From positions 760 to 64,759 of the forward strand of contig JAWXUX010000011.1 of assembly GCA_044426045.1 (NCBI GenBank): a stretch of DNA of 64,000 nt. Direction: 5' to 3'. A program made the position numbers and the translations under genes. This stretch comes from Bacillota bacterium. Lineage in GTDB: Bacteria; Bacillota; Clostridia; Christensenellales; CAMQZB01. Numbering within the stretch: position 1 is the first letter of the stretch; the number at the start of each line of letters is the position of its first letter. The notes beneath the pieces were generated by a model. That model was not told where the DNA came from and did not search any database. It worked only from the letters and a program-made list of their open reading frames with translations. Positions 1 to 64,000 of the stretch are shown here, piece by piece.

Positions 1-376
1 TTTGTCCCTTGCAACGATAAAGCATTTCGCGAAGGTGTTTTTCGCAAAGTGGGTTGTTGAAATGGCTGTGTTCAACCAAAACTTGACGAACTGAATAGTT
101 CGGATTGATGAATTTTCGATAGTTTTCCATAAGAATTGACTGACCTTGCGCGGCATAGTCGGTTTTGGCAATTTCGATTGGCAAGGCTAGCTCTGCCCCG
201 TTTCTTTTTATGTAGTCAATTCGCCCGATTTCCGTTGCACCAGAAGAAACCCAAATCATTCCCGGGTGCAATTCTCGCGAAATTCTTGCAAAAATGTTAT
301 AATCGATATCGTTATCTTGTTTGGAAATCAGCGCCATAGAGCCAACTTTTCCAACTAAATCAAAATCAAACTTCAT
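1..376 (-). CDS. Amino-acid kinase fold protein (glutamate 5-kinase-like), 5' part only; continues past the window start
   Basis: Own translation of the minus strand from ATG 376-374 (GGAG about 8 nt upstream): MKFDFDLVGKVGSMALISKQ...MIWVSSGATEIGR. The K-x-GS loop and SSGA motif resemble the Asp/Glu/uridylate kinase family. It is not in the ORF track because there is no stop inside the window. Confidence 0.5.
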   Translation of the reverse strand, partial: MKFDFDLVGKVGSMALISKQDNDIDYNIFARISRELHPGMIWVSSGATEIGRIDYIKRNGAELALPIEIAKTDYAAQGQSILMENYRKFINPNYSVRQVLVEHSHFNNPLCEKHLREMLYRCKGQ

Positions 377-447
377 GTTTTCTCCTTTGCATGCTTTTGT
401 GTTTTAGTGTTTAGTGTTTTTATATTTTTGTGTTTTTATGTAGTGGT

Positions 448-639
448 TTATTTCTTTTTATATGTTTTTCCTGCGGTTGACGGCATGATGATTTTGTCGA
501 TTGTAAGGCTCATTTCGTCTTTTCCGCCCGTCACACATTTCATGCAGTTGTCACAAATTTTTGTTTCGTCAAACTCGCAAAGTCCGCAATCGCCACAGTT
601 GTCACATTCCTTGGTTTTATCATTAACGCAAACTCTCAT
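448..639 (-). CDS. Small cysteine-rich protein (63 aa), family not recognised
   Basis: ORF track. Seven Cys are arranged CxxCxxCxxC...CxxCxxC in the first 35 residues. A GAGG-like SD lies about 8 nt upstream. It sits between two same-strand genes. Confidence 0.4.
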   Translation of the reverse strand: MRVCVNDKTKECDNCGDCGLCEFDETKICDNCMKCVTGGKDEMSLTIDKIIMPSTAGKTYKKK

Positions 640-682
640 TTTATTACCTCGTTATATCATTTGTTTATATCATTTATTTATA

Positions 683-1903
683 TCATTTTATCAATTTTTT
701 CAAGCATGTTTTTGCGGCATATTTGCAATGTTCATACGTGAGTCCACCTTGCATATAGGCAACATACGGCTCGCAGATTGGCGCATCGGCTGAAAGTTCG
801 AGGCTCGCACCTTGAACAAAGCAACCCGCCGCCATGATGACTTTTGATGTGTAGCCCGGCATATCCCACGCTTCAAGCTTGACGTGAGCATCCACTGGCG
901 AAACTTCTTGTATGCTTTGAATAAATCCGCAAAGCTCGTCTTCCGTGTCGAATTTTATGCACCTTGTGATGTCTTCGCACTTGCTTCCCGCTTTTGGCAA
1001 TGTTTCATAACCGAGGTTTTCCATCATTTTGCCAAAGAGAAGTGAGCCTTTGATGCTTTGCGAGATTGTGTGTGGTGCAAGAAACATCGCTTGATAAAAA
1101 AGGCGGTAACCCGATTCAAACGAGCCAATTTCAAGCCCAACCGACGGCACGGTGAACCTTCCGCCTACCATTTCGATATACTTCTTTTTGCCCGCGATAT
1201 AACCGCCTGTCGCAACGATACCCGCACCTGGGTTTTTTATCATTGAACCGCAGATGATATCCGCACCGACTGCTGTTGGCTCTTTTGTGTCGACAAATTC
1301 AGTGTAGCAGTTGTCGATAAAAATGATGATATCTTCATCAATCGCTTTCACAAATTTCACAAGCTCTTCAATCTGAGCTGTTGAAAGGGCGTTTCGCCAA
1401 GCATAGCCACGCGAGCGTTGAACATAGACCATTTTATATTTTTTGCTTGTGAGTTTTTCTTTCAAAAGTTCGAAATCGAAATCGTCACCTTTAAGGCTGA
1501 TATCTTCAAAGCTGATGAAATAATCCGCAAGGGATCCGTTTTTTGAGGCTAGCACTTCTTCAAGAGTGTCATATGGACGTCCCGTCACGCTGAGCACGTT
1601 GTCGTGCGGTCTCAAAACGCCATAAAGTGCCATTCCGATTGCGTGAGTTCCGCTCATGATCATTGGGGAAATGATTGCACTTTCCGCTTCCACGATGTCG
1701 GCAAAAAGATTATAAAGCGTGTCGCGAGAAAGGTCGCCATAGCCATATCCCGTGCTTCCATAAAAATGGTTTAGCGAGATTGTGTTTTTTTTGAATGCTT
1801 TCAGCACTTTTTCTTGATTAAATTGGGCAATTTCTTCCACCGCTTTGAACTGCTGTTTTAAGCTTTCTTCAATTTCTTCGATGTATTTTGCAGTGTCTTG
1901 CAT
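683..1903 (-). CDS. YnbB / aluminium-resistance family PLP-dependent enzyme (Cys/Met-metabolism fold)
   Basis: ORF 683..1933. The sequence (GSTGYGYGD...SGTHA...) is typical of this family, which commonly follows hfq in Firmicutes. Start moved to ATG 1903, which has AAAGGAGAAAC directly upstream. Confidence 0.8.
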   Translation of the reverse strand: MQDTAKYIEEIEESLKQQFKAVEEIAQFNQEKVLKAFKKNTISLNHFYGSTGYGYGDLSRDTLYNLFADIVEAESAIISPMIMSGTHAIGMALYGVLRPHDNVLSVTGRPYDTLEEVLASKNGSLADYFISFEDISLKGDDFDFELLKEKLTSKKYKMVYVQRSRGYAWRNALSTAQIEELVKFVKAIDEDIIIFIDNCYTEFVDTKEPTAVGADIICGSMIKNPGAGIVATGGYIAGKKKYIEMVGGRFTVPSVGLEIGSFESGYRLFYQAMFLAPHTISQSIKGSLLFGKMMENLGYETLPKAGSKCEDITRCIKFDTEDELCGFIQSIQEVSPVDAHVKLEAWDMPGYTSKVIMAAGCFVQGASLELSADAPICEPYVAYMQGGLTYEHCKYAAKTCLKKLIK

Positions 1904-1913
1904 GTTTCTCCTT

Positions 1914-2147
1914 TTATTCAAGCCTTGTTTCACCGCTCAGGATAAAGTCGCTTGAAATAACGTATAGTATATTTGATTTATAAAGCATGATTTGGTGCTT
2001 TTCGGTGTCGAGAATGACAACTTGCGGGTCGAAACCCCTGACTATGCCTTTCACGGTTTCACCACCGCACAAAATCGCTTCAACTTGCTTTTTTTCACGC
2101 CTTGAATGGTTCAAAATTATATCTTGCAAAATTAACTGTGTTTTCAC
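1914..2147 (-). CDS. hfq: RNA chaperone Hfq
   Basis: 77 aa. Sm-like core LQD..LN..R.....V...L..G....G.V.GFD.....L........YK..I.Y. GTG start with GAGGTGA 5 nt upstream. Sits in the miaA-hfq context. Confidence 0.85.
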   Translation of the reverse strand: MKTQLILQDIILNHSRREKKQVEAILCGGETVKGIVRGFDPQVVILDTEKHQIMLYKSNILYVISSDFILSGETRLE

Positions 2148-2224
2148 GTCTTCACCTCGTGCCCTTTCGAGCCTTTTTAGATGATTTTGGTCAAAGATAT
2201 ATTTTTTATACCACAGTTTTGGTT

Positions 2225-3142
2225 TTATTGGTTTTTATATTTTTCGATAATGAAATTCGCTTTTTCTTCTGCTGTTAGGTTTTCTGGGATACACTCGCAA
2301 ACGCCTGCGTTTTTGAACCATGTGAATTGGCGTTTGGCGTAGTTTCGGGAAAACTGCTTGATTTTTTCAAGCGTTTCACCTTTTGTCCAAATGCCATTTT
2401 TGAAGTTGAAAATTTCGCGATAGCCAATGGCTTTCATGCTTCCAAATTCTTCGCAATTTGGGTGGGTTTCCAAGATTTTGTCGAATTCTTCAAAAAGTCC
2501 CGCTTCCTCCATCAAATCGACACGCATGTTTATTCGGCTGTACAAAAGTTCACGATTGATATCGATATAAAAGGCGGAGTGGTTGTATCTTGGGGTTTTT
2601 TCTTCTTTTATTTCGGATTTTTTAACACCCGTTTCGTGGAAAATTTCTAGTGCTCTTATAATTCTTGGCACATCGTTTATGTGAAATTTATCGGCGGTTT
2701 CTTTATCCACGCTTGCGAGCATGTCATAAAGATATTGATTGCCTTTTTCAGCGAGAATTTGCTTATATTCTTCACGGAGTTTATCATTTTTTGCCGTGCC
2801 ACCAAACGAACGGTTGAAAAGCAGACTGTCGATATAAAGCCCCGTTCCACCGCAGATGATTGGCACATTGCCACGAGCTGAGATTTCATCAATTGCAATG
2901 CTCGCTTTTTCCACAAAGTCGGAAACGGAAAATTCCTCGCTTGGCTCGCAGATATCGATGAGATGGTGGGGAACCCCTTGCATTTCCTCCCCTGTCACTT
3001 TTGCGGTGCCGATGTCGAGGGTTTTATATATTTGCATTGAATCGGCAGAAATCACTTCGCCGTTTATTTTTTTTGCAATTTCAACGGCGAGCGAGCTTTT
3101 CCCCGATGCTGTTGGTCCTGCAATAACGATTATTTTTTTCAT
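2225..3142 (-). CDS. miaA: tRNA dimethylallyltransferase
   Basis: P-loop IVIAGPTASGKS and overall MiaA similarity. Start moved to the ATG giving MKKIIVIAGPT (AAAGGA SD); it overlaps the mutL stop. Confidence 0.9.
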   Translation of the reverse strand: MKKIIVIAGPTASGKSSLAVEIAKKINGEVISADSMQIYKTLDIGTAKVTGEEMQGVPHHLIDICEPSEEFSVSDFVEKASIAIDEISARGNVPIICGGTGLYIDSLLFNRSFGGTAKNDKLREEYKQILAEKGNQYLYDMLASVDKETADKFHINDVPRIIRALEIFHETGVKKSEIKEEKTPRYNHSAFYIDINRELLYSRINMRVDLMEEAGLFEEFDKILETHPNCEEFGSMKAIGYREIFNFKNGIWTKGETLEKIKQFSRNYAKRQFTWFKNAGVCECIPENLTAEEKANFIIEKYKNQ

Positions 3143-5097
3143 AGTATCCTTTTGAACCATTTTTCAACGTCACGTTTTGGAACTGTCACAACAACGGGTC
3201 TTCCGTGCGGACATTTCATTGCGAGGTTGTTTAAGAGTTTTGAAACGAGCTCCTTCACTTCTTTTTCCGATAGGTCTTGACCCGCTTTCACCGCGTGTTT
3301 GCACGCTTTTTGGATTAGGTTCATTTTCACAAACGCAGGCAAATCTTCCGCGAACTGTTCGATTTCGGAAAATATGTCATTGAAAAAACCTTGGATATCA
3401 AGTCCCACAAGTTGGGTTGGAATTTCGCAAACATCATATTCGCTCCTGCCAACTGCTGGCAGAATTCGAAAGCCCATATCCATGAGTGAATGGTGGTGAA
3501 GGTGGATAAAATCTTCTTCGATTGGATTTAGTTTCAACAAAAACGGCACAAGCAGTTCTTGCCTTGCAACTTCGGCATGCGTGACACTGTTTCGATAGTT
3601 TTCATATATAAGCGTTTCGTGGGCGGCGTGTTGGTCAATCATCAGAAGTTTATCGCCACTTTGAACCATTATATAGGTTGAAAAAAGTGTGCCAACAATT
3701 CGAACGTCCGCCTCGTCAAGCGTGCGATTCAGCTCCTTTTGCCAATCTTCAATCACTTTCGCTTCTTCTTTTTGCGTTAGTGGTTGTGGCGTTATATCGG
3801 AAACTCCACCGTCGAACATGCTTTGTGAAAGCATTTGAACTTCGTTGTGGGCTATGTTTTCTTTTGGGGTGAAAGTGAATTCTACATCGTATTTTTTATC
3901 CACTTTATCTTTTTCCGCTTCCGAGCGATATTCCACGTTTTCATTTTCGTTATAGCTTTTCAAAAGCTGAAATGCATTCGGTGGTGCTGGGTCAAAAAGT
4001 GGGGTGTTGTCATATTCTTCTTGCTGCTGTTTGGTCATCACGGGGATATATTTTATTATTTTCTTGCCTTCAAGTGGGAATTCGCCCGAATTGCCACAAT
4101 CGGCAACTTCTTCCGTTTCACTTTTGAGATATTCCGTCACCGCTTTGAAAATTGTGCCAAATACGAGTTTTGTGTCTTGAAATCTCACGTCGGTTTTTGT
4201 TGGCGACACATTGACATCCACAAACCCTGGCAAAAAATCAAAGTGCATAACAAAAAATGGGAATGATTTTTTCATGACAAATGGGCGATAGACGGCATTC
4301 AGACACTGCGAAAGTGTTTCGTTTTTCACGTATCTGCCATTAACGAACATCGTTTGATAGGTTCTGTTGCCTTTTGGGAAATCTATTTTTGAATAGTAGC
4401 CTTTTATTGAGATATTGTTTCTCACCACGTTGATATAATGGGAATTTTCGATATAGTCACCCGAATAAACTTCAAAGACTGCCGTTTCCAAGTTTTTGCC
4501 CGAAACGCTGTATATTTTCTTGCCGTTAAGGTAGTAGTTGAACGCTGTGTAGGGATTGGAAAGAATGAGTTTTTCCACCATAACTGTTATTTCGCGTTCT
4601 TCTGATTTTGGGGCTTTCAAGAATTTTTCGCGGACTGGGGTGTTGAAAAATAGGTTTTCCACGATAACTTCGGTGCCTTTTTCCGTGCTTGAATCGGCAA
4701 CGCTTGAAATTATTCCGCCTTTTGAAATAACTTCGGTGCCAACTTCTTCGCTTTGGTGTTTGGTTCTTATTGTCATCATGGAAACTGATGCTATCGACGG
4801 GATTGCCTCGCCACGAAAGCCATATGTTGCCATGTTTTCAAGGTCATCTGCTGAGGAAAGTTTGCTTGTTGCGTGCTTATAAAAGCAGTTTCGCGCGTCT
4901 TGACGTTCCATGCCAACACCGTCGTCGATAACGCTTATGTCCTTTGCATCGTTTGAGATGAAAATCGTGATTGATTCAGCACCCGCGTCAAGTGCGTTTT
5001 CAACGAGTTCTTTCACTACGCTTGATGGGCGTTCGATAACTTCCCCTGCTGATATTTGATTGTAGGTTACGCTGTCTAGCACTTTGATTTTTGGCAT
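3139..5097 (-). CDS. mutL: DNA mismatch repair protein MutL
   Basis: 652 aa. N-terminal GHKL motifs (QISAGEVIERPSSVVKELVENALDAG, DDGVGM) and a MutL C-terminal dimerisation domain. Directly downstream of mutS. Confidence 0.95.
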   Translation of the reverse strand: MPKIKVLDSVTYNQISAGEVIERPSSVVKELVENALDAGAESITIFISNDAKDISVIDDGVGMERQDARNCFYKHATSKLSSADDLENMATYGFRGEAIPSIASVSMMTIRTKHQSEEVGTEVISKGGIISSVADSSTEKGTEVIVENLFFNTPVREKFLKAPKSEEREITVMVEKLILSNPYTAFNYYLNGKKIYSVSGKNLETAVFEVYSGDYIENSHYINVVRNNISIKGYYSKIDFPKGNRTYQTMFVNGRYVKNETLSQCLNAVYRPFVMKKSFPFFVMHFDFLPGFVDVNVSPTKTDVRFQDTKLVFGTIFKAVTEYLKSETEEVADCGNSGEFPLEGKKIIKYIPVMTKQQQEEYDNTPLFDPAPPNAFQLLKSYNENENVEYRSEAEKDKVDKKYDVEFTFTPKENIAHNEVQMLSQSMFDGGVSDITPQPLTQKEEAKVIEDWQKELNRTLDEADVRIVGTLFSTYIMVQSGDKLLMIDQHAAHETLIYENYRNSVTHAEVARQELLVPFLLKLNPIEEDFIHLHHHSLMDMGFRILPAVGRSEYDVCEIPTQLVGLDIQGFFNDIFSEIEQFAEDLPAFVKMNLIQKACKHAVKAGQDLSEKEVKELVSKLLNNLAMKCPHGRPVVVTVPKRDVEKWFKRIL

Positions 5098-5098
5098 T

Positions 5099-7687
5099 TT
5101 AGTTCTCCAATTCTTCTTTTAGTTTCGCAAGGATATCATGTGCGGTTCTTGGGGTAATTTCGTCGAGATTAAGCGATAAAATTTCCTCGCACGCCTTTTT
5201 ATATTCACTTGGGATTTCTTCTTGTTCTGGAGCGGCGATGGAGTCGAAATCGATTTTGCCCTGCACGCATGTGAGTTCAACACTTTCGAGGTCTTTCAAG
5301 ATTTTTTTTGCATTTTTCAACACTTCTTTTGGAAGTCCCGCAAGTGAAGCGACTTCGATACCAAAGCTTCGCTCCGATCTGCCACGCACGATTTTTCTTA
5401 AAAAGACGATTTTTCCGCCTTGCTCGCGAACCATGATTTTATAGTTTTTGATACCTTCAGCAACCATTTCAAGCTCGGTTAGCTCGTGATAGTGGGTTGC
5501 AAAGATTGTTTTTGCATGGATTTTTTCAGTTATATATTTCGTCACTGCAAAGGCGATTGAAAGTCCGTCCATTGTTGAGGTGCCACGTCCAACTTCGTCC
5601 AAAATAATCAGTGAATTTATTGTGGCATTTTGCAAGATGTTGGAAACTTCAACCATTTCTACCATGAATGTTGATTGGTCATAAATCAAATTGTCGCTTG
5701 CACCAATTCGCGTGAAAATTCGGTCGCAAATTGGGATTGTCGCTTTTGTTGCGGGCACAAACGAGCCCATGTGGGCAAGGAATGTGATGATTGCAATTTG
5801 TCGCATATATGTGCTTTTTCCCGCCATGTTTGGGCCCGTTAGAATGGTTGTGCGAGAATCTGTTGTGTTCAAGTGGGTGTCGTTTGCAACAAACGTTTCT
5901 TTTGTTTGAAGTTTTTCCACAATCGGGTGGCGACCGCCGATGATTTCTAGCTCATCAGAAAGGGTGATTTGCGGTCTTACAAAATCGTTTTCCCTTGCGA
6001 CGATTGCAAAGGCTAGCATGCAATCAAGGTGGGAAATTGCCATTGCTGTTTCTTGCATTGGTTTGATAAAACCAGATAAAAATGCGAGAAGTTGGGCAAA
6101 GATTTCCTCTTCAATGGCAAGGGATTTTTCCTTTGCGGAAAAGATTTTTTCTTCGAGGGTTTTGAGTTCTTCTGTTATATATCTTTCGCAGTTTGCGACC
6201 GTTTGTTTTCTGACATAATGAAGTGGCACGAGGTCTTGATTTTGTTTTGTCACTTCAATATAATAACCATAAACGCGGTTGACTTTTATTTTAAGGTTTT
6301 TGATGCCGGTGCTTTCGCGTTCACGCTCTACCATTTCATTGATGACGGTTTGTGAGTTTTGTTGAAGCTCGCCAAGTTCTTTCAAATCGGCGTTGAAATC
6401 TTCGTTGATATAGCCACCGTCTTTTGTGAGGGCGGGGGGATTATCCGCTATTGTTTTTGCAAGCGCTTCGCAAACAGATGGGAACTGCTGGATTTGTTCC
6501 GACAAATCGGATATCGCTTTCACCCCAAAAGAAGAAAGCACGTTTTTGAGATCTGGCAAGACTGCAAGAGATTTCCCAAGCGCTTCAAGGTCGCGTGGGT
6601 TTGCGTTGCCAAGTGAGATTTTTCCGCTTATTCTGAAAATGTCGCGAACGAGGGAAAGTGCATTTTTCACTTTGTCACGTTTTATATTGTTTTCCACAAG
6701 CCCTTCCACGATATCAAGCCTTGTTTCGATGTTTTCTTGGTTTATGAGCGGTGCGTTCAGATATTCTTTCAGCTGTCTTGCGCCCATTGATGTTTGCGTT
6801 TTTGAAAGTAGCCACAAAATGCTTCCATATGCCTTGCCGTCGCGATTTGAGGCGAGAATTTCGAGGTTACGTTTTGTGTTTGAATCGATTTTGAGATGCT
6901 CGCTTTTTCTGATAACTGTGAGTTTATCAAGGTGGGCAAGGGATTTTTTTTGCGTTTCTTCGATATATTCAAGAAGTGAGCCAACTGCTGAAAACACGCT
7001 TTTTGATTTGATTTCAAAGGCGTCAAGCGTTGCAATGCCGAGTTGCTTTTTGATTTTTTTCACGCCGTTTTCTTCGTTATATGCCCATTCATAATAGCTT
7101 TGGAACTTTGGCACAAGCTGTTTTTCTGCGATTGGGAAATAATATTGCTTCGCAGCTCCCCTTGCGATGATTTCTGCGGGCGCGATATCAAGCAGCATTT
7201 CAGAAACTTCCGTCACGTCGCCTTTTGTTTTGCCCTCCCAACAGAAAATCTCGCCAACAGAAATATCGCACCACGCAAGGGCGAATTTTCCGTTTGTTTC
7301 GGTGATTGAGAGGATATAATTTGAAGTGTCCTCTTTCAGCATGTCGGTTTCGACAAGCGTTCCTGCTGTCACCACTTTCACGACTTCGCGTTTCACAATG
7401 CCTTTGGCGCTAGGTTTTGTGACTTGCTCGCAGATTGCCACCTTATAGCCTTTTTCGACAAGCCTTGCGATATATTGATTAACCGCGTGATATGGGACTC
7501 CGCACATTGGGGCTTTTTGCTCCTCGCCACAATTTCTGCCAGTGAGGGTGAGGTCGAGCTCCTTTGATGCCAAAATTGCATCGTCATAGAACATTTCGTA
7601 AAAATCACCAAGCCTGTAAAGCAATATGCTGTCTTTATATTCTTCTTTCATTTGAAAGTATTGTTTCATCATTGGTGTCAGTGCCAT
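5099..7687 (-). CDS. mutS: DNA mismatch repair protein MutS
   Basis: 862 aa. N-terminus TPMMKQY...K......LLYRLGDFYE, and Walker A GPNMAGKSTYMRQ. Confidence 0.95.
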   Translation of the reverse strand: MALTPMMKQYFQMKEEYKDSILLYRLGDFYEMFYDDAILASKELDLTLTGRNCGEEQKAPMCGVPYHAVNQYIARLVEKGYKVAICEQVTKPSAKGIVKREVVKVVTAGTLVETDMLKEDTSNYILSITETNGKFALAWCDISVGEIFCWEGKTKGDVTEVSEMLLDIAPAEIIARGAAKQYYFPIAEKQLVPKFQSYYEWAYNEENGVKKIKKQLGIATLDAFEIKSKSVFSAVGSLLEYIEETQKKSLAHLDKLTVIRKSEHLKIDSNTKRNLEILASNRDGKAYGSILWLLSKTQTSMGARQLKEYLNAPLINQENIETRLDIVEGLVENNIKRDKVKNALSLVRDIFRISGKISLGNANPRDLEALGKSLAVLPDLKNVLSSFGVKAISDLSEQIQQFPSVCEALAKTIADNPPALTKDGGYINEDFNADLKELGELQQNSQTVINEMVERERESTGIKNLKIKVNRVYGYYIEVTKQNQDLVPLHYVRKQTVANCERYITEELKTLEEKIFSAKEKSLAIEEEIFAQLLAFLSGFIKPMQETAMAISHLDCMLAFAIVARENDFVRPQITLSDELEIIGGRHPIVEKLQTKETFVANDTHLNTTDSRTTILTGPNMAGKSTYMRQIAIITFLAHMGSFVPATKATIPICDRIFTRIGASDNLIYDQSTFMVEMVEVSNILQNATINSLIILDEVGRGTSTMDGLSIAFAVTKYITEKIHAKTIFATHYHELTELEMVAEGIKNYKIMVREQGGKIVFLRKIVRGRSERSFGIEVASLAGLPKEVLKNAKKILKDLESVELTCVQGKIDFDSIAAPEQEEIPSEYKKACEEILSLNLDEITPRTAHDILAKLKEELEN

Positions 7688-7726
7688 TTTGTCCCCTTTT
7701 GTGTTTGGATTGTCTATATTTCTTTT

Positions 7727-7822
7727 GTTATTCTATTCTTCCACACTTTCAATTTCGCCTTGTTTTGCGATTGTGTTATTCTATTCTTCCACACTCTCGA
7801 TTTCACCTTTGAGTTGCGAAAT
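7727..7822. repeat. Diverged tandem duplication (2 x ~48 bp) of the miaB 3' end
   Basis: GTTATTCTATTCTTCCACACT(T/C)TC(A/G)ATTTC(G/A)CC... occurs twice. The copy beyond the stop still reads ...GEIESVEE*. Confidence 0.8.
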
Positions 7823-9109
7823 CGTTGTGCCTGTTATTTTGATGTTCACCATTTTGCCGATAAGGTCTTCTCTGTCCGTATAAAAAACCACCATTTTGCC
7901 GTTGTCGGTTCTTCCGCAGTGGTGACCGTTGCCTCTTGAATCTTCGCAAAGCACTTCGACGGTTTTGCCGATATATGAATCGGCGATTTCTTTCGAAATT
8001 TTATTTTGCACTGCAATCAGGCGTTCAATTCTTTCAGATTGAATTTTGTCGGGAATTTGATTTTCCATGCTCGCGGCTGGCGTGCCTTTTCTGACTGAAT
8101 AAACAAAAGTGAAAGCAGTGTCGTATTTCACCTTTTCAACAAGCGAAACCGTTTCAAGAAAGTCCTCTTCCGTTTCGCCTGGGAAACCAACCATGATGTC
8201 AGACGTGATACCAACGTTTGGAATTTCCGCCCTTATCATTTCGATTTGTGAAAGATAGTCCTCGCGAGTGTATTTGCGGTTCATGGCTTTCAAAACTTTG
8301 TTTGAGCCCGCTTGAACTGGAAGGTGGATATATGAACTGATGTTGTCATATTTTTTCATGACGTCCACAACGGATTTCGAAAAATCTTTTGGATGACTTG
8401 TCATGAATCGAAGTCGGTATTTATATGGCAGTTTTGCTAGCTCTTCCATGAGAACTGCAAAGTTGATTTCGGGATTTTTGAAATCGTTGCCATATGAATC
8501 GACATTTTGACCAAGAAGTGTGATTTCTTTATAGCCTTCTTCAAGCAAGGTTTCGACTTCCTTTTTGATATCTTCAATCTTTCTTGAACGCTCGCGTCCG
8601 CGAACATAAGGCACGATGCAATAGGTGCAAAAGTTGTTGCAACCAAACATGATATTAACCCACGCATTTGGGAAAGATGTTCTTGAAATTTCCATATCTT
8701 CGATGATTTCTTTTGATTCGCAAGGCACGTTGAAAATGCGTTTTTTTGAATGTTGCTTTTCTTTTATCATTTCCTTTAGTTCGTGCAAGTTGAAAGTTCC
8801 AAAAATGATATCAACAAATTTGAAAGTATCTTTCACTTTTTCGGCGTCCTTGCCAACTTGAGTCATGCAACCGCCAACGCAGATGATTTTTTCGGGGTGC
8901 TCACGTTTCATGCTTTTGAGCGCGCCAATATTTCCAAACGCTTTATCAACGGCGTTTTCACGGATTGAACAGGTGTTGAAAACGATGATATCAGCTTCAA
9001 GCATATCATGCGTTTCTGTGTAGCCAAGGCTTTCGATTTGTCCTGCGATTTTTTCTGAATCATGGACGTTCATTTGACATCCATATGTCTTTATTAGATA
9101 CTTATTCAA
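7781..9109 (-). CDS. miaB: tRNA-i6A37 methylthiotransferase MiaB
   Basis: TYGCQMN motif, radical-SAM CNNFCTYC and a TRAM C-terminus. The ORF track starts at ATG 9151, but a consensus -10 box ends only 2 nt upstream of it. TTG at 9109 has GGGAG 6 nt upstream and gives the canonical MNKYLIKTYGCQMN N-terminus. Confidence 0.85.
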   Translation of the reverse strand: MNKYLIKTYGCQMNVHDSEKIAGQIESLGYTETHDMLEADIIVFNTCSIRENAVDKAFGNIGALKSMKREHPEKIICVGGCMTQVGKDAEKVKDTFKFVDIIFGTFNLHELKEMIKEKQHSKKRIFNVPCESKEIIEDMEISRTSFPNAWVNIMFGCNNFCTYCIVPYVRGRERSRKIEDIKKEVETLLEEGYKEITLLGQNVDSYGNDFKNPEINFAVLMEELAKLPYKYRLRFMTSHPKDFSKSVVDVMKKYDNISSYIHLPVQAGSNKVLKAMNRKYTREDYLSQIEMIRAEIPNVGITSDIMVGFPGETEEDFLETVSLVEKVKYDTAFTFVYSVRKGTPAASMENQIPDKIQSERIERLIAVQNKISKEIADSYIGKTVEVLCEDSRGNGHHCGRTDNGKMVVFYTDREDLIGKMVNIKITGTTISQLKGEIESVEE

Positions 9110-9153
9110 GTTTTGCTCCCTATAGTTAGAATTAAATTTTTCGATACACATTA

Positions 9154-9182
9154 ATTATATATTTTTTTTTATTAAATTTCAA
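9154..9182 (-). promoter_or_regulatory. Sigma-A-type promoter upstream of miaB
   Basis: Minus strand TTGAAA-N17-TATAAT. Confidence 0.5.
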
Positions 9183-9277
9183 GTTAAAAAGCTATCAACA
9201 TGAATTTTTCTAGCTTTTTATGCGTTTTTTTCGCTGAAATTGCAAACAATATTTATAAAAAAATGCGGTGGTGGGAA

Positions 9278-11536
9278 ATGAAGGTTTTTAAAATTGTGAT
9301 AATGGGAATTTTGGTGGCTTGTTTGGTGGTTTTGGGATTTTTTTCCGCTTATTTTTTCAGCGTTTATAATCGCGGAAAAGAAATCGACATCAACTTCGAA
9401 AATAACCTTGACAAATTCGTTTTTTTAGAGTTTTTCGACGGTGAAAATAACATTGCGGAGTTTGGCGGAATGGATTTTTGTGAGTCTGGCGAAATCAAAA
9501 GTCACACTTTCAACGCGTTTATTGCAAAGGAAGATAGACGATTTTTGTCGCATTCTGGGGTGGATTTTCGCGGTATTTTGCGTGCGGGAATTGTGAATTT
9601 GAAAAGTGGCAACGCCGTTCAAGGGGGTTCAACAATCACGCAACAGCTTGCAAAAAATTTGCTTTTATCATCAGAAAAAAAGCTTTCACGAAAGATAACA
9701 GAAGTGGCTCTTGCAAGAAAGATTGAGGAAAATTATACAAAGGAAGAGATTTTGACGATGTATCTCAACGTGATATATTTTGGGGAAAACACGTTTGGAA
9801 TAACTGATGCTTCAATGCTTTATTTTGGCAAAAAGCCATGCGAGCTTACGATTTCCGAAAGTGCCATGCTTGCGGGAATTTTGCCGTCCCCTGAAAATTT
9901 TTCGCCGATAAAATCAATAGATATTGCCAAAGAAAAGCGAGATATTGTGCTTTTGCTTATGAAAAATGAAAATTATATCACTGAAATGGAATATCAAAAT
10001 GCACTGAAAGAAGAAATCACGCTGAATATAACAAAAAGTGAGGGGGAAAATTATGATTATCTGAATCACGCAATGAAAGAGGCTTCGGAAATTTTGGGGA
10101 TTTCCGAGCGAGAACTTGCGGGGCTTGATTATAAAATTTTCACTTATATGGATGCAAATAAGCAATCGGAAATTAAAAAACTTGGCGATGAAATAACGGA
10201 AACCGACGGGGTTTTGCTTGCCATCGACAACCAAACTCGCGGGGTTTTGGGGGTTTTTGAGAGCCGTCATGACATGATTTTTGAAAGGCGGTCGCCGGCT
10301 TCACTTATAAAGCCACTGCTTGTTTATGCCCCTGCACTTGAGGAAAATATTATTTTTGAAGAGTGCGTTCTTGACGATAAAAAGACGGATTTTGAGGGTT
10401 ATTGCCCGCGAAATTATAACGATGTTTACTACGGCGAGGTGACGGCAAAAACGGCGCTTGCCAAAAGTTTGAACGTGCCAAGCGTGAAAATTCTTGACTC
10501 GCTTTCCGTTGAAACTGCCACGAGGTACGCTCGCATGCTTGATTTGCCACTTGAAAAGAGCGACACAGGGCTTGCCGTTGCACTTGGTGGGCTTTCACAT
10601 GGCTTTTCGCCCATTGAAATTTCCGCGGGATATGCGAGTGTTGCCGATGGCGGAGAATTTGCAAAAACAGCTTTTGTGCGTGAGATTGTGAGTTCTTCCG
10701 GAGAGATTATTTACTCTCGCGAGGTTGAAAAACAAAAGGTTTTTGGGGAGGACACGGCATATATTTTGACTGATATGTTGAAAGAATGCACGCGAGTTGG
10801 CACGGGAAAAAAACTTGGGGAAGTTTCACCTTTTATCGCTTCAAAAACCGGCACAAATGGCGATGAAAACGGCAATTTTGATGCACTTGCTTGCGCTTAT
10901 TCACCTTTGGAAACCTTTTTTTGTTGGCTTGGAAATGCGGATTTTTCGCGAGTTTCAAGCAGCATAAAAGGGAGCACACTGCCAATTGATAATGCGGTGA
11001 AATATTTTTCTTCATGCAGTGAGATTTCAGATTTTGAAAAGCCCGAAAGCGTTGTTACCCTTTCATATGACAAAAATGAATATTTGGAAAACGGGAAACT
11101 GCTTCTTTCAACTGCCGACACGCCCGCAAAATATGTCGGAAAAACACTGATTTCAAAGCGATTTTGCCCCATATTGAAAAGTTTGAAATATTCTTTTCCA
11201 AAAGTCGCTGGTGCTAGCATCGTTCAAAGTGGCGAATATTTAGAAATTGAGTTTTTGTCGCAAGAATTTGCAAAATACGAAATTAAAAATAAAGTGACGG
11301 GTGAAATCGACAGCGAAATTTTAGGAACGGGCAAGAATATTTCCGTTGTTCTCCCCGCAAATGGAGATTATGCACAATTTGAAATCACAGCTTTTAACAA
11401 AGAAACAAATAAAAAAGGTGAAACGCATATTTTTGAAAAATTATATTTGAAAAAGAACTTTTTGCCAAGTGAAAAAGGACTGACTGGCGAAGATATGCCA
11501 AAGAGCGATGCGGAGATATTGGAGTTTTTTTCGTGA
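9278..11536 (+). CDS. Class A penicillin-binding protein (glycosyltransferase + transpeptidase)
   Basis: GT51 motifs (EDRRFLSHSGVD, GGSTITQQL) followed by a transpeptidase region (SLIKP, KTG). Start placed at the ATG before the TM helix MKVFKIVIMGILV (GGTGGTGGG upstream). The stop TGA lies inside a GTGAAAG-like heptamer. Confidence 0.85.
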   Translation: MKVFKIVIMGILVACLVVLGFFSAYFFSVYNRGKEIDINFENNLDKFVFLEFFDGENNIAEFGGMDFCESGEIKSHTFNAFIAKEDRRFLSHSGVDFRGILRAGIVNLKSGNAVQGGSTITQQLAKNLLLSSEKKLSRKITEVALARKIEENYTKEEILTMYLNVIYFGENTFGITDASMLYFGKKPCELTISESAMLAGILPSPENFSPIKSIDIAKEKRDIVLLLMKNENYITEMEYQNALKEEITLNITKSEGENYDYLNHAMKEASEILGISERELAGLDYKIFTYMDANKQSEIKKLGDEITETDGVLLAIDNQTRGVLGVFESRHDMIFERRSPASLIKPLLVYAPALEENIIFEECVLDDKKTDFEGYCPRNYNDVYYGEVTAKTALAKSLNVPSVKILDSLSVETATRYARMLDLPLEKSDTGLAVALGGLSHGFSPIEISAGYASVADGGEFAKTAFVREIVSSSGEIIYSREVEKQKVFGEDTAYILTDMLKECTRVGTGKKLGEVSPFIASKTGTNGDENGNFDALACAYSPLETFFCWLGNADFSRVSSSIKGSTLPIDNAVKYFSSCSEISDFEKPESVVTLSYDKNEYLENGKLLLSTADTPAKYVGKTLISKRFCPILKSLKYSFPKVAGASIVQSGEYLEIEFLSQEFAKYEIKNKVTGEIDSEILGTGKNISVVLPANGDYAQFEITAFNKETNKKGETHIFEKLYLKKNFLPSEKGLTGEDMPKSDAEILEFFS

Positions 11537-11549
11537 AAGGAAAAAAAAA

Positions 11550-11794
11550 GTGAAAGGTGAAAGGTAAAAGGTGAAAGGTGAAAGGTGAAAGGTGAAAGGT
11601 GAAAGGTGTGGTAGGCACTCGGCTTCGCCTCGTGCACCCCATTATATTTAGGTAGCAAAAAAGGAACGCTCCTATTTGAATAGTTACGTCCCTATTATGG
11701 ATTACAAATATAATTGAAAAGCACGAAGCGAAGCTGAGTGCATTACCACACCTTTCACCTTTCACCTTTCACCTTTCACCTGACGCGTAGCGTC
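11550..11794. repeat. Composite palindromic intergenic element, copy A (type 1 core)
   Basis: 8x GTGAAAG (one GTAAAAG), GTGTGGTAGG, hairpin GCACTCGGCTTCGCCTCGTGC, AT-rich core with AGGAACGCTCCT hairpin, hairpin GCACGAAGCGAAGCTGAGTGC, ATTACCACAC, 4x CTTTCAC, mini-hairpin GACGCgtaGCGTC. Lies between convergent PBP and GntR genes. An isolated heptamer at 11533-11540 contains the PBP stop. Confidence 0.9.
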
Positions 11795-12544
11795 CTATTT
11801 TTTTGCCAACATTTCCTTGAAAAGGTTATTTTCTGACACGATTTCGGCTACGTCGCCAGAAAGTGTTACGTTTTCGAAATATTCTGGGTATTTTTCAACG
11901 ATTTCGTCTTTTTCTGTGATAACTTTTCTCACGTGTTGGCGAAGGACTTGTTTTGCGCCTTCGACATCTTCGTTTTTGATACATTCAAGCAAGTTTTCGT
12001 GTTGCACAATGTTTGTTTCAATCACGTCTTCAACCATCATTGAAAGGTATCTCATACGGCGATAGTTGCCACCAACTGAAACTGTCACTTCATAGCACAT
12101 TGGCTTATCCACATCTTCATACATGATTTGGTGGAATTGGTCGTCATATTCCATGAATTTGATATAATCTTTTTCAGCGGCTGCCTTTTTTTGTTTTCCG
12201 ATTATTCTTTCCAACCTGTAGATAGCTTCTTCGGATTTTTCTTTCACGAAAAGTTCCAAAACTGCCCTTTCCACAGATTCACGCAAGAAGCGTTCTTCAT
12301 TTGCGTGGTGGTAGTTGATTTTTGAGATGAACGTGCCTTTTTGCGGAATGATGTTCACTAGCCCTTCTCTTGAAAGTTTGATAAAAGCTTCTCTCACAGG
12401 TGTTCTTGAAACGCCCAATTTTACAGAGAGTTCTTGTTCGCTCATTGCTGTTCCTGGGGCAAGGTTCAAGTTGATGATATTATTTCTTATCGCTTGATAA
12501 ATTCTGCTTCCAACTGAGTTGTTTTCTTTTGATTGATTTTGCAT
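11795..12544 (-). CDS. GntR family transcriptional regulator (FadR/FCD-type C-terminal domain)
   Basis: Winged-HTH signature LSVKLGVSRTPVREAFIKLSREGLV, with a helical C-terminal domain. Confidence 0.85.
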   Translation of the reverse strand: MQNQSKENNSVGSRIYQAIRNNIINLNLAPGTAMSEQELSVKLGVSRTPVREAFIKLSREGLVNIIPQKGTFISKINYHHANEERFLRESVERAVLELFVKEKSEEAIYRLERIIGKQKKAAAEKDYIKFMEYDDQFHQIMYEDVDKPMCYEVTVSVGGNYRRMRYLSMMVEDVIETNIVQHENLLECIKNEDVEGAKQVLRQHVRKVITEKDEIVEKYPEYFENVTLSGDVAEIVSENNLFKEMLAKK

Positions 12545-12554
12545 AGTGCTCCTC

Positions 12555-13643
12555 CTATGTATTGAAACGCGGTGCGTCTTCCGTTCTGCCTTTCAGCGTG
12601 CAATATTTGTCGGTTCTGTCAAGCGGGAACTTGACTGTTTCCCCCGTTATTGCTGATTTATAGATTGCGACAACCATTTCAAGGGCGTTCCTGCCGTCCT
12701 CGCCAGTTATCAAAAGTTGCTCTGCGCCCAAAATTGCGTTCACAAAGTTTGCAATTTGACCGTCGAACTTTTGCGGTTTATTATATTCTTTTTTTTCAAA
12801 AAGTTTTTCAATTTCGGTTTTGCCATCGGGGTCATCGGTGTTGAAACCATTTTCAAGACCCTTTGAACACAAAACGCCAAACGGGATTGAAACTCCGCCT
12901 TTTTCCGTTTGGAAAAAGATTTCCTTTTTCTCGCCGTGGTGAAGCATTGAACATTGAAGCGTTGCAAGACTGCCGTTTGGATATTTCAAAATCGATATTG
13001 AAATGTCCTCTTCTTGCGAGCTTTTGTGGTTCAAATTTGAAAAAACTGATGTGATTTCGCAAGGCGTGCCGTTTGCCCAAAGCAAAAGGTCGATATGGTG
13101 GATTGCGTTGTTCATCGTGACACCGCCACCTTCGATTTCCCATTTGCCTCGCCAGTCCATATCGTAATACGCGTCGGAACGATACCAATGCGAGTGTACG
13201 TCGGTGTGGAAAACTTTTCCAAGCTCGCCACTTTTCAGCATTTCGATAACTTTTGCGTTGTCGCTGTCGTATCTGTTTTGTGCGACTGAAGAAAACACGC
13301 ATCCATTTTCGCTTGCGGTTTTTATCATTATATCACAATCTTCGATACTTTGAGCCAATGGTTTTTCACAAATCACGTGCTTTTTTGCAGAAAATGCGTC
13401 GCAAGCGATTGTTTTGTGGCTTGCGGGCGGTGAACAGATTGAAACAATGTCGCAAAGCGAAAGTCCGTCGCGATAGTCTGAAACACACTCGCAATCAAGG
13501 TTGAACTGCTTTTTCAGCGCTAGAGCTTTCGTCACATCGCGGTTTGCAAGTGCTGTTATTTTGCAATCCTCACCTTTTGCAAGGAATGCTTTTATGTGTT
13601 TGGGTGCAATCATTCCACACCCAACAATCATAACTTTTAACAT
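12555..13643 (-). CDS. Gfo/Idh/MocA family oxidoreductase
   Basis: N-terminal Rossmann motif VMIVGCGMIAPKH and EKP motif (VICEKPLA). Confidence 0.85.
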   Translation of the reverse strand: MLKVMIVGCGMIAPKHIKAFLAKGEDCKITALANRDVTKALALKKQFNLDCECVSDYRDGLSLCDIVSICSPPASHKTIACDAFSAKKHVICEKPLAQSIEDCDIMIKTASENGCVFSSVAQNRYDSDNAKVIEMLKSGELGKVFHTDVHSHWYRSDAYYDMDWRGKWEIEGGGVTMNNAIHHIDLLLWANGTPCEITSVFSNLNHKSSQEEDISISILKYPNGSLATLQCSMLHHGEKKEIFFQTEKGGVSIPFGVLCSKGLENGFNTDDPDGKTEIEKLFEKKEYNKPQKFDGQIANFVNAILGAEQLLITGEDGRNALEMVVAIYKSAITGETVKFPLDRTDKYCTLKGRTEDAPRFNT

Positions 13644-13682
13644 AATTTACCCCTGTTTATGTTTTGTTGGTTATTTTATTAT

Positions 13683-13863
13683 GGGCACTTCTAAAAAGTA
13701 TTGACCAAAGATTGATTTCAAAAAAAGTGCGTATTTTTTGCAGAATTTCGACGTAAAACTGGACGTTTTTCTAGAAATTTTGTGTTACGAGCGTAGCGAA
13801 CTACCTGAAAATCAAGCCTTTTTTGGGAATTAAGATTTGAGTTAAGACTTTTTAGAAGTGCCC
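13683..13863. mobile_element. MITE-like element (family 2), copy 1
   Basis: Perfect 17-18 bp terminal inverted repeats GGGCACTTCTAAAAAGT...ACTTTTTAGAAGTGCCC, with TTAT on both flanks. Lies between uxuA and the oxidoreductase gene. Confidence 0.8.
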
Positions 13864-13889
13864 TTATTTCTTATTGCTGTTTTTCAGTC

Positions 13890-14957
13890 TTATTTGCTAG
13901 ATTTTTCGATAGCTTCCCAAAGTCCTTGCAAATAACAAGCACCGAGCGCTCTGTCGTAGAGTCCGTAGCCTGGCATTGCAACTTCGCCCCAAATCATTCT
14001 GCCGTGGTCGGGTCTTATTGGACCGTCAAAGCCGATTTCGTGGAGGGCTTTCATGATTTCATACATGTCAAGTGAGCCGTCAGATGAAAGGTGCGCTGAT
14101 TCTTCAAAAATCCCCGGCGCGTCATGTTTTGTGTTTCTGACGTGGGCGAAATGAATTCTGCCTTTCAAACTTCTGATGATGTCTGGAATATCGTTTTTAG
14201 GGTTTGAAGAAAGTGAACCCGTGCAAAGCGTTACCCCATTTCTTGGGTTTGGAACTGCGTTCATAAGTTTCAAAATCGCTTCTTTTCCCGTGATAATTCT
14301 TGGAAGACCAAAAACGCTCCAAGCGGGATCGTCGATATGAATTGCCATATTGATGTCGCATTTGTCGCATGTTGGCATGATTGCATTCAAAAAATATACG
14401 AGGTTATCAAACAATTTTTCGTTATCAATCGTGCTGTACTGTTCAAAAAGTTCTTTGATGTGCGCCATGCGTTCTGGTTCCCAACCTGGCATAACAAAGC
14501 CATTTGAGTTTTTATCCATATCTTCAAAGAATGATTGTGGGTCGATTTTGTCCACTTCTTCTTGGTTATATGCAAGCACTGTTGAACCGTCCGCTCTTTC
14601 CTTTGCAAGGTTAGAACGAGTCCAGTCAAAGACAGGCATGAAGTTATAACACACCATTTTTATTCCGCACTGTGAAAGTTTTTCAAGTGTTCTTTTATAG
14701 TTTTCAATATATATTTCACGGTCTGGCGCTCCAGTTTTGATTGAATCGTGAATGTTCACGCTTTCAATTCCCGCAACTTTTAAACCAGCACTTTCAACGG
14801 TTGCAATCATCTTTTTGATTTCGCTTAGCTCCCATTCTTCACCGGGTTTTGTGCCATAAAGTGTTGTTATCACGCCTTCCACCCCAGGGATTTGACGAAT
14901 TTGCTCAAGCGTTACACTGTCGTAACCTTCGCCATACCATCTTAATGTCATTTGCAT
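13890..14957 (-). CDS. uxuA: Mannonate dehydratase
   Basis: 355 aa. N-terminus MQMTLRWYG......L..IRQIPGV.G and overall UxuA-like sequence. Confidence 0.9.
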   Translation of the reverse strand: MQMTLRWYGEGYDSVTLEQIRQIPGVEGVITTLYGTKPGEEWELSEIKKMIATVESAGLKVAGIESVNIHDSIKTGAPDREIYIENYKRTLEKLSQCGIKMVCYNFMPVFDWTRSNLAKERADGSTVLAYNQEEVDKIDPQSFFEDMDKNSNGFVMPGWEPERMAHIKELFEQYSTIDNEKLFDNLVYFLNAIMPTCDKCDINMAIHIDDPAWSVFGLPRIITGKEAILKLMNAVPNPRNGVTLCTGSLSSNPKNDIPDIIRSLKGRIHFAHVRNTKHDAPGIFEESAHLSSDGSLDMYEIMKALHEIGFDGPIRPDHGRMIWGEVAMPGYGLYDRALGACYLQGLWEAIEKSSK

Positions 14958-14992
14958 ATAATGCCTCCAAATACATTTAGTTTATCTTGTAT

Positions 14993-15021
14993 ATTGTAAC
15001 ATACTAGTGTGTGATTGTCAA
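14993..15021 (-). promoter_or_regulatory. Sigma-A-type promoter upstream of uxuA, with an imperfect palindrome over the -10
   Basis: Minus strand TTGACA-N17-TACAAT. GTATGTTACAATATAC (12/16 palindromic) overlaps the -10 and is a candidate operator for the co-located GntR regulator. Confidence 0.55.
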
Positions 15022-15073
15022 GAGGGAGAGTTAAAAAAATCGGGAGATTTTTTTAAAGGGGAAAGAGAGGAAG

Positions 15074-15353
15074 GTGAAAGGTGAAAGGTGAAAGGTGAAA
15101 GGTGAAAGGTGAAAGGTGAAAGGTGAAAGGTGTGGTAATGCACTCGCCTTGCTCGTGCTTTCTATATTTCAATTTTGGCGGGCGTTGGGGACGGTACGCA
15201 CACATGGGTGCGACCCTACGCATGGAAATAGCTACAAACACGTTAAAACGCTTGTAGCTATTGTAGTTTTGTATTTAATTTAGGATGCACGGAGCGTTAG
15301 CGTAGTGCCTACCACACCTTTCACCTTTCACCTTTCACCTTTCACCTTTCACC
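15074..15353. repeat. Composite palindromic intergenic element, copy B (type 2 core, long variant)
   Basis: 8x GTGAAAG, GTGTGGTAATGCACTCG... hairpin, core with stem ATAGCTACAA/TTGTAGCTAT and a 49-nt GC-rich insert (15177-15225), ...GTAGTGCCTACCACAC, 5x CTTTCAC. The inner part is inverted relative to type 1. Confidence 0.9.
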
Positions 15354-15361
15354 TTATAAAA

Positions 15362-16732
15362 TTATACCGTCAAATTCCTAAGCCATTTGCCATCTTTGAC
15401 GAATTTTGTGCCTAGGACATTTTTGATTAGGTCGGCGGTGTGGGAAACTAGGTAGATTTCTACTACTGTTATTCCAAGGGTTACTGCGTTCATTCCTAGA
15501 ACCACTGTCAGTGGGAATGCGATAAGGATTGTTGCACCTTGGTCAAGGAAGAATGCGCGGAGGGAATCGCCGCCTGAACGCAATATGAAAAAGCAACATG
15601 CGTTATATGAATATGACGGCAAGAACACCGCTATCACGATGATGATTTTCACCGAAATTGTTTTTATTTCATCGGTTGGCGAGAAAAGTTCGAGTATGCT
15701 TGGCGAAAGCACCGCAAGCCCGATTGCCATCACGATACCTGCCATGATTGAAAGTCCTTTCATTCTGTCCGCTTCGCGTTTCGCGCCCTCGAAATCGTTC
15801 ACTCCAAGCTTTGGACCGACGATTATTGATGTGCCTGTTGCAAGTCCCGCAAAGAACACGAAAAATAGGTCGCAGATGTTTTGACTGTAGGAATAGGCTG
15901 TGTACCATGTGTCGTTTTTGTAGGTTGTGAAGATGATGAGAACCGCCACCATTGTCGCCCACAAAAGTTCGTTTGCAACGAGGGGCAAGCCTTTTTTTGC
16001 GTAGTTTTCCAAAAGCGATTTTTGAAGTTTGAGATATTTCCAAAATTTCTTGAAATATGATTTTTTCCAAACGATTGCAAACACGAAAAGTGTTGTCATT
16101 TCAAACACACGGCTTGAAACTGTTGCAATCGCGGCACCCCTTGCGGCGAGCTCGGGAAAGCCGAGATTTCCGAAAATAAGGAGGTAGTTGAGCCCTGTGT
16201 TTATGCAAATTCCGCAAATGCCGACCACCATTGGTAGCAATGTTTGTTGAACTGTTCGAAATGATGTTGCAACCGCCATGTTGACTGCCCAAATGATCAT
16301 GCCGAATTTGATGATTTCAAGATATTGATAGCCATACACCCTCGATTCTGGCGATTGGATATAGATATCCACAATGCTGTTGCCAAAAAAATGGATGAAA
16401 ATCGCCGTGAGACCGCCGACAATAATCGCGGAAATCCATGCGAGGTTGAAAGTTCTTTTGACGTCATCCGCTTTTCCCGCGCCGTAGTATTGCGAAAGAA
16501 ATATGCTTGATGCTGCGGAAAGTCCGATAAACAAGAAGTTGAAAATCGCGACCAATCTGTTTGCTGCCGAAACACCGCCATAGGCAATGCTGTTTCCGTT
16601 ATAGGCGTTCACCATGAGGTTATCAACATAGCCACCGAGCGAGAAAAGCAGTTGTTGTATTATTATTGGGGTCACAATTATAAAGACATGCTTATAAAAC
16701 TGCTTGTCTCCGATATATTTTTTTATATTCAT
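15362..16732 (-). CDS. MATE family efflux transporter
   Basis: 456 aa, about 12 predicted TM helices, MATE-like N-terminal region (PIIIQQLLFSLGGYVDNLMV). Confidence 0.85.
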   Translation of the reverse strand: MNIKKYIGDKQFYKHVFIIVTPIIIQQLLFSLGGYVDNLMVNAYNGNSIAYGGVSAANRLVAIFNFLFIGLSAASSIFLSQYYGAGKADDVKRTFNLAWISAIIVGGLTAIFIHFFGNSIVDIYIQSPESRVYGYQYLEIIKFGMIIWAVNMAVATSFRTVQQTLLPMVVGICGICINTGLNYLLIFGNLGFPELAARGAAIATVSSRVFEMTTLFVFAIVWKKSYFKKFWKYLKLQKSLLENYAKKGLPLVANELLWATMVAVLIIFTTYKNDTWYTAYSYSQNICDLFFVFFAGLATGTSIIVGPKLGVNDFEGAKREADRMKGLSIMAGIVMAIGLAVLSPSILELFSPTDEIKTISVKIIIVIAVFLPSYSYNACCFFILRSGGDSLRAFFLDQGATILIAFPLTVVLGMNAVTLGITVVEIYLVSHTADLIKNVLGTKFVKDGKWLRNLTV

Positions 16733-16824
16733 TTTGTCCTTTAAAGATGTTTTTTATTTCGTTTATATATTTTCGTTTTTTCGTTTGTAGTATTGTTTGT
16801 ATTATTTTCGTTTATAGTATTGTT

Positions 16825-17316
16825 TTATTGATGTTGTTTATTTTTATATTCGTCTTTCACTTTTTGGATGATTTTTTCAGGCACTGCAAATGAGATATCG
16901 CCGTCAAATTTGAGCAGTTGACGGACAAAAGACGAGCTCACACATGTGAGGTTTGGACTTGCAGAAAGATAGACACACTCGAAATTTTCGTCGAGATGCT
17001 TATTCACTTGCTCCATTGAAACTTCATATTCAAAGTCGGTTGCGTTGCGAATTCCACGAACAACGGCGTTGATTTCGTTTTGTTTCACAAAGTCCACCGC
17101 TAGCCCTTCAAAAGACGATACAATAATTTTTTCGTCATGTTCAAATAGTGATTTTATGAAACCAAGGCGAGTTTCAAGTGGGAAAGCATATCTTTTTTCT
17201 GGATTTTCAAATATGCAGATATAAACTTTGTCAAACAGCTTTTCCGCCCTTTTGATTACTTCTTCGTGACCTTTTGTGATTGGGTCAAAACTTCCTGAAA
17301 TCAGACATTTTCTCAT
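16825..17316 (-). CDS. coaD: Phosphopantetheine adenylyltransferase
   Basis: 163 aa. GSFDPITKGHEEVI (T/HxGH nucleotidyltransferase motif). Confidence 0.9.
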   Translation of the reverse strand: MRKCLISGSFDPITKGHEEVIKRAEKLFDKVYICIFENPEKRYAFPLETRLGFIKSLFEHDEKIIVSSFEGLAVDFVKQNEINAVVRGIRNATDFEYEVSMEQVNKHLDENFECVYLSASPNLTCVSSSFVRQLLKFDGDISFAVPEKIIQKVKDEYKNKQHQ

Positions 17317-17348
17317 TTCGCTCTCCTTATATTTCTTGGAATATTCCT

Positions 17349-17930
17349 TTATTCTTCTTCGCTCACTTCTTCGCTTTCTTCTTCGCGTTTATATTCAAAG
17401 AAAGAAAACACTGCTTTGCCGTATCTTCTTGTGTCAAATTCAACGAGGTTTTCAAGGTTGATGTTGTGCTTTTCACCTTCGGCATATTCATAAATCACCA
17501 TGCCGTTTTCAGTTATCAACTTGTTTTTATCGATGATTTCCACTGCGTCCACGCCAAGTTTTGTTTTATATGGTGGGTCAAGGAAAATCACGTTGAATTT
17601 TTCCTTTCTTGTGATAAATCTGTTCAATCCAAAAAGTGCTGGCGTCAGCAACACTTCCGCTTCGATATTCAAAAGTTTCAAGTTTGCTTTCACAAGGTCG
17701 CACGAAAATTTTTCCTTGTCGCAAAAAACAACCCTGCCCGCGCCCCTTGAAAGTGCTTCAATACCAACGCTTCCGCTTCCCGCAAAAAGATCGAGGAAAC
17801 TCATGCCGTTGACGTCGTTTTGCAAGATTGAAAAAATTGCTTCTTTTGCCCTGTCGCTTGTTGGGCGGATATCTTTACCTTTGAATTCGTGGAGAATTCT
17901 TCCACGATGTTTACCACTGATTACTCTCAT
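17349..17930 (-). CDS. rsmD: 16S rRNA (guanine966-N2)-methyltransferase RsmD
   Basis: MRVISGKHRGR......G...RPTSDR.KEAIF, DLFAGSG, DPPY motifs. It has an unusual acidic C-terminal tail (EEESEEVSEEE). Confidence 0.85.
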   Translation of the reverse strand: MRVISGKHRGRILHEFKGKDIRPTSDRAKEAIFSILQNDVNGMSFLDLFAGSGSVGIEALSRGAGRVVFCDKEKFSCDLVKANLKLLNIEAEVLLTPALFGLNRFITRKEKFNVIFLDPPYKTKLGVDAVEIIDKNKLITENGMVIYEYAEGEKHNINLENLVEFDTRRYGKAVFSFFEYKREEESEEVSEEE

Positions 17931-18388
17931 GCTTGTCCTTTTTTATGGATGTTTCCATAGATGTTTTTTTCTGTTATTATTATGTCCATTGGAATGTCAA
18001 ATTTGTCGGGGTCGATTGTTTCAACCATTAAATTTTCATATGTTATTCCAATTTTTATTCCTTTAAAATTTTGCAAAAATACGTCATAAAACCCCTTGCC
18101 AAAGCCAATTCGTTGCATGTTTTTTGAAAACGCAACCCCTGGAATAAGGCAAATATCGATTTTTTCCTTTTCGATTTCTCCGCACGTTGGCTCGTAAATG
18201 CCAAACGCACCGATTTGGAAATTTTCCGATTTTGCGACAACGATGCCATTTTCAATAACGGGATAAAAAACCTTGCTTGAAATGTGATTTTCAAGATTAT
18301 CAAGGTTTATTTCGCCACGAATTGATTTATATGACATCACTGTTTTTTCTTTTATTTCGGGATAGTGCGATAAAAGATTTTGTATCAC
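17927..18388 (-). CDS. 5-formyltetrahydrofolate cyclo-ligase; the true start is probably upstream (up to 18475)
   Basis: C-terminal motifs (IDICLIPGVAF......RIGFGKGFYD). The in-frame region upstream of the GTG (KSEIRNFAKKARDGF...) looks like the genuine MTHFS N-terminus but has no ATG/GTG/TTG. See findings. Confidence 0.7.
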   Translation of the reverse strand: MIQNLLSHYPEIKEKTVMSYKSIRGEINLDNLENHISSKVFYPVIENGIVVAKSENFQIGAFGIYEPTCGEIEKEKIDICLIPGVAFSKNMQRIGFGKGFYDVFLQNFKGIKIGITYENLMVETIDPDKFDIPMDIIITEKNIYGNIHKKGQA

Positions 18389-18464
18389 TTCACCGCTTTT
18401 TTCTGCAATATAGTCAGCGGGAAAACCATCTCTTGCTTTTTTTGCGAAATTTCTTATTTCAGAT

Positions 18465-19511
18465 TTAGTCTTGATACTCCCTCACCACCCGTTCTGATAT
18501 TTGCGTTAGTGCTTCATATGGGATTGTTTTTATTTTATCTGCATACTGCATAAGCGATAAATTTTCCGAGAAAATCTCCACACTGTCACCAGCTTCGCAC
18601 TTAACATCCGAAACGTCGGCAAAAAAACAGTCCATGCACACGCTTCCAACGATTTTGCACATTAATCCATTGATTATAACACATCCACCGTTTCTTATCA
18701 ACCGATTTACGCCGTCTGCGTAGCCTCCGCGGATAATTGCGACCTTTATTTTATCTTTTGCCATAAAATAATCGCCATATCCAACATATTCATCGGCATT
18801 CACATTTTGAAATGCGACGATTTCACTTTTGAAAGCAACCGATTGTTGAAAAACATTGTCACCGCCCGTGCCAATGAGGTCGATTCCCACACGCACCATG
18901 TCGAGGTGAAAATCATGACCAAGACTTGTGCCGTATGATGCAGCGATGTGTTTTGTTGTGTTCACATTCTTTGTCATATCCAAAAATTTATCTTTTTGGA
19001 ATGTTGCAAATTCTTTGTCACGCCCTGAAAGGTGGGAAAAAACGCCCGCGATGGCGAGATTTTTGTTGCTTTCAACTTCGTTTAGCATTGAATGAAACAC
19101 TGACTTTTCATTGACGCCATATCGATTCATTCCGCTGTTGATTTTGATTTGAACGCACGCCTTCTTGCCTGCTTTTTTTGCGTGGTAGGCGATGTCTTTA
19201 AGCTGAGACTCGGCAAAAACAGTCAGCATTATATCTTCTTTTATGCTCTCTTGTAAAAACTCGTTTTCAAATGGCGAGAGTTGCAAAATTGGCTTTTTTA
19301 TCCCAAGCTCGCGAAGTTTTAACCCTTCACGAGAAAAAGCGACAGCAAAACAATCCACGTTGTTTTCTGTCGCTTTAGAAATTTTTTCGGCACCAAGGCC
19401 ATACGCATTTGCTTTCACAACTGCGCACAGCTTTGTCCCTTTTTTCAAATTTGATTTAATCTTTGAGATGTTTGCATTGTATTTTTTTGTGTCGACACAA
19501 AGTTTCATCAA
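18465..19511 (-). CDS. alr: Alanine racemase
   Basis: 348 aa. PLP-lysine motif AVVKANAYGLGA. Confidence 0.9.
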   Translation of the reverse strand: MMKLCVDTKKYNANISKIKSNLKKGTKLCAVVKANAYGLGAEKISKATENNVDCFAVAFSREGLKLRELGIKKPILQLSPFENEFLQESIKEDIMLTVFAESQLKDIAYHAKKAGKKACVQIKINSGMNRYGVNEKSVFHSMLNEVESNKNLAIAGVFSHLSGRDKEFATFQKDKFLDMTKNVNTTKHIAASYGTSLGHDFHLDMVRVGIDLIGTGGDNVFQQSVAFKSEIVAFQNVNADEYVGYGDYFMAKDKIKVAIIRGGYADGVNRLIRNGGCVIINGLMCKIVGSVCMDCFFADVSDVKCEAGDSVEIFSENLSLMQYADKIKTIPYEALTQISERVVREYQD

Positions 19512-19533
19512 AAATTCCTCCTGAAATTCCCCT

Positions 19534-19950
19534 TTAGAAAATCTCCGTAATTAAGTTTGCTCCGCTTTCTTTCAAAATTTCGATAACTGCGTTTGCGTTT
19601 TCAACTTTTATCAAGATAAGTGCTGCATTTTTTTCTGTTCTTGCGATTGAATAAAGATATTCCACATTTATTCCACATTCTTGGATTTCGAGAAGTGTTT
19701 GTGAAAGTCCGTTTGGTCTATCATCAACTGCGATACCAACAAGTTGCGTTCTTGAAGCTGTGAAACCTGCTTCTTTGATAACGGCAATCGCTTTATCGTT
19801 TTGGTTTGTGATGATTCTCACGATACCAAATTCAGCTGTGTCGGCAATTGTCATCATTGTGAGGTCAATTCCCGCATCGCCTAGTGCTTTTGTTAGCGTG
19901 TATAGTCTGCCTGTTTTATTTTCCATAAAAACTGAAATTTGTTCAATCAT
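19534..19950 (-). CDS. ACT domain-containing protein
   Basis: 138 aa with two ACT-like beta-alpha-beta-beta-alpha-beta repeats. Typical partner of paaK/ior clusters. Confidence 0.75.
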   Translation of the reverse strand: MIEQISVFMENKTGRLYTLTKALGDAGIDLTMMTIADTAEFGIVRIITNQNDKAIAVIKEAGFTASRTQLVGIAVDDRPNGLSQTLLEIQECGINVEYLYSIARTEKNAALILIKVENANAVIEILKESGANLITEIF

Positions 19951-19996
19951 TTTTATTCCTCCTAGATTTTATGTTAATTTTTTATTTATTGTTACC

Positions 19997-20025
19997 ATTT
20001 TATAACAAAAACCCCGTTTTGTCAA
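19997..20025 (-). promoter_or_regulatory. Sigma-A-type promoter upstream of the ACT-domain gene
   Basis: Minus strand TTGACA-N17-TAAAAT, immediately after the paaK stop. Confidence 0.5.
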
Positions 20026-20027
20026 GA

Positions 20028-21335
20028 TTAACCTTTTGCGCGTTGGTCGATAACTCTTTTTGCCTTGCCTTCACTTCTTGGGATTGTGCCCGGTTCAACC
20101 AAAGTGATTTTTGCTTTGATATTGAGAATTGAATTAAGGTCGTTTTGCAATTTTTTCTTGATATCTTCGAGTTTTCTCACTTCGTCTGAGAAGAGTTTCT
20201 CAGTCATTTCAACTTGAACTTCCATTTCGTCAAGAGTACCTTCACGAGTGATCACGAGTTGATAGTGTGGCGCAACTTCGTCCATATCCATAAGAACGCT
20301 TTCGATTTGTGATGGGAACACGTTGATACCACGAATGATAAGCATATCGTCGGTTCTGCCCACAATACGGCTCATTCTGACAGTTGTTCTTCCGCAAGCA
20401 CAAGGAGTTGAATCAATTGAAGAGATGTCGCGAGTTCTGTAACGAAGAAGTGGCATACCTGTTTTTGTGATTGTTGTGAAAACAAGTTCCCCTTTTGTGC
20501 CGTCAGGCACGCGTTCGAATGTTTCGGGATCAACAATTTCAGGATAGAAGTGGTCGTCTTGCACGTGGGCACCGCAGTGGTGCATACAGTCGATTGAAAC
20601 GCCTGGCCCGATGATTTCTGAAAGTCCATATATATCCATTGCATCGATTCCAAGTTTAGATTCGAGGGTGTTTTTGATTTCTTCACTCCATGGTTCTGCC
20701 CCGAAAAGACCGCCTTGAAGTTTCAAATCTTTTTTAGGGTCAAGACCCATTTTTTCCATTTCTTCAGTGAGATACACCATATATGATGGAGTGCAACAAA
20801 CAAAGTTTGCTTCGAAGTCTTGCATCAACATGATTTGACGTTTTGTGTTACCACTTGATGCTGGAACTGTCGCACAGCCGAGTTTTTCCGCGCCATAATG
20901 TGCGCCAAGACCACCTGTGAAAAGTCCGTAGCCATAGGCAACGTGAACTGTTGAATCCTTTGTTGCACCCGCTGATGCGAGGGCACGAGCCACAACTTCG
21001 CTCCAAATATCGATATCAACTTGAGAATAGCCAACTACTGTTGGTTTGCCCGTTGTTCCGCTTGATGCGTGAAGGCGAATGATTTCTGATTTTGGCTGAG
21101 CAAGAAGACCAAACGGATAGTTATCGCGGAGGTCTTGTTTTGTTGTGAATGGGATTTTGACGATATCGTCGATTGAATTGATATCATCTGGTGTTATTCC
21201 CGCTTCATCGAATTTCTTTTTGTAGAATGGAACGTTGTTATAGCAAAGTTCGCAAACCCTTTTTAGTTCTTTTGACTGAAATGCATGCTTTTCTTCTGGT
21301 GACATGCACTCTCTTTCTGGATTAAAAATCCCCAT
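20028..21335 (-). CDS. paaK: Phenylacetate-CoA ligase family protein
   Basis: 435 aa. SSGTTGKPTVV AMP-binding motif and PaaK-like N- and C-termini. Confidence 0.85.
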   Translation of the reverse strand: MGIFNPERECMSPEEKHAFQSKELKRVCELCYNNVPFYKKKFDEAGITPDDINSIDDIVKIPFTTKQDLRDNYPFGLLAQPKSEIIRLHASSGTTGKPTVVGYSQVDIDIWSEVVARALASAGATKDSTVHVAYGYGLFTGGLGAHYGAEKLGCATVPASSGNTKRQIMLMQDFEANFVCCTPSYMVYLTEEMEKMGLDPKKDLKLQGGLFGAEPWSEEIKNTLESKLGIDAMDIYGLSEIIGPGVSIDCMHHCGAHVQDDHFYPEIVDPETFERVPDGTKGELVFTTITKTGMPLLRYRTRDISSIDSTPCACGRTTVRMSRIVGRTDDMLIIRGINVFPSQIESVLMDMDEVAPHYQLVITREGTLDEMEVQVEMTEKLFSDEVRKLEDIKKKLQNDLNSILNIKAKITLVEPGTIPRSEGKAKRVIDQRAKG

Positions 21336-21366
21336 CTTTTTTCTCCTTTTCCCTTATTGTTTTTAT

Positions 21367-21525
21367 GGGAACTTCTAAAAACTCTTAACGCAAATCTTAA
21401 TTCCCAAAAAAGGCTTGATTTTCTGCAAAATTTCTCGAAATATACCCGATATTACTTCGAAATATTGCAAAAAATACGCACTTTTTTTGAAATCAATCTT
21501 TGGTCAATACTTTTTAGAAGTGCCC
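21367..21525. mobile_element. MITE-like element (family 2), copy 2 (inverted relative to copy 1)
   Basis: The reverse complement is identical to copy 1 over the first 60 nt and nearly identical over the last ~55 nt; the centre differs. TTAT on both flanks. Lies between iorB and paaK. Confidence 0.8.
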
Positions 21526-21555
21526 TTATGATTTAAAAATATTTTTATAAATACC

Positions 21556-22125
21556 TTATTGATTATATCCAAGCATGAAAGCTTTTTCGTTCACTTCGTA
21601 AATTTTTGGTTTCACGAGGTTTTTGATTGCTTCAAGCATTGTTTCTTTGTCAAGTTCAAGCGATTTTGTTAGTGCACCAATCATGACTGTGTTTGCAGTT
21701 AGTTCGTTGCCCGCTTGTTTTGCAAGGCTGAATGCGTCGATTTCGATTGCGTTTGGTGTCACGCTTGCAATTTGAGCTTCGATATCTGCTGGATATACTG
21801 CAGTTCCTGAAACCACTGTCATAGGCATGATTTTTTGTGAGTTATATAAAATTACGCCGTTATCTTTCAAGATTTCAGAATATCTCATAGCTTCCAAAGT
21901 TTCAAAGCTCATGATGATATCAGCTTGTTTTGTAAAAAGGATTGGCGAGTTGATTTTTTCGCCGATTTTCACATATGTAACTACGCTTCCGCCACGTTGG
22001 CTCATGCCGTGAACTTCGGAAAGTTTCGCGTCCATGTTTTTGAGAAGTGCGTATTCGCCCAAAATTTTTGATGCAAGAAGTGTGCCTTGACCGCCTACTC
22101 CGCAAATAAGAATGTTATAGTTCAT
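21556..22125 (-). CDS. iorB: Indolepyruvate:ferredoxin oxidoreductase subunit beta
   Basis: ILICGVGGQGTLLASK motif. Start moved to ATG 22125 (AAAGGAGG upstream), just after the iorA stop. Confidence 0.85.
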   Translation of the reverse strand: MNYNILICGVGGQGTLLASKILGEYALLKNMDAKLSEVHGMSQRGGSVVTYVKIGEKINSPILFTKQADIIMSFETLEAMRYSEILKDNGVILYNSQKIMPMTVVSGTAVYPADIEAQIASVTPNAIEIDAFSLAKQAGNELTANTVMIGALTKSLELDKETMLEAIKNLVKPKIYEVNEKAFMLGYNQ

Positions 22126-22126
22126 A

Positions 22127-23848
22127 TCACGCCTCCTTTGAAATGCAGTTAAATTTGCAAAGCGCTGTGCAAACGCCACAACCTTTACAAGTTGCTCCGT
22201 CGATAACCACTTTACCGTTTTGAACTGAGATTGATGGGCAACCGATTGTCATGCATGCTTTACAGTTTTTGCAAGTTTCGGCGTTTATCACATATTTGAA
22301 TTTTGGCACGCCCGGAAGAAGCACGCAAGGGCGTTTTGCAATGATAACTTTCACGCCATCCATTGCTTGGAATTTAAGAAGCAATGCTTCAAATGCGTTG
22401 ATATCATAGGCATCAACTGCTTCGACAGCTTGAACTTTGCACGCTTTTGCGATTTCCATATAGTCAACTTTTGTTGTTTCTTGCATTTTGATTGTTTTGC
22501 CAGTGCCGGGGTGTTGTTGATGACCTGTCATGCCGGTTGTTGAGTTGTCAAGGATGATAACAATGCCCTCGCCTTTGTTATACACTGCGTTTGCAAGCCC
22601 TGTGATACCTGAGTGCATGAAAGTTGAATCGCCGATAACTGCGGCTGTTTTTTTGGCAAATTCAATACCGCGAGCCTTATGAAAGCCCATTGCCATACCG
22701 ATTGAAGCGCCCATGCAAACAACTGCGTCGATTGCAAGAAGTGGAGCTGATGCACCAAGAGTGTAGCAGCCGATATCCCCCGTCACGTTGAATTTGTGTT
22801 TTTTGAGGATGTGGAAAATGCCACGGTGAGGACAACCCGCACACATAACTGGTGGGCGAATTGGAAGGTTTGCTGGCATCGCTTCAGTTTTCACGCCAAG
22901 GATTTTTTCTTTGATGATATCTTCGGAAATTTCCCCTTGAAGGGAGAACAAGTTTTTGCCTTCGCAAACGATACCTCTTGCTTTCATTCCGTCTTCGATA
23001 TATGGTTCAAGTTCTTCGATAACAACAACTCGTTCCACTTTTGAAGCGAATTCTTTCAATTTGTCGATTGGGAGTGGGTAAACCATGCCAATTTTGAAAA
23101 TTGACGCTTCTGGCAACACTTCTTTTGCATATTGATACACAGCACCCGTGCAGACAACGCCGAGTTTTTCTGATTTGATGTCATAGAAGTTGAGCTCGGT
23201 TTCATTTGAGAATTTTGTTAGAGCCTCGTCGCGTTTTTCAACCACGATATGTCTGCCTTTTGCCATTGCTGGCACCATGACATATTTTGGGATGTCTTTT
23301 TTATATTCTTTCACTGGGACTTCTTTAATCTCGCCAAGCTGAACAATACTTCTTGAATGGGCAACGCGTGTTGTCATTCTTAAAAATACTGGAGTGTCGA
23401 ATGCTTCGGAAATTTCAAAGGCTTTTCCAACGAAATCTTTAGATTCTTGTGAATCTGATGGTTCAAGCATTGGGATGTGGGCACTTCTTGCATAAAATCT
23501 TGAGTCTTGCTCGTTTTGTGAAGAGTGCATTCCTGGATCGTCGGCAACAGCAACAATAAGCCCCGCGTTGATACCAGTGTAGCTTGCAGTGAAAACGCAA
23601 TCGGCTGCCACGTTGAGCCCAACGTGTTTCATGCTGACAATCGTTCTTGCACCCGCAATGGCAGAGCCATAGGCAACTTCTGCTGCTACTTTTTCATTTG
23701 GTGACCATTCGGCATAAACGCCGTCGTATGTTGCGATTTCTTCAGTGATTTCCGTTGATGGAGTTCCTGGATAAGCCGTAGCTACCCTTCCGCCCGCTTC
23801 AACAAATCCCCTTGCAACCGCAGAGTTTCCTAGTAGTATTTTTTTCAT
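22127..23848 (-). CDS. iorA: Indolepyruvate:ferredoxin oxidoreductase subunit alpha
   Basis: 573 aa. TPP-binding region and C-terminal 2x[4Fe-4S] motifs (CKNCKACMTIGCP, CKGCGVCTALC). Confidence 0.9.
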   Translation of the reverse strand: MKKILLGNSAVARGFVEAGGRVATAYPGTPSTEITEEIATYDGVYAEWSPNEKVAAEVAYGSAIAGARTIVSMKHVGLNVAADCVFTASYTGINAGLIVAVADDPGMHSSQNEQDSRFYARSAHIPMLEPSDSQESKDFVGKAFEISEAFDTPVFLRMTTRVAHSRSIVQLGEIKEVPVKEYKKDIPKYVMVPAMAKGRHIVVEKRDEALTKFSNETELNFYDIKSEKLGVVCTGAVYQYAKEVLPEASIFKIGMVYPLPIDKLKEFASKVERVVVIEELEPYIEDGMKARGIVCEGKNLFSLQGEISEDIIKEKILGVKTEAMPANLPIRPPVMCAGCPHRGIFHILKKHKFNVTGDIGCYTLGASAPLLAIDAVVCMGASIGMAMGFHKARGIEFAKKTAAVIGDSTFMHSGITGLANAVYNKGEGIVIILDNSTTGMTGHQQHPGTGKTIKMQETTKVDYMEIAKACKVQAVEAVDAYDINAFEALLLKFQAMDGVKVIIAKRPCVLLPGVPKFKYVINAETCKNCKACMTIGCPSISVQNGKVVIDGATCKGCGVCTALCKFNCISKEA

Positions 23849-23894
23849 ATCTTTCCTCTTTGTAATTTTATTTCATCTTTTATATTAATGGATA

Positions 23895-23943
23895 GCAAAG
23901 GAGCTTTGCTCCGCATGCCTACCACAATTTTTAATTTTTAATT
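23895..23943. repeat. Solo or degenerate end of the composite element
   Basis: GCAAAGGAGCTTTGCTCCGCATGCCTACCACAA followed by 2x TTTTTAA. Resembles the ...GCACGGAGCGAAAGCGTAGTGCCTACCACAA end of copy E. No partner arm is present. Confidence 0.5.
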
Positions 23944-23985
23944 GAAATAAATAAAAATCACAGATTTTTATTTGTTTCGTAGATT

Positions 23986-25284
23986 TTATTTGTTTCTCAT
24001 GTCATGAACACGTTGGGTTTTGCCTTCGTAGCGTTTGAGAGAGAATGGTTCAACGAGTTTCACGCCCACTTCAAGTCCCAAAACTTCTTTGATTTTGCCC
24101 GCGACATAATTTCTTAGCTGTTCAAGTTTTCCATATGATTCAAGCAAACTTTCGTCACGCATTTCTACGCTGACGGTGAGTTTATCAAGATAGTTTTCCC
24201 TTGTCACCAAGATTTCATAGTGGTTGCCGATTTCTTCGATGTTCATTAGCACTGCTTCGATTTGCGATGGGAACACATTCACGCCACGAATGATTAGCAT
24301 ATCATCTGTTCTGCCTTTGATTTTGCCCATACGCACAGATGTTCTGCCACATTTGCAAGGTTCAAAGTTTAGCGACGAGATGTCTTTTGTTCGGTATCTT
24401 AAAATTGGCATGCCTTGTTTTGAAAGTGCGGTGAACAAAAGTTCCCCTTCCTCACCTTCGTTTAACACTTTGTTTTCCGCAATGTTCACGATTTCAGGAT
24501 AGAAATGGTCTTCATTGATGTGCATGCCACATCTGAGGTGGCAATCACCCGAAACACCCGGCCCGATGAGTTCAGTGAGACCGTAGTTATCCGTTGAAAG
24601 AATTCCTAGCGTTTGAGAAAGTTCGCGGTGCATTTCCTCGGTTGAAGCCTCCGCACCAAAAAGACCCAAACGAAGACGGAAATTTTCCATTGGAAGATTT
24701 TTATTTTTTATGCTTTCTGCGATATACATTGCATATGAAGGAGTTGCAACAAGTGCTGTCACGCCAAAATCTTCAAGCAGCATGATTTGCTTTGCAGTGT
24801 TACCTGATGATGCCGGAACAACTGATGCACCAATTTTTTCCCAACCCATATGAACCCCAAGCGCGCCTGTGAAAAGTCCATATCCAAAGGAAATTTGCAC
24901 GATATCTTCATCATTACCGCCAACTGCTGTTATAAGCCTTGCCATGCAATCTGACCACATATCTAGGTCATAACGAGTGTAGCCGGCAACAATTGGTTTG
25001 CCCGTTGTTCCGCTTGATGCGTGAAGTCGCACGATTTCTTTTTGCGGAACGGCAAAAAGACCATATGGATAGTTTTCCCTTAGATCTTCTTTTGTTGTGT
25101 ATGGAATCAAGCTGATATCTTTCAGCGTTTGTATATGTTTTGGTTTCAGACCGACAGAATCGAATTTTTGCGTGTACATTGGAACTTTGTCATAACAATA
25201 GTTGACCATATGTTTTAGTTTGTCAAGCTGCAAACTTTGCATTGATTTTCTGTCCATCGTTTCAATATCTTTTTGAAAAAACAT
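23986..25284 (-). CDS. paaK: Phenylacetate-CoA ligase family protein (second paralog)
   Basis: 432 aa. SSGTTGKPIVA motif; collinear with the 20028..21335 product. Confidence 0.85.
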   Translation of the reverse strand: MFFQKDIETMDRKSMQSLQLDKLKHMVNYCYDKVPMYTQKFDSVGLKPKHIQTLKDISLIPYTTKEDLRENYPYGLFAVPQKEIVRLHASSGTTGKPIVAGYTRYDLDMWSDCMARLITAVGGNDEDIVQISFGYGLFTGALGVHMGWEKIGASVVPASSGNTAKQIMLLEDFGVTALVATPSYAMYIAESIKNKNLPMENFRLRLGLFGAEASTEEMHRELSQTLGILSTDNYGLTELIGPGVSGDCHLRCGMHINEDHFYPEIVNIAENKVLNEGEEGELLFTALSKQGMPILRYRTKDISSLNFEPCKCGRTSVRMGKIKGRTDDMLIIRGVNVFPSQIEAVLMNIEEIGNHYEILVTRENYLDKLTVSVEMRDESLLESYGKLEQLRNYVAGKIKEVLGLEVGVKLVEPFSLKRYEGKTQRVHDMRNK

Positions 25285-25488
25285 TTTTTATACCCCTTTC
25301 TCAATTTATATCATTTTCAGCTCTTCACTGATATATAGCATTGTATCATAGAAGCAAAGTCAAAAACAAGCGAAATATGGAGGATTTGGATATTAAATTT
25401 CCCTTTTCGTGATTTTTATTTTTTAAGGGCATTTACATAAAGTCCTTTGAGGGATTTAAACCTTTGGGTTTTTTGGGTTTTTTATATG

Positions 25489-25519
25489 AAAAAATGGCAG
25501 AATTCTCCGCCATTTTTTT
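25489..25519 (-). terminator. Intrinsic terminator after pyrB (A-run/T-run on both sides)
   Basis: AAAAAATGGCAGAATTCTCCGCCATTTTTTT directly after the pyrB stop. Confidence 0.6.
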
Positions 25520-26666
25520 ATTTATCTGATATTATAAATTTTTCGTATTCCAAGATTTCGCCAGTGATTTCTTTGTCGCAATATGCGCAATAGATTTTAC
25601 CGTTTTCATCTGCGTGGAATTTTTCTTCGATTTCTTGTTCGAACTTTGTCACGCACTTTTCATTGTCGCATGAACATTTTGAATCCACCATTTTTCTGCC
25701 GTTGAAAACCGCGTTGCCGTTTGAGGCTTCGGGCATGAAACCGCAATAGGCTGGAGTTTCAGAAAGCAGTTTTATAATGAGCGCTTTTCTCATGATTTTG
25801 CCATAAAACGCTTGACGGAAATATGACGAGCGAGGGTCGCTATCCACATGTGCGGAAACTTCGTTCACTCGTGGGAGTGGGTGCAAAACGCACATTTTTT
25901 CTTTCGCGAGTTTCATGAGGGTTGTTGTGAGGATATAACTGCCCTCCACTTGCTGATATTGTTCGATATCGTCAAACCGTTCCTTTTGAATTCTTGTCAT
26001 ATACAAAACATCAAGGGTTGGAAGTGCTTTTTCGAGGTTGCGTGTTTCAGAAAAATCAATACCGCTTGCCGTGATTTCGCTTTTGATATTTGTTGGCATT
26101 TTGAGCTCGCTTGGAGAAATGAACACCATTTTAACGTTTTTGTGACGTTCAAGTGCGGAAACAAGTGAATGCACTGTTCTTCCATATTTGAGATCACCGC
26201 AAAAACCAACGGTGATATTGTCAAGAGTGCCAAGCTCGCTTTTGATTGTGAAAAGGTCGGCAAGCGTTTGGGTTGGGTGGTGATGTCCGCCGTCGCCCGC
26301 GTTGATAACAGGGACGTGGCTTTCTTTTGCACCAACGATGCCCGCTCCCTCCTGAGGGTGTCGCATGGCGATGATATCGGCATAACACGACACAACTTTC
26401 ACTGTGTCCCTTATGCTTTCTCCCTTTGCTGCCGAGCTGTTTGCTCCCGATTCAAAGCCAAGAACGTCCCCGCCAAGTTCAATCATGGCAGATTCAAAAG
26501 ACAGTCTTGTTCTTGTTGATGGTTCAAAAAATAGCGACGCAAGTTTTTTGCCTTTGCAACAATTTGAATATTTACCTGGGTCACGCATGATTTCTGACGC
26601 GTGCTCCATGAGAGCGTCAAGTTCTTCAACTGTGAAATCTGTTATATCTGTTAGGTGCTTAATCAT
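25518..26666 (-). CDS. pyrB: Aspartate carbamoyltransferase catalytic chain with a C-terminal PyrI-like zinc domain
   Basis: 382 aa. STRTR, HPTQ and HPLPR motifs in the first ~305 aa. The C-terminal ~75 aa carry C-x4-C...(21)...C-x2-C (CDNEKC...CAYCDKE), matching the PyrI zinc-domain pattern. Confidence 0.9.
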   Translation of the reverse strand: MIKHLTDITDFTVEELDALMEHASEIMRDPGKYSNCCKGKKLASLFFEPSTRTRLSFESAMIELGGDVLGFESGANSSAAKGESIRDTVKVVSCYADIIAMRHPQEGAGIVGAKESHVPVINAGDGGHHHPTQTLADLFTIKSELGTLDNITVGFCGDLKYGRTVHSLVSALERHKNVKMVFISPSELKMPTNIKSEITASGIDFSETRNLEKALPTLDVLYMTRIQKERFDDIEQYQQVEGSYILTTTLMKLAKEKMCVLHPLPRVNEVSAHVDSDPRSSYFRQAFYGKIMRKALIIKLLSETPAYCGFMPEASNGNAVFNGRKMVDSKCSCDNEKCVTKFEQEIEEKFHADENGKIYCAYCDKEITGEILEYEKFIISDK

Positions 26667-26706
26667 TGCGATTTTCTCCCTTTTTGTTTACTTTGTTTCG
26701 TTTACT

Positions 26707-27339
26707 TTATAGATTTTGCCAGCTTGGGTCGCTTGGATTAGCGCGGAAAGTTAGAAGCATTTCTGCTTGCTTTTCTGTTATGTAGCCTTCTTGAACCGCA
26801 ACGCCCGCAAGAGCATCAAGGTTTGAAAGGCTGATGTTTTTCACGTTGGCAGCGGCGAGTCTTTCCACGCCTTTTTTCATGCCGTATGTGAAGATTGAAA
26901 CGATGCCTAGAACTTCGGCGCCCGCTTCTTTCAAAACTTCAACAACTTCGATAACGCTTCCGCCCGTTGAGATGAGGTCTTCAACAACAACGACTTTTTG
27001 ACCTTTTTCAAGTTTGCCTTCGATTTGGTTTTGTCTGCCATGGTCTTTATTGCCACTTCTGACATAACCCATTGGAAGTCCCATCATGTGGGCTGTGATA
27101 CCCGCGTGGGCAATGCCCGCTGTTGATGTGCCCATCAAAACTTCCGCTTCTGGATAGTTTTGTTCAATCAATGTTTTTAGTCCCGTTTCAACGTTTGTTC
27201 TCACATCTACGTCAGAAAGTGTGAGGCGGTTGTCGCAATAGATTGGGCTTTTGATTCCGCTTGCCCATGTGAATGGGTCTGCTGGGCTCAAAAATACTGC
27301 TTTTATTTTCAAAAGGTCTTTTGCAATTGTTTTTTCCAT
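26707..27339 (-). CDS. pyrE: Orotate phosphoribosyltransferase
   Basis: PRPP-binding motif [13 protein letters not shown]. Start moved to ATG 27339 (AAGGAGA upstream). Confidence 0.9.
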
Positions 27340-27432
27340 CGTTATCTCCTTGGTTTTCATTTCGTTTACTTTTTTATTATTTCTCGTTCGCTTTTCGATT
27401 GCTTTTCGATTGCTTTTTATTTTTTATTCGCC

Positions 27433-28134
27433 TTATTCGCCGATAAATTCAGCGCACGCTTGTTTATATGCTGCAACTGGGTCGGCGGCGGCTGTTATTG
27501 GGCGACCCACCACGATATAATCGCTTGTGAGTGCTTTTGCATCGGCTGGCGTTGTAACTCTTATTTGGTCACCTTTGTCCCCGCCTGCAAATCTGATACC
27601 TGGAGTTATTGTGAGGAAATCGTCGCCGAGTTTTTCATGAACGCTTTTTGATTCAAGTGGTGAGCAAACAATGCCGTCAAGTCCCGCGATTTTTGCGTTT
27701 TTTGCGTAGTGCGCCACTGTGTTTTCAAGTGTTTCGTTTATCAAAAGGTCGGATTTCATTCTTTCTTCTGATGTGCTTGTGAGTTGAGTCACTGCAATCA
27801 AAATTGGGCGAGTGCCGTCGGGTTTTGTTAGCCCTTCAAGCGCCGCTTTCATCATTTCAACAGTGCCTGATGCGTGAAGGTTTGTCATGTCCACATCAAG
27901 GTTTGAAAGCACTTTCATTGCTGATTTAACAGTGTTTGGGATATCGTGAAGTTTAAGGTCTAGGAAAATTTTGTGACCCATTGCCTTGATATCTCTTACG
28001 ATTTGTGGACCTTCAGCATAAAAAAGTTCCATGCCGATTTTCACAAACGGTTTTTCGTTTTCGAATTTATCCAAAAAATTTAGTGTCGCTTCCTTTGATG
28101 GAAAGTCGCATGCTATTATTACATCTTTAGCCAT
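27433..28134 (-). CDS. pyrF: Orotidine 5'-phosphate decarboxylase
   Basis: 233 aa. [14 protein letters not shown] motif. Confidence 0.9.
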
Positions 28135-29044
28135 TATGTGCTCCTCCGATTATATCTTTTAGGTTTGTTATATTATATTTTTCGCAAACTTTTGGCAAGT
28201 TTTTGATTATTTCTTTAGAGGCAAATGGATTCACGAGATTTTCCGCACCAATTTGCACCGCACTTGCACCTGCAAGCATCATTTCGATCACGTCTTCCGC
28301 CGTTGCAACACCGCCCATTCCGATGATTGGGATGTTCACCGCTTCAAACACTTGATACACCATGCGAACGGCAACGGGCATGATTGCCCTTCCCGAAAAA
28401 CCGCCCATTTTATTTGCTATCACGGGTTTTCTTGTTTTGATATCAATTTTCATGCCGAGAAGGGTGTTTATCATTGAGATGCCATCGGCTCCCCCATTTT
28501 CGCACGCTTTTGCAATTTCCACGATATCTGTCACGTTTGGTGAAAGTTTAACATAAAGTGGCTTTGTTGTTGCATCTTTCACGGCTTTTGTGATGTCGTG
28601 TGCACATTCTGGCGACGTGCCAAAGCTCATACCGCCGTTGTGGACGTTTGGGCATGAGATGTTGAGTTCAAGTATTGCAATATCTGGGCATGCGTCGAAT
28701 TTTTTTGCAACTTCGACATATTCTTCTGTTGAAAATCCGCAGATATTTGCGATTGATTTTTTTGAGAAAACCTCTTTGAGTTTTGGGATTTCCTTTGAGA
28801 TAACCGCATCCACCCCTGGGTTTTGAAGTCCCACAGAGTTTATCATCGACTCACGGCATTCCGCAATTCTTGGGGTTGGATTTCCAAATCTTGCTTCCGC
28901 CGTTGTGCCTTTCAAAGATATGCTTCCAAGGATGTTGATGTCGTACCAATTTGCGTATTCATAGCCAAAACCGAAGGTTCCGCTTGCGGGGATGATTGGG
29001 TTTTCAAGTTCCCACCCCGACAAATTCACTTTCAAATTTACCAC
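28127..29044 (-). CDS. pyrD: Dihydroorotate dehydrogenase B, catalytic subunit
   Basis: 305 aa, class 1B-like ([13 protein letters not shown]). Paired with pyrK. Confidence 0.9.
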
Positions 29045-29778
29045 AGGATTTCCTCCTTTTCAAGCACTGGACCTTCAACGCAAATGCGTTTGTTTCCATA
29101 TATCGTTTTGCAACTGCAACCCATGCAACCGCCAAAACCGCAACCCATTCTTTCTTCAAAAGAAAGCTGTCCGCTTGTTTTTGCCACGCTGAAAATCGCT
29201 TTCAGCATAGCTTCTGGCCCGCATGTGAAAAAATATGAATATGGGATATCCATTGCATTTGTCACAAACCCTTTTGTGCCACAGCTTCCGTCAACTGTTG
29301 TGACGGCAACGCTCGCACCGATTTTTTCAAACTGCTCGCGATAGAAAACTTCACCTTCCGAGCCAAAGCCCAAGATAACTGAAACTTTCTTGCCTTCGGA
29401 AATCAATCTTTTTGCAAGGTTGAACATTGGCGGAACGCCAACGCCACCGCCGATAAGAAGTGGAGTGTCCCCCGATTTTGAAGTGTCGAAACCGTTGCCA
29501 AGACCAACTAGCAAATCTAGCGTTTCGCCAGCCGTCATTTGCGACATTTGGTCGGTGCCACCGCCAACAACTTTATATATCAAAGTGAGCTTTCCATCTT
29601 CCTTTCCATCTTTATAGTCACAAATGGAGATTGGACGGCGCAAAAACTTGCCGTCAAGTTTGATATTGACAAACTGCCCTGAGGCTTTCACCTCGCTTGT
29701 GTCGCCACAAAGTTGCATTTCAAACACGTCTTTTGCTATTTTTTGATTGCTTTTTATTGTGAAAATTGCTTTGTTCAT
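29038..29778 (-). CDS. pyrK: Dihydroorotate dehydrogenase B, electron-transfer subunit
   Basis: 246 aa. FAD/NAD-binding fold and C-terminal 2Fe-2S motif CGFGGCMGCSC. Confidence 0.9.
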   Translation of the reverse strand: MNKAIFTIKSNQKIAKDVFEMQLCGDTSEVKASGQFVNIKLDGKFLRRPISICDYKDGKEDGKLTLIYKVVGGGTDQMSQMTAGETLDLLVGLGNGFDTSKSGDTPLLIGGGVGVPPMFNLAKRLISEGKKVSVILGFGSEGEVFYREQFEKIGASVAVTTVDGSCGTKGFVTNAMDIPYSYFFTCGPEAMLKAIFSVAKTSGQLSFEERMGCGFGGCMGCSCKTIYGNKRICVEGPVLEKEEILW

Positions 29779-29785
29779 ATTTTTC

Positions 29786-32700
29786 CTATTGTCTTTCTGC
29801 GTCTATTCTTGAAACTGTTAGCGTGATATCTTCAAGCACTTCGAGCAGTACTTTCACTGTGTCAAGTGATGTGAACATTGTCACGTTGTTATCAACGGCA
29901 CATCTTCTGATGATATAGCCATCGGTTTGTTCCATTGACGAGTTGATATCTCTTGTGCTGATAACGTAGTTCACATATCCTTTTCTTATGCTTTCAAGGA
30001 TATCTTCACTGCCTTCAGAAAGTTTCTTTTTCGCTCTTGTTCTCACGTTGTGGGCTTTCAACATATCAGCAGTGCCTTTTGTTGCTTCGATATTGAAACC
30101 TAGGTCATAAAACCTTTTCACGAGTGGGAGTGCTTCTTCTTTATCTTCATCCGCGATTGAAACAAAGATTGTGCCGTAGTTTGCAACGTTCATTCCGCTT
30201 GCCCAAAGTGCCTTATACATAGCGCGTGGGAATGTTTTGTCGTATCCAATCGCCTCGCCCGTTGATTTCATTTCTGGTGAGAGATAGGCATCAAGTCCTG
30301 CGATTTTAGAAAAAGAGAACGCAGGGGCTTTCACGTACCACCATTTTCTTTCTGGTGGGTAGATTTCTGTTATGCCTTGGTCTTTTAGGCTTTTTCCAAG
30401 AATAACTCTTGTGCCGATATCTGCAAGGCTGTAGCCCGTTGATTTAGAGATGAATGGAACCGATCTACTAGAGCGTGGGTTAACTTCGATAACAAAGACG
30501 TTTTCTTGTTTATCCACGATGAATTGGATGTTATACAGTCCGATTATGCCAATTCCTAGGCCGAGTTTTTTAGTGTATTCAAGGATAGTTTCTTTCACTT
30601 TATCTGAAACGCTGAATGTTGGATAAACACTGATACTGTCGCCCGAGTGGATACCTGTTCTTTCAACAAGTTCCATAATGCCCGGAACAAAAACGTCCAC
30701 GCCGTCGCACACTGCATCAATTTCAAGTTCCTTGCCTTGAACATATTTATCAACCAAAACTGGTTGTTTTTCGTCAACTTGAACGGCTGTTTTCAAATAG
30801 TATTCAAGCGATTCGTCGCTGTTAACAATTTGCATTGCACGCCCGCCAAGAACATAGCTTGGACGAACAAGAACTGGATATCCAATTTCGTTTGCAACTT
30901 TCAAGCCGTCAGGGATGTTTGTTACAGCCCCGCCCTTTGGTTCTGGAATTTGAAGTTCGTTCATCACTTTTTCAAACACTTCGCGGTTTTCCGCCCTTTC
31001 GATAGCTTCAACGCCCGTGCCGATGATTTTCACGCCACGTTCGGCAAGTTTTCCCGCAAGGTTGATTGCTGTTTGACCGCCAAGGGACGCGATAACGCCA
31101 TCTGGTTTTTCAAGCTGAATAATTTCCATTGCGTTTTCCACTGTTAGCGGTTCAAAATAGAGTTTATCACTTGATGTGTAGTCGGTTGAAACTGTTTCTG
31201 GGTTGTTGTTTATGATGATTGCTTCATAGCCACTTTCACGGATTGTCATGATTGCGTGAACTGTTGAATAGTCGAATTCCACGCCTTGACCAATACGGAT
31301 TGGACCTGAGCCAAGCACGATGATTTTCTTTTTATCTGTCACGATTGATTCGTTTTCATCTTCAAAAGTGCTGTAGAAATACGGCACGTAGCTTTCGAAT
31401 TCCGATGAACATGTGTCAATCATTTTATATACTGGAGAGATTTTATTGAGTTTTCTGATATCGTAGATTTCAGCTTCGTCCATATCCCAAACTTTCGAGA
31501 TATAGCTATCGGCAAAGCCCATATATTTGGCACGTTTCAAGATTTCGATATCATCAGGATTTGCTTTCAATTCCTTTTCGCAATCGATGATGTTTTTGAA
31601 CATATTGAGGAAAAGTTTGTCGATTTTTGTCACGTTTGCGATATCATAAATTTCAACGTCACGGCGAAGTAGTTCGCCGATTGCAAAAATTCTGTCGTCG
31701 GTGCCGTCTTTGATATAAGAAAGCATGTCGCCCGTTTCCCAACCGATGAATTTTTTGATTTGAAGGTGGTCGGTGCCGATTTCAAGGGATCTGATTGCTT
31801 TTAGCAAGCTTTCCTCCATTGTTCTGCCAACGCCCATAACTTCGCCTGTTGCTTTCATTTGTGTTGAAAGTTTGTTTGAGGCTGAGTTGAATTTATCAAA
31901 TGGGAATCTCGCGATTTTTGTTACCACATAGTCAAGCGCTGGTTCAAATGATGCTGGTGTGTTTGCAATTTGGATTTCGTCAAGCGTCATGCCAACGGCG
32001 ATTTTTGCTGAAACGCGCGCGATTGGGTAGCCTGTTGCTTTACTTGCAAGGGCTGATGAACGGCTTACACGCGGGTTAACTTCGATGATGAAATAATCAA
32101 ACGAATGTGGGTCAAGGGCAAATTGCACGTTGCAACCGCCTTCGATTTTAAGCTCGCGAATAATTCTGAGAGCTGAGTTTCTGAGCATGTGATATTCTTT
32201 ATTTGAAAGGGTTTGAGATGGTGAAACAACCACAGAATCGCCCGTGTGAACCCCAACAGGGTCGATATTTTCCATGTTACAAATCGCAATCGCTGTGTCA
32301 TTTTTGTCGCGGATTACTTCGTATTCAATTTCCTTATAGCCTTTGATACTTTTTTCAACCAAAACTTCTGTCACTGGTGAAAGTTTCAATGCATTTTTAA
32401 TAAGCGGAATAAGTTCGGCTTCGTCATCGGCAAAACCACCGCCCGTTCCCCCAAGGGTGAAGGCTGGTCTCAAAACGACAGGATAGCCTATTCTTTGCGC
32501 AATTTCAATACCATCTTCAACCGTTTTTGCGATATCTGAAACCAAAACTGGCTCGCCGAGGTCGATACACAAGTTTTTGAAAAGATCTCTATCTTCTGCC
32601 CTATCGATACTGTCGATTGTTGTGCCAAGGATTTCAACGTTACATTCGTCAAGCACGCCTTTTTTCGCAAGTTGCATTGCAAGGTTCAAGCCTGTTTGTC

Positions 32701-32974
32701 CGCCTATTCCCGGGATGATTGCATCTGGACGTTCGTGGCGGATGATTTTTGCAACCGCTTCGAGAGTTAGTGGCTCCATATAAACTTTGTGGGCGATTGA
32801 TGTGTCTGTCATGATTGTTGCAGGGTTTGAATTCACAAGCACAACTTCATAGCCTTCTTCTTTGAGTGCAAGGCACGCTTGCGTTCCCGCATAGTCAAAT
32901 TCGGCGGCTTGTCCGATAACAATTGGACCTGAGCCGATAACCAAAATTTTGTGTAGGTCAGTTCTTTTAGGCAT
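29786..32974 (-). CDS. carB: Carbamoyl-phosphate synthase large subunit
   Basis: 1062 aa with duplicated ATP-grasp halves (ILVIGSGPIVIGQAAEFDYAGTQA / IIVLGSGPIRIGQGVEFDY). Confidence 0.95.
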   Translation of the reverse strand: MPKRTDLHKILVIGSGPIVIGQAAEFDYAGTQACLALKEEGYEVVLVNSNPATIMTDTSIAHKVYMEPLTLEAVAKIIRHERPDAIIPGIGGQTGLNLAMQLAKKGVLDECNVEILGTTIDSIDRAEDRDLFKNLCIDLGEPVLVSDIAKTVEDGIEIAQRIGYPVVLRPAFTLGGTGGGFADDEAELIPLIKNALKLSPVTEVLVEKSIKGYKEIEYEVIRDKNDTAIAICNMENIDPVGVHTGDSVVVSPSQTLSNKEYHMLRNSALRIIRELKIEGGCNVQFALDPHSFDYFIIEVNPRVSRSSALASKATGYPIARVSAKIAVGMTLDEIQIANTPASFEPALDYVVTKIARFPFDKFNSASNKLSTQMKATGEVMGVGRTMEESLLKAIRSLEIGTDHLQIKKFIGWETGDMLSYIKDGTDDRIFAIGELLRRDVEIYDIANVTKIDKLFLNMFKNIIDCEKELKANPDDIEILKRAKYMGFADSYISKVWDMDEAEIYDIRKLNKISPVYKMIDTCSSEFESYVPYFYSTFEDENESIVTDKKKIIVLGSGPIRIGQGVEFDYSTVHAIMTIRESGYEAIIINNNPETVSTDYTSSDKLYFEPLTVENAMEIIQLEKPDGVIASLGGQTAINLAGKLAERGVKIIGTGVEAIERAENREVFEKVMNELQIPEPKGGAVTNIPDGLKVANEIGYPVLVRPSYVLGGRAMQIVNSDESLEYYLKTAVQVDEKQPVLVDKYVQGKELEIDAVCDGVDVFVPGIMELVERTGIHSGDSISVYPTFSVSDKVKETILEYTKKLGLGIGIIGLYNIQFIVDKQENVFVIEVNPRSSRSVPFISKSTGYSLADIGTRVILGKSLKDQGITEIYPPERKWWYVKAPAFSFSKIAGLDAYLSPEMKSTGEAIGYDKTFPRAMYKALWASGMNVANYGTIFVSIADEDKEEALPLVKRFYDLGFNIEATKGTADMLKAHNVRTRAKKKLSEGSEDILESIRKGYVNYVISTRDINSSMEQTDGYIIRRCAVDNNVTMFTSLDTVKVLLEVLEDITLTVSRIDAERQ

Positions 32975-34061
32975 TTTTATCTTCCTCCATCATCTTAACA
33001 AACTCGTCGAACAAATAGCCACTGTCTTCAGGGCCTGGGGCTGATTCTGGGTGATATTGAACAGAGAAAACTTTATCTTCCATGCAAGACACACCCTCGA
33101 TTGTGTTATCAAGAACGTTTATATGAGTAACTTTTAGTCTAGTGTTTTTGATTGAATCGTCGCAAACTGCATAGCTGTGGTTTTGTGACGTGATTTCAAG
33201 TTTGCCCGTTGCAAGGCTTTTCACAGGGTGGTTACCACCGCGGTGACCAAACTTGAGTTTATATGTTTTTGCGCCATAAGCAAGGGAAATCAGTTGGTGA
33301 CCAAGGCAAATGCCAAAGATTGGTTTTTCGCCGATGAGTGACTTCACAACTTCTGTTGTAGCTTCAACGCTTTCTGGGTTGCCAGGGCCGTTTGAAAGGA
33401 AAATGCCGTCTGGTTTCAAAGCGAGGATTTCTTCTTTAGTGACGTTATATGGCACAACTGTCACGTTGCAACCACGCTTATTTAGACTTCTCACGATGTT
33501 GAGTTTTATTCCGCAGTCGATTGCGACAACTTCAAGTTTTGCATGCGCTGTTCTTGCAAACCATTTCTTTTTTGAGCTAACACGCGAAACTTCGTCCCCT
33601 GGGAGTGATTTTGTTTTCAAAATTTCAAGGCATGTCTCCATTGGCGTTTCAAAATCTGTCATATATGCTTTCATTGAGCCTTTGTCGCGAATGTGGCGAG
33701 TGAGTTTTCTTGTGTCCACGCCATACATTGCTGGGATGTTATATTCTTCCAAGACTTCCGCAAGTGGTTTTGTCGCGCGATAGTTGCTTGGTTGAGGAGT
33801 GTATTCTTTCACAACAAATCCGCCAAGTGTTGGGTATTGCGTTTCATAGTCCTCGTCGCAAATGCCGTAGTTTCCGATGATTGGATATGTCATCACAACT
33901 GTTTGATCGGTATATGATGGGTCGGATAAAATTTCTTGATATCCTACCATTGATGTGTTGAAAACGAGTTCGGTGAGTGAATCTCTTTTCACCCCAAAGT
34001 TGTAGCCAAAATATACACTGCCGTCTTCAAGAACTAGTTTTCTTGTGAATTTGCTTTCCAT
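32967..34061 (-). CDS. carA: Carbamoyl-phosphate synthase small subunit
   Basis: Glutamine amidotransferase triad region (GICLGHQL, HRGGNHP). Start moved to ATG 34061 (GGAGG 7 nt upstream). Confidence 0.9.
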   Translation of the reverse strand: MESKFTRKLVLEDGSVYFGYNFGVKRDSLTELVFNTSMVGYQEILSDPSYTDQTVVMTYPIIGNYGICDEDYETQYPTLGGFVVKEYTPQPSNYRATKPLAEVLEEYNIPAMYGVDTRKLTRHIRDKGSMKAYMTDFETPMETCLEILKTKSLPGDEVSRVSSKKKWFARTAHAKLEVVAIDCGIKLNIVRSLNKRGCNVTVVPYNVTKEEILALKPDGIFLSNGPGNPESVEATTEVVKSLIGEKPIFGICLGHQLISLAYGAKTYKLKFGHRGGNHPVKSLATGKLEITSQNHSYAVCDDSIKNTRLKVTHINVLDNTIEGVSCMEDKVFSVQYHPESAPGPEDSGYLFDEFVKMMEEDKNA

Positions 34062-35263
34062 GTGTTTCCTCCGTTTACTGTCTTTATGCATTTAGCATAC
34101 ACTTTCTTTCCAAGAAATGGCGAGTTTTTGCCTTTTGAAAGGAAGTTTTCTGCTTTTATTTCGTAGTTAGCGTTCAAATCAAAAACTGTGTAGTTTTCTT
34201 CGAACTTTTGGTTTATTCCAAAGCGTTTTGCTGGGTTTGTTGTTAGTAGCTCGGAAAGTTTTTCTAGTGAAAGAATTCCCGTTTTCACAAGGTGGGTATA
34301 AAGAAGCGGAAATGCTGTTTCTATTCCCACAATGCCCATGGCACTTTTGAGTAGGCCGCCCGCTTTTTCGCTTTCTGCGTGAGGTGCGTGGTCGGTTGCA
34401 ATCATGTCGATTGTGCCGTCTTGCAAGCCTTTTATAAGGGCGATTTGGTCTTCTTTGCTTCTGAGTGGCGGATTCATTTTGAAGTTGCCTTCGTCTTTTA
34501 GGTCGGCTTCAGTGAGAACAAGATAGTGAGGCGCTGTTTCGCACGTCACATCAAGTCCCTCGGCTTTTGCCTTTCTTATCATCTCCACCCCTTCTTTTGT
34601 TGAAAGGTGGCACACGTGATATTTCACGCCAGTTTCGCGAACTAGTTTCAGGTCGCGAGCGAGCATTCCGAATTCTGCTTCTGAGGGGATTGCTGGGATG
34701 TTGTGTTTTTTTGCATACTCGCCGTCGTGGATAACGCCGTTTTTCTTGATTTCGTCATCTTCGAGATGTTGGGCAAATATTCTGCCCGTTTTTGCAACTT
34801 CAATCATTGCCTTTCTTGTGACTTCTTGCGATTGCACGCCCTTGCCGTCATCTGAAAAGGCAACGCAATAGGGTGCTAGTTTTTTAAAATCAACAAGTTC
34901 TTTGCCGTTTTCACCTTTCGTGAGCGCGCCATATGGATAGACCTCGCAAACTGCGTCAGAATTTATGATGTCAAGTTGAACTTGCAAGTTTTCCATGCTG
35001 TCTGGCACGGGGCTTACATTTGGCATAGAGCAAACTGCAGTGTAGCCACTTGAAAGTGCGGCAAGCGTGCCTGTTTTGATTGTTTCTTTATGAAAAAACC
35101 CCGGTTCACGAAGATGTACGTGTACATCAATAAAACCAGGGAAGATAACGATTTCGCTATCTTTATCTGAAATTTCCAAATCTGAAATAAACCCTTGCAA
35201 AGATGTTTCTTCGCAAGATTGGAGTTTTCCGTTTTTGATAATTTGTATCAATTTATTATTCAT
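34034..35263 (-). CDS. pyrC: Dihydroorotase
   Basis: 409 aa. Metal-binding DVHVHLREPG and ATDHAPH motifs. Confidence 0.9.
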   Translation of the reverse strand: MNNKLIQIIKNGKLQSCEETSLQGFISDLEISDKDSEIVIFPGFIDVHVHLREPGFFHKETIKTGTLAALSSGYTAVCSMPNVSPVPDSMENLQVQLDIINSDAVCEVYPYGALTKGENGKELVDFKKLAPYCVAFSDDGKGVQSQEVTRKAMIEVAKTGRIFAQHLEDDEIKKNGVIHDGEYAKKHNIPAIPSEAEFGMLARDLKLVRETGVKYHVCHLSTKEGVEMIRKAKAEGLDVTCETAPHYLVLTEADLKDEGNFKMNPPLRSKEDQIALIKGLQDGTIDMIATDHAPHAESEKAGGLLKSAMGIVGIETAFPLLYTHLVKTGILSLEKLSELLTTNPAKRFGINQKFEENYTVFDLNANYEIKAENFLSKGKNSPFLGKKVYAKCIKTVNGGNTWKANSQEN

Positions 35264-35283
35264 TCTGCCTCCGCATACTTACC

Positions 35284-35317
35284 TATAAAAAGAGCCCGTC
35301 AAAGATTTTGACAGGCG
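35284..35317 (-). terminator. Leader (attenuator) terminator upstream of pyrC
   Basis: Minus strand GCCTGTCAAAatcTTTGACGGGC followed by TCTTTTTAT. It lies between the pyr promoter and the pyrC SD. Confidence 0.6.
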
Positions 35318-35438
35318 AAAATTTACATGCTAACAAATAGATTAACGCATTGTGCGAGCGTACCTATTTTTCTTGTGTTGTCCACGCATGAACATTGTTG
35401 CCTTGCCAATATCTCGTATTGATCTTAAAGTCTTTGTT

Positions 35439-35468
35439 ATTATATACCTAGTGGGGGTGGTTTGTCAA
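35439..35468 (-). promoter_or_regulatory. Sigma-A-type promoter of the pyr operon
   Basis: Minus strand TTGACA-N18-TATAAT, about 170 nt upstream of the pyrC ATG. Confidence 0.55.
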
Positions 35469-35475
35469 GCGAAAA

Positions 35476-35619
35476 GCGTGTTTTTCGTCCGCTTATGCTT
35501 TTTTTATAAAAATAAGTTTGTGGCACGCTGTTTTATTTAGGTGAAAAGTGAAAGGCGTATTTTTTTATCCGCTTATGCTTTTTTATAAAAATAAGTTTGT
35601 GGCACGCTGTTTTATTTAG
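35476..35619. repeat. Tandem duplication (2 x ~79 bp) of a 65-nt hairpin module separated by GTGAAA(A/G) heptamers
   Basis: GCGT(G/A)TTTTT..TCCGCTTATGCTTTTTT(T)ATAAAAATAAGTTTGTGGCACGCTGTTTTATTTAG occurs at 35476-35540 and 35555-19. Outer stem GCGTG/CACGC, inner stem CTTAT/ATAAG, T-runs on both strands (terminator-like). A shorter relative lies at 55681-55735. Confidence 0.8.
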
Positions 35620-35891
35620 GTGAAAGGTGAAAGGTGAAAGGTGAAAGGTGTGGTAGGCACTCGCTTTGCTCGTGCACCCTATTATATTTGGACAGTAAAA
35701 AAGGAACGTTCCTATTAAATAGTTACGTTCCTACAAGTGGTTACAAATATAATTGAAAAGCACGAGCGGTACGCGAGTGCATTACCACACCTTTCACCTT
35801 TCACCTTTCACCTTTCACCTTAAGCGTAGCGTTTCACCTTTCACCTTTCACCTTTCACCTTTCACCTTAAGCGAAGCGTTTCACCTTTCAC
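35620..35891. repeat. Composite palindromic intergenic element, copy C (type 1 core)
   Basis: 4x GTGAAAG, GTGTGGTAGG hairpin, core with perfect palindrome AGGAACGTTCCT, hairpin GCACGAGCGGTACGCGAGTGC, ATTACCACAC, 4x CTTTCAC, then two further blocks each made of a TTAAGCG(T/A)AGCGTT mini-hairpin plus heptamers. Abuts the PHP gene stop. Confidence 0.9.
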
Positions 35892-36604
35892 TTTAAAAAA
35901 GCTTCTCTCTCCAAAACCCCAAAAATCCCCTCTACGCTTTTTTCACATTCTAGCCAACACTCTGCTTCCGCCATGCTTTCTAGGTAGTGGGCATCGGAGT
36001 TATCTAGGACTCGGTAGTTTTCAAGTCCTGCGTTTTTAAGGTCTTCCATAGTGGCGTTTTTGCCTTTTTCTATTATTTTGAAGCCCATATCGCTGTCCAT
36101 TCCGCCTAGGATTGGGATTATTCCACTGCCCTCTTTCAAAACGTGGGCGGGGAAACAAATTCCGCCAAGGCTATCCACGATTTTTGCGATTTCGTATATG
36201 CCAATATCAACGCCATAAAGGGTGAAGTTTGGGTTTTCGCCCGTCACTTCATCATTTTCGTTCATATAAATTTGCTTTCCGAAAATTCTTTCATCGTTTG
36301 GCATAATCGTCATTCTTGAAAGCACAATTTTTTCAAGCTGCACGGCGGAATCTGCCGTTTTGAAAAGGCACACCACGTGGATATCTTCACTTGTTGTGAC
36401 TTCCATTCCTGCAATCACGATAAGACCCACGCTTTCACCCACTTTTTGGCACGCGCAAACATTGCCCGCGGTGTTGTGATCGCAAATTGCAATCGCATCA
36501 TACCCAAGCATTTTTGCAAAATTCACCACGTTGTTTGGGGTGTTTTCCTCCCCGCCACACGGTGAAAGGCATGTGTGGATGTGAAAGTCATAGTAGCATT
36601 TCAT
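35888..36604 (-). CDS. PHP (polymerase/histidinol phosphatase) domain protein
   Basis: 238 aa. YDFHIHTCLSPCG and AICDHN metal-binding motifs. The stop TGA is contributed by a GTGAAAG heptamer of the adjacent repeat element. Confidence 0.8.
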   Translation of the reverse strand: MKCYYDFHIHTCLSPCGGEENTPNNVVNFAKMLGYDAIAICDHNTAGNVCACQKVGESVGLIVIAGMEVTTSEDIHVVCLFKTADSAVQLEKIVLSRMTIMPNDERIFGKQIYMNENDEVTGENPNFTLYGVDIGIYEIAKIVDSLGGICFPAHVLKEGSGIIPILGGMDSDMGFKIIEKGKNATMEDLKNAGLENYRVLDNSDAHYLESMAEAECWLECEKSVEGIFGVLEREAFLK

Positions 36605-36671
36605 TTTGTTTACCTTTCAAGGGGCAATGCCCCCAAAATTTTTCATGAGGCAAAGCCCCAAAAATTATTGT

Positions 36672-36998
36672 TTAAATACCAAACGCAGATATTGCAACCG
36701 CGATTTGATACACTGATTTTTCCGTTGAAAAAATTGAAACTCCCATCATTTCTGCTCGTTTTGACATGTTTTCATCTGGTGATGTGCCGTCGCAAAGGAT
36801 TATCATTGAAGTTTCGCAAAGGGATGCAACGCCCATGACGTTCACGTTGTTCATAACGGTGAGCCAGCACGCTTTTTCATCTTGTTTTGATATCGCAAAA
36901 CTCAAAAAATCGCCACAATAAACGCTTTCGACGTCGAAATTTTCACCTTCAACGCAAAGTTTTACTCCGAGTTTTTCACTAAGTTCAAACACTTTCAT
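36672..36998 (-). CDS. Small DRTGG-like domain protein
   Basis: 108 aa, collinear with the 38737..39084 product but lacking the DxT..LTG motif. Overlaps the upstream gene by 14 nt (coupled). Confidence 0.55.
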   Translation of the reverse strand: MKVFELSEKLGVKLCVEGENFDVESVYCGDFLSFAISKQDEKACWLTVMNNVNVMGVASLCETSMIILCDGTSPDENMSKRAEMMGVSIFSTEKSVYQIAVAISAFGI

Positions 36999-38247
36999 TG
37001 GTTTCTCCTTGTTTTCTCACGCATTTATCTTCCGCCTCGCCGTAAAGGATTATGTCTTCGGCATATGCTCTGCAACTTGGAGCACCGCAAAGTCCGCAGT
37101 CTATTCCGCCAAGGTTTCTTTCAATTTTCTCGATATCCGCCATGATTTGCATTGCTTTTAGCATATCGTCGGAAAATTTAAAAACGTCGGCTGTGTCGAG
37201 GGGTTGTTCCCAACGCATGTCGTTTGCGTTTTTCCCAAAGCTTGCGAGTTTAGCTTTTGTGACGGGCATATTTTTTCTGAGATTTTGGATTTTTGTTTTT
37301 GCGACAAATGGGTTTTCGATATTCAAAACCCCACCAACGCAACCGCCTGGGCATGCGTTTAGCTCGATAAATTCTATATCTGAAAGTTTGTCATCTTCAA
37401 GTTCTTTCAAGATTGCAATACAGTTTTCAATGCCGTCGGCAGAAAGGTATTTATCAAGCCTTACGCCGTTGCATTCACCGCCTGATGATGCCCAACCGAT
37501 GCCGAGAATTCCGCTTGATTGGATTTTTTGCGGAGTCACGATTTTGTTCATTTCTTTCACTAGTGCAAAATAAACTTCCGATTGCGAGAAAATGCCGTCT
37601 ATTCTTTTCTTTTTTGTTCCAAGGTTGTTTTGGATTGCAAAAACTTTTGCTGGGCACGGAGAAATGAAAAACACGCCGATTTCTTCATTTTTCAGCCCTG
37701 TTTCTTTCATCACAACTTCCCGTGCGAGTTTTGCCGAAACGTCGACTGGTGCGAGAAGTGGCAAAAGGTTATCTTTCAAATCGTGGAAACGAAGAAGTAT
37801 CAATTCCACAATCGCAGGACATGCCGAGCTTATTATCGGCTTTTGAACTTCACCGCTTGCAATCAATTTTCGAGTTGCTTCGCTCACGAGTTCCGCACCC
37901 GCGGAAACTTCAAAAACACGGTCAAAACCCATGTTTAAAAGCCCTGTCAAAACAATATCGACATCTTCAAGGTTGTTGAATTGACCGTATAGTGATGGGC
38001 TTGGAAGTGCTACTTTATATTTAAATTTTGACTTGTGCAGCATGTCAAGGCTGTCATAGACCGCACGTTTTGCATGCGACCCGCACACGCGGATACACTC
38101 GCCACATCCAATGCATTTTTCATAGTGCACCATGGCGATTCCGTCTTTTATTCTTATTGCTTCGGTTGGGCATTTTCGCATGCACGCAATGCAACCTTTG
38201 CATTTATCTTTATCAAGTTTTACTGTTGACGACCGTTTATCATTCAT
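36985..38247 (-). CDS. [FeFe]-hydrogenase-like H-cluster-domain protein with 2x[4Fe-4S] N-terminus and RnfB-like C-terminal Fe-S motif (putative sensor)
   Basis: CKGCIACMRKCP and CIGCGECIRVCG. H-cluster-like motifs SSACP (vs TSCCP), SPCPAK (vs MPCxxK) and ELNACPGGCVGG. C-terminal CGLCGAPSCRAYAEDI resembles the RnfB N-terminal Fe-S motif. Confidence 0.8.
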   Translation of the reverse strand: MNDKRSSTVKLDKDKCKGCIACMRKCPTEAIRIKDGIAMVHYEKCIGCGECIRVCGSHAKRAVYDSLDMLHKSKFKYKVALPSPSLYGQFNNLEDVDIVLTGLLNMGFDRVFEVSAGAELVSEATRKLIASGEVQKPIISSACPAIVELILLRFHDLKDNLLPLLAPVDVSAKLAREVVMKETGLKNEEIGVFFISPCPAKVFAIQNNLGTKKKRIDGIFSQSEVYFALVKEMNKIVTPQKIQSSGILGIGWASSGGECNGVRLDKYLSADGIENCIAILKELEDDKLSDIEFIELNACPGGCVGGVLNIENPFVAKTKIQNLRKNMPVTKAKLASFGKNANDMRWEQPLDTADVFKFSDDMLKAMQIMADIEKIERNLGGIDCGLCGAPSCRAYAEDIILYGEAEDKCVRKQGETNESV

Positions 38248-38317
38248 ATCATTTTACCCTTTGATAAAAAATCTCAAATGTCTTATTTTTTCGTCCCTAT
38301 GTTTTGTCCTTTTTGTT

Positions 38318-38740
38318 TTATTTGATATTTATCATCATTTTCACGTCTGTTCCAACGCCTACTTCCGACTTGATTTCCAAGCTGTCGGAATATTTTTTCA
38401 TGTTTGGAAGACCCATGCCTGCACCAAACCCAAGCGAGCGAACCGATTCTGTCGCTGTTGAAAATCCCTCTTGCATTGCTTTTTCGATATCCGCAATCCC
38501 TTTGCCCCTGTCGGAAAGCAAAAGCTCGATTTTATCTGGGAAAATTTCCACAAAAACCTTGCCACCATCGGCATGAATAACCATATTGATTTCCGCTTCA
38601 TACATCGCAATGACAACTCTTCTCACAATGGGTGCGGGAATTCCAAGCTGTTTTAGTCGCTTTTTCACATCTTCTGATGCTTCGCCAGCTGAGGCAAAGT
38701 TTTCGCCATCCACGTCATATTCTAGTTTCAGAGAGTTCAA
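38318..38740 (-). CDS. GHKL-type ATPase, SpoIIAB-like anti-sigma/serine kinase fold
   Basis: 140 aa. N-box-like EAEINMVIH, DRGKGI and G-box GFGAGMGLPNMKK. Confidence 0.75.
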   Translation of the reverse strand: MNSLKLEYDVDGENFASAGEASEDVKKRLKQLGIPAPIVRRVVIAMYEAEINMVIHADGGKVFVEIFPDKIELLLSDRGKGIADIEKAMQEGFSTATESVRSLGFGAGMGLPNMKKYSDSLEIKSEVGVGTDVKMMINIK

Positions 38741-39084
38741 TTTTCATCCCTCCCAAGACCTGCGTGATAAAGCTTGCCACACGCTTGGTACATTTTTTCC
38801 TTGGTTGCAATTATCACCATTTCTTTTTCTTTTGCGATATCAAGCACCATTTGGTCGGGACGTTTGCCACGAACAAAAACCACGCAACCAATATCAACCA
38901 TTTCGCAAGTTCTGCAAACTTGGGGATTAACAAGCCCAGTTAAAAGCATTGTTTGGTCAGACACAAACGCGAGAACGTCGCTCATCATGTCCGAGCCAAA
39001 CGCACCCTTGATTTCCATATCAGTTTGGTTTTCGCCAACCAAAATTTCAGCGTCAAGCAATTTTACAATTTCTTTTACTTTCAT
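38737..39084 (-). CDS. DRTGG domain protein
   Basis: 115 aa. DQTMLLTGL corresponds to the DRTGG signature. First gene of the cluster. Confidence 0.75.
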   Translation of the reverse strand: MKVKEIVKLLDAEILVGENQTDMEIKGAFGSDMMSDVLAFVSDQTMLLTGLVNPQVCRTCEMVDIGCVVFVRGKRPDQMVLDIAKEKEMVIIATKEKMYQACGKLYHAGLGRDEN

Positions 39085-39132
39085 GATTTCTCCTTTTAAG
39101 GATTTTCTTGATTATTTATAAGGATTTTTATA

Positions 39133-39161
39133 ATTTTATCACAGAATATGTGCTTTTTCAA
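39133..39161 (-). promoter_or_regulatory. Sigma-A-type promoter of the DRTGG/hydrogenase-like cluster
   Basis: Minus strand TTGAAA-N17-TAAAAT with TG at -15/-14. Direct repeats GCAAATAATTT x2 lie just upstream (39165-39200). Confidence 0.5.
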
Positions 39162-39202
39162 TAGGGATTGAAAATTATTTGCTTAAATGATAAATTATTT
39201 GC

Positions 39203-41032
39203 CTAAATTTCACCTTTACTTTCAAAAAAAGCAATCTCCTCAAGAAAAATTTCGCCGTATCTTTCGAATTTCACTTCGCCAACGCCGTTAACTTCAAGCA
39301 TTTCTTCTTTGGTTTTTGGGCGTTTATCCGCCATATCGATAAGGGTTTTATCGGAAAACACGACGTATGATGGGACGTGTTTTTTCTTTGCAAGATTGCC
39401 ACGAAGGATTTTGAGGGTGTCAAATAGCGTTGCATCTTCTGGGGTGATTTCAACTGATGCTTTGAATTTTTGCGATTTCGACATTTTTTCTTCGGCGTTG
39501 AACTTGAGCTCGAACTCCTCGCCGTTTCGCATGAAATTCTTGCCTTCTTCGGTGAGTTTCAATGTTGGATATTCGCTGTCGGTTTGGGTGATATAGCCAT
39601 TTTCAACAAGGCTGTCGATAACGGATTTCAAATATCGCACGCTTTTGTCGCTCGCGTTATAATATGAATTTTCGTTGAGTCGCCATGTGAGAATTTGTTT
39701 TGATTTGCTTCCCGAAAGCACGCTTGCGATAACTCCGCTTCCGAACCTTTCGCGAAGGGATGAAATGCACGAGATGATTTGCCTTGCTTCGGCTGTTGCG
39801 TTCGAGCTTTCGTATTTAGTGTTGCAACCACTGCAATTTCCGCATTTTTCGGTGGGTTTTTCACCGAAATATTCAAGAATATAATTTCTTATGCAACCAT
39901 TGTGCTTGGCATAGTCAGTCACTATTTGAAGGCGTTTTTTGTCTTTTTTTATCAGTTCAAGCTTCGCTTTTGGATCTAGGTCTTGAACATCTTTTGAGTT
40001 TTCAATCAGCCAGATGTTGTTTCTGACGTCGCTTGCGGAAAAAAACATTGTGCATATTGCAGGAGCACCGTCACGCCCCGCCCGCCCTGCTTCTTGATAG
40101 TAGCTTTCGAGGTCTTTTGGCATGTTGTAGTGCAAAACAAACCCGACGTCGGATTTATCAATGCCCATACCAAAGGCGTTTGTTGCCACCATGATTTTCA
40201 CGCGATCGTATAAAAAATCGTTTTGGTTTTTGGTTCTTTCGCTTTCCGATAGCCCCGCGTGGTATCTTGATGCGTTGTAGCCATTTTGATTCAAAGTTTC
40301 GCAAACTTCTTCCACGAGTTTTCGAGAAAAGCAATACACAATGCCAACTTTGTTTTTGTTTTTTGCCATAAAAGATAGAAGTCCCTCTTTTTTGCGATTT
40401 GGCTTTGTCACTTCAAAATAAAGGTTTTCACGATTGAATCCCGTGATTGTGATTTGTGGTTTTTGAAGTTTCAAAAGTTTCACGATATCATCTTGAACTT
40501 TTTTTGTCGCCGTTGCGGTGAACGCTGAAATTGGTGGGCGATTTTCTAGCTTTTCAATAAATTTTGGGATATCGAGATAGCTTGGGCGGAAATCTTGACC
40601 CCATTGCGAGATGCAGTGGGCTTCATCAACTGTCAACATTGAAATTTTAGTGTTTGTCGCAAAATGAAGAAAACTTTGGGAAAGAAGGCGTTCGGGTGCG
40701 ACATAAACAAGTTTATATTTGCCGTTTTTTGCATAGTCAAGCGCCATTTCCACTTGCCTTGGAGTTAGGCTTGAATTTATGTAGGCTGCGGGGATGCCGA
40801 GTTCTTTTAGCACCATAACTTGGTCTTGCATCAGCGAAATCAGCGGTGAAACCACGATTGCAACGCCATCAAAATGTATTGCGGGAACTTGAAAACACAG
40901 CGATTTTCCACCGCCCGTTGGCATGATTCCAACAACGTCGCCACCGTTTATTATTTCCTCCACAATTTGCTGTTGACCACGGCGAAATTCGTCATATCCA
41001 AAATGCGTTTTTAAAATTTCTTTTGCGTTCAT
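39203..41032 (-). CDS. recQ: ATP-dependent DNA helicase RecQ
   Basis: 609 aa. Motifs PTGGGKSLCFQ, DEAHCISQWGQDFRP, Zn-binding Cys cluster, C-terminal HRDC. Confidence 0.95.
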   Translation of the reverse strand: MNAKEILKTHFGYDEFRRGQQQIVEEIINGGDVVGIMPTGGGKSLCFQVPAIHFDGVAIVVSPLISLMQDQVMVLKELGIPAAYINSSLTPRQVEMALDYAKNGKYKLVYVAPERLLSQSFLHFATNTKISMLTVDEAHCISQWGQDFRPSYLDIPKFIEKLENRPPISAFTATATKKVQDDIVKLLKLQKPQITITGFNRENLYFEVTKPNRKKEGLLSFMAKNKNKVGIVYCFSRKLVEEVCETLNQNGYNASRYHAGLSESERTKNQNDFLYDRVKIMVATNAFGMGIDKSDVGFVLHYNMPKDLESYYQEAGRAGRDGAPAICTMFFSASDVRNNIWLIENSKDVQDLDPKAKLELIKKDKKRLQIVTDYAKHNGCIRNYILEYFGEKPTEKCGNCSGCNTKYESSNATAEARQIISCISSLRERFGSGVIASVLSGSKSKQILTWRLNENSYYNASDKSVRYLKSVIDSLVENGYITQTDSEYPTLKLTEEGKNFMRNGEEFELKFNAEEKMSKSQKFKASVEITPEDATLFDTLKILRGNLAKKKHVPSYVVFSDKTLIDMADKRPKTKEEMLEVNGVGEVKFERYGEIFLEEIAFFESKGEI

Positions 41033-41055
41033 TGATTGCTCCTTGTATTGATTAA

Positions 41056-41329
41056 GGTGAAAGGTAAAATCTGAAAAATTAAAGTAAAAAGCTTTGCTTT
41101 AAGTGAAAAGTGAAAAGTGAAAAGTGAAAAGTGAGGTAGGCACTCGTTTCGCTCGTGCACCCTATTATATTTGGGCACTGAAATAGGGACGCCCCTATTT
41201 GAATAGTTGCGTTCCTTCTGCTAGTTGCAAATATAATTGAAAAGCACGAGCGGTACGCGAGTGCATTACCTCACTTTTCACTTTTCACTTTTCACTTTTC
41301 ACTTAACGCGTAGCGTTTCACCTCTCACC
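41056..41329. repeat. Composite palindromic intergenic element, copy D (type 1 core, GTGAAAA arm variant)
   Basis: Decayed heptamers, AAAGCtttGCTTT mini-hairpin, 4x GTGAAAA, GTGAGGTAGG..., core, ...CATTACCTCAC, 4x TTTTCAC, TTAACGCGTAGCGTT. Both the arm changes and the T>A change are mirrored on the other side. Ends 24 nt upstream of the recQ ATG. Confidence 0.9.
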
Positions 41330-41331
41330 TT

Positions 41332-43611
41332 CTATTTATATTTATCCACGCAAAGCGAGAATGTTTTTTCTCCGTTTATGAAATAGAAGAAGATGTGCAT
41401 GCCTTGTTCGTCTAGGATTTTGCCGATTTTTGAATATTCGTCTTTTTTTGTTGGGTAAAGACATGAAATCAGCGTGTGTTTTTTGGCGGGTTTTGTGTTC
41501 ATTTGGTAGTGCCAATGTTTTTGTTTATCCGCTTTTTCAGCTTCGTCCACGCCGTCAAATTCGTCGGTGATATTCGTGCTTTCAATGCCTGATGAAACGT
41601 GAACAAATTCACATTCTAGGCTAGCTTTTTCACCCGTCAAATTATAAAATTCGCCGTTTGCTTCTGGCTTATAGATTGAATGGAGAAGGAAAGAAACTGG
41701 CGCTTCTTTTTCAAGTTCCACCTTATCCACAAGCACGAAATATTTATCGTCGACAAAATATATTTCACGCGTGTAGTCCACAAGATGTGGCACGTTGAGT
41801 TTATAGGCAGCGGTTGCGTTTTCCACAATGTGGACATAATTTTCCGTTTCTGTCACGCGTTTAACTTCGCCGTTTGAAGCGAGTTGAAGCGTTTTATCCA
41901 TTTCAAAATATTGGCTTTGACCGTCGATGAGAAGCACATTTTTTGAATGTGATTTTTTGCGCCATTTTCTGTGAAAAGAGCTGTTGAAGCCGATATAATA
42001 GCCTGTTTCCACAAGAAGTGGGTCGCCAAATGCGTGCAAATAAAATGCGTTTTGGTCGCCGTGGCTGTGAGAAAGTGAGCCATATTTGCTTGATTTTGTG
42101 AGAAAATAGATATGGTTTTCGGGATCTGCAATATCCTTGTGGATTGCGACCCAACCGATATCTTTGAACCATTTCACACGTCTGCCCGCATTTGGAGTTT
42201 TTGCGGGAATTTCACCGCAGTTTGAAAGGTGAAGCATTTCGTCGAAATAGAAATCCCACCAACCAACATCGAAAAATTCCGTTGAGTCATACGTCTCGTT
42301 TTTTGCGACTTGGTCGAAATACCATTGGTGCTCGCCGTTGCCTGTGATTCCCGCAAGCGCGCGCACGTTGAAAGCTGTTTTCAGCGTTGGGGTGTTGCCA
42401 AGGTTTGTTTGGTCGCCAAAAGAGGCACGGATTGTGTCGTAAGGCAGACACATCATTGGGAATTCCGCTGTTTTTTGGAAGAATGGTCTTTTCAAAAGGT
42501 CAATTCCCGAATAGTTTTTCAATATATTCAGTGCATCGATAACAAACGCCATGCCTGTTGTCCAATAAAAAGTACCCTCGCACCAACCGCCATCGTCACC
42601 GCCCCATGGGGTGTAGATCACGTTGATATATTCAGTTGCGTATTTCAGCCATTTTTTAACAGTGCCGTCGTCTTCGCCAAGCATTGCAATTCCGCATGGG
42701 ATAAGCACTGATGAAATCGAGCGAATTGCGTGGCTGTCATAAAGTGAATAATCGATTTTGCAATGAGTGAAAACATGATCCATGATTTCTTTTGTTCTTA
42801 TGAAAAGTGGCTCGAGCACCGCTTTTCTTTGCTCCACTGTCATATGGTTATAAAGCCAATCGTAGCCCCAGCCTAGGGTTGCTGTCACTTTGAATGCACA
42901 TTCGTCGTGATAGCTTCTTTTTGTTGAGCCGTTCACGTCCCATTTTGCGATTTCAAGAAGTGAATTTATCGCTTGATTTATATATTCCTTATTATCTAGC
43001 ATTTCGCCCGCAATCGCAAGAAATTTGATGTGGTTGAATGCTTCTTGACATTGAAGATAGTTGCCACGCCAGATGTGCATAACCCTCACATCGTTTGGAT
43101 ATCTTGATGGCTCTGCCACTAGCGGTTTTCCGATGTATCTTTTTGCGGCTTTTTCAAAGAACCTATCAAACTTGCAATATGAGTTATCTGCTTGCACGTT
43201 TTTCTTGAAATCTTTGAATCTTTCCCCTGAAAGCCACAATCTTGGATGGGATGTTTCATTATTTTCAAATCTTTCAGCTTCGCTTTCGATTGGGTTTACA
43301 AATGAGTTTTCGCTCGTGATAAAACTGCGAACTTTGCTCCATTCATATTCACCGCCAGAAACTGTGTATCGCCAAAAATATTCGCCATTTTCAAAGGAAA
43401 TTGGCGGTGCAAAGAAGTTGTGACCGATGTTTTCGTATCTGAAAACTTCCGATTTGAAATCGACATCTTTTGAAATTTCAATTGTGTAGGGGCCGTTTTC
43501 TTTATTGCCCGCAATCCATGTGAAACGCGGTGGATTTTCCGACACGTTTCCGCTTTCTGGTGAGTATCTTATGGTTAGTATTCCGCTGTTTGGTTGGTCT
43601 AGTTTTCTCAT
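41332..43611 (-). CDS. Heparinase II/III-like polysaccharide lyase family protein, no signal peptide seen
   Basis: 759 aa. C-terminal HSHGDQNAFYLHAFG motif typical of heparinase II/III-like domains. The N-terminal beta-rich region resembles those that precede such domains. Confidence 0.7.
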   Translation of the reverse strand: MRKLDQPNSGILTIRYSPESGNVSENPPRFTWIAGNKENGPYTIEISKDVDFKSEVFRYENIGHNFFAPPISFENGEYFWRYTVSGGEYEWSKVRSFITSENSFVNPIESEAERFENNETSHPRLWLSGERFKDFKKNVQADNSYCKFDRFFEKAAKRYIGKPLVAEPSRYPNDVRVMHIWRGNYLQCQEAFNHIKFLAIAGEMLDNKEYINQAINSLLEIAKWDVNGSTKRSYHDECAFKVTATLGWGYDWLYNHMTVEQRKAVLEPLFIRTKEIMDHVFTHCKIDYSLYDSHAIRSISSVLIPCGIAMLGEDDGTVKKWLKYATEYINVIYTPWGGDDGGWCEGTFYWTTGMAFVIDALNILKNYSGIDLLKRPFFQKTAEFPMMCLPYDTIRASFGDQTNLGNTPTLKTAFNVRALAGITGNGEHQWYFDQVAKNETYDSTEFFDVGWWDFYFDEMLHLSNCGEIPAKTPNAGRRVKWFKDIGWVAIHKDIADPENHIYFLTKSSKYGSLSHSHGDQNAFYLHAFGDPLLVETGYYIGFNSSFHRKWRKKSHSKNVLLIDGQSQYFEMDKTLQLASNGEVKRVTETENYVHIVENATAAYKLNVPHLVDYTREIYFVDDKYFVLVDKVELEKEAPVSFLLHSIYKPEANGEFYNLTGEKASLECEFVHVSSGIESTNITDEFDGVDEAEKADKQKHWHYQMNTKPAKKHTLISCLYPTKKDEYSKIGKILDEQGMHIFFYFINGEKTFSLCVDKYK

Positions 43612-43630
43612 CTTGTCCCCTTTTATTTAG

Positions 43631-43660
43631 AGAGCACCTTTAAATTCGGTGCTCTTTTTC
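43631..43660. terminator. Hairpin after argH
   Basis: AGAGCACC-N9-GGTGCTCT. The T-run is only on the plus strand, so its role as the argH terminator is uncertain. Confidence 0.3.
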
Positions 43661-43680
43661 TCATCTATTAAAAATATTGT

Positions 43681-45066
43681 TTAAAAATTGAATGTTTTTA
43701 GGAAATCTTTGCAATACGCGATTTGGTCAGAAACACATTGCGGACTTGGAGAGCCCATTGATGTGCGTTTTTTCACGCACTGCATGATATCAACTGCTTC
43801 AAAGATATCCTCTTCGAAAAGTTCGGATTTTGTTTTGTACCACGCGAGAGGGAGTGTGTTCATTGTGTGATTTTGGTCGATACAATCGGCAACTAGCTCG
43901 CCTGTGATTTTATATGCCGTTCTGAAAGGCATGCCTTTTTTCACGAGATAATCCGCACAATCCGTTGCATTAACAAAGCCTTTTTGCACCGCAAGAAGCA
44001 TGTTATCTTCACGAAGGCGCATTGTTGCAAGCATTTTATCAAAGATTGGAATACAATTTTTCACGGTTTTCACGCTGTCGAAAATGCCTTCTTTATCTTC
44101 TTGCATATCTTTGTTATAGGCAAGTGGAAGACCTTTCATCACCGTTAGAATACCCATGAGATTGCCATACACCCTGCCTGTTTTTCCGCGGATTAGTTCT
44201 GGGATATCTGGGTTTTTCTTTTGTGGCATGATTGAAGAGCCTGTTGAATAGGCATCGTCGAGTTCCACAAACTTGAATTCCCAACTGCACCACATGATGA
44301 CTTCTTCGGAAAATCTTGAAAGGTGCATCATGATTGTTGAAATGGCAGATCCAAGTTCGATAACGAAATCTCTATCAGAAACGCCGTCAAGGCTGTTTTG
44401 GGCTGGTCTTTCAAAGCCTAGAAGTTGGGCAGTTTGGTTGCGGTCAATATCATATGTTGTGCCCGCAAGCGCGCAAGAGCCAAGTGGGCAGACATTTGTT
44501 CTTTTGTAGCAATCGCAAAGTCGCTGTTTATCGCGCATGAACATTTGGGCATACGCCATCATCACGTGAGCAAATGTCACGGGTTGAGCACGTTGCAAAT
44601 GTGTGTAGCCTGGCATAACAACTTCTTTTGTTTTTTCCGCAATGTCGCAAAGGGTTTCGAGAAGGCTTGAAAGCAAGCTTGAAATTTCCATTGTTTGGTT
44701 TTTGAGATACATGCGAAGGTCAAGCGCCACTTGATCGTTACGGCTTCTTGATGTGTGAAGGCGTTTGCCCGCATCGCCAATGCGTTTTGTGAGCTCCGCT
44801 TCGATAAACATGTGGATATCTTCCGCTGTCATGTCAAAATCGAGTTCACCATTTTGAAGTTCTTCAAGTATTTTCGCAAGTCCATCTTTTATTTTTTCCG
44901 CATCTTCATTTGAAATGATACCCTTTGTCGCAAGCATTGTTGCGTGCGCAATACTGCCCGTGATATCTTCAGCAAACATCACGCAGTCAAACGATATTGA
45001 CGAGTTGAAATCATTCGTTTCTTCAGCAAGAGATTTCTTAAATCTTCCACTCCACATTTTTTCCAT
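43681..45066 (-). CDS. argH: Argininosuccinate lyase
   Basis: 461 aa. MWSGRF N-terminus, SRNDQV and GSSIMPQKKNPD signature. Confidence 0.95.
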   Translation of the reverse strand: MEKMWSGRFKKSLAEETNDFNSSISFDCVMFAEDITGSIAHATMLATKGIISNEDAEKIKDGLAKILEELQNGELDFDMTAEDIHMFIEAELTKRIGDAGKRLHTSRSRNDQVALDLRMYLKNQTMEISSLLSSLLETLCDIAEKTKEVVMPGYTHLQRAQPVTFAHVMMAYAQMFMRDKQRLCDCYKRTNVCPLGSCALAGTTYDIDRNQTAQLLGFERPAQNSLDGVSDRDFVIELGSAISTIMMHLSRFSEEVIMWCSWEFKFVELDDAYSTGSSIMPQKKNPDIPELIRGKTGRVYGNLMGILTVMKGLPLAYNKDMQEDKEGIFDSVKTVKNCIPIFDKMLATMRLREDNMLLAVQKGFVNATDCADYLVKKGMPFRTAYKITGELVADCIDQNHTMNTLPLAWYKTKSELFEEDIFEAVDIMQCVKKRTSMGSPSPQCVSDQIAYCKDFLKTFNF

Positions 45067-45106
45067 ATTTTTCTTATCCTTATAACGTTTTTTTCTTTAC
45101 ATTATA

Positions 45107-45135
45107 ATTATAAGGCAAAGAGGGAGGGATGTCAA
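45107..45135 (-). promoter_or_regulatory. Sigma-A-type promoter of argH
   Basis: Minus strand TTGACA-N17-TATAAT (perfect consensus). Confidence 0.6.
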
Positions 45136-45160
45136 TAGAAAATGAGGGGAAATTTTATAA

Positions 45161-45358
45161 GTGAATAGTGAATAGTGAATAGTGAATAGTTGTGGTAATG
45201 CACTCGCTTCGCTCGTGCTTTCTATGTTTGGAAATTAGAATAGTTGCAAACACTTGAAATTGTTTGCAACTATTGTAGTTTTATATTCAATTTTGTATGC
45301 ACGGAGCGAAAGCGTAGTGCCTACCACAACTATTCACTATTCCCTATTCTCTATTCAC
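45161..45358. repeat. Composite palindromic intergenic element, copy E (type 2 core, GTGAATA arm variant)
   Basis: 4x GTGAATA, GTTGTGGTAATGCAC..., core stem ATAGTTGCAAACA/TGTTTGCAACTAT, ...GTGCCTACCACAAC, TATTCAC/TATTCCC/TATTCTC/TATTCAC. Confidence 0.9.
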
Positions 45359-45361
45359 TTT

Positions 45362-45386
45362 AAAAAATTTGCAAAGCAAATTTTTT
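45362..45386 (-). terminator. Terminator of the spoIIIA operon
   Basis: Perfect palindrome AAAAAATTTGCaaaGCAAATTTTTT overlapping the spoIIIAH stop. Confidence 0.55.
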
Positions 45387-45858
45387 AACTAACTGGAATA
45401 ATCTTCACGTTCGCATATGTCGCGTTGGTTTCGCTGGAGATTACTTCATAGATTTGTGCGACTTCGGTTTGGGTTAGTTCGTCGGCTTTGACAATTACGT
45501 TTATATCGTCGCTGTCGTATGACATTGTCACCACAACATCTTCAAAACCTTTTGCACCGATAAGGCTTTCAAGAGTTAGCTCGGCATCCATAACGGCGAC
45601 TATGCTCATTTTTTGTGCGGCGGCGTCGGCGAGAACTTCGGCGTCAAGCGATTCTGTTGCTATTATTGAATCGAGATTTAAAAGCTGTTCTTGTCTTGTT
45701 GTTGTGCGCTCGCTTCTGTATTCAGAAAAATAATCTGAAACTGTGATATCCTCGCTTGCCGTCACGTCTGTTGACAAAAGCACGTTCACATAAACTGTTG
45801 CGACAAGCAAAAACACTAAACACACTGATACTACTATTTTCTTTCTTTTTGACATCAT
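45385..45858 (-). CDS. spoIIIAH: Stage III sporulation protein AH
   Basis: 157 aa. N-terminal TM, F..YR.ER...R...L and LE.LI.AKGFEDVVV pattern as in SpoIIIAH. Last gene of the spoIIIA operon. Confidence 0.7.
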   Translation of the reverse strand: MMSKRKKIVVSVCLVFLLVATVYVNVLLSTDVTASEDITVSDYFSEYRSERTTTRQEQLLNLDSIIATESLDAEVLADAAAQKMSIVAVMDAELTLESLIGAKGFEDVVVTMSYDSDDINVIVKADELTQTEVAQIYEVISSETNATYANVKIIPVS

Positions 45859-45978
45859 GGATAACTACCTCCGACCATCTGCTTTTTATTTGCGAAACAT
45901 CGAAAACGCTTCCGTGTTTCTTCTTATGCCCTATCTTATGAGAAGGCTTTTTTATTTAGAACTGTTTTGAACTTTTTT

Positions 45979-46413
45979 TTATCCCGATTTCACTGCCACT
46001 TTTGAAAGTGGCACGCTTGCAAGCTCGCAAATGGCAAAGCCTATTTCTTCGGCGGTTTCTTTCGTGAGCGTTTCGCTTGAAGTTGCGGTTATCAATGTTA
46101 TTTCTTCGCCGTCAAAATCGCACTGGATTTCTGCGGTTATGCCGTTTTCTGCAAGGCATGTTTCGATGGTGCTTTCAATCACAAAAACATATTGGCTGTC
46201 GACAATTTCGATATAACCTTCATTTATCGTGGGGGTTGAAAGGTCTAGCGTTTCTGATGATAAAAGTTCAGCAATTGGGATAACCATGATTGTTGAAACG
46301 GATATTCCGATTGCTAGGCGGGCGAATTTTTTCATGGACTCGCTTGAAACGAGAACCTCGCACACAACCGAAAGTACCGCAGCCCCTGCGAGGGTGAGAA
46401 GAATTTCTTGCAT
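45979..46413 (-). CDS. spoIIIAF: Stage III sporulation protein AF
   Basis: 144 aa. N-terminal pattern VLVSSESMKKFARLAIGISVSTIMVIPI resembles SpoIIIAF LLPSSSMQKYAKMVVSLLLIVVMLTPI. Confidence 0.6.
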   Translation of the reverse strand: MQEILLTLAGAAVLSVVCEVLVSSESMKKFARLAIGISVSTIMVIPIAELLSSETLDLSTPTINEGYIEIVDSQYVFVIESTIETCLAENGITAEIQCDFDGEEITLITATSSETLTKETAEEIGFAICELASVPLSKVAVKSG

Positions 46414-46510
46414 GTTTCCTCCTTGTTTTATGACTGGTTTTAGCTAGCAATCCATTTATTAAACTAGCTGTCCCCTTATCTGCTGTTCCCTTATCTTATT
46501 GGCAATTATT

Positions 46511-47710
46511 TTATAAAATCATGTTTGTGCCAATCAAAAGCATGATTATCGCAATGCAGTACATAAAAAGCACGGCGATATAGGCAACGGAGATAAGGGA
46601 TAGTGATTTTGCCACGCTTTTGAAAAGCCCCGACACTTCTTTTGGTGAGAAAAGCGAAGTGAGTGCCCCTGACAGCTTGAAAAGAAGTGACACGCACACG
46701 AGTTTAGAAAGTGGTGCAAGAAGCGTAGCAAAGGCGAGAATAACAAAGCCCACGCCCACTGCGTTTTTCAGAAGAACGCCCGAAAGCAAAATAAGATCGA
46801 AACCGTCGCGGACATATGAGCCTATCACGGGAACGGAATTTGAGATTGCGTATTTTGCCGTGCGATATGAAACAGAATCAAACCCTCCCGCCGATATTCC
46901 GCCAAGTGCCATGACGGCTGAAAAAATCGTGAACACCACACCAAGGGCAGTTTTTGACACCGAAAGGAAAAAATCCGCAAGGGCGGAAAAGTTCATTTGT
47001 GGAGAGAGTGAATTTATCATGTTTATTCCAAAAATAAACAAAAACATGGGGAAAATATATCCCGCAACGAGTTTCAAAATCACATTTGACAAAATATAAA
47101 ACAGCGGTGAAAAGCAAGAGGCACTCGCCGTGCCACCGAGGGCATAAACCAATGTTATCAAGATTGGGAACACCGTTTCCGCTTGAAGCGAGAGGGCGTT
47201 TATGCCCGTTTCAACTTCCGTTGCAACGGCGAGAACTGTTGGGGTTATCACCGCAATTATCACGAGATTTAAGGCGAGCGACAGCAGTTTTTGCATGTCG
47301 GATTTTATAAAGTCGCCCGCGAAATTTGAAAGCACCGAAACCAAGATTGTCACCGCGATTATTGTCACAAAGGTTGGCAAAAGTGATTTTAGATCGGAAA
47401 AAAACACTTCGAAAATCCCCGAAAAAAGGGTTTGTCCGTCCGCGAAATATTCACCATTCAAAAGTGACACCACGCATGAATAAAAACCCCCCGAAATGAT
47501 TGTTTCACTTTCGCCCATTTCAAGAAATTCGTCGAAATATGACAGTTCAAGCGAATTTAGCTGACCTGATAAAATTTCCGAAAACTCGCTTTCTGTTTCT
47601 TCGTCAGATTCGGGAAAAAGGTCGAAATCGCTTGCGTCAAGTGCCATTGTTTTTATTGGAAAAGCGGTGATTGTCAAAAGAAGTGCGAGTGCGATTATTA
47701 TTTTTTTCAC
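46511..47710 (-). CDS. spoIIIAE: Stage III sporulation protein AE
   Basis: 399 aa, signal peptide plus polytopic membrane protein; position in the operon. Confidence 0.85.
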   Translation of the reverse strand: MKKIIIALALLLTITAFPIKTMALDASDFDLFPESDEETESEFSEILSGQLNSLELSYFDEFLEMGESETIISGGFYSCVVSLLNGEYFADGQTLFSGIFEVFFSDLKSLLPTFVTIIAVTILVSVLSNFAGDFIKSDMQKLLSLALNLVIIAVITPTVLAVATEVETGINALSLQAETVFPILITLVYALGGTASASCFSPLFYILSNVILKLVAGYIFPMFLFIFGINMINSLSPQMNFSALADFFLSVSKTALGVVFTIFSAVMALGGISAGGFDSVSYRTAKYAISNSVPVIGSYVRDGFDLILLSGVLLKNAVGVGFVILAFATLLAPLSKLVCVSLLFKLSGALTSLFSPKEVSGLFKSVAKSLSLISVAYIAVLFMYCIAIIMLLIGTNMIL

Positions 47711-48090
47711 AGCAGACCTCCCACGATGGTGATGAAGTTTTCAATCAGCGGAATTGTTTGCAAAAGAACTGTTATTTTGCCAAAAATTCGCACTTTTGAA
47801 GCGAGAGTCGCCGTCCCTGCTTCTTCGCAAATGCTTCCAGCTAGCTCGGAAATATAGGCAACACCCACGATTTTCAGAACGCTTTCAAAAAGGGTTGTGT
47901 CGATTTTTGCCATTTCAAAGACATCAGATAGCTGTTCGAAAGCGGAAATTGCCGAGCCAAGAACCGACATTGCAAGAAGTATTGAACACGCGATTGAAAG
48001 GAGAATTCCAATCTGTTTTTCTTGGTTTTTCACCACCATTATAACAATGCAAAACACGACGGCGCACGTCGCAAATTTTATCAGTTCCAT
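47707..48090 (-). CDS. spoIIIAD: Stage III sporulation protein AD
   Basis: 127 aa membrane protein; position and sequence pattern. Confidence 0.8.
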   Translation of the reverse strand: MELIKFATCAVVFCIVIMVVKNQEKQIGILLSIACSILLAMSVLGSAISAFEQLSDVFEMAKIDTTLFESVLKIVGVAYISELAGSICEEAGTATLASKVRIFGKITVLLQTIPLIENFITIVGGLL

Positions 48091-48091
48091 A

Positions 48092-48292
48092 TCAAAACGA
48101 GAAAACTAATTTGATTGTTTCAAGCAGTGTTGAAAGCATGTCAACAATAAGCATCAAAACAATTATCAGCCCGCCAAGGCTTACAAGTCCCGCAATTTCG
48201 CCAAGGTCGGATTTTTTCAAGACTTGGCAAATTATTGAAACGAGAATGCCTATCCCCGCGATTTTAAAAATGATATCAACTTCCATATTCAC
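48092..48292 (-). CDS. spoIIIAC: Stage III sporulation protein AC
   Basis: 66 aa with two TM helices (IFKIAGIGILVSIICQVLK). Confidence 0.8.
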   Translation of the reverse strand: MNMEVDIIFKIAGIGILVSIICQVLKKSDLGEIAGLVSLGGLIIVLMLIVDMLSTLLETIKLVFSF

Positions 48293-48295
48293 CCC

Positions 48296-48736
48296 TTAAA
48301 GCCACAAAATCCCAATGAGCAGTCCAAATAAAATTCCGAGTTTCTGGCTTGTCTCACCTTTTTGTTTCAGCTGTTTTTTCGCGTTTTCAAGCGAGGCTTG
48401 ATTTCTTTTTTCAAACGCTTCAAGCTTTGATTTCGCCGTTACCGTTTCGCACGTTTCAATTTCCAAAAGCAGTGCTTTCAAATCAGCAGTTTCCTTTGGC
48501 ATTTCGCCCCCAAGTTCGCTTTTTTCAAGCAAGATATCAGAAAGTGGCGTTTTGAATGGGTAGGCAAGAAGAATTTCCGCCGTCGGACGTTTGAAGTGGG
48601 TTATGTTTTCTTCAATAACAGTTGCAACATCGGAAATTTCTTGCAAAATTTCCACCCTTTTTTTATAGTCCTTGCAGATATAAACCCCACAAAGCCAGCC
48701 AACGACTGTCCATATTATTAAAAAAGCTATTTTCAT
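48296..48736 (-). CDS. spoIIIAB: Stage III sporulation protein AB
   Basis: 146 aa. N- and C-terminal TM helices flank a helical domain; operon position. Confidence 0.7.
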   Translation of the reverse strand: MKIAFLIIWTVVGWLCGVYICKDYKKRVEILQEISDVATVIEENITHFKRPTAEILLAYPFKTPLSDILLEKSELGGEMPKETADLKALLLEIETCETVTAKSKLEAFEKRNQASLENAKKQLKQKGETSQKLGILFGLLIGILWL

Positions 48737-48761
48737 ACTTTTATATCCTTATATATTTTCC

Positions 48762-49625
48762 TTATATATTTTCCTTATATATATTTATTTCACGAAAGTT
48801 TTCGTCGAGCACAGCTTCAACTGTGCCTTTGCCGTTTTTTTCAGATAAAATGACGTATCTTTGGAAAATTTCCCCCTTGAAAACCTCGCTGTTTTTATAA
48901 TCTTGGATATTTCTGCCGTGAAATGATGCATATATTGCAATCCCCGCCATTCTTGCCTTTTCAAGAAGTCCCGCATCTAGCGAATAAAACATTTCGTCGA
49001 TCATGATAACGTGGGGGGAAAAGAGGCGGATTGCGATTTCAAAGGCTTTGTTTTTCTTAGCAAACCGCATTGTATCCACGTTTGGAAGGTTTTCGGTTGC
49101 ACCCAAAAATTCCCCCCGCTCGTCGCACAAAAACACTTTTTTATTTTTGGGAAACGCCGTCAAAATCTTTTTCAAAAATGTGGTCTTACCCACCCCGTAA
49201 GGGGAAATGACCAGCGTTGAAAGGGTGTTTTTTGCAATGTTGCTCGCGTGAACGCATGGAGTGATTTCACCTTGGAATGGCAATCTGAGTGCAAGCGATG
49301 TGATATCAGAAATTGAGGAAATTTCCCCCGACAGATAGCCACAATTTCCGCAAACGCCCAATCTTGCACCGTTTTTTGTGAGAAATCCTTCCTTGATTTC
49401 CACTTCTTTTGAAAAAAATGAGCCGTTGGTGAAATTTTGCACCAGCGTTTTTATATCGGATTTTTCAATCATGATTTTTTTGCCAAGTGGCGAAACTGCC
49501 TCCATCATTTCACCGCAATATTCCACTTGCAGTGGGCTTCCAATGCGCAGGCGAAGTTCGGTGAGATTTTCCCTTTTATAATGTGAAACTGCTTTTGCGA
49601 GTTCTTGTCCAATTAAATTTTCCAT
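48762..49625 (-). CDS. spoIIIAA: Stage III sporulation protein AA (secretion-type ATPase)
   Basis: 287 aa. Walker A SPYGVGKTT and Walker B VIMIDE. First gene of the operon. Confidence 0.85.
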   Translation of the reverse strand: MENLIGQELAKAVSHYKRENLTELRLRIGSPLQVEYCGEMMEAVSPLGKKIMIEKSDIKTLVQNFTNGSFFSKEVEIKEGFLTKNGARLGVCGNCGYLSGEISSISDITSLALRLPFQGEITPCVHASNIAKNTLSTLVISPYGVGKTTFLKKILTAFPKNKKVFLCDERGEFLGATENLPNVDTMRFAKKNKAFEIAIRLFSPHVIMIDEMFYSLDAGLLEKARMAGIAIYASFHGRNIQDYKNSEVFKGEIFQRYVILSEKNGKGTVEAVLDENFREINIYKENI

Positions 49626-49720
49626 AAGTCAATATATGTGCTTATCGCAAATTTTAGACATCAAATTTTGCAAAAAATACTGATTTTGCATTGTTTTTCA
49701 CTCTATCGCCTTTTATTTTG

Positions 49721-49749
49721 TTGATTTTTTAACAAGAATTATATATAAT
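49721..49749 (+). promoter_or_regulatory. Sigma-A-type promoter of serC-serA
   Basis: TTGATT-N17-TATAAT, about 50 nt upstream of the serC ATG. Confidence 0.45.
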
Positions 49750-49802
49750 TATATGTATTATACATTTTTGAAAATATTATTATTATTTTAAAGGAGCTTA
49801 AA

Positions 49803-50882
49803 ATGAGAAAAGTTTACAATTTTTCGGCTGGTCCATCAATGCTTTTTGACGATGTTTTGAAAAAAGCACAAAGCGAAATCCTTGATTATAAGGAAACTGG
49901 CATGAGCGTTATGGAAATGAGTCACAGAAGTGCACCATACATGGAAATTTCCAAGAAAACACAAGACCTTTTTAAAGAGGTTTTGAATATTCCTGAAGGT
50001 TATTCGGTATTGCTTTTGCAAGGGGGCGCTAGCATGCAATTTGAAGCAGTTTGTTTGAACCTTATGAACTCATCGAAAAAAGCTGACTATATTGTGACTG
50101 GTAACTTCGCAAAAAAAGCTTTTTCTGAAGCGAAAAAATTCGGCGAGGCTGTTTGCGTTGCTTCTTCAGCAGATAAAAACTTTACATACATCCCTGATGT
50201 TGACAAAATTGAATATTCTGCTGATGCGGATTATCTTCACATCACTCACAACAACACTATTTTTGGAACAAAATATTCAAAACTTCCAAAAGTTGCAACT
50301 AAACTCGTTTGCGACATGTCTTCAAGCATACTAAGTGAAGAAATGGATTTTTCTGCTTACGATTTGGTTTATGCGGGTGCACAAAAGAACATCGGACCTG
50401 CGGGGCTCACTGTTGTTATTGTTAAAGATGAAATTATCGGAAACGAACGTGACATTTGCCCAACTATGCTTAAATATTCAATCCATAAGGATAATGACAG
50501 CCTTTATAACACTCCTCCTGCATATTCAATTTATATGGCTATGCTAACTCTTGAGCACATCAAGGAAATGGGCGGTGTTAAAGCTATTCAAAAAATCAAT
50601 GAATATAAAGCTGGTCTTTTATATGATTATATCGACGGTTGCGATTTTTATCAAAATCCAGTTGAAAAAGAATTCAGATCACTCATGAACGTGCCTTTCA
50701 CAACTCCTTCAGCAGAGCTTGATGCGAAATTTGTTAAAGAAGCAAAAGCGTTTGGTCTTGAATCAATCAAAGGTCACCGTTTGGTTGGCGGTATGCGTGC
50801 TTCTATTTATAACGCAATGCCAGTTGAAGGCGTTGAAACGCTTATCACATTCATGAAAAAATTTGCTAGCGAAAACGCTTAA
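49803..50882 (+). CDS. serC: Phosphoserine aminotransferase
   Basis: 359 aa. YNFSAGPSML N-terminus and PLP-lysine region GAQKNIGPAG. Confidence 0.9.
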   Translation: MRKVYNFSAGPSMLFDDVLKKAQSEILDYKETGMSVMEMSHRSAPYMEISKKTQDLFKEVLNIPEGYSVLLLQGGASMQFEAVCLNLMNSSKKADYIVTGNFAKKAFSEAKKFGEAVCVASSADKNFTYIPDVDKIEYSADADYLHITHNNTIFGTKYSKLPKVATKLVCDMSSSILSEEMDFSAYDLVYAGAQKNIGPAGLTVVIVKDEIIGNERDICPTMLKYSIHKDNDSLYNTPPAYSIYMAMLTLEHIKEMGGVKAIQKINEYKAGLLYDYIDGCDFYQNPVEKEFRSLMNVPFTTPSAELDAKFVKEAKAFGLESIKGHRLVGGMRASIYNAMPVEGVETLITFMKKFASENA

Positions 50883-50906
50883 TCGCTGGGATAAAGGGAA
50901 ATAAAA

Positions 50907-52067
50907 ATGAAAAAGATTTTAAAACTTAATGAAATTAGCCCAGTTGCTAATTCAATTTTCACAGATTACGAATATTCAAAAGATATCGAAAACCCATGCG
51001 GTATTATGCTCCGCTCTTTCAAAATGCACGATTATGTTATGCCAGAATCTCTTCTTGCTGTCGCTCGTGCGGGGGCTGGAACAAATAATATTCCAATCGA
51101 GGTTTGCAGTGAAAAAGGTATTGTTGTTTTCAACACTCCTGGTGCAAACGCAAACGCTGTTAAAGAGCTCACAATTTGCGCGCTTTTAATGTCTTCAAGA
51201 AAAGTTTGCCAAAGTTATGTTTGGGCGGAAGGTCAAAAAGAAGTTGGAGCAGACGTTCCAAAGCTTGTTGAAAAAGAAAAAGCAAGATTTGGTGGCCCTG
51301 AAATTGCCGGCAAAACTCTTGGCGTTATCGGTCTTGGTGCGATTGGTGCAATGGTTGCAAACGCTTGTTGCGACCTTGGAATGGAAGTTCTTGGATATGA
51401 CCCATATATTTCCGTTGAATCTGCTTGGGGACTTTCAAAACAAGTTACTCACGTGACTGATTTTAATGAATTGATTTCAAAATGCGATTATATTTCAATC
51501 CACGTTCCTCTTGTTTCTGGAACAAAAGAATGTATCAACAGCGAAAGTATCAACAGAATGAAAAACGGCGTGAGAATCATCAACTGCTCTCGTGGCGAAC
51601 TTGTTGATAACACTGCAATCGTTGAGGCTTGCGAAAGCGGAAAAGTTGCTTGTTATGTGACTGATTTCCCTTGCGCTGAAGTGATTGGATATGAAAATAT
51701 CATCACTATTCCTCACCTTGGTGCTTCAACTCCTGAAGCGGAAGATAACTGTGCTGTTCTTGCGGGAAAACAACTCACTGATTATCTTGAAAATGGTAAC
51801 ATCAAAAATTCTGTTAACTTCCCTGCTGTTTCAATGGCGAGAAGTGGCGATGTGAGAATTTCTATCGTTCACAAAAACGTTAAAAACACTCTTTCAAAAC
51901 TCACTTCAATCATTTCAGAATTGGGTCTTAACATCGCAAACATGGCAAATGCTTCAAAGGGCGATTTTGCTTATTCACTTTTCGATATCGATGGCGACCT
52001 TGCTGGAAGCGATATTGAAAAATTCGAGGAAGTTGAAGGCGTTATTAAAGCAAGAATTTTGAGATAG
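50907..52067 (+). CDS. serA: D-3-phosphoglycerate dehydrogenase (with C-terminal ACT-like domain)
   Basis: 386 aa. NAD-binding GVIGLGAIG and catalytic region PHLGAST. Follows serC. Confidence 0.9.
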   Translation: MKKILKLNEISPVANSIFTDYEYSKDIENPCGIMLRSFKMHDYVMPESLLAVARAGAGTNNIPIEVCSEKGIVVFNTPGANANAVKELTICALLMSSRKVCQSYVWAEGQKEVGADVPKLVEKEKARFGGPEIAGKTLGVIGLGAIGAMVANACCDLGMEVLGYDPYISVESAWGLSKQVTHVTDFNELISKCDYISIHVPLVSGTKECINSESINRMKNGVRIINCSRGELVDNTAIVEACESGKVACYVTDFPCAEVIGYENIITIPHLGASTPEAEDNCAVLAGKQLTDYLENGNIKNSVNFPAVSMARSGDVRISIVHKNVKNTLSKLTSIISELGLNIANMANASKGDFAYSLFDIDGDLAGSDIEKFEEVEGVIKARILR

Positions 52068-52094
52068 TTTATATCACAATTTCTTTTTATATTT

Positions 52095-52112
52095 AAGGGC
52101 ACTTCTAAAAAT
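52095..52112. repeat. Solo terminal repeat of MITE family 2
   Basis: AAGGGCACTTCTAAAAAT immediately upstream of the serA terminator hairpin. No partner repeat is present. Confidence 0.5.
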
Positions 52113-52150
52113 AAAACAGTTACAAGATTTTGTCTTGTAACTGTTTTTTT
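52113..52150 (+). terminator. Intrinsic terminator after serA
   Basis: ACAGTTACAAGattttgtCTTGTAACTGT followed by TTTTTTT. Confidence 0.8.
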
Positions 52151-52222
52151 ATTTGCTTTATTTGTTTTTGTTTTGTTTGTTTGCTTTATTTTTTGCTTTT
52201 TATTTTTGTTTTTATTTTTATT

Positions 52223-52927
52223 TTAGTCACCGAGTGGAATTCTTATTGTGTCTTCTTTGGTGGCAGCATATTTTTTGGCAAAGTTCGCACTTTCTTCGGC
52301 GACCACCCTTTCCATGAGCTCCCATTCGCCTATTCTTGAGATTGAAATTTCAAAGGCGGTGCGAGTTTCTTCGGTGGTTTCGGTTTTTTTCGTGTACTGA
52401 CGCGATTGAATTCTTCCGATAACGGAAAGTTGACTGCCAACTTCTAGGCTTTGGGCAAACCTTGCGTTTCTTCCCCACGCGATTGCGGGGATATAGTCGC
52501 TTTTGCCAAACGAGCGATTGACAGCAACCAAAATATCGGCAATTTCCCTTGCAAAAGGGGTTGTTCTAAAAATTGTTGGCTTGCAGATATAGCCAGAAAG
52601 TGCAATCACGTTTGGGTTTTTTGAAAAGTCGTTTTCCAATATATTTCTTGCAAAAACTGTTAAAACGAGTTTGGATTTGCCACTAGAAAGCTTGTTGTAG
52701 CTTCGAAATTGCCCGAAAATCGTGAGCACTTCGCCGATTTCCACATTGACTTCCGAAAGCAATCTTTCTGAAATGGTGACGGGCACGATATCGCACTGCC
52801 CCGACAGCCTTTCGACAGAAAAGTCCATTTCATAAAAACCTTCGCCATAAACTTCGTGTGAATAAATCGGCATTGATTTGATTTCACCACGAATGTACAC
52901 TTGATTATTTTTCTCTTCGCAAAACAT
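52223..52927 (-). CDS. SSB-like protein with two OB-fold-like halves
   Basis: 234 aa. The second half (IPAIAWGRNARFA..LEVGSQLSVIGRIQSRQY) matches the SSB OB-fold pattern. The first half has the same pattern, weaker. Confidence 0.45.
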   Translation of the reverse strand: MFCEEKNNQVYIRGEIKSMPIYSHEVYGEGFYEMDFSVERLSGQCDIVPVTISERLLSEVNVEIGEVLTIFGQFRSYNKLSSGKSKLVLTVFARNILENDFSKNPNVIALSGYICKPTIFRTTPFAREIADILVAVNRSFGKSDYIPAIAWGRNARFAQSLEVGSQLSVIGRIQSRQYTKKTETTEETRTAFEISISRIGEWELMERVVAEESANFAKKYAATKEDTIRIPLGD

Positions 52928-52943
52928 TTATTTACCCCTCTTT

Positions 52944-53675
52944 TCAAACAGTCGAGATTTGCTCGCCGTTTGAATTTATTTTGTAGTCCTCTTTGATTAT
53001 AAGCTCCGAAACTGTCACAAATTCGTAACCTTCAGCTATGAGTTTCGGAATTGCATCTTTTATCCCTTCAACAACGTTGTCAGAATTGTTGTGCATGAGT
53101 ATTATTGAGCCCGCAGAAACTTTTGTTGTTATCCTTTGTGAGATTTCCGACCCCGAAATGCCTTTCCAATCGAGGGTGTCGACATCCCATTGAATAACTT
53201 TTTGACCAATTTCGTCGCACGCAGTTATCATATCGTTTGTGTATTCGCCAAAAGGTGCACGAAAAACATTGATTTCTACCCCCGCGATGCTTTCGATTAT
53301 TTCAGTTGAAGACTGAATTTCGCTGATTGTTTCAGCGGTTGTCATGCTTGCAAAATGCGGGTGGGTTGACGAATGATTGCCAACTTCACAGCCAGATTCC
53401 ACAATCGCCCCCACCATATCGGGATATTTTTCCGCCCAAAAACTTACCATAAAAAACGTCGCGTCGATATCATATTCTTCCAAAACTTCCAAAATTTCCA
53501 ACGTTTTATCTGCTCCCCATGCACAATCGAATGTGAGCGCAATTTGTTTTTCTTCCGTTTTCACGCGATAGATTGGAACGAGGCGCTTGCTGCTTGTGTA
53601 GCCCACCAAAACAGTGATTGAAAATATACAAACTGAAAATATTGCAATCAATTTCATTGCTGTTTTACTTCTCAT
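52944..53675 (-). CDS. Polysaccharide deacetylase (NodB homology domain), PdaA/PdaB-like
   Basis: LTFDCAWG, HSSTHPH motifs. Start moved to ATG 53675 (AAAGGAGA upstream), giving an N-terminal signal/TM. Confidence 0.85.
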   Translation of the reverse strand: MRSKTAMKLIAIFSVCIFSITVLVGYTSSKRLVPIYRVKTEEKQIALTFDCAWGADKTLEILEVLEEYDIDATFFMVSFWAEKYPDMVGAIVESGCEVGNHSSTHPHFASMTTAETISEIQSSTEIIESIAGVEINVFRAPFGEYTNDMITACDEIGQKVIQWDVDTLDWKGISGSEISQRITTKVSAGSIILMHNNSDNVVEGIKDAIPKLIAEGYEFVTVSELIIKEDYKINSNGEQISTV

Positions 53676-53846
53676 ATCATCTCCTTTATTATACCAAGTG
53701 CACATGTGTAAAAGCTATACACTAACCGCTCTATTAATGTCGAAGTTTCACTGTTTTTAGCAAAAAAACGGGTGTGAGAGTTTCGGTGCGGTTTTGAGTT
53801 TTGTTTATTATATGCGAGAGGGGGTGGGGAATATGTTTTTTTTAAG

Positions 53847-54048
53847 GTGAAAGGTGAAAGGTGAAAGGTGAAAGGTTTGGTAGGCACTCGCTTCGCTCGT
53901 GCATTCAATTTATATTTGGGCAGTAAAAAAGGAACGTTCCTATTTGAATAGTTACGTCCCTACTATTGGTTACAAATATAATTGAAAAGCACGAAGCGAA
54001 GCTGAGTGCATTACCACACCTTTCACCTTTCACCTTTCACCTTTCACC
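53847..54048. repeat. Composite palindromic intergenic element, copy F (type 1 core)
   Basis: 4x GTGAAAG, GTTTGGTAGG hairpin, core, hairpin, ATTACCACAC, 4x CTTTCAC. The most compact type 1 copy. Confidence 0.9.
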
Positions 54049-54052
54049 TAAT

Positions 54053-54071
54053 AAAAAATCTTCGATTTTTT
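54053..54071 (-). terminator. Weak AT-rich hairpin at the permease stop
   Basis: AAAAAATCttcGATTTTTT. Confidence 0.3.
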
Positions 54072-55419
54072 ATTTTGCTTTCTTATTCATAAAAATCATA
54101 CCCACAACGCCGACTACTGCGAAAACTATCAAATAATAGAAGTTTGCCCAGCCGTGGCTTACTATTGAGGCTGTCATCATGACAAGTGAAGCCGCGCAGC
54201 CTGCGATTGGCATAACGAATCTTTTGAAGAATGGCAAATCTTTTTCCTTTTTCATCATCATGATGAAAATTGGGATATAAAGTGCATAGATTGTTACGAT
54301 TGGAATTTCTGATGAGTCAAACGTGAACACTCCAAACCATGTTGATGTGAGGTTTGCGCCATAGAAATATAGTAGCCAAAAACCTGAAAGGAACAAGCCA
54401 AGAACACAAGAGTTTGTTGGCATGCCAGTTGTTTTATCGATTGTTTTGAGCATATCTTGTTTTGGACCAAGGTCTCTTGCTGCAAGTGAATAAAGCGCAC
54501 GAACGCCACCCAGCATCAAGCCGTTTTCTGTTCCCAAAACTGAAATCACAATAAACACCATCAAGATTGTTGCACCGCCAGAGCCAAGAAGGTTTGTGAA
54601 CGCTTGTTTAACACCCTCTTCGCCAAGTGACATGAGGTCAGCGTTTCCGATTGAACCAGCTAGTCCAATATAATAGACAACATATGTCACCACAACGATG
54701 AGCGTTCCGCCAACTAGGGCTATTGGTAAGTTCTTTTTCGCGTCTTTGAGTTCGGCATTGATTGATGTTGCAATGATCCACCCTTCATAGGCAAAACATG
54801 TCGCACAAACTGCCGTGAAAAGACCTGTTGATGTTGAAACTGTTGGATCAACAACTGTTGTGAAGTTTTCAATCATCACGCCGTTTGAAAGACCCACGAT
54901 TGTTCCCACAACCGCCATGATTGCAAGTGGAATCATTTTGATTACCGTTGTTGAAACTTGGAATTTGCCCGCAAGTATTGGCGAAATTGTGTTCATCGTG
55001 AATGATGCCACCAAAACAAACATTGAAATTGTCATAACTTCAGCTGATGTGATGTCAAATCCAAGAAGCACGCCGATATATCTGCCCGATATCCATGCGA
55101 GAACTGAAACTAGTGATGGATAATAAATTATCGCCATGAACCAACCAACAAAGTAGCCATATTTTTTGCCACACGCTTGTTCGGCATAGTCCACAAGTCC
55201 ATTAACCTTTTCATATTTTGTTGCCATAACAGCAAAATTATAAGCACAAATAACCATGATGATACCACCGATTATCCATGCCAAAATGCCAATCGGCAAG
55301 TTTCCGCCAGTTGCATTCAGTACTTTTTCTGCTTTGAAAAATACACCACTTCCGATAACGATACCAACAACAAGTGCCATCGCCGTGAAGAGTCCATATT
55401 TTTTTGATAAGTTGTCCAT
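54070..55419 (-). CDS. APC superfamily amino-acid permease
   Basis: 449 aa, about 12 TM helices, N-terminal GIVIGSGVF motif. Confidence 0.85.
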   Translation of the reverse strand: MDNLSKKYGLFTAMALVVGIVIGSGVFFKAEKVLNATGGNLPIGILAWIIGGIIMVICAYNFAVMATKYEKVNGLVDYAEQACGKKYGYFVGWFMAIIYYPSLVSVLAWISGRYIGVLLGFDITSAEVMTISMFVLVASFTMNTISPILAGKFQVSTTVIKMIPLAIMAVVGTIVGLSNGVMIENFTTVVDPTVSTSTGLFTAVCATCFAYEGWIIATSINAELKDAKKNLPIALVGGTLIVVVTYVVYYIGLAGSIGNADLMSLGEEGVKQAFTNLLGSGGATILMVFIVISVLGTENGLMLGGVRALYSLAARDLGPKQDMLKTIDKTTGMPTNSCVLGLFLSGFWLLYFYGANLTSTWFGVFTFDSSEIPIVTIYALYIPIFIMMMKKEKDLPFFKRFVMPIAGCAASLVMMTASIVSHGWANFYYLIVFAVVGVVGMIFMNKKAK

Positions 55420-55487
55420 AATTTTATTTCTCCCCTTTTATCATTATGCATTTTTGTATAACTTTATTCTCTTAGCTATACGTATAA

Positions 55488-55516
55488 ATTATACACTCGT
55501 CTTATTTGTTTGTCAA
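55488..55516 (-). promoter_or_regulatory. Sigma-A-type promoter of the amino-acid permease gene
   Basis: Minus strand TTGACA-N17-TATAAT (perfect consensus). Confidence 0.6.
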
Positions 55517-55659
55517 TTATTTAACAGAAAAAATTCACCAATATATAGCACTAAATCAAACTTTATTTCACTTATTTTATCATCGATTCCAAAATGCTCT
55601 TTTTTGGTAATTTTTGCAGTGTTTATGGCGGTGTTTGGTTTTTAAAATACGACAAATTT

Positions 55660-55691
55660 GCGTGTATCTAGCTTGATACACGCGTGTTTTT
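55660..55691 (+). terminator. Orphan terminator-like hairpin (no obvious plus-strand gene)
   Basis: GCGTGTATCtagcttGATACACGC followed by GTGTTTTT. Its 3' half is related to the 65-nt module at 35476-35619. Confidence 0.4.
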
Positions 55692-55906
55692 GGATAGCAT
55701 TCGCACGCTGTTTTTTGTTGTTTTTTAGGGGGATGTTCTAGGATTATTTCACTTGAAACTTCAACATTTTCAACGCCGAAATAAAAATGAATTTCCTTTT
55801 CTTCCCTGTCGCAAATTGATGTGTAGAATTTCATGGGGGGGGTGATTTTTTTTGGTTTTGAGTTTGGGCATAGTTAGGCGGTTGGTTTGGGGGGATATTT
55901 TTTTAA

Positions 55907-56172
55907 GTGAAAGGTGAAAGGTGAAAGGTGAAAGGTGTGGTAGGCACTACGCTTCGCTCCGTGCACCCCATTATATTTGGCTAGTTTAATAGGAACGTTC
56001 CTATTGAATAGTTGCGTTCCTACAAGTGGTTGCAAATATAATTGAAAAGCACAAGGCAAAGCCGAGTGCATTACCACAACTTTTCACTTTTCACTTTTCA
56101 CTTTTCACTTTAAGCGTAGCGTTTCACTTTAAGCGTAGCGTTTCACTTTAAGCGTAGCGTTTCACCTTTTAC
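55907..56172. repeat. Composite palindromic intergenic element, copy G (type 1 core, mixed arms)
   Basis: Left arm 4x GTGAAAG but right arm 4x TTTTCAC (GTGAAAA type). Followed by 3 tandem 19-bp units TTTAAGCGTAGCGTTTCAC (56109-56165). Confidence 0.9.
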
Positions 56173-56175
56173 CTT

Positions 56176-56194
56176 AAAATCGCTACGCGATTTT
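56176..56194 (-). terminator. Hairpin at the stop of 56193..57056
   Basis: AAAATCGCtacGCGATTTT. Confidence 0.35.
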
Positions 56195-57056
56195 ATCTAT
56201 CGTTTTTCTTTGCTTTCACGATATAGTTGCCGTTTTTTACGTTACCGAACATGTAGTATCCGATGTCGTTGGTTCTTGTTGTTGCGATACATCTTTCGAT
56301 TTGTTTGCTTGTTGCGTTGATTTCGTAAAGACCAACATAAACGCCTGTTTTGATTACGTTATCATATTTCACAAAGCCAGAGATTGTGCCTGTGTTTGTT
56401 TCGGGATCTTTGACGATGATGAGCGTTGAGTTGACGATATTGCCACCCGCGATAGTCACAAGGATTGTGTTTGAAGCCTTATAACCATCTTTTGTTGCAA
56501 CGATGTTATACGCGCCGTCTTCGATTGCGTAAAAAACAAACTCGCCGTCGTCGGCTGAAATTGTTGTTGCAATTGTTTCGTCAGTTTCTGGGTTTTTGAG
56601 ATACACTTTTGCATTTTCCGCTGATGAAGTTTCATCGTTATCGAAAAGTTCTTTGACAATACCTGCAACAGTGCCAAGTTCCATTGTGGTGTCATATTCA
56701 AGTGTCAAATCAACGCTTTGAAGTTCGTTTGGGTTCAAAATGCATGTTTTTGGAATACTGATTGGGCATTTTTTCGATGTGCATGCGATTGAATACGTTC
56801 CGCTTGCAAGGTCTTCGAAAATATATTTACCAGAGGCATCTGTCAAAACGTGGAGATACGGTTTGCCGTTTTCGTCGAATAATTTGACCGTTGCACCTTC
56901 TGCTGGATTGCCGTCTTGGTCAGTAACCGTTCCTTCAATTCCTGAAGAGTCGTTTTCTGATTCCGCAAGCGACAGTGTCACTTCAAATTCTTCCTTATCT
57001 TGCAATGTGAATTCATCACTATACACCAATTTGTATTTATCTTTTATAATTGCCAT
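56193..57056 (-). CDS. Protein with three carboxypeptidase-regulatory-like (CarboxypepD_reg-type beta-sandwich) repeats, no signal peptide
   Basis: 287 aa with three repeats of G.V.G.V.D..G.P...A.V.L.......TD..G.Y.F..L..G.Y. Confidence 0.65.
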   Translation of the reverse strand: MAIIKDKYKLVYSDEFTLQDKEEFEVTLSLAESENDSSGIEGTVTDQDGNPAEGATVKLFDENGKPYLHVLTDASGKYIFEDLASGTYSIACTSKKCPISIPKTCILNPNELQSVDLTLEYDTTMELGTVAGIVKELFDNDETSSAENAKVYLKNPETDETIATTISADDGEFVFYAIEDGAYNIVATKDGYKASNTILVTIAGGNIVNSTLIIVKDPETNTGTISGFVKYDNVIKTGVYVGLYEINATSKQIERCIATTRTNDIGYYMFGNVKNGNYIVKAKKNDR

Positions 57057-57109
57057 AATATGGTTCTCCTTTGCTTTCGCAATGTGTGTTTTTGGTTCTC
57101 ACCATACCC

Positions 57110-57137
57110 CATTATATGAATTGTTATTTTGTTTGGT
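57110..57137 (-). promoter_or_regulatory. Sigma-K-like promoter candidate for 56193..57056
   Basis: Minus strand AC-N17-CATATAATG (Bacillus sigma-K consensus AC-N16/17-CATAnnnTA). No sigma-A -35 is present. Confidence 0.3.
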
Positions 57138-57229
57138 GTGAAATTTTGCCTTTCTTAAAAGAATTTTTCCCAAAATTAAGGTTACTTTAAAGTTTGAGAT
57201 TTATTCTTTTATTAAGCAAAACACTAGTC

Positions 57230-57257
57230 ACATTTTGAAGCCACCTCGCATAATATC
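57230..57257 (+). promoter_or_regulatory. Sigma-K-like promoter candidate for 57279..57905
   Basis: AC-N17-CATAATATC. Confidence 0.25.
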
Positions 57258-57278
57258 AAGCAAAGCGGGAGGTTAAAA

Positions 57279-57905
57279 ATGGAAAAATTTTATACGGATA
57301 TCATGGCGGGAATTGCCCTTGAAGAGGCGGGGATTGCACACATTTTGAATGCGGAAGGTGAAAAAATTCAGCTTGCCGTTGCAAATTGTAGCAATATTTG
57401 CGAGCTTTTGGAAGTCAATGCTTCGGTTGCTTGCACGATTGAGGAGATTATGTGGCTTGAATTTATTTCATACCACAAAATGAAAACTCTGCTGGGCTGT
57501 TGCAGTTGCCAAAATTGCAAGGAAGAAAAACCACCACGGAAAAAGCCTTGCTGTGACGAAAAAAAGAAATGTCCACCAAAAGCGCCCTGCAAAAAATGTG
57601 GCGGGGGTGAGACTGGGGATTGCTTGCCAATAAAAGAAAAGCCAAACTGCTCTTGTAGGGTAGAAATTTGCGGTCGCGTTTTTAAAGCGAACGGCGAAAT
57701 TGCAACTTGCGGAGTTGTGACTGCTAACGGAAATGGCGTGGTTTCAACGGAAATTTGCTCGGATGGTAGGTATTTTTTGAAAAACCTGAACCCAACGACT
57801 AAACTTGTTGTCAATGCACATTCGAATTGCGGAAAAACTGGTTCTTTTCTTTTGAAAAAACCGTTTAAAAATTCTTATCAAATAGATATGTTTTTGGACG
57901 GTTAA
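57279..57905 (+). CDS. Cys/Lys/Pro-rich protein: N-terminal AHILNAEGEKIQ helical domain plus C-terminal beta-sandwich-like domain
   Basis: 208 aa. The N-terminal ~75 aa are homologous to the 58029..58394 product. Linker CCSCQNCKEEKPPRKKPCCDEKKKCPPKAPCKKCGGG. GGGAGG SD. Confidence 0.6.
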   Translation: MEKFYTDIMAGIALEEAGIAHILNAEGEKIQLAVANCSNICELLEVNASVACTIEEIMWLEFISYHKMKTLLGCCSCQNCKEEKPPRKKPCCDEKKKCPPKAPCKKCGGGETGDCLPIKEKPNCSCRVEICGRVFKANGEIATCGVVTANGNGVVSTEICSDGRYFLKNLNPTTKLVVNAHSNCGKTGSFLLKKPFKNSYQIDMFLDG

Positions 57906-57950
57906 TTCACTTTATATGGTGATTTAAACTCTTACTTCTTTTTTATTAGC

Positions 57951-57980
57951 AAAAAACATCCCAAAAGTGGGATGTTTTTT
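57951..57980. terminator. Bidirectional intrinsic terminator between convergent genes
   Basis: AAAAAACATCCCAaaagTGGGATGTTTTTT. Confidence 0.7.
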
Positions 57981-58028
57981 GTTTTTTTTATTTGTTTTTG
58001 CTTGATTTTGTTTGTTTTTGGCTTGCTT

Positions 58029-58394
58029 TTATAAAGCTTCTGCTGTTTTGCTGACTTCTGTTTCGTCTTTAACGATAACTTCTTCTTCCACAACTTCGAC
58101 TTCTTCCTTAACTTCTTCGTCACATTTGCAAAGACAATCGGTGAACAATCCTAGTTTTGAAATCAAAATCTTTTCAAGTTCGGCAACAGTCCCAACCATG
58201 TCGGACACAGAATTGTTGAATTCGAGAAGCTGTTCGCTTGTCACCTCTTTATCCGCAACAACACGTTGAATTTTTTCGCCCTCCGCATTCAAAATATGTG
58301 CAAGAGCTGCTTGTTCAAGTGCAACTGATGCAATGATATCTGTTATGGCTTCGCAACGAGTTACCCCGCTTGTTTCAATTACTGGCATTCCCAT
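58029..58394 (-). CDS. Small protein with AHILNAEGEKIQ helical domain and acidic tail
   Basis: 121 aa. TDIIASVALEQAALAHILNAEGEKIQ...CLCKCDEE followed by an E/V-rich tail. AAAGGAGAAAC SD. Confidence 0.6.
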   Translation of the reverse strand: MGMPVIETSGVTRCEAITDIIASVALEQAALAHILNAEGEKIQRVVADKEVTSEQLLEFNNSVSDMVGTVAELEKILISKLGLFTDCLCKCDEEVKEEVEVVEEEVIVKDETEVSKTAEAL

Positions 58395-58433
58395 TTTTAG
58401 TTTCTCCTTTTTGGTTTATGCCTTATTATATGC

Positions 58434-58462
58434 AAAGGGGGGAGGGGGAGGTGCTGGGGTGG
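58434..58462 (-). promoter_or_regulatory. Sigma-K-like promoter candidate for 58029..58394
   Basis: Minus strand AC-N18-CATATAATA. Confidence 0.3.
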
Positions 58463-58516
58463 GTGCAGATTTTTTTTGTTGAGAGGATTTAGAATATAAT
58501 GTTATAGTTTTTTAAA

Positions 58517-58730
58517 GTGAAAAGTGAAAGGTGAAAGGTGAAAGGTGTGGTAATGCACTCGCTTTGCTCGTGCTTTCAATGTTTAAAAATATAAATAGTT
58601 GCAAACAACTTTTGTCGTTTGCAACTTATTTTAGTTTTGTATTCAATTTTGGGTGCACGGAGCGTTAGCGTAGTGCCTACCACACCTTTCACCTTTCACC
58701 TTTCACCTTTCACCTTAGCGAAGCGTTTTA
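58517..58730. repeat. Composite palindromic intergenic element, copy H (type 2 core)
   Basis: GTGAAAA + 3x GTGAAAG, GTGTGGTAATGCAC..., core stem AGTTGCAAAC/GTTTGCAACT, ...GTGCCTACCACAC, 4x CTTTCAC, TTAGCGAAGCGTT. Confidence 0.9.
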
Positions 58731-58736
58731 CTCAAT

Positions 58737-58775
58737 AAAAAACTCCCCATCTTGCGACAGGGAGTACTTTTTTTA
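58737..58775 (-). terminator. Intrinsic terminator after the EF-G paralog
   Basis: Minus strand ACTCCC-N12-GGGAGT followed by TTTTTTATT. Confidence 0.6.
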
Positions 58776-60839
58776 TTTCTCTTTCTCTTCTTCATAAGCT
58801 TTAACAACTTTTCTTGTTACTTCTTCTGGAGCGGATTCGTATCTTTCGAAATGCATTGTGTATTTGCCCCTGCCTTGCGTGATTTGGCGAAGGTCTGTTG
58901 CGTATCTGAGCATTTCAGCTTGTGGAACTTCCGCTGTCACAACTTGGCGACCTTCTGCGTTTGTTTCCATGCCCAGAATTCTTCCGCGACGTTTGTTCAT
59001 GTCGCTCATAATACCGCCTGTGTATTCATCATTGACGATGATTTCCGCTGTCATGATTGGTTCAAGCAAAATAGGAGATGCGTTTTTGAGTTCTTTGAAC
59101 GCTTGACTTGCCGCCATTTTGAAGGCTACTTCAGATGAATCGACATCGTGATATTTGCCGTCAAAAACAACTGCTTTCAAGTTCACAACTGGGCATCCCG
59201 CTTGGATACCTTTCAAAAGACATTCGCGGATACCTTTTTCAATAGCTGGGATATATTGTTTTGGCACTGCCCCGCCAACAACTTCGCTTGCAAACTCGAA
59301 TTCACCTTCGTAAAGTGGTTCAAATCTCATTTTGCAGACGCCGTATTGACCGCCACCACCAGATTGTTTGATGTGTTTGCCTTCCGCTTCGATTTTCTTT
59401 CTTATTGTTTCGCGATATGAAATCTTTGGAGTTTCCAAAAGCGCTTCAACCTTGAATTTTGATTGCAATTTTTTGCAGATGATGTCAAGGTGAGTTTCAC
59501 CCATACCTGAAAGCAATGTTTGATTTGTTTCGGCGTTCTTTTCGATTGTGAAAGTCACGTCTTCTTCTGCTATTCTGTAAAGTCCTTGGATGACTTTTTC
59601 TTCTTGTTTAGAATCTTTTGCTGTCACAGCAAGGGTCATCATTGGTTTTGGGAATTCGATTTCAGGATATTTCATGCCAAACTTTTCGCTTGCAAGAGTG
59701 TCGCCTGTGTTTGTGTTTTGAAGTTTTGCAATCGCACCGATATCACCCGCGCAAAGGCAATCAATAGCCTTTTGTTTTTTGCCTTTCATAACAAGCGGTG
59801 CAGAGATTTTTTCAGTTTTGCCAGTTGTCATATTGATAAGGCTGTCGCCTGGCTTTAGCATACCTGTCATCACTTTCACGATATTCATTTTGCCAACGAA
59901 TGGGTCTGCGATTGTTTTGAAAACTTTCACTGATGTCGCGCCTTCTTCTGAAATTGTGACTGCAACTTCGTTGCCTTCGCCATCAATCGCTTTCACATGA
60001 GTGTTTTCGCCTGGCTCGGGCATCACGCGCACGATTTGATCCATCAAGTTGAAAACGCCTTTGTTTGCTGTTGCAGATCCGCAAAGGATTGGAACTGTGC
60101 TACCTTCGTTGATACCAATTCTCACGCCTTTGATAACTTCATCATTTGTGAGTTCAATTCCTTCAAAGAATTTGTCAAGCAAGCCTTCGTCGTTTTCCGC
60201 TGCCGCTTCGATAAGTTGTTTATATGCGTTATCCGCGGCTTCTTTATATTCCGCTGGGATGTCGATTTTGTCACGTTTTGTTTCGCCGAACCTATACGCG
60301 CGTTGGCTTAGAATAGAGATATATCCCACCATTTTGCCGTCTTCAAGCATTGGAAGTTGAAGCGGTGCGATTTTGTTGCCAAAAGTTTCTTTGAGGGCGG
60401 CTATTGTGCCTGTTATATCGGCATTTTCCTTATCAACTTGGTTGATGAAAAGCATCATTGGAAGTTTAGCTTTCAAGCATCTTTCGATTGATTTTTCAAG
60501 ACCAACTGTAACTTCGCCCGTTGGACCTGCCACGATGATTGCGCCATCAGCTGCTTGCATGCCTTGATAGATTTCACCCGCGAAATCATAAAAACCTGGA
60601 AGGTCGATAAGATTTAGGCGTAGCTCTTTCCATTCACATGATGCAACTGAAAGTGAAATTGACATTTTTTTCGCAATTTCTTGTTCTTCAAAATCCATGC
60701 ACGTTGTGCCGTCTGTTATTTTACCCATGCGGTCGATTTCGCCAGCGTTATATAAAATCGCTTCGCAAAGTGAAGTTTTACCTTCACCACTGTGACCCAT
60801 GACTGCAATATTCCTTATTTTTTTAGTTTCGTAGCTCAT
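58773..60839 (-). CDS. Elongation factor G family GTPase (stand-alone paralog, not in an rpsL-rpsG-fusA-tuf context)
   Basis: 688 aa. G1 GHSGEGKTS, G3 DLPG; EF-G domains II-V are collinear. Confidence 0.9.
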   Translation of the reverse strand: MSYETKKIRNIAVMGHSGEGKTSLCEAILYNAGEIDRMGKITDGTTCMDFEEQEIAKKMSISLSVASCEWKELRLNLIDLPGFYDFAGEIYQGMQAADGAIIVAGPTGEVTVGLEKSIERCLKAKLPMMLFINQVDKENADITGTIAALKETFGNKIAPLQLPMLEDGKMVGYISILSQRAYRFGETKRDKIDIPAEYKEAADNAYKQLIEAAAENDEGLLDKFFEGIELTNDEVIKGVRIGINEGSTVPILCGSATANKGVFNLMDQIVRVMPEPGENTHVKAIDGEGNEVAVTISEEGATSVKVFKTIADPFVGKMNIVKVMTGMLKPGDSLINMTTGKTEKISAPLVMKGKKQKAIDCLCAGDIGAIAKLQNTNTGDTLASEKFGMKYPEIEFPKPMMTLAVTAKDSKQEEKVIQGLYRIAEEDVTFTIEKNAETNQTLLSGMGETHLDIICKKLQSKFKVEALLETPKISYRETIRKKIEAEGKHIKQSGGGGQYGVCKMRFEPLYEGEFEFASEVVGGAVPKQYIPAIEKGIRECLLKGIQAGCPVVNLKAVVFDGKYHDVDSSEVAFKMAASQAFKELKNASPILLEPIMTAEIIVNDEYTGGIMSDMNKRRGRILGMETNAEGRQVVTAEVPQAEMLRYATDLRQITQGRGKYTMHFERYESAPEEVTRKVVKAYEEEKEK

Positions 60840-60974
60840 TTTAGTTTTTCCCCTTTACTAAAAATTTGAGTGGAAACTTAAAAGCGTTGCAAATACTTGA
60901 ATGCTGATATCTTTTATATCCAAATTATTAATATTCAGTTTTGCTACGCTTTAAGCCTCCAATGATTTTTATCT

Positions 60975-61003
60975 ATTATATACCAAAAATCTCCCAACTT
61001 CAA
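60975..61003 (-). promoter_or_regulatory. Sigma-A-type promoter of the EF-G paralog
   Basis: Minus strand TTGAAG-N17-TATAAT. Implies a ~130-nt leader. Confidence 0.5.
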
Positions 61004-61044
61004 GGGGGTTTTGAAAAAAAGTTTAGAATTTTTTTTAGAAAATT

Positions 61045-61086
61045 AAAAAGCCCCTTATTTTTTGGGGTGATAAAGGGGCTTTTTAT
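61045..61086 (-). terminator. Hairpin downstream of murI
   Basis: AAAAAGCCCCTTAT-N11-ATAAAGGGGCTTTTT, with T-runs on both strands. Confidence 0.45.
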
Positions 61087-61153
61087 TGGGGATTTTGGAG
61101 ATTGCGTTTGGAGATTTTGCTTTGGGGACTTTGATTTTTAAGGTGACTTCTGA

Positions 61154-61903
61154 TCAGTTTATCAAGCTGACATATTTGAGTTTTTCTTTAGTGTTTTCCT
61201 TTGTCATCACAAGTTTCACCGAGCCAAAACCGATTTTTTCCTTTTGAATAGATTTTGCAATGTTGCACGCGGTGCCGTTTATTCCGTCGAAAATTTTCGT
61301 TTCTTCCGAAAAGGCATAGCAAAAAACATCCCGCACCAATGCATAGTGGGTGCAACCCAAGATCAGCGACTGAAATTTTTGGGGATATGCCCGCTTGATT
61401 TTTTTGATTTCACGATATATCGCTTCTTTGTCGCCGATTTTTTCTTCTATTGTCTTGGCAAGGAGTGGGGCTGGGTGGATTATGATTTTGTTTTGAGTGT
61501 CAATAATATCCAGTTTTTCTTTCGCGCTTTCGCATGTTTTGGGCGTTGCTATCAAAAGTGCGTTTTTTATTCGCGGTTTCAAGGCGGATTTGATTTCTGG
61601 CTCTATTCCAAATATTTTTGTTTCGGGGAAAACTCGCCTTATTTCTGAAATGGATTTCGTCGTTATTGTGTTGCACGCGATAACAACGCACTTGGTTGTT
61701 GTTTTCACAACGCTTTCAAGATTTTTTATCACATGCGAGGTGATTTGATTTTGAGTTTTACTGCCGTATGGCATATTCTCGTTATCCGCAAAATAAATAT
61801 AGCTTTCTTTTCTCGCTTTCTCCCTCGTTTTGTTGAGAAGCGCTATTCCGCCGATACCGCTGTCGTAAAAAATGATTTCCTTTATATTGCACCTCCCTCG
61901 CAT
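61154..61903 (-). CDS. murI: Glutamate racemase
   Basis: 249 aa. FYDSGIGG, VIACNT and LGCTHY motifs. The ATG at 61903 lacks an SD. A GGGAGGTG SD precedes an in-frame ATA at 61885, so the start is uncertain. Confidence 0.85.
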   Translation of the reverse strand: MRGRCNIKEIIFYDSGIGGIALLNKTREKARKESYIYFADNENMPYGSKTQNQITSHVIKNLESVVKTTTKCVVIACNTITTKSISEIRRVFPETKIFGIEPEIKSALKPRIKNALLIATPKTCESAKEKLDIIDTQNKIIIHPAPLLAKTIEEKIGDKEAIYREIKKIKRAYPQKFQSLILGCTHYALVRDVFCYAFSEETKIFDGINGTACNIAKSIQKEKIGFGSVKLVMTKENTKEKLKYVSLIN

Positions 61904-62019
61904 TTTTGTGTTTTACAGCGTTTTTCGTGCTGTTTTTCACTGCAAATTTGCTCGTATAAACAAATATATGAAAAAATCACGAATTCGTTGCTAAAATTCA
62001 AAAAAAATCGTTATTTTAC

Positions 62020-62048
62020 TTGCATTTTTTCTATTATTATGATAAAAT
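62020..62048 (+). promoter_or_regulatory. Sigma-A-type promoter of rpsT
   Basis: TTGCAT-N17-TAAAAT with extended TG. Confidence 0.55.
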
Positions 62049-62101
62049 CATGAAGTTAAATATGCAAATTATGTAAATTCAAATATTAAGGAGAGAAAAT
62101 C

Positions 62102-62368
62102 GTGCCAAACATTAAATCAGCTAAAAAACGCGTTCTAGTGACTAAAAAAAGAACTTTGGAAAACAAAATGACTGTTTCTGCAATCAAAACTTCACTTAAA
62201 AAATTCAATGCAGCAGTAGCAGCTAAAGACGTTGCTCTTGCAACTGAACTTTTCAACGCAACTCTTGCTCTTGTTGATCGCGCTTGCAAAAAAGGTATCT
62301 ACCACAGAAATAATGCAGCTAGAAAACAATCAAGCATGCAAAAAGCTTTGAACAGCATTTCTGAATAA
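62102..62368 (+). CDS. rpsT: 30S ribosomal protein S20
   Basis: 88 aa. PNIKSAKKRV N-terminus. GTG start with AAGGAGAG upstream. Confidence 0.95.
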   Translation: MPNIKSAKKRVLVTKKRTLENKMTVSAIKTSLKKFNAAVAAKDVALATELFNATLALVDRACKKGIYHRNNAARKQSSMQKALNSISE

Positions 62369-62396
62369 TCAGAACAATTTTAATTTAAAATAAATC

Positions 62397-62424
62397 GAGC
62401 GTGCAATTTGCACGCTCTTTTTTT
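62397..62424 (+). terminator. Intrinsic terminator after rpsT (shared with the convergent gene)
   Basis: GAGCGTGCaatttGCACGCTC followed by TTTTTTT. Confidence 0.75.
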
Positions 62425-62429
62425 GCTTT

Positions 62430-63329
62430 TTAGTCAAGTTTTGTCACCGCTTTTTGCGGTATTTTAATGCCGATTTTATCACCTATTTTAAAGGTGTTTA
62501 TTATTGGTATTTCTAGTGTTTCGGTTTCAAATTCTATTGTCATTTTATCGTGTTGAACACTTGAAATAACGCCCTCGTATTCACTGCCGATTTCAACCTT
62601 GTTTCCATCCACATAAAAGTTCTGTGTCCCTTTGGCATATATGTTGTTTGGGAACGCAGAAAAGGCTGTTGCGATAGTTGTTGTTGCGGGCTTATTTCTT
62701 ATATTTTGATAGTTATTTTTGTGAATAATACTGCCACAAAGCAATAGGGACACATCGTCTGCACCAAGGTCAAATGGGCGTGACAAAAGCAAAACGCACA
62801 GCGGTTTTTCAGTGTGGTTTTGATAGGCTTTTATCACCTTTTTGAGTGTCAAATATAGCTGTTTTTCACTGCCAATCGCCACAAAAGGACTGTCAAGCAC
62901 AAGAAGACTTGGCGTTTTTTTGAGGGCTTTTATAAGGGTTATTTCAAGCCTTTTTGAAAGTGTAAGTTCGCTGATTTTTTGGCTTTTAATATCGAAAAAA
63001 CCAACCTCAGAAAGGAACTTTTTTGAAAGCTTATTTTGGTGTTTTCCCGCTTGAAAGTTATCCCCTGCGGTCGCATTTTCTTTCAAAAACCAATCGCTTA
63101 AAACGGCGGAAATTTCCGCTTTGGCTAGCTTTTTTGTGAGAATTTCACCATTCAAAGTGATGTTTGTTTGATCTTTTTTCGGGAATAAAAGTAAATCGAG
63201 GAGAGTTGTTTTACCCTCCCCTCGATTTGCAAAGATTATATTTAATCCTTTATTAAATTCGCCATTTAAACCCCTCAATACTTTCGTGTTTGTGATATAT
63301 TCAAATGTGATATTTACAATTTTTAGCAT
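62430..63329 (-). CDS. Degenerate ABC-type ATPase-like protein with MalK/TOBE-like C-terminal domain
   Basis: 299 aa. Walker A-like ANRGEGKTT, weak signature LTLSKR, and Walker B LLVLDSPF (the catalytic Glu position is Ser). C-terminal beta-rich domain. Confidence 0.6.
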   Translation of the reverse strand: MLKIVNITFEYITNTKVLRGLNGEFNKGLNIIFANRGEGKTTLLDLLLFPKKDQTNITLNGEILTKKLAKAEISAVLSDWFLKENATAGDNFQAGKHQNKLSKKFLSEVGFFDIKSQKISELTLSKRLEITLIKALKKTPSLLVLDSPFVAIGSEKQLYLTLKKVIKAYQNHTEKPLCVLLLSRPFDLGADDVSLLLCGSIIHKNNYQNIRNKPATTTIATAFSAFPNNIYAKGTQNFYVDGNKVEIGSEYEGVISSVQHDKMTIEFETETLEIPIINTFKIGDKIGIKIPQKAVTKLD

Positions 63330-63330
63330 T

Positions 63331-63960
63331 TTAGAAATCGAATTTCGCTTTCATAGCTGCAACGATCACTTCAGCTGCCTTATCCGCGCCAAAATACGAC
63401 ATATCGATACAAAGATCGTAGTTTTTATTATCTCCCCAAACTTGGTCTGTATAATAATTGTGGTAGTTTGCACGTTTTTTATCAGTTTTCTTGATATATG
63501 TTACAAGATTTTTTTCCGCAATTTCCGGATGACGTGAGCCAACCCTTGCTACTCTCTTGTCCATATCAGAGCAATAGCTGAAAACTGAGAATGTGTTTTC
63601 ATATTCCCTTAGCACATAGTTTGCACATCTGCCAACAATCACACAATTTTCGCTTGAAGCAAGACGTTTGATTGTTTCTGATTTTTTCAGATACAGATTT
63701 TCATATGTTGGTGCATCTTGATAGTTATAGAAGTTTGAAAACATGATTGAATTGCTTCCTGCCGCAACACCGTCGCCAAACATGAACTTCAATTTTTCAT
63801 CCGCTTCTTCAAACAATTCTTTTGAATATCCGCTTTCTGCTGACGCCATTTCCAAAAGTTCTTTATCGATATACCTATACCCCAAAAGTTCTGAAACCTT
63901 TCGCGCAAGTTCTCTTCCACCGCTGCCAAATTCTCTACCGACTGTAATCACATAGCTCAT
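63331..63960 (-). CDS. Cytidylate kinase-like family protein
   Basis: 209 aa. N-terminus ITVGREFGSGGRELA is typical of the cytidylate-kinase-like (Cytidylate_kin2-type) family. Confidence 0.8.
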   Translation of the reverse strand: MSYVITVGREFGSGGRELARKVSELLGYRYIDKELLEMASAESGYSKELFEEADEKLKFMFGDGVAAGSNSIMFSNFYNYQDAPTYENLYLKKSETIKRLASSENCVIVGRCANYVLREYENTFSVFSYCSDMDKRVARVGSRHPEIAEKNLVTYIKKTDKKRANYHNYYTDQVWGDNKNYDLCIDMSYFGADKAAEVIVAAMKAKFDF

Positions 63961-64000
63961 ATGATACCTCCTTATCTGTTTCTTTTGGTATTTTAACTCA

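Follow-up and report, generated by a model that had tools for sequence, protein, structure and literature searches.

Mosaic palindromic intergenic elements with REP-like tagged hairpins and terminator-like cores in an uncultured Clostridia-type bacterium

The 64-kb window (the whole stretch of DNA that was analysed) carries a dense repeat family of an uncultured Clostridia-type bacterium. The family is undescribed and most resembles the REP/BIME elements of Proteobacteria. It comprises eight full copies and one half copy in the window, all intergenic, with an element size of about 200-280 bp. We put at roughly even odds (about 0.5) the reading that the repeats belong to the REP/BIME/REPIN kind, as mosaic palindromic elements between the genes of a Clostridia-like Bacillota lineage. 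Compensatory change maintains the hairpin of each arm, and the terminator-like cores are directed at the upstream gene in the informative copies. The family is REP/BIME/REPIN-like, or MITE-like, in a new form, and probably serves to terminate transcription.

An initial annotation of this DNA had described eight full copies and one fragment of a structured intergenic family with REP-like hairpins, occupying about 3% of the window. This description was borne out: the copies are present far above chance expectation, and their summed length is 1951 bp, about 3%. With up to one mismatch, GTGAAAGGTGAAAG has 48 matches in the window (0.05 expected), and GGTAGGCACT-N9-12-CGTGCA has 8 (0 expected), one per copy. 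Tandem Repeats Finder placed a period-7 array at either side of each copy and, elsewhere in the window, found such arrays only at the fragment. The annotation could assign no named repeat family; we likewise found no match in Rfam, in phage and plasmid records, or for the family's sequence strings in the literature.

From the outside inwards, an element consists of a T-run, an array of A-rich heptamers in tandem, TGTGGTA, an imperfect hairpin with a tag and a conserved core, beyond which the first four parts are repeated as a mirror image. The inverted arms of the window copies are 38-55 nt long and 90-100% complementary. The tagged hairpin reads GTAG|GCAC-TC-..-TC-GTGC at one end and GTAAT|GCAC... 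at the other, and its interior between the TC dinucleotides is a 2-4 bp stem with a 3-4 nt loop. The two ends are thus non-equivalent, and we call them the 'GG end' (GGTAG|GCAC) and the 'AT end' (GGTAAT|GCAC). Several details of the initial annotation needed revision. The heptamer GTGAAAG is present, but the unit varies by copy (GTGAAAG, GTGAAAA and GTGAATA in the window), and ATTAAAA occurs in the fragment and in a related metagenome-assembled genome (MAG). The stretch between the hairpins, given as 90-190 nt, measures about 80-130 nt. Type 1 (A, C, D, F, G) and type 2 (B, E, H) indeed have different cores and opposite orientations, but it is the whole inner unit, ends included, that lies inverted in type 2. 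The right-flank mini-hairpin is a GCGTAGC/GCGAAGC-type module, AAGCGTAGCGTT, whose 7 occurrences are all on the + strand and all at the right of type-1 copies. Finally, copy A sits between convergent genes. The copies are as follows.

Copy A, 11533..11794, + strand: type 1, GG end left, occupying all of the space that separates two convergent stop codons; outermost GTGAAAG at 11533-11539, which includes the stop TGA (11534-11536) of the left gene, penicillin-binding protein (PBP); arrays 11546-11608 (left) and 11749-11781 (right); TGTGGTA 11607-11613; hairpins 11615-11635 (GTAG-tagged), 11662-11693 (central) and 11721-11741 (inverse); mini-hairpin GACGCGTAGCGTC 11782-11794; adjoining stop codon of a GntR-family regulator 11795-11797.
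Copy B, 15055..15355, - strand: type 2, AT end left; core with an extra GC-rich insert of about 48 nt; arrays 15055-15132 and 15315-15355; hairpins 15140-15158 (AT), 15229-15260 (central) and 15287-15308 (GG); stop codon of the upstream gene, a MatE-family transporter, 15362-15364, 6 nt from the array.
Half element (the fragment), 23895..23943, - strand: (ATTAAAA)2-ATTGTGGTAG, then hairpin GGAGC-AAA-GCTCC, then a U-rich tail; 3' of the minus-strand gene 23986-25284; the layout recurs in the related MAG (L012 5540-5650).
Copy C, 35618..35896, + strand: type 1, right arm amplified as 47-bp modules; left array 35618-35650; hairpins 35657-35675 (GG), 35702-35732 (central) and 35760-35780 (AT); right arrays with AAGCG(T/A)AGCGTT modules 35788-35896; stop TGA of a PHP-domain gene (35888-35890) within the last heptamer.
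Copy D, 41056..41329, + strand: type 1, GTGAAAA heptamers, TGAGGTA ends, terminator U-tract degenerate; degenerate heptamers 41056-41100; arrays 41101-41134 and 41271-41304; hairpins 41140-41158 (GG), 41185-41216 (central) and 41244-41264 (AT); mini-hairpin module 41306-41317; nearby stop codon of a heparinase-like gene 41332-41334.
Copy E, 45150..45369, - strand: type 2, GTGAATA heptamers; arrays 45160-45190 and 45329-45359; hairpins 45200-45218 (AT), 45239-45274 (central) and 45299-45320 (GG); a small terminator hairpin between the copy and the spoIIIAH stop codon at 45385; argH promoter beside it at 45135-45107, a perfect TTGACA-17-TATAAT.
Copy F, 53836..54058, + strand: type 1; T-run and array 53836-53876; array and A-run 54017-54058; hairpins 53884-53902 (GG), 53930-53961 (central; -13.5 kcal/mol, followed by U5 on the minus strand) and 53989-54009 (AT).
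Copy G, 55898..56172, + strand: type 1, left arm GTGAAAG, right arm GTGAAAA; arrays 55907-55937 and 56079-56111; hairpins 55944-55964 (GG), 55991-56021 (central) and 56049-56069 (AT); three 19-bp TTTCACTTTAAGCGTAGCG modules, with 19-bp repeats at 56103-56165.
Copy H, 58513..58730, - strand: type 2; arrays 58517-58547 and 58683-58716; hairpins 58555-58573 (AT), 58597-58626 (central; flagged terminator-like on the minus strand) and 58655-58676 (GG); GCGAAGC module 58718-58730.

The initial annotation proposed that each copy folds into a very long hairpin or cruciform. Thermodynamic folding does predict this structure, but it is not the pairing maintained by evolution. In our covariation analysis, the inner stems of the local hairpins are paired in 100% of cells, and five pairs have both members substituted (GC/AU and CG/GC); the score of the local hairpins was reached in 0 of 500 shuffles. 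In the arm-to-arm model, the covarying positions are unpaired in 4-8 of the 14 copies, and the score is no different from shuffles. Compensatory change maintains each arm's own hairpin and breaks arm-to-arm pairing at exactly those positions. The outer stem gains a GCAT/ATGC variant from the related MAG.

Published REPs have a GTAG tag at the hairpin foot, non-complementary dinucleotides between stem and loop, and loops bounded by GC/GC or GGC/GCC; their dimers are head-to-head, tags outside, 20-100 bp apart (PMC3733652). In our elements, too, an imperfect hairpin has GTAG immediately at its foot, non-complementary dinucleotides separate the basal stem from a covarying, GC-bounded inner stem-loop, and the two units are inverted with their tags facing outwards. 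Further resemblances are that each element has two unit types that can be told apart (compare the E. coli y and z REPs), that its modules are mosaic and locally amplified, and that the many copies are intergenic, at gene 3' ends. The E. coli TnpAREP requires GTAG and a stem mismatch and cuts CC|T within CTAC (PMC3333891); the complement of the GG end is TGCC|TACC, giving CC|TAC, the E. coli cleavage motif. There are also differences. REP/BIME/REPIN elements belong to Proteobacteria, whereas ours come from a Bacillota (Clostridia-like) MAG. The spacer here is a conserved core with its own terminator hairpin, and tandem heptamer arrays, inverted relative to each other, enclose the pair together with T/A-runs. 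With just 4 bp, the basal stem falls below the 7-20 fully paired bases required by REP search rules in print (PMC6006769), which counts against the REP reading. REP elements have a RAYT nuclease; no RAYT gene was seen in the sequence examined here. No Y1 or other transposase was found in the 64 kb, as the initial annotation had noted, or in the ORFs adjoining the related-MAG copies, together a small part of either genome. Class-2 (TnpAREP-type) Y1 genes cluster in Cyanobacteria, Bacteroidetes and Proteobacteria, and Clostridia are named in that survey only for the IS200-type subclass 1.1 (PMC6006769), which counts against a RAYT.

In the REP/BIME/REPIN reading, the working unit would be the head-to-head pair of tagged imperfect hairpins bracketing the terminator-carrying core. 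An enzyme acting in trans on single-stranded DNA, where it would read the tagged hairpins, may have spread this unit to many operon ends, and the best model for it would be a RAYT-like HUH Y1 nuclease. Retention and sequence constraint could then come from service as transcription terminators or 3'-end insulators.

A conventional MITE seems rather unlikely to us. A DDE-type insertion sequence elsewhere would recognise TGTGGTA...TACCACA (TG...CA ends) and move the elements by cut-and-paste, with the terminator as cargo or later co-opted. The elements do have long terminal inverted repeats, stay below 300 bp, lack coding capacity and occur in many intergenic copies, and their frequent TTAA, TAA or TTA flanks on both sides could conceal a palindromic target duplication. 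However, the sequences immediately outside TGTGGTA are inverted rather than direct, as are the T-run and A-run beyond the arrays, and we see no direct duplication. The tagged hairpin does not vary, whereas TGTGG does (TGAGG in D, TTTGG in F). One end consistently has GTAG and the other GTAAT, half elements exist, and compensatory change in each hairpin fits recognition of single-stranded DNA, not of a double-stranded inverted repeat. The Correia elements of Neisseria are MITEs that measure about 100-300 bp, carry long terminal inverted repeats and occur between genes in hundreds of copies; folding as long hairpins is possible, and they can give neighbouring genes terminators or promoters. Our elements share their size class, repeats, intergenic abundance and predicted folding, and probably the supply of terminators. 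Unlike ours, Correia elements duplicate a TA target and end in plain inverted repeats; our elements show no duplication, their ends are tagged hairpins that covariation preserves, and their arms are built of microsatellites.

The family was found only in two related Bacillota MAGs, a patchy distribution restricted to one small clade; other related MAGs (argH 83-87% identical) have no copies in the few intergenic regions available. Copies are as similar between species as within a genome (75-90% identity). The argH proteins of the two species are 86% identical and element copies up to 90%; a paralogous heparinase-like gene pair has only 66% nucleotide and 55% protein identity, a comparison that speaks for constraint on the element sequence. 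With within-genome identity at only 75-90%, a recent burst is not indicated, and since neither genome has near-identical copy pairs, any spread would be old. Between 98.5%-identical strains, the element is present in both at all four comparable loci, with heptamer number and hairpin loops changing. Copy C differs by 11% between such strains: one has 4 units in the right array and the other 8, the loop of the AT hairpin has been swapped, and different sequence stands in the left flank. We only infer mobility and a RAYT-like enzyme, because neither a transposase nor a target-site duplication was seen, and comparison of the close strains revealed neither an empty site nor a new insertion.

Entered from the AT end, 11 of the 14 type-1 copies present a hairpin of about -14 kcal/mol with a U-rich tail behind it, in which at least 5 of 8 nt are U and runs reach 8 U; the opposite strand has such a hairpin in 0/14. 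The U-tracts of copies D and G are degenerate. The AT end faces the upstream gene in all nine informative type-1 copies, those between co-directional genes. Half of the window copies (A, B, C and D) contain a stop codon or lie 0-6 nt from one. The neutral safe haven envisaged earlier does not agree with this contact with the upstream stop codon and with terminator-like hairpins facing that gene, which make a host-level role likely. The elements appear to end the genes they follow, judging from the predicted terminator activity.

These features could also belong to host-encoded terminator/3'-UTR modules, or to sites of a nucleoid or RNA-binding protein, that are not transposons and were spread and homogenised by recombination or gene conversion. 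The operon-end position, stop-codon contact and terminator orientation agree with this, as do the AT-rich core blocks, which are strongly conserved across species without covariation, the lack of a transposase in the sequence examined, and copy C, which appears converted rather than newly inserted. We nevertheless consider such an origin improbable. The arm beyond the terminator would go untranscribed in the sense direction, yet it is conserved like the near arm; a role in RNA only fails to explain the mirror symmetry and the second tagged hairpin. Dispersal to more than 25 unrelated loci in two genomes would also need some mechanism, and the absence of copies from the few available intergenic regions of the other related MAGs also argues against a host module. 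An invertible DNA switch (inverton), in which a site-specific recombinase inverts the inner unit enclosed by the arms and toggles a one-way terminator for the adjacent operon, would suit a 130-190 bp segment with a directional terminator between inverted repeats and both orientations across loci, but is very improbable: the cores of types 1 and 2 differ, so the types are not flipped versions of one another, orientation is constant across independent assemblies at comparable loci (C, D, E and F in L001; E in L002 and L003), no recombinase gene is nearby, and all nine informative type-1 copies are in the terminating orientation.

The heptamer arrays of the REP-like elements may expand and contract by slippage. 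Nicking and rejoining at CC|T, which recurs every 7 nt in GTGAAAG arrays, could add to this; ATTAAAA and GTGAAAA lack CC|T, so the idea is not general. Eukaryotic Foldback (FB) transposons are kilobase-scale and have long terminal inverted repeats of short tandem subrepeats in variable number. Our elements resemble them in this construction, whereas FB transposons lack both tagged hairpins and a terminator core and have no sequence in common with our family. The cyanobacterial STRR sequences are intergenic tandem heptamer arrays, as are the TAACTGA repeats of Beggiatoaceae, Cyanobacteria and Bacteroidetes (PMC4679880). Like the arrays here, both are short, exact runs of a 7-nt unit, intergenic and variable in copy number. 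Those are direct repeats that stand on their own, most of them a short way before a start codon, whereas each array here is half of a mirror-image pair joined to a hairpin doublet, and its heptamer unit varies among copies.

The elements are a real, undescribed and lineage-restricted repeat family, best seen as doublets of tagged hairpins on either side of a predicted terminator, with heptamer microsatellites as mirror-image outer frames. Reading the eight full copies (A-H) and the half element at 23895-23943 confirmed the order of heptamers, hairpin, core, inverted hairpin and heptamers given in the initial annotation. The double heptamer GTGAAAGGTGAAAG, with at most one mismatch, occurs 48 times in the window against 0.05 expected, and GGTAGGCACT-N9-12-CGTGCA occurs eight times against 0 expected, once in each copy. 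Period-7 arrays detected by TRF lie on both flanks of each copy and elsewhere in the window only in the half element (23926-23943). The inverted arms of the copies are 38-55 nt long with 90-100% complementarity. Each arm begins on the outside with a T-run and continues inwards with a partial unit and an A-rich heptamer array, TGTGGTA, a tag and an imperfect hairpin, in which GCAC and TC lead into a stem of 2-4 bp with a loop of 3-4 nt, and TC and GTGC follow the second strand of the stem. The heptamer unit varies by copy, being GTGAAAG, GTGAAAA or GTGAATA in the window and ATTAAAA in the half element and the related genome, and the two arms of one copy usually, though not always, share the same unit. 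Some arms also carry small GC-(GAA/GTA/TTT/TAC)-GC mini-hairpin modules, at times amplified as 19- or 47-bp units.

Alignment of the inner units revealed a single polarity. One end, the GG end, always reads TGTGGTAG immediately before GCAC, and the other, the AT end, always reads TGTGGTAAT immediately before GCAC. The GG end is the left side in type 1 (copies A, C, D, F and G). Type 2 (B, E and H) had been described as having its inner part inverted; these copies are indeed reversed, but the reversal involves the whole inner unit and the core is also different. In every full copy, two inverted units with outward-facing tags are separated by 80-130 nt. GTAG directly abuts GCAC (0 nt) in 8/8 window copies and in most copies of the related MAG JAWXUU01. 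The other tags are GTAAT at the opposite end and GTAA or GTAAA in type 3, a third subfamily among the JAWXUU01 copies. The core of copy B contains an extra GC-rich insert of ~48 nt (GGCGGGCGTTGGGGACGGTACGCACACATGGGTGCGACCCTACGCATGG, 15183-15230) with its own hairpin potential, which could be a nested small element.

The window genes are a housekeeping set of spore-forming Bacillota (mutS/mutL, miaA/miaB, the pyr operon, spoIIIA, argH and recQ). Contig JAWXUW010000004.1 (MAG GCA_044426065.1) is 98.5% identical to the window and a Logan contig from SRR26557943 is 100% identical. The strict two-end pattern matched one of 185,579 species-representative genomes, that of JAWXUU01 ('Bacillota bacterium FM_57_G124_V'), whose argH protein is 86% identical to that of the window and which provided ~16 more full or half copies in about 77 kb. 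The copies recur in three independent assemblies, ruling out an assembly artefact as their source. Four more MAGs, two with argH 83-87% identical and two with argH ~70% identical, showed no copies in the 4.7-21 kb examined of each. The repeat had not been assignable to any named family, and an Rfam search of the whole window at gathering thresholds likewise gave no match; at E <= 5, the region 53700-58800 gave nothing relevant. There was no match for copy F among phages by BLAST or for the element pattern in a viral collection, the one match in a metagenome scan was due to chance (within a PEP-carboxykinase gene), and the literature on the element sequences and MAG accessions yielded nothing relevant. 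Short-read Logan contigs break in or at the edge of the elements (L002 ends at 45200, L003 ends at 45298 and L021 starts at copy A). Because the elements fragment short-read assemblies in this way, the family will be under-counted in MAG-based surveys. Two further contigs (L013 and L014) stop near element sites of the related MAG.

Thermodynamic folding predicts the single very long hairpin or cruciform proposed in the initial annotation, but covariation indicates that evolution has not preserved it. Two models were compared on 14 type-1 copies from two species. In the local-hairpin model, pairing within the inner stems holds in 100% of cells, with five two-sided pair changes (GC:12/AU:2, CG:12/GC:1/UG:1, GC:10/AU:4, CG:8/GC:5 and CG:6/GC:5), and the covariation score was reached by 0/500 shuffles. 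In the arm-to-arm model, those same inner-stem positions are unpaired in 4-8 of the 14 copies, and no measure was distinct from shuffles. This comparison rules out one long hairpin as the conserved structure. Identical hairpin variants are found at either end in different copies, and the outer stem GCAC/GTGC changes to GCAT/ATGC in the related genome. Together with the local covariation, these exchanges establish that the conserved unit is the tagged hairpin, present twice per element in inverted orientation.

Every window copy sits 3' of a minus-strand gene, as was first noticed from the sequence. The distances to stop codons are as follows.

Position of window copies relative to stop codons
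Copy A: fills the entire gap between convergent stops; the PBP stop (TGA, 11534-11536) is within the outermost GTGAAAG
Copy A, other side: the stop of a GntR-family gene comes directly after the element
Copy B: 6 nt from the upstream stop codon
Copy C: stop codon (TGA, 35888-35890) within the last heptamer
Copy D: 2 nt from the upstream stop codon

Copies E, F, G and H were said to lie past the gene's own terminator hairpin, and a small separate hairpin does intervene in all four. We scanned each strand of the 14 type-1 copies for a single hairpin followed by a U-tract. On the strand that is read from the GG end inwards, none of the type-1 copies has this combination. The opposite strand, read from the AT end, presents two tandem sites in type 1: the AT hairpin followed by UUUUC, and a central hairpin (AGGAACG..CGTTCCT, about -14 kcal/mol) with a U-rich tail (5 or more of 8 nt being U, in runs of up to eight) in 11/14 copies. 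Central hairpins with U-rich tails are also present in types 2 and 3, on both strands in type 2. The AT end faces the upstream gene in all nine type-1 copies located between co-directional genes (C, D, F and G in the window; U1, U3, U4, U5 and U6 in the related MAG), a bias with a two-sided binomial p of ~0.004 by our calculation. Copies A and U9, between convergent genes, and U2, in a divergent region beside a six-tRNA cluster, are uninformative for orientation and were left out; U2 is thus not an exception to the rule. In types 2 and 3 the ends are reversed relative to the genes, yet the terminator is still presented to the upstream gene, so the orientation bias follows the core and not the ends. 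Insertion machinery or replication strand is therefore an unlikely cause, and the bias argues for selection on function over a strand-specific insertion mechanism. Based on position, orientation and predicted structure, the elements likely act as terminators. Their likely host role is unusually visible, in that they would carry the terminators of the preceding genes, often starting at the stop codon.

In the related MAG (L005 4816-5423 and 5553-6656), copy U2 lies upstream of the six-tRNA cluster (Pro, Met, Asp, Phe, Thr, Tyr). After the cluster comes a gene for a phage-type integrase, so a prophage or island may be integrated there. In the window, the + strand is G-rich (the coding strand C-rich) between element and next gene start at 53770-53835, 55860-55897, 58440-58470, 15030-15070 and 45110-45150. 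Copy E was correctly noted to precede the next promoter: argH has a perfect TTGACA-17-TATAAT at 45135-45107, and its 17-nt spacer is the G-rich tract near copy E. The G-rich tracts seem to belong to the promoter or leader downstream and not to the element.

Copy identity is 74-91% across the two species and 75-91% within one genome, with no genome-specific clustering or near-identical pairs among the copies compared. Neutral intergenic DNA is expected to be no longer alignable at this species divergence, so nearly the entire inner unit is under constraint, and there was no recent burst. Empty sites had been suggested as a check on mobility; in the two strains that are 98.5% identical, an element is present in both at loci C, D, E and F. 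Three of these copies (D, E and F) show almost no change from one strain to the other. Copy C differs by 11%, with 4 versus 8 right heptamers, an AT hairpin of GCG-TAC-CGC in one strain versus GG-TGC-CC in the other, and an entirely different left flank. These differences show array slippage plus module replacement or conversion. The mirror-image heptamer microsatellites are fast-changing strain markers. Upstream of pyrC (35467-35634), the window has a 79-bp tandem duplication including a heptamer stub; the 98.5%-identical strain has there three ~35 bp G-rich repeats (GGGTGGGCACGCTTGGGCGGTTGGGGTGGGAGTTT; L001 ~20250-20420, reverse strand), which fit a G-quadruplex motif on the template strand. 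In both species an element lies 3' of the orthologous heparinase-like gene, but the two elements belong to different subfamilies and carry different heptamers. This suggests that such sites are used repeatedly or that one element replaced another in place. Sequence L012 of the related MAG contains the true ortholog; the heparinase-like gene in L008 was ruled out as a paralog.

Nearly all REP/REPIN-type elements and domesticated Y1 nucleases described so far belong to Proteobacteria or to one of a few other Gram-negative phyla. The present family is best seen as working like REP/BIME/REPIN elements, and we do not claim membership as proven. Under the REP search rule, the hairpin is preceded on its 5' side by the tetranucleotide GT[AG]G at a distance of 0-2 nt (PMC6006769), and GTAG lies at the hairpin foot (0 nt) here. 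The two-stem layout is also alike: beyond a 2x2 or 3x3 internal loop lies a second stem of 2-4 bp, closed by a 3-4 nt loop. However, the basal stem here is 4 bp (GCAC/GTGC), and the rule requires 7-20 fully paired nt, after which a bulge of 1-3 nt and another stem of 1-10 nt are optional (PMC6006769). As in REP/REPIN systems, the hairpin is kept as a structure through complementary changes between subfamilies, and every full copy contains an inverted doublet (head-to-head dimer). In foot tag, mismatches and dimers, the hairpins match descriptions of GTAG-tagged REPs, which have GTAG at the hairpin foot, non-complementary di- or trinucleotides between stem and loop bounded by GC/GC or GGC/GCC, and head-to-head dimers with tags outside, 20-100 bp apart (PMC3733652). 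The E. coli TnpAREP acts on single-stranded DNA only, needs GTAG and the stem mismatch, and cuts at CC^T (^ marks the cut), notably within CTAC (PMC3333891); similarly, the complement of the GG end reads TGCC^TACC. CC^T recurs every 7 nt in CTTTCAC arrays and is lacking in ATTAAAA and GTGAAAA arrays. By analogy, this recurrence and the GG-end site suggest a nick-and-rejoin origin of the CTTTCAC array type. Counting against membership, a survey of Y1 genes found the class-2 (TnpAREP-type) genes clustered in Cyanobacteria, Bacteroidetes and Proteobacteria; Clostridia were named only for IS200-type subclass 1.1 (PMC6006769). Given the 4-bp stem, this distribution and a search for a RAYT that covered only a small part of either genome, we describe the family as REP-like and not as a proven member. 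A dense family whose hairpins follow this grammar in a Clostridia-like lineage would widen the known range of REP/REPIN biology, and it would offer a tractable case for what REP-like elements do for their host.

Stand-alone heptamer arrays are known as STRRs, and Foldback transposons have inverted arms composed of tandem subrepeats. The latter resemble the elements in these arms and are otherwise unrelated. TAACTGA repeats are also stand-alone heptamer arrays (PMC4679880). Unlike the arrays of the elements, both STRRs and TAACTGA repeats are direct and not paired around hairpins.

The elements may constitute a mobile-terminator system. In Bacillota, a RAYT-like or new enzyme would recognise the hairpins in single-stranded DNA and carry complete terminator cassettes to the ends of operons. 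The same enzyme would also nick and rejoin, over and over, at sites 7 nt apart and in this way build the mirror-image, telomere-like heptamer arrays on both sides. The proposed mobility mechanism is modelled on REP systems, and we give this combination, in which one hairpin-reading enzyme disperses the cassettes and makes the microsatellite arms, a chance of roughly one in eight. In agreement with the initial annotation, the window encodes no transposase. It encodes no recombinase either, and no Y1 gene was found among its 41 scanned ORFs (all likely genes) or 10 ORFs beside JAWXUU01 copies. Two unannotated ORFs between G and H were ruled out as a RAYT, being paralogous small proteins without an HUH motif. 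These divergent ORFs (57279-57905, + strand, 208 aa; 58029-58394, - strand, 121 aa) have no Pfam match and share the N-terminal motif (I/V)ALE(E/Q)A..AHILNAEGEKIQ; the middle part of the longer one is rich in Cys, Lys and Pro. They may be paralogous spore or surface proteins.

A conventional DDE-type MITE is a possible alternative, with which the terminal inverted repeats, small size, many copies and absence of an ORF agree. However, no direct target duplication is visible at the flanks, which are inverted (a T-run on one side, an A-run on the other); any shared sequence would have to be a palindromic TTAA, TAA or TTA, indistinguishable from the palindrome. TGTGG varies and the hairpin does not, and the hairpin covariation better fits recognition of single-stranded DNA. 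The occupancy of C, D, E and F in both strains provides no presence/absence polymorphism, and no longer element with the same ends occurs in the sequence examined, a small part of each genome. A purely host-encoded terminator or 3'-UTR module explains position and constraint, but leaves unexplained the equally conserved arm beyond the terminator and the dispersal to >25 loci. An invertible switch (inverton, promoter or terminator) is unlikely, since the cores of types 1 and 2 differ, the orientation is identical in all independent assemblies compared, and there is no recombinase in the window and no invertase nearby.

In a BLAST search of copy F against plasmids, the heptamer run alone matched, on unrelated Pseudomonas, Sulfuricystis and Treponema plasmids; these matches are read as independent microsatellites. 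The Pseudomonas silvicola megaplasmid CP093281.1 (L019 1500-1600) has exact (GGTGAAA)n arrays at 11 places, one of them immediately beside a GC-rich hairpin, and a Treponema saccharophilum plasmid (L020 1340-1650) has long degenerate CTTTCAC-like arrays. Both are probably independent microsatellites, though the pairing of array and hairpin recurs.

Other repeats are present in the window. Three intergenic regions (16740-16844, 52148-52224 and 57976-58032) contain degenerate, T-rich tandem repeats, 5-35 nt in period, that have no link to the element family. An unrelated imperfect inverted repeat at 13680-13866, with 59-nt arms that are 71% complementary and 69 nt apart, lies between a GFO/IDH/MocA-family oxidoreductase gene (12555-13643) and uxuA.

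Follow-up and report, generated by a model that had tools for sequence, protein, structure and literature searches.

The window, that is, the whole stretch of 64,000 nucleotides that was analysed, is part of a genome of 2.05 Mb, designated G000; the genome of a sister species of the same genus is designated G001. One copy of a composite palindromic repeat is located at positions 35619-35894 of the window on the plus strand. Its parts, together with a duplication that overlaps its left border, are the following:

35500..35634, + strand: tandem duplication of 79 bp that takes in the left flank and extends into the left arm as far as its first heptamers (direct repeat D4, 98% identity)
35619..35646, + strand: left arm, 4 x GGTGAAA, pairing with the right arm
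35647..35656, + strand: left junction GGTGTGGTAG, with the GTAG 'head' at 35653-35656
35657..35675, + strand: left sub-terminal hairpin, GCAC-TC-GC-TTT-GC-TC-GTGC, pyrimidine form on this strand, with covariation
35676..35759, + strand: core of 84 nt with stems of its own
35760..35780, + strand: right sub-terminal hairpin, GCAC-GA-GCG-GTA-CGC-GA-GTGC, purine form on this strand with tandem G.A and a GTA loop
35781..35790, + strand: right junction ATTACCACAC, the reverse complement of GTGTGGTAAT, with a GTAA-type head
35791..35894, + strand: right arm, heptamers interrupted twice by 12-nt modules
35791-35818, + strand: first array of the right arm, 4 x CTTTCAC
35820-35831, + strand: right-arm module TTAAGCGTAGCG
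35832-35866, + strand: second array of the right arm
35867-35878, + strand: right-arm module TTAAGCGAAGCG
35879-35894, + strand: residual heptamers of the right arm

The two arms form inverted repeat I1 (41 nt, 98% complementary), and the right end as a whole is the reverse complement of GTGTGGTAAT followed by GCAC-TC-GCG-TAC-CGC-TC-GTGC. Within the core, ATTATATTTG (35681-35690) pairs with CAAATATAAT (35744-35753), and a central palindrome, AGGAACGTTCCT, is found at 35702-35713. The general layout is therefore (GGTGAAA)n, GTGTGGTA, hairpin, a core of about 85 nt, inverted hairpin, TACCACAC and (CTTTCAC)n; on the purine strand the hairpin sequence is GCACGAGCGGTACGCGAGTGC. The first-pass annotation had described the inner ends as a GTAG or GTAA tetranucleotide followed by a GCAC/GTGC foot, arranged as an inverted pair of hairpins, and this is what is read at 35657-35675 and 35760-35780. 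The 12-nt modules, TTAAGCG(T/A)AGCG, contain GCGTAGC or GCGAAGC mini-hairpins and are interleaved with right-arm heptamers, here (35820-35831 and 35867-35878) and in another copy (56110-56165).

Eight full copies of the repeat are present in the window, each with one end of the GGTAGG type and one of the GGTAAT type. The other copies are:

11549..11781, + strand: sister copy, end modules at 11610-11635 and 11721-11747
15073..15353, - strand: sister copy, oppositely oriented; its end modules are 15134-15158 and 15287-15313
41056..41329, + strand: sister copy, both arms made of AGTGAAA; its end modules are 41135-41158 and 41244-41270
45161..45358, - strand: sister copy, both arms made of GTGAATA; its end modules are 45194-45218 and 45299-45325
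53846..54048, + strand: sister copy, end modules at 53879-53902 and 53989-54015
55906..56173, + strand: sister copy with a 3x3 internal loop at its left end, end modules at 55939-55964 and 56049-56075
58523..58714, - strand: sister copy, oppositely oriented; its end modules are 58549-58573 and 58655-58681

Searches with the strict hairpin pattern GCACTC-N5-14-TCGTGC yielded 11 hits in the window, where 0.03 are expected, and 238 in the 2.05-Mb genome, with 1+1 for the reversed control. With a looser definition, 411 end modules comprising 159 sequence variants were obtained, which were combined to 168 paired elements and 75 solo ends. In total, the family has about 200 elements and about 400 ends in G000. 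A GTAG head with its hairpin at one end and a GTAA(T) head with its hairpin at the other are present in all eight copies of the window and in at least 112 of the 168 paired elements of the genome; exactly 112 show the strict G/AT asymmetry of the ends, and most of the others are close variants. Core lengths are mostly between 75 and 87 nt.

The sister species G001 carries 154 strict hairpins, while in 39 other genomes of the order they were found only at background level (0-5). The repeat is confined to one genus among the genomes searched. A search of 185,579 species genomes with the exact 20-mer of the arm-junction region, records of the own genus being masked, produced three stray single matches only. 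A contig of 9.7 kb (JABUSW010000033.1, from a metagenome-assembled genome labelled Blautia sp. MAG23) terminates in an exact 20-mer of the arm junction; it may be a mis-binned piece of this genus. The window as a whole gave no match to Rfam at the gathering threshold.

Only nine of the 168 elements lie inside crude open reading frames, and every element is a pair of hairpins in inverted orientation. Copies are found mainly after genes: gaps between convergent genes, which make up 11.5% of all gaps, hold 27% of the copies, and divergent gaps are depleted (7%). Orientation relative to transcription is weakly biased, 59:34.

Other short repeats were detected alongside the family. The first, more classically REP-like, consists of GTAGGGG, a variable stem of 5-6 bp, the loop CCATGT, the matching stem and CCC. 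At least 65 copies with compensating stem variants are present in G000, 13 of them nested in cores of the heptamer-armed elements and many at contig ends, and a variant occurs in G001 (locus L033). The core of the copy at 15073..15353 holds a nested copy of this GTAG-headed repeat at about 15193 on the minus strand. Another short repeat, CCCCCTACGGGGGAGCTGTCGCGAAGCGACTGAGGGGGAC, is nested in long cores and also found elsewhere (contigs of G000, C17:339-910, C22:50.3-51.9 kb and C29:23.1-24.8 kb). The only reverse-transcriptase domain in G000 (C12:1697-2344) is an RVT_1 domain in an open reading frame of 1023 aa.

Energy minimisation of the complete element gives a rod, whether it is folded as RNA or as DNA: the left hairpin region pairs with the right one, TC at one end being complementary to GA at the opposite end. 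As RNA, the fold reaches -127 kcal/mol (z = -21). Covariation was counted without any pairing filter. Watson-Crick pairs, of two or three types, occupy the inner-stem positions in 180/180, 176/180 and 112/112 ends, whereas the maximum in shuffled data is 85-147. The two loop-flanking positions beside the foot are Watson-Crick in only 0-2 of 180 and 0 of 112 ends. The observation that the variable inner stem always pairs, made at first from a few copies, was borne out genome-wide: within the hairpin, 852 of 854 cells are Watson-Crick. Across the two ends of an element the inner stems pair poorly, and no more than 5 of the 168 carry an identical tip at both ends. A rod or four-way junction formed by pairing between the hairpins was rejected, since variants are not compensated across the element (x1=x2 in only 16 of 132 variant elements). 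It is also contradicted by the feet in G001: 53 of 54 GCAT feet finish in ATGC, a compensated change from GCAC/GTGC, and in the two G001 loci that were read (L031 and L036) the partner end of the GCAT/ATGC foot retains GCAC/GTGC. Covariation within the hairpin, the uncompensated variants across the element and the G001 feet together led us to accept local hairpins as the conserved structure. These results show that each hairpin folds locally, with a conserved foot of 4 bp, an internal loop that is not Watson-Crick and a fast-changing tip that always pairs.

The internal loop had been described as a constant 2x2 mismatch. The unpaired loop itself persists, but its sequence varies among the 411 ends: TC/TC was found in 200, GC/TT in 65, TC/TT in 41, TT/TC in 39 and TAC/TCC in 26, and in one G001 subtype the loop is reduced to a single bulged T. 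The 'fixed' mismatch is a family of pyrimidine-rich internal loops. Likewise, the GTAG head is not conserved throughout the genus, both ends being GTAA in G001, while GTGGTA in the junction is conserved and is the most conserved motif of the family.

A few tip types recur among the ends, and the tips change quickly. In near-identical elements, whose cores differ by at most 6%, tips differ three times more than cores (0.10 versus 0.036 differences per nt, p = 4e-5). Such a pattern is compatible with passenger hairpins that have no role of their own and are produced by template-switch 'correction' in quasi-palindromes and by recombination among about 400 similar ends. The small set of recurring tips is expected from module shuffling, and most relatives of the cassette in other lineages, described below, lack such hairpins. 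Template switching should, however, perfect the internal loop, which is never Watson-Crick in about 300 ends and is kept as a loop or bulge in both species. Also conserved across both species are the foot, the GTGGTA junction and the asymmetry of G versus AT ends. Hairpins without a role of their own are considered improbable.

Arms are renewed as well. The heptamer AAAGGTG is present in 79% of the G000 ends (323/410), and the minor types AAAAGTG, AATAGGT, AAAAATT and AATAGTG make up further arms; a minor-type arm matches its partner in 24 of 37 pairs, with 1.7 expected. The number of units varies from 2 to 9, so the distance from the hairpin to the end of the element varies accordingly. In G001 the dominant unit is AAAATTA. 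Hybrid arms in that species have the new unit adjoining the junction and AAAGGTG further out (e.g. locus L033, 390-425), an order which suggests that the heptamer arrays are renewed from the inner side. At orthologous sites, the elements of the two species differ in arms, hairpins and cores.

The two strands of a hairpin are not equivalent. On the strand running 5' to 3' towards the nearer arm, the internal loop is GA/GA, and on this outward strand the terminal loops are of the G..A type (GAA, GTA, GATA, GTTA) in 297 of 411 ends; the complementary strand shows T.C and C.T oppositions. Unusual stability is a property of tandem sheared G.A pairs and of GNA loops (d(GCGAAGC) is an example), particularly in DNA; tandem G.A is stable in RNA too. 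Each end is accordingly predicted from its sequence to be a strong hairpin on one strand and a weak one on the other. This strand asymmetry and the rarity of G.T wobble pairs (2 of 854 inner-stem cells) suggest that the hairpins form a structure at the DNA level.

The main rival to this reading is a role in RNA. The elements would be transcribed in 3' UTRs and between genes, RNase III would cut the long heptamer stem in the manner of 23S intervening sequences, and the hairpins would stabilise or mark RNA ends or aid termination. The enrichment between convergent genes and depletion between divergent ones, the strongly negative folding energy and the stability of tandem G.A in RNA would all fit, and heptamer stems of intervening sequences (IVS) are cut by RNase III in Coxiella (PMC4990558). 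On the other hand, strictly Watson-Crick stems with two G.U in 854 cells are unusual for helices selected as RNA, the bias towards one transcription orientation is weak, and a transcript of either strand would contain a strong hairpin and a weak one. Rfam gives no match, and the spread of the copies would be left unaccounted for. A role in RNA is therefore regarded as unlikely, although it deserves more weight than any other rival.

In form, the repeat resembles the REP, BIME and REPIN sequences mobilised by RAYT (TnpA_REP) proteins, for example in E. coli and Pseudomonas, a resemblance that the first-pass annotation had noted. Common to both are an imperfect palindrome with a GTAG-type tetranucleotide on the 5' side of its foot, a mismatch in the stem, inverted doublets and hundreds of intergenic copies biased to the 3' ends of genes. 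The repeat differs by its tandem heptamer arms of variable length, its structured core of 85 nt, the gene present in some copies and its host, a genus of Bacillota. No paper in the literature library that was searched combines RAYT, REPIN and Firmicutes. The annotation had further pointed to RAYT (Y1) transposases, which recognise classical REPs, and to IS200/IS605 TnpA as candidate enzymes, and the genomes were searched for such genes.

Only two Y1_Tnp matches were obtained in G000. The first is a canonical IS200 TnpA of 155 aa (152 bits on NF033573). The end hairpins of this IS200, of the CCACCAGCTAAGCTGGTGG type, are unrelated to GCAC..GTGC, and the insertion sequence has no counterpart in G001, where no PF01797 (Y1_Tnp) match was found. 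IS200/IS605 ends and their miniature derivatives do resemble the repeat in having sub-terminal imperfect hairpins and two slightly different ends, but in the repeat the hairpins are mutually inverted and not both readable on one strand. Origin as a miniature element derived from IS200/IS605 was rejected, because the ends of the resident IS200 are unrelated and IS200 is absent from G001. The IS200 copy adjoins a solo right end of the repeat (L001 2040-2300; G000 C2, about 117.7-118.0 kb), at which about 150 bp of degenerate CCCAAAT- and CTAAACC-like short repeats replace the core.

The second match is a single-copy RAYT-like gene, which is also present in the sister species:

G000 C2:71801-72583: RAYT-like gene, single-copy, 261 aa, with a weak Y1 domain and a C-terminal helix-turn-helix
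G001 C7:49268-50053: RAYT-like gene of the sister species, 69% identity with the G000 protein

The Pfam score of the protein is 24.8 bits, and on NF047646, for which the cut-off is 80, it reaches 35 bits; a direct search of the PDB gave no useful match. A profile of the protein and its homologues was aligned to E. coli TnpA_REP (4ER8). Where TnpA_REP has its catalytic Y115, the G000 protein has Ser and the G001 protein Phe; where it has H59 of the HUH motif, Glu is present throughout the bacterial family of the RAYT-like protein. The roles of both residues in TnpA_REP have been described (PMC3479197). The open reading frame remains intact in both species despite loss of the catalytic Tyr and one HUH His. 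The protein looks like a domesticated DNA-binding protein. It resembles subclass 2.1 of the RAYTs, which bears a helix-turn-helix and for which no REP-like sequences were found beside the gene (PMC6006769). Homologues with 32-37% identity that keep the Tyr are encoded in three genomes of sister genera (G003-G005), all without hairpins; the genes there have ordinary flanks, in which no flanking repeats were detected. A more distant RAYT-like copy in G027 has terminal inverted repeats, the TIRYT arrangement. As read from the aligned sequences, neither G000 nor G001 contains a catalytically intact RAYT.

These results bear on the possibility of a true REP/REPIN system, in which the doublets would be moved by the single RAYT-like protein, or in trans by the IS200 TnpA, after recognition of the GTAG/GTAA-headed hairpins in single-stranded DNA. 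The GTAG/GTAA head, the imperfect palindrome and the inverted pair correspond to the REP/REPIN design (PMC3479197), and an element lies 60 bp downstream of the RAYT-like gene in both species. It is present on the downstream side only, and with elements in 25% of convergent gaps its position there is no more than chance would give; the three other sites compared are likewise occupied in both species. Against a REPIN stand the substituted catalytic residues, the lack of a PF01797 match in G001, the RAYT-like genes in G003-G005 without hairpins or flanking repeats, the resemblance to a subclass reported without REPs, and the unrelated ends of the IS200. In addition, in IS608-type elements cleavage sites are located at set positions relative to the hairpin, and the variable distance from hairpin to end (2-9 heptamers) is a poor fit with cleavage at a fixed position. 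With the catalytic residues lost and the IS200 ends unrelated, the defining enzyme of REP systems is missing, and a true REPIN appears very improbable. Thus, the comparison with REP and REPIN is good for form, namely head and imperfect palindrome, inverted pair, high copy number, intergenic location and bias to gene 3' ends. Membership fails on the enzyme, no Y1 or RAYT gene flanked by the hairpins and with intact catalytic residues being found in the genome search, and on co-occurrence with a cognate RAYT, as the homologues of the sister genera come without hairpins.

Integron attC sites are similar in their conserved stem base, unpaired central part and variable terminal stem-loop, in the conservation of structure over sequence, and in their association with small gene cassettes. 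The unit described here differs in having two inverted hairpins and heptamer arms, and it has no GTTRRRY core. An integron origin was rejected: no integron integrase is encoded, and the best scores on TIGR02249, 69.5 and 82.2 bits against a cut-off of 265, are at the level of ordinary tyrosine recombinases.

Cargo was found in two copies, one at G000 C2:170098-170650 and one on contig C33, in which the short core is replaced by a gene for a four-helix-bundle protein of 116 aa:

G000 C2:170229-170576: PF05635 gene, 95 bits on PF05635

PF05635 is the 23S rRNA intervening-sequence protein family. Both gene-bearing copies have the same hairpins and arms as the gene-less ones. They are 99.6% identical over 554 bp. 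The match breaks off precisely at the outer border of each arm, and there is no relationship between the flanking sequences, which shows that the whole unit including its arms moved recently. Their left arms differ by one heptamer, which shows that arm length changes quickly. The gene is absent from the copy at 35619-35894 and from about 99% of all copies, and none was found in the 94%-complete assembly of G001 despite hundreds of copies, so the protein is not needed for persistence. Attempts to find longer 'autonomous' copies by pairing distant ends gave mostly false pairs, the only cargo being the PF05635 gene and nested small repeats.

Further indications of mobility were sought. Fourteen pairs of cores are at least 97% identical. 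For one copy present only in G001, the corresponding G000 site retains just two right-arm heptamers (window 39208-39222). Three G000 sites were checked and all are occupied in G001 too; many insertions are therefore old, and current activity may be low. No consistent target-site duplication was detected, the flanks being T-rich on the left and A-rich on the right. A search for an empty site through contigs encoding the flanking gene gave a single contig of 1 kb, which breaks at the repeat.

The closest published object is the 23S intervening sequence of Coxiella and Leptospira (PMC4990558). It has a 28-bp stem, tandem heptamers variable in number and a PF05635-family gene; RNase III cuts it, and its mobility is a suspicion of long standing. 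The long terminal stem of inverted tandem heptamers with variable copy number and the PF05635 four-helix-bundle gene in the loop, the latter in two copies, are the same here. Different from it, the copies lie between genes and not in rRNA, about 99% are gene-less, and REP-like sub-terminal hairpins are added which most relatives lack. Of 41 metagenomic PF05635 relatives with enough flanking sequence, 21 have inverted arms with a period of 7; in most there is too little space for a sub-terminal hairpin, and a few show a small one between arm and gene (L110, L114). Elsewhere in the order, PF05635 genes are located between inverted heptamer arms or in arrays of heptamers and small variable hairpins. 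In G006 (L020/L024), such a gene with GTTAGAG-type heptamer arms resides inside 23S rRNA genes, a classic intervening sequence. In other genera the genes are flanked by arrays of a variable mini-hairpin and a constant heptamer (L016, L017, L019 and L027).

From these analyses, the repeat family is most likely the gene-less form of a cassette that carries the PF05635 gene in two copies and is built like the ORF-bearing 23S rRNA intervening sequences. The hairpins would act as extruded or single-stranded DNA structures, their stable form with tandem G.A and a G..A loop arising only on the strand that runs 5' to 3' outwards. They would then be structure-specific cis sites at which a host or element factor mobilises or maintains the cassette. 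On this account, the hairpins are sites of a lineage-specific, IVS-like mobile cassette with heptamer arms, whose mobilising enzyme was not found in our searches; we consider the chances that it is correct to be about even. A wider version is also conceivable, in which hairpins and heptamer arrays are cis sites of an undescribed, structure-dependent mobilisation that uses neither Y1 nor integron integrase and is common to the widespread heptamer-armed PF05635 cassettes in general. This generalisation is rather unlikely, ranking slightly below the RNA role.

Four results are new here: the test of the catalytic residues in the RAYT relative, the counts of covariation, the asymmetry of the strands and the comparison of ends across species. 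The usual explanation for hairpin repeats of the REP type is a domesticated Y1 transposase. Hundreds of REP-like doublets without a catalytic RAYT mean that either another enzyme recognises the hairpins or they serve a different purpose. The repeat physically ties REP-like hairpins to the heptamer-armed PF05635 cassettes, whose origin and mobility have been unexplained since the early 1990s. If the wider version is true, the genus would be the best natural laboratory for these cassettes, with about 200 copies per genome and two gene-bearing copies that moved recently; species-specific arms (GGTGAAA versus AATTAAA) and tips turning over faster than cores would add to its value. The strand asymmetry provides a direct handle for binding and cleavage experiments.

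Follow-up and report, generated by a model that had tools for sequence, protein, structure and literature searches.

Eight intergenic copies of one palindromic element, 190 to 330 bp long, lie in the window (the whole 64,000-nucleotide stretch of DNA that was analyzed), and the tandem-heptamer arms of this element co-vary from copy to copy; the co-variation is real and statistically supported. On balance, we lean toward identifying the element as an ORF-less, high-copy intergenic miniature of S23p cassettes of the intervening-sequence (IVS) type, with REPIN-like features and with arms that are under a symmetry constraint. The family joins three poorly understood things: heptamer-armed palindromic repeats, the intervening sequences of rRNA, and the abundant four-helix-bundle proteins. 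Since the 1990s it has been asked where 23S rRNA IVSs come from, whether and how they move, and what the widespread S23p/four-helix-bundle proteins do; the latter are related to Avd, a protein of diversity-generating retroelements.

Architecture of the window copies

A double-heptamer pattern matched the window 56 times, versus no match in 100 shuffles, and the matches cluster into elements A to H. All are intergenic and start 0 to 60 nt past a stop codon. Nearly all genes around them are on the minus strand; A, C, D, F, and G are oriented one way and B, E, and H the reverse. The host carries SpoIIIA genes, marking it as a spore-forming member of the Bacillota, and a RecQ identical to the window protein is present in metagenome-assembled genome (MAG) GCA_044426025.1.

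From the outside in, the element consists of GC mini-hairpins with triloops of the GNA/TNC type, a heptamer array (most often four units; range, 2 to 11), a junction with the consensus xTGTGGTA, and an imperfect hairpin; an AT-rich stem then leads to a variable hairpin at the center, after which the order is mirrored. The cores are of three types, mutually unrelated but each palindromic. The inner imperfect hairpins are REP-like and 19 to 24 nt long, and all or nearly all of 48 share one design: 4 bp (GCAC/GTGC), a 2×2 mismatch (TC·TC, or GA·GA on the opposite strand), a stem of 2 to 3 bp, and a triloop. The inner stems vary in compensated fashion (GC/GC, AC/GT, AGC/GCT, GCG/CGC, GCC/GGC, and GGC/GCC) and are often unequal in the two arms of a given copy; each local hairpin is therefore conserved as a structure by itself. 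The two sides of the element are also distinguishable, GGTA-G-GCAC versus GGTA-AT-GCAC, and this conserved bulge gives the element a polarity.

Five copies have GTGAAAG/CTTTCAC arms, in agreement with the preliminary description of this DNA. Copy A (11550 to 11779, plus strand) has eight GTGAAAG units, one of them GTAAAAG, opposite four CTTTCAC units around a type 1 core, with convergent genes on either side. Copy B (15074 to 15352, minus strand), in the opposite orientation, has eight and five units and a type 2 core with a 48-nt GC-rich palindromic insert. Copies C, F, and H have four units per arm: C (35541 to 35895, plus strand) has extra array-hairpin-array layers at its right and a duplicated left flank; F (53847 to 54047, plus strand) has a single junction mismatch, GTTTGG versus GTGTGG, so that GTTTGGTA on one side faces TACCACAC on the other; and H (58517 to 58713, minus strand) has one outer GTGAAAA unit and a type 2 core. 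Copy E (45161 to 45358, minus strand; type 2 core) has (GTGAATA)4 at 45161 to 45188 and, at 45331 to 45358, TATTCAC TATTCCC TATTCTC TATTCAC, in which two units have decayed; its junctions, GTTGTGGTA and TACCACAAC, amount to GTTGTGGTA on both sides. The earlier claims that seven of the eight copies keep mirror complementarity and that the junction 8-mers of D and E change in a mirrored way also held. The exception is copy G (55907 to 56170, plus strand), whose arms are mismatched, with four GTGAAAG units on the left and four TTTTCAC units, the reverse complement of GTGAAAA, on the right; it also contains a 19-nt tandem repeat, (TTTCACTTTAAGCGTAGCG)3.

Copy D (41056 to 41329) has this layered organization, and a re-check of its sequence found the arms as they had been described. 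An outer, degenerate heptamer layer of the GTGAAAG type (GGTGAAAGGTAAAA, 41056 to 41069) and a mini-hairpin (AAAGC-TTT-GCTTT, 41088 to 41100), neither assigned to a strand, precede the left arm, (GTGAAAA)4 (41103 to 41130, plus strand), and the left junction, GTGAGGTA (41131 to 41138, plus strand), which departs from the family consensus by a T-to-A change that is mirrored in the right junction. The left REP-like hairpin, with GGTAG before it (41139 to 41159, plus strand; GCAC-TC-[inner stem, triloop]-TC-GTGC), leads into a type 1 core (41160 to 41243, unstranded) made of an AT-rich inner stem and a central palindrome, AATAGGGACGCCCCTATT (41182 to 41199). The right REP-like hairpin, GCAC-GA-GCG-GTA-CGC-GA-GTGC (41244 to 41264, plus strand), is followed by the right junction, ATTACCTCAC (41265 to 41274, plus strand), which includes TACCTCAC and in which AT opposite a single G forms the polarity-giving bulge, and then by the right arm, (TTTTCAC)4 (41275 to 41302, plus strand). 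A second mini-hairpin, AACGC-GTA-GCGTT, and the mirrored degenerate layer (TCACCTCTCACC, 41318 to 41329) complete the copy (41305 to 41329, unstranded).

The body between the left and mirror junctions of copy D is about 125 bp. The whole copy folds as one hairpin, at −79 kcal/mol as DNA (z = −15.8) and −122 kcal/mol as RNA (z = −17.5), with a closing stem whose outer 36 bp are perfect and which extends to about 80 to 100 bp. Nothing like an intrinsic terminator (a short GC hairpin plus a T-run) was found in 40950 to 41450, and the idea that copy D is an intrinsic terminator or a promoter was rejected on a scan of the site.

Copies in related genomes

We collected 32 complete copies, from 29 loci plus three strain variants, by the exact core pattern, by a profile search of retrieved loci, and by looking up neighboring proteins in other assemblies. 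Among GTDB species representatives, the exact core pattern was found only in MAG GCA_044426085.1 (MAG2), apart from a chance match (L010); it had no match in JGI metagenomes. MAG2 contributed 18 copies in about 70 kb, this sequence having been chosen around known copies; for one of its housekeeping proteins the nearest named relatives are in Candidatus Faecicola (78%) and Christensenella (68%). The sequence retrieved at L022 and L023 covers one arm of the elements there, and L029 supplied complete copies. An orthologue search with the gene downstream of L007 returned just that gene.

The relatives widen the range of arm units. The main unit of MAG2 is TTAAAAA/TTTTTAA, with GTGAAAA and GTGAAAG also present, and two more species bring GTAATAG, GTGAATA, CTGAAAG, and a GTGAAAA/TTGAAAA hybrid. 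The earlier statement that GTGAA is invariant and only heptamer positions 6 and 7 vary therefore stands within the window but fails in the relatives, where TTAAAAA, TTGAAAA, GTAATAG, CTGAAAG, and GTAAAAG occur. Whichever base opens the unit (G, T, or C) also opens the junction. The dominant unit differs from species to species, and units also differ at corresponding sites: after the HPr gene, MAG2 has TTAAAAA in both arms and a 94%-related species has GTGAAAA/TTGAAAA, and the site downstream of a heparinase-like gene holds GTGAAAA in one species, GTGAAAG in another, and GTAATAG in a third. Arms of differing unit type were found in three copies only: G, L006:3537, and L027:4568. Every period-7 array of at least 3.5 units abuts a core, except an (AACACAA)17 tract in L006, and, that tract aside, no core-less "empty" heptamer palindrome was seen among such arrays. 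The TTAAAAA and GTAATAG variants led us to abandon a reading of the arms as a Shine-Dalgarno/anti-Shine-Dalgarno pair or as CsrA sites, which they do not match.

Arm symmetry exceeds chance

Arms match the opposite arm of their own copy better than those of other copies (P = 0.017 in the window, P = 0.012 in MAG2, and P < 5e-5 when pooled). For a position-by-position comparison, 28 distinct arm pairs were registered without gaps on their GTA/TAC anchors, because MAFFT put gaps into these fixed-length arms. Pairing was found in 83.5% of cells, versus 72.6 ± 0.9% in shuffled pairs (0 of 500 shuffles reached the observed value), and in 47% or less when the arms were slid by 1 to 3 positions. Changes were present on both sides in 27 of 36 pairs, versus 18.5 ± 2.0 in shuffles (again 0 of 500); because cells count sequences and not events, these statistics establish association, not independence.

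At least five unit types occur matched in both arms (GTGAAAG, GTGAAAA, GTGAATA, TTAAAAA, and GTAATAG), and two mirrored changes affect a single position: the D junction, GTGAG/CTCAC (T to A with A to T), and GTGAAGA, which is the innermost unit on either side of L029:2590. We saw no sign that the pairing is specific to RNA. The transcribed strand folds better in just 6 of 13 copies, with a mean energy difference of 0, and comparison of the strands of these 13 copies gave no RNA-specific wobble signal. The suggestion that arm pairing is selected is partly supported: a mirror constraint holds up across several genomes, but the variants are mostly sub-families and the signal is not particular to RNA.

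What keeps the arms symmetrical may be fold-back of one onto the other within a single strand, as in the explanation we prefer, or else a need for both to be read by one protein. Since the signal is strand-symmetric, single-stranded DNA is slightly favored over a transcript as the setting for such pairing. The example of rRNA IVSs suggests that RNase III would cut the stem if it is transcribed; that the transcribed strand is not favored, and that cleavage is argued by analogy, both weigh against the explanation we prefer.

Sub-families, strain turnover, and replacement of whole sites

The preliminary description had named clonal sub-families and copies with mismatched arms as findings that would speak against selected pairing, and both are present in part. 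Core markers track arm type: the GTGAAAA copies of MAG2 have TATTAAAATAG and CATTTAGT in common, and GTTGCG and GTTGCAAAT are common to D and the right half of G. G, L006:3537, and L027:4568 are mismatched or chimeric; the D markers in its right half give G the appearance of a recombinant.

A sister strain, GCA_044426065.1 (about 98.5% identical), carries all eight elements at the same sites and gives a view of their short-term change. E and F are identical between the strains. In A, the left half has been replaced, and one arm has about eight GTAAAAG units versus one in the window; B and C have each changed by whole units in one arm (four more units in C); H has a two-base change in the innermost unit of one arm only, unmirrored; and G has identical, mismatched arms around a completely different core. 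These differences show slippage and ectopic gene conversion, and they show that a change in one arm is not soon followed by its mirror in the other. The alternative to selection that had been offered, copying of one arm from the other, is accordingly not demonstrated as a rapid process, since the one-arm changes in A, C, and H stay unmirrored. The same persistence between strains counts against a symmetry constraint, and thus against our preferred explanation. The D junction, L029:2590, the five or more matched unit types, and the species-specific units show that mirror symmetry is nevertheless re-established, whether restored or selected, at the origin of a sub-family, each time a new variant takes hold. 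On our reading, the co-variation is concerted evolution under a symmetry constraint, achieved mainly by sub-family propagation and conversion, and not by independent compensatory point mutations. Heptamer arrays change by slippage, and copies exchange halves and cores through ectopic gene conversion; we propose further that variants spread as whole units, with both arms together, and that versions that lose arm symmetry fail to spread or persist.

Symmetry could also be neutral: elements or long tracts copied from a few palindromic masters, together with template-switch correction, would yield pairing without function. Quasipalindrome template-switch mutagenesis is reportedly established in bacteria (Ripley; the Lovett laboratory), and the co-segregation of arm type with core markers, chimeras such as G, the replacement of half-elements and cores between strains, and the species-specific dominant units all fit such a process. 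However, asymmetries (the G versus AT bulge and the unequal inner stems and loops) are conserved in species as distant as that of the window and MAG2, so arm-to-arm correction is not pervasive. In addition, inverted arrays are kept around S23p/IVP genes in unrelated lineages (see below) although the unit sequence has changed wholly, which implies long-term constraint. We consider a purely neutral origin of the symmetry improbable.

In a relative whose heparinase-like protein is 94% identical to that of the window (L011), copy D is missing, and an ordinary hairpin plus T-run terminator and 58 nt separate the heparinase-like gene from recQ. Divergence between this locus and the window runs exactly from stop codon to start codon, with no target duplication: the whole intergenic region has been replaced, which does not fit the behavior of a cut-and-paste MITE, and a classical MITE (terminal inverted repeats plus target-site duplication) was rejected for D on the basis of this empty site. 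The family is absent from loci of distant heparinase-like homologues (P0002 and P0003; L012 to L015).

With its filled and empty sites, core swaps, ORF-bearing and ORF-less forms, and species-specific units, the family is in active flux in this lineage, so array binding, arm pairing, and RNase III cutting become testable questions. Short-read assemblies break at the elements, which also coincide with a synteny break and take the place of terminators; MAG quality, and possibly operon expression, is affected as a result.

An S23p gene in a full-size relative and in metagenomic cassettes

The main lead to the identity of the element came from one relative. The element at L029:1229-1903 (GCA_028748465.1) has (GTAATAG)8 and (CTATTAC)4 arms, the junctions and hairpins of the family, termini that are 84% identical to window copies, and a closing stem of about 75 bp. 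Its loop contains a ribosome-binding site and a 116-amino-acid ORF (L029:1417-1764) that matches PF05635, "23S rRNA intervening-sequence protein" (E = 5e-29), and TIGR02436, "four helix bundle protein" (E = 4e-31); the closest solved relative of the protein is PDB 2rld (E = 1e-38), deposited with five chains. The window copies are all without an ORF, and a tblastn search detected no S23p homologue in the window and no second gene in about 330 kb of related DNA. That only one copy with family termini bears the ORF, and in a species other than that of the window, counts against our explanation, as does the lack of any copy in an rRNA gene: an Rfam 15 search at the gathering score gave no match of any kind, rRNA included, either for the window or for 20 related loci.

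The architecture recurs far from this lineage. JGI metagenomes yielded 49 loci encoding relatives of the L029 protein (33 to 55% identity), 28 of them with sufficient flanks. In 27 of these 28, the S23p-family gene lies between inverted short-tandem arrays that score above the 95th percentile of controls, which were real sequence shifted by 700 to 900 nt (median score, 18.75 for the loci versus 8.0 for controls). The units differ by lineage and include heptamers (AACTATG/AAGTATG) and 9- to 10-mers (AAAGTGNNCT and AAAGTTCAT). Each cassette has one unit type on both sides, and variants at the level of single units are unmirrored, a further point against a strict symmetry constraint in our explanation; conservation in these loci concerns a common motif, inverted between the two sides, more than exact complementarity. 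Of 20 such loci examined, none is in rRNA. We did not find a published account of a general association between S23p genes and inverted arrays; our coverage of the literature was incomplete, and an earlier description is possible.

Among known systems, the closest are the 23S rRNA IVSs associated with S23p/PF05635, with Coxiella, Leptospira, Brucella, and Salmonella as examples. The S23p ORF is present in the IVS loops of Coxiella and Leptospira and absent from those of others. In Coxiella burnetii, the IVS is a selfish element of 428 nt within 23S rRNA; it carries an S23p-family ORF, RNase III cuts its 28-bp terminal stem, and the count of its tandem heptamers, two or three, depends on the strain, while where it came from and whether it moves are described as unknown (PMC4990558). 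Brucella IVSs have palindromes, repeated motifs, and inverted ends typical of mobile elements (PMC2743711). The present family shares with 23S rRNA IVSs a long terminal stem (the 28 bp of Coxiella equal 4 × 7), tandem heptamers of strain-variable number (tandem arrays being seen in the family and in the 27 of 28 metagenomic cassettes), an S23p four-helix-bundle gene in the loop of full-size members, and a palindromic, repeat-rich body; other authors suspect that IVSs are mobile (PMC4990558, PMC2743711). Unlike IVSs, the copies described here are intergenic, lie outside rRNA, reach high copy number (8 in 64 kb), are mostly ORF-less, and have extra REP-like hairpins and nested mini-modules. The 23S rRNA IVSs excised by RNase III appear to belong to the same class of cassette.

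A broader view, which we put forward tentatively as one possibility, is that S23p/TIGR02436 four-helix-bundle genes are the signature cargo of a widespread, as yet unnamed class of mobile palindromic cassettes with ends made of inverted arrays of 7- to 10-nt units; rRNA IVSs would be the subset of these cassettes that inserted in rRNA, the multimeric protein would read the units, and in certain lineages, this Bacillota group among them, ORF-less miniatures would have multiplied until they fill much of the intergenic space and drive rearrangements.

Protein recognition might even account for the arms without any pairing. The arrays would then be putative tandem protein sites, most plausibly for the multimeric S23p/IVP protein, and inverted at the two ends like subterminal transposon repeats, the arms resembling each other because they share a protein. 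Arrays of about four to five units sit well with the five chains of PDB 2rld. An AAAGTG-like core recurs far from this lineage, in the metagenomic AAAGTGNNCT as well as in AAAGGTG and AAAAGTG of the present family, and GTGAA is constant within the window, positions 6 and 7 alone varying. In the metagenomic cassettes, arms share a unit type and unit-level variants are unmirrored; in those with 9- to 10-mers, recognition of a repeated motif fits better than strict pairing. Against this, the MAG2 units GTGAAAG, GTGAAAA, and TTAAAAA differ at 3 or more of 7 positions within one genome, an S23p/IVP gene was not seen in the window species, and the S23p family has no known DNA- or RNA-binding specificity. 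Exact mirror arms, including position-specific variants, also exceed what sharing a motif would need. We think it unlikely that protein sites explain the arms by themselves.

Likeness to REPINs and other repeats

The elements resemble REPINs and BIMEs: short imperfect palindromes are inverted relative to each other, a GTAG-like tag precedes one of the two in type 1 and type 2 copies, and the whole unit forms a hairpin downstream of genes. The family also shares with REPINs compensatory changes across the hairpin and sub-families within a genome. It is distinct from them in its tandem-heptamer arms, in having GTAG in one arm only, in its Bacillota host, and in a cargo gene of another family. 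If the likeness were one of kind, the element would be a REP doublet moved via single-stranded DNA by a RAYT, with the inner hairpins as the REPs and the heptamer arms as an accessory stem. The 19- to 24-nt hairpin in each arm fits this idea, as do the uniform design of all or nearly all of the 48 hairpins with inner stems unequal between arms, the strand-symmetric signal, and the head-to-head layout downstream of genes; compensatory changes are reported to be common in REPINs (PMC3116915, PMC3733652). GGTAG precedes the left hairpin in type 1 and type 2 copies, but the other arm, and type 3 copies, have GTAAT, GTAAG, or GTAAA and not GTAG. Moreover, GTAG REPs are reported from Proteobacteria, Cyanobacteria, Chloroflexi, and PVC bacteria and not from Firmicutes (PMC3733652). 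No IS200/RAYT-like ORF was found, in a weak tblastn search of partial genomes with an IS200 TnpA query, and the sole cargo found is the S23p/IVP gene and not a RAYT. We regard RAYT-driven movement of a REP doublet as having little chance of being the correct explanation and retain the S23p-cassette miniature, with its REPIN-like features, as the preferred one.

In integron attC sites, which are imperfect palindromes, a recombinase reads the folded single strand, so that arm complementarity and a few unpaired bases are conserved as the sequence drifts. In mode of action, not ancestry, the family may be compared with attC: sequence drifts in both, and arm complementarity and unpaired bases are conserved. 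Unlike attC, the palindrome here is split around cargo, no integrase lies nearby, and the arms are tandem repeats. As a separate observation, the side hairpins, GNA-type triloops, tandem G·A motifs, and conserved bulge are reminiscent of the substrates of single-strand recombinases.

The foldback (FB) transposons of Drosophila have inverted arms that are arrays of short tandem repeats of variable length; the present arms may be likened to them, although FB elements are eukaryotic and unrelated in sequence. Several copies other than the three with mismatched arms have a 24- to 26-nt mini-module inserted in one arm. Small dispersed repeats are said to be nested in cyanobacterial repeats (Elhai 2008), and the nesting of hairpin modules in other repeats here may be similar. 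Across the family, tiny hairpin modules of 19 to 26 nt are inserted in fixed orientation within the repeats.

Sites of copies C and D

The ~50-nt left flank of copy C (CGCTTATGCTTTTTT..TTTATTTAG) occurs twice in the window (35490-35619), and heptamers come after each of the two occurrences. Synteny between the window and the sister strain (GCA_044426065.1) breaks exactly at copy C; on the left-flank side, the sister strain carries other genes. Together, the duplicated flank and the synteny break suggest that heptamer-armed repeats mediate rearrangements.

At the site of copy D, we compared the window (41032-41332) with L011:2547-2610, a close relative that lacks this copy between the heparinase-like gene and recQ. 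Coding sequence is near-identical up to the stop codon (TAG in the window versus TAA in L011) and again from the start codon on, whereas the entire intergenic region differs; the neighboring protein is 94% identical.

Modules within arms and cores

Arms at several loci from related assemblies carry a 24-nt module, CAGGCTTCGCTCTGCGAGCTCGAT (L005:6951, L005:2680, L006:3507, L006:7644, L009:7217, L009:7423, and L024:14290). It is present in one arm or both; its distance to the core is always 6 or 13 nt, its orientation relative to the arm is constant, and its insertion context is always TTAAAAA|module|AAAAATT. Distinct modules were seen in GTGAAAG arrays: TGTCG(C/T)TAGCGTAGCGTACGCCTGAA in those of the related genome MAG2 (GCA_044426085.1), and ACGCTACGCTTAA in those of the window, as a 19-nt tandem (x3) at 56103-56165.

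The cores of some copies contain a GC-rich palindromic mini-module (..GGGGCGTCACCCATGTGTGCGCCCGC..), found in the core of copy B (window 15180-15228) and in two related loci (L016:9240-9486 and L027:4640-4680). In the sister strain it belongs to a ~230-nt core that substitutes for the core of copy G. The mini-module appears to be one more mobile module nested in the elements.

Array-gene junctions in metagenome cassettes

Metagenome cassettes whose units are 9-10-mers leave no gap between array and S23p/IVP gene: the repeats continue directly into the ATG (..CTAAAGTTATGGA..), as in L043:1440-1510 and similarly in L036, L048, L054, and L061. Because the array abuts the ATG, translation of S23p/IVP would start inside the terminal repeat or stem. 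Similarly, the ORF of the Coxiella IVS is reported to lose its putative Shine-Dalgarno site through RNase III processing (PMC4990558).

Partial elements and other repeats

A lone right end without a left half lies at L022:230-300 next to a tRNA-like sequence. It retains the junction together with part of the REP-like hairpin and units of the GTGAATA/GTGAACA type, and looks like a truncated remnant. A similar remnant, of a left half, lies at L027:2181-2336. A direct array with no adjoining core, (AACACAA)x17 at L006:936-1054, was the sole long period-7 array detected outside elements.

The window also contains further T-rich simple repeats, apparently intergenic and with no relation to the heptamer elements: (TTTTGTGT)x6 at 395-441, (TTTGTT)x10 at 52148-52224, and, at 57975-58032, a run of T25 that leads into (TTTTTGTTTG)n.
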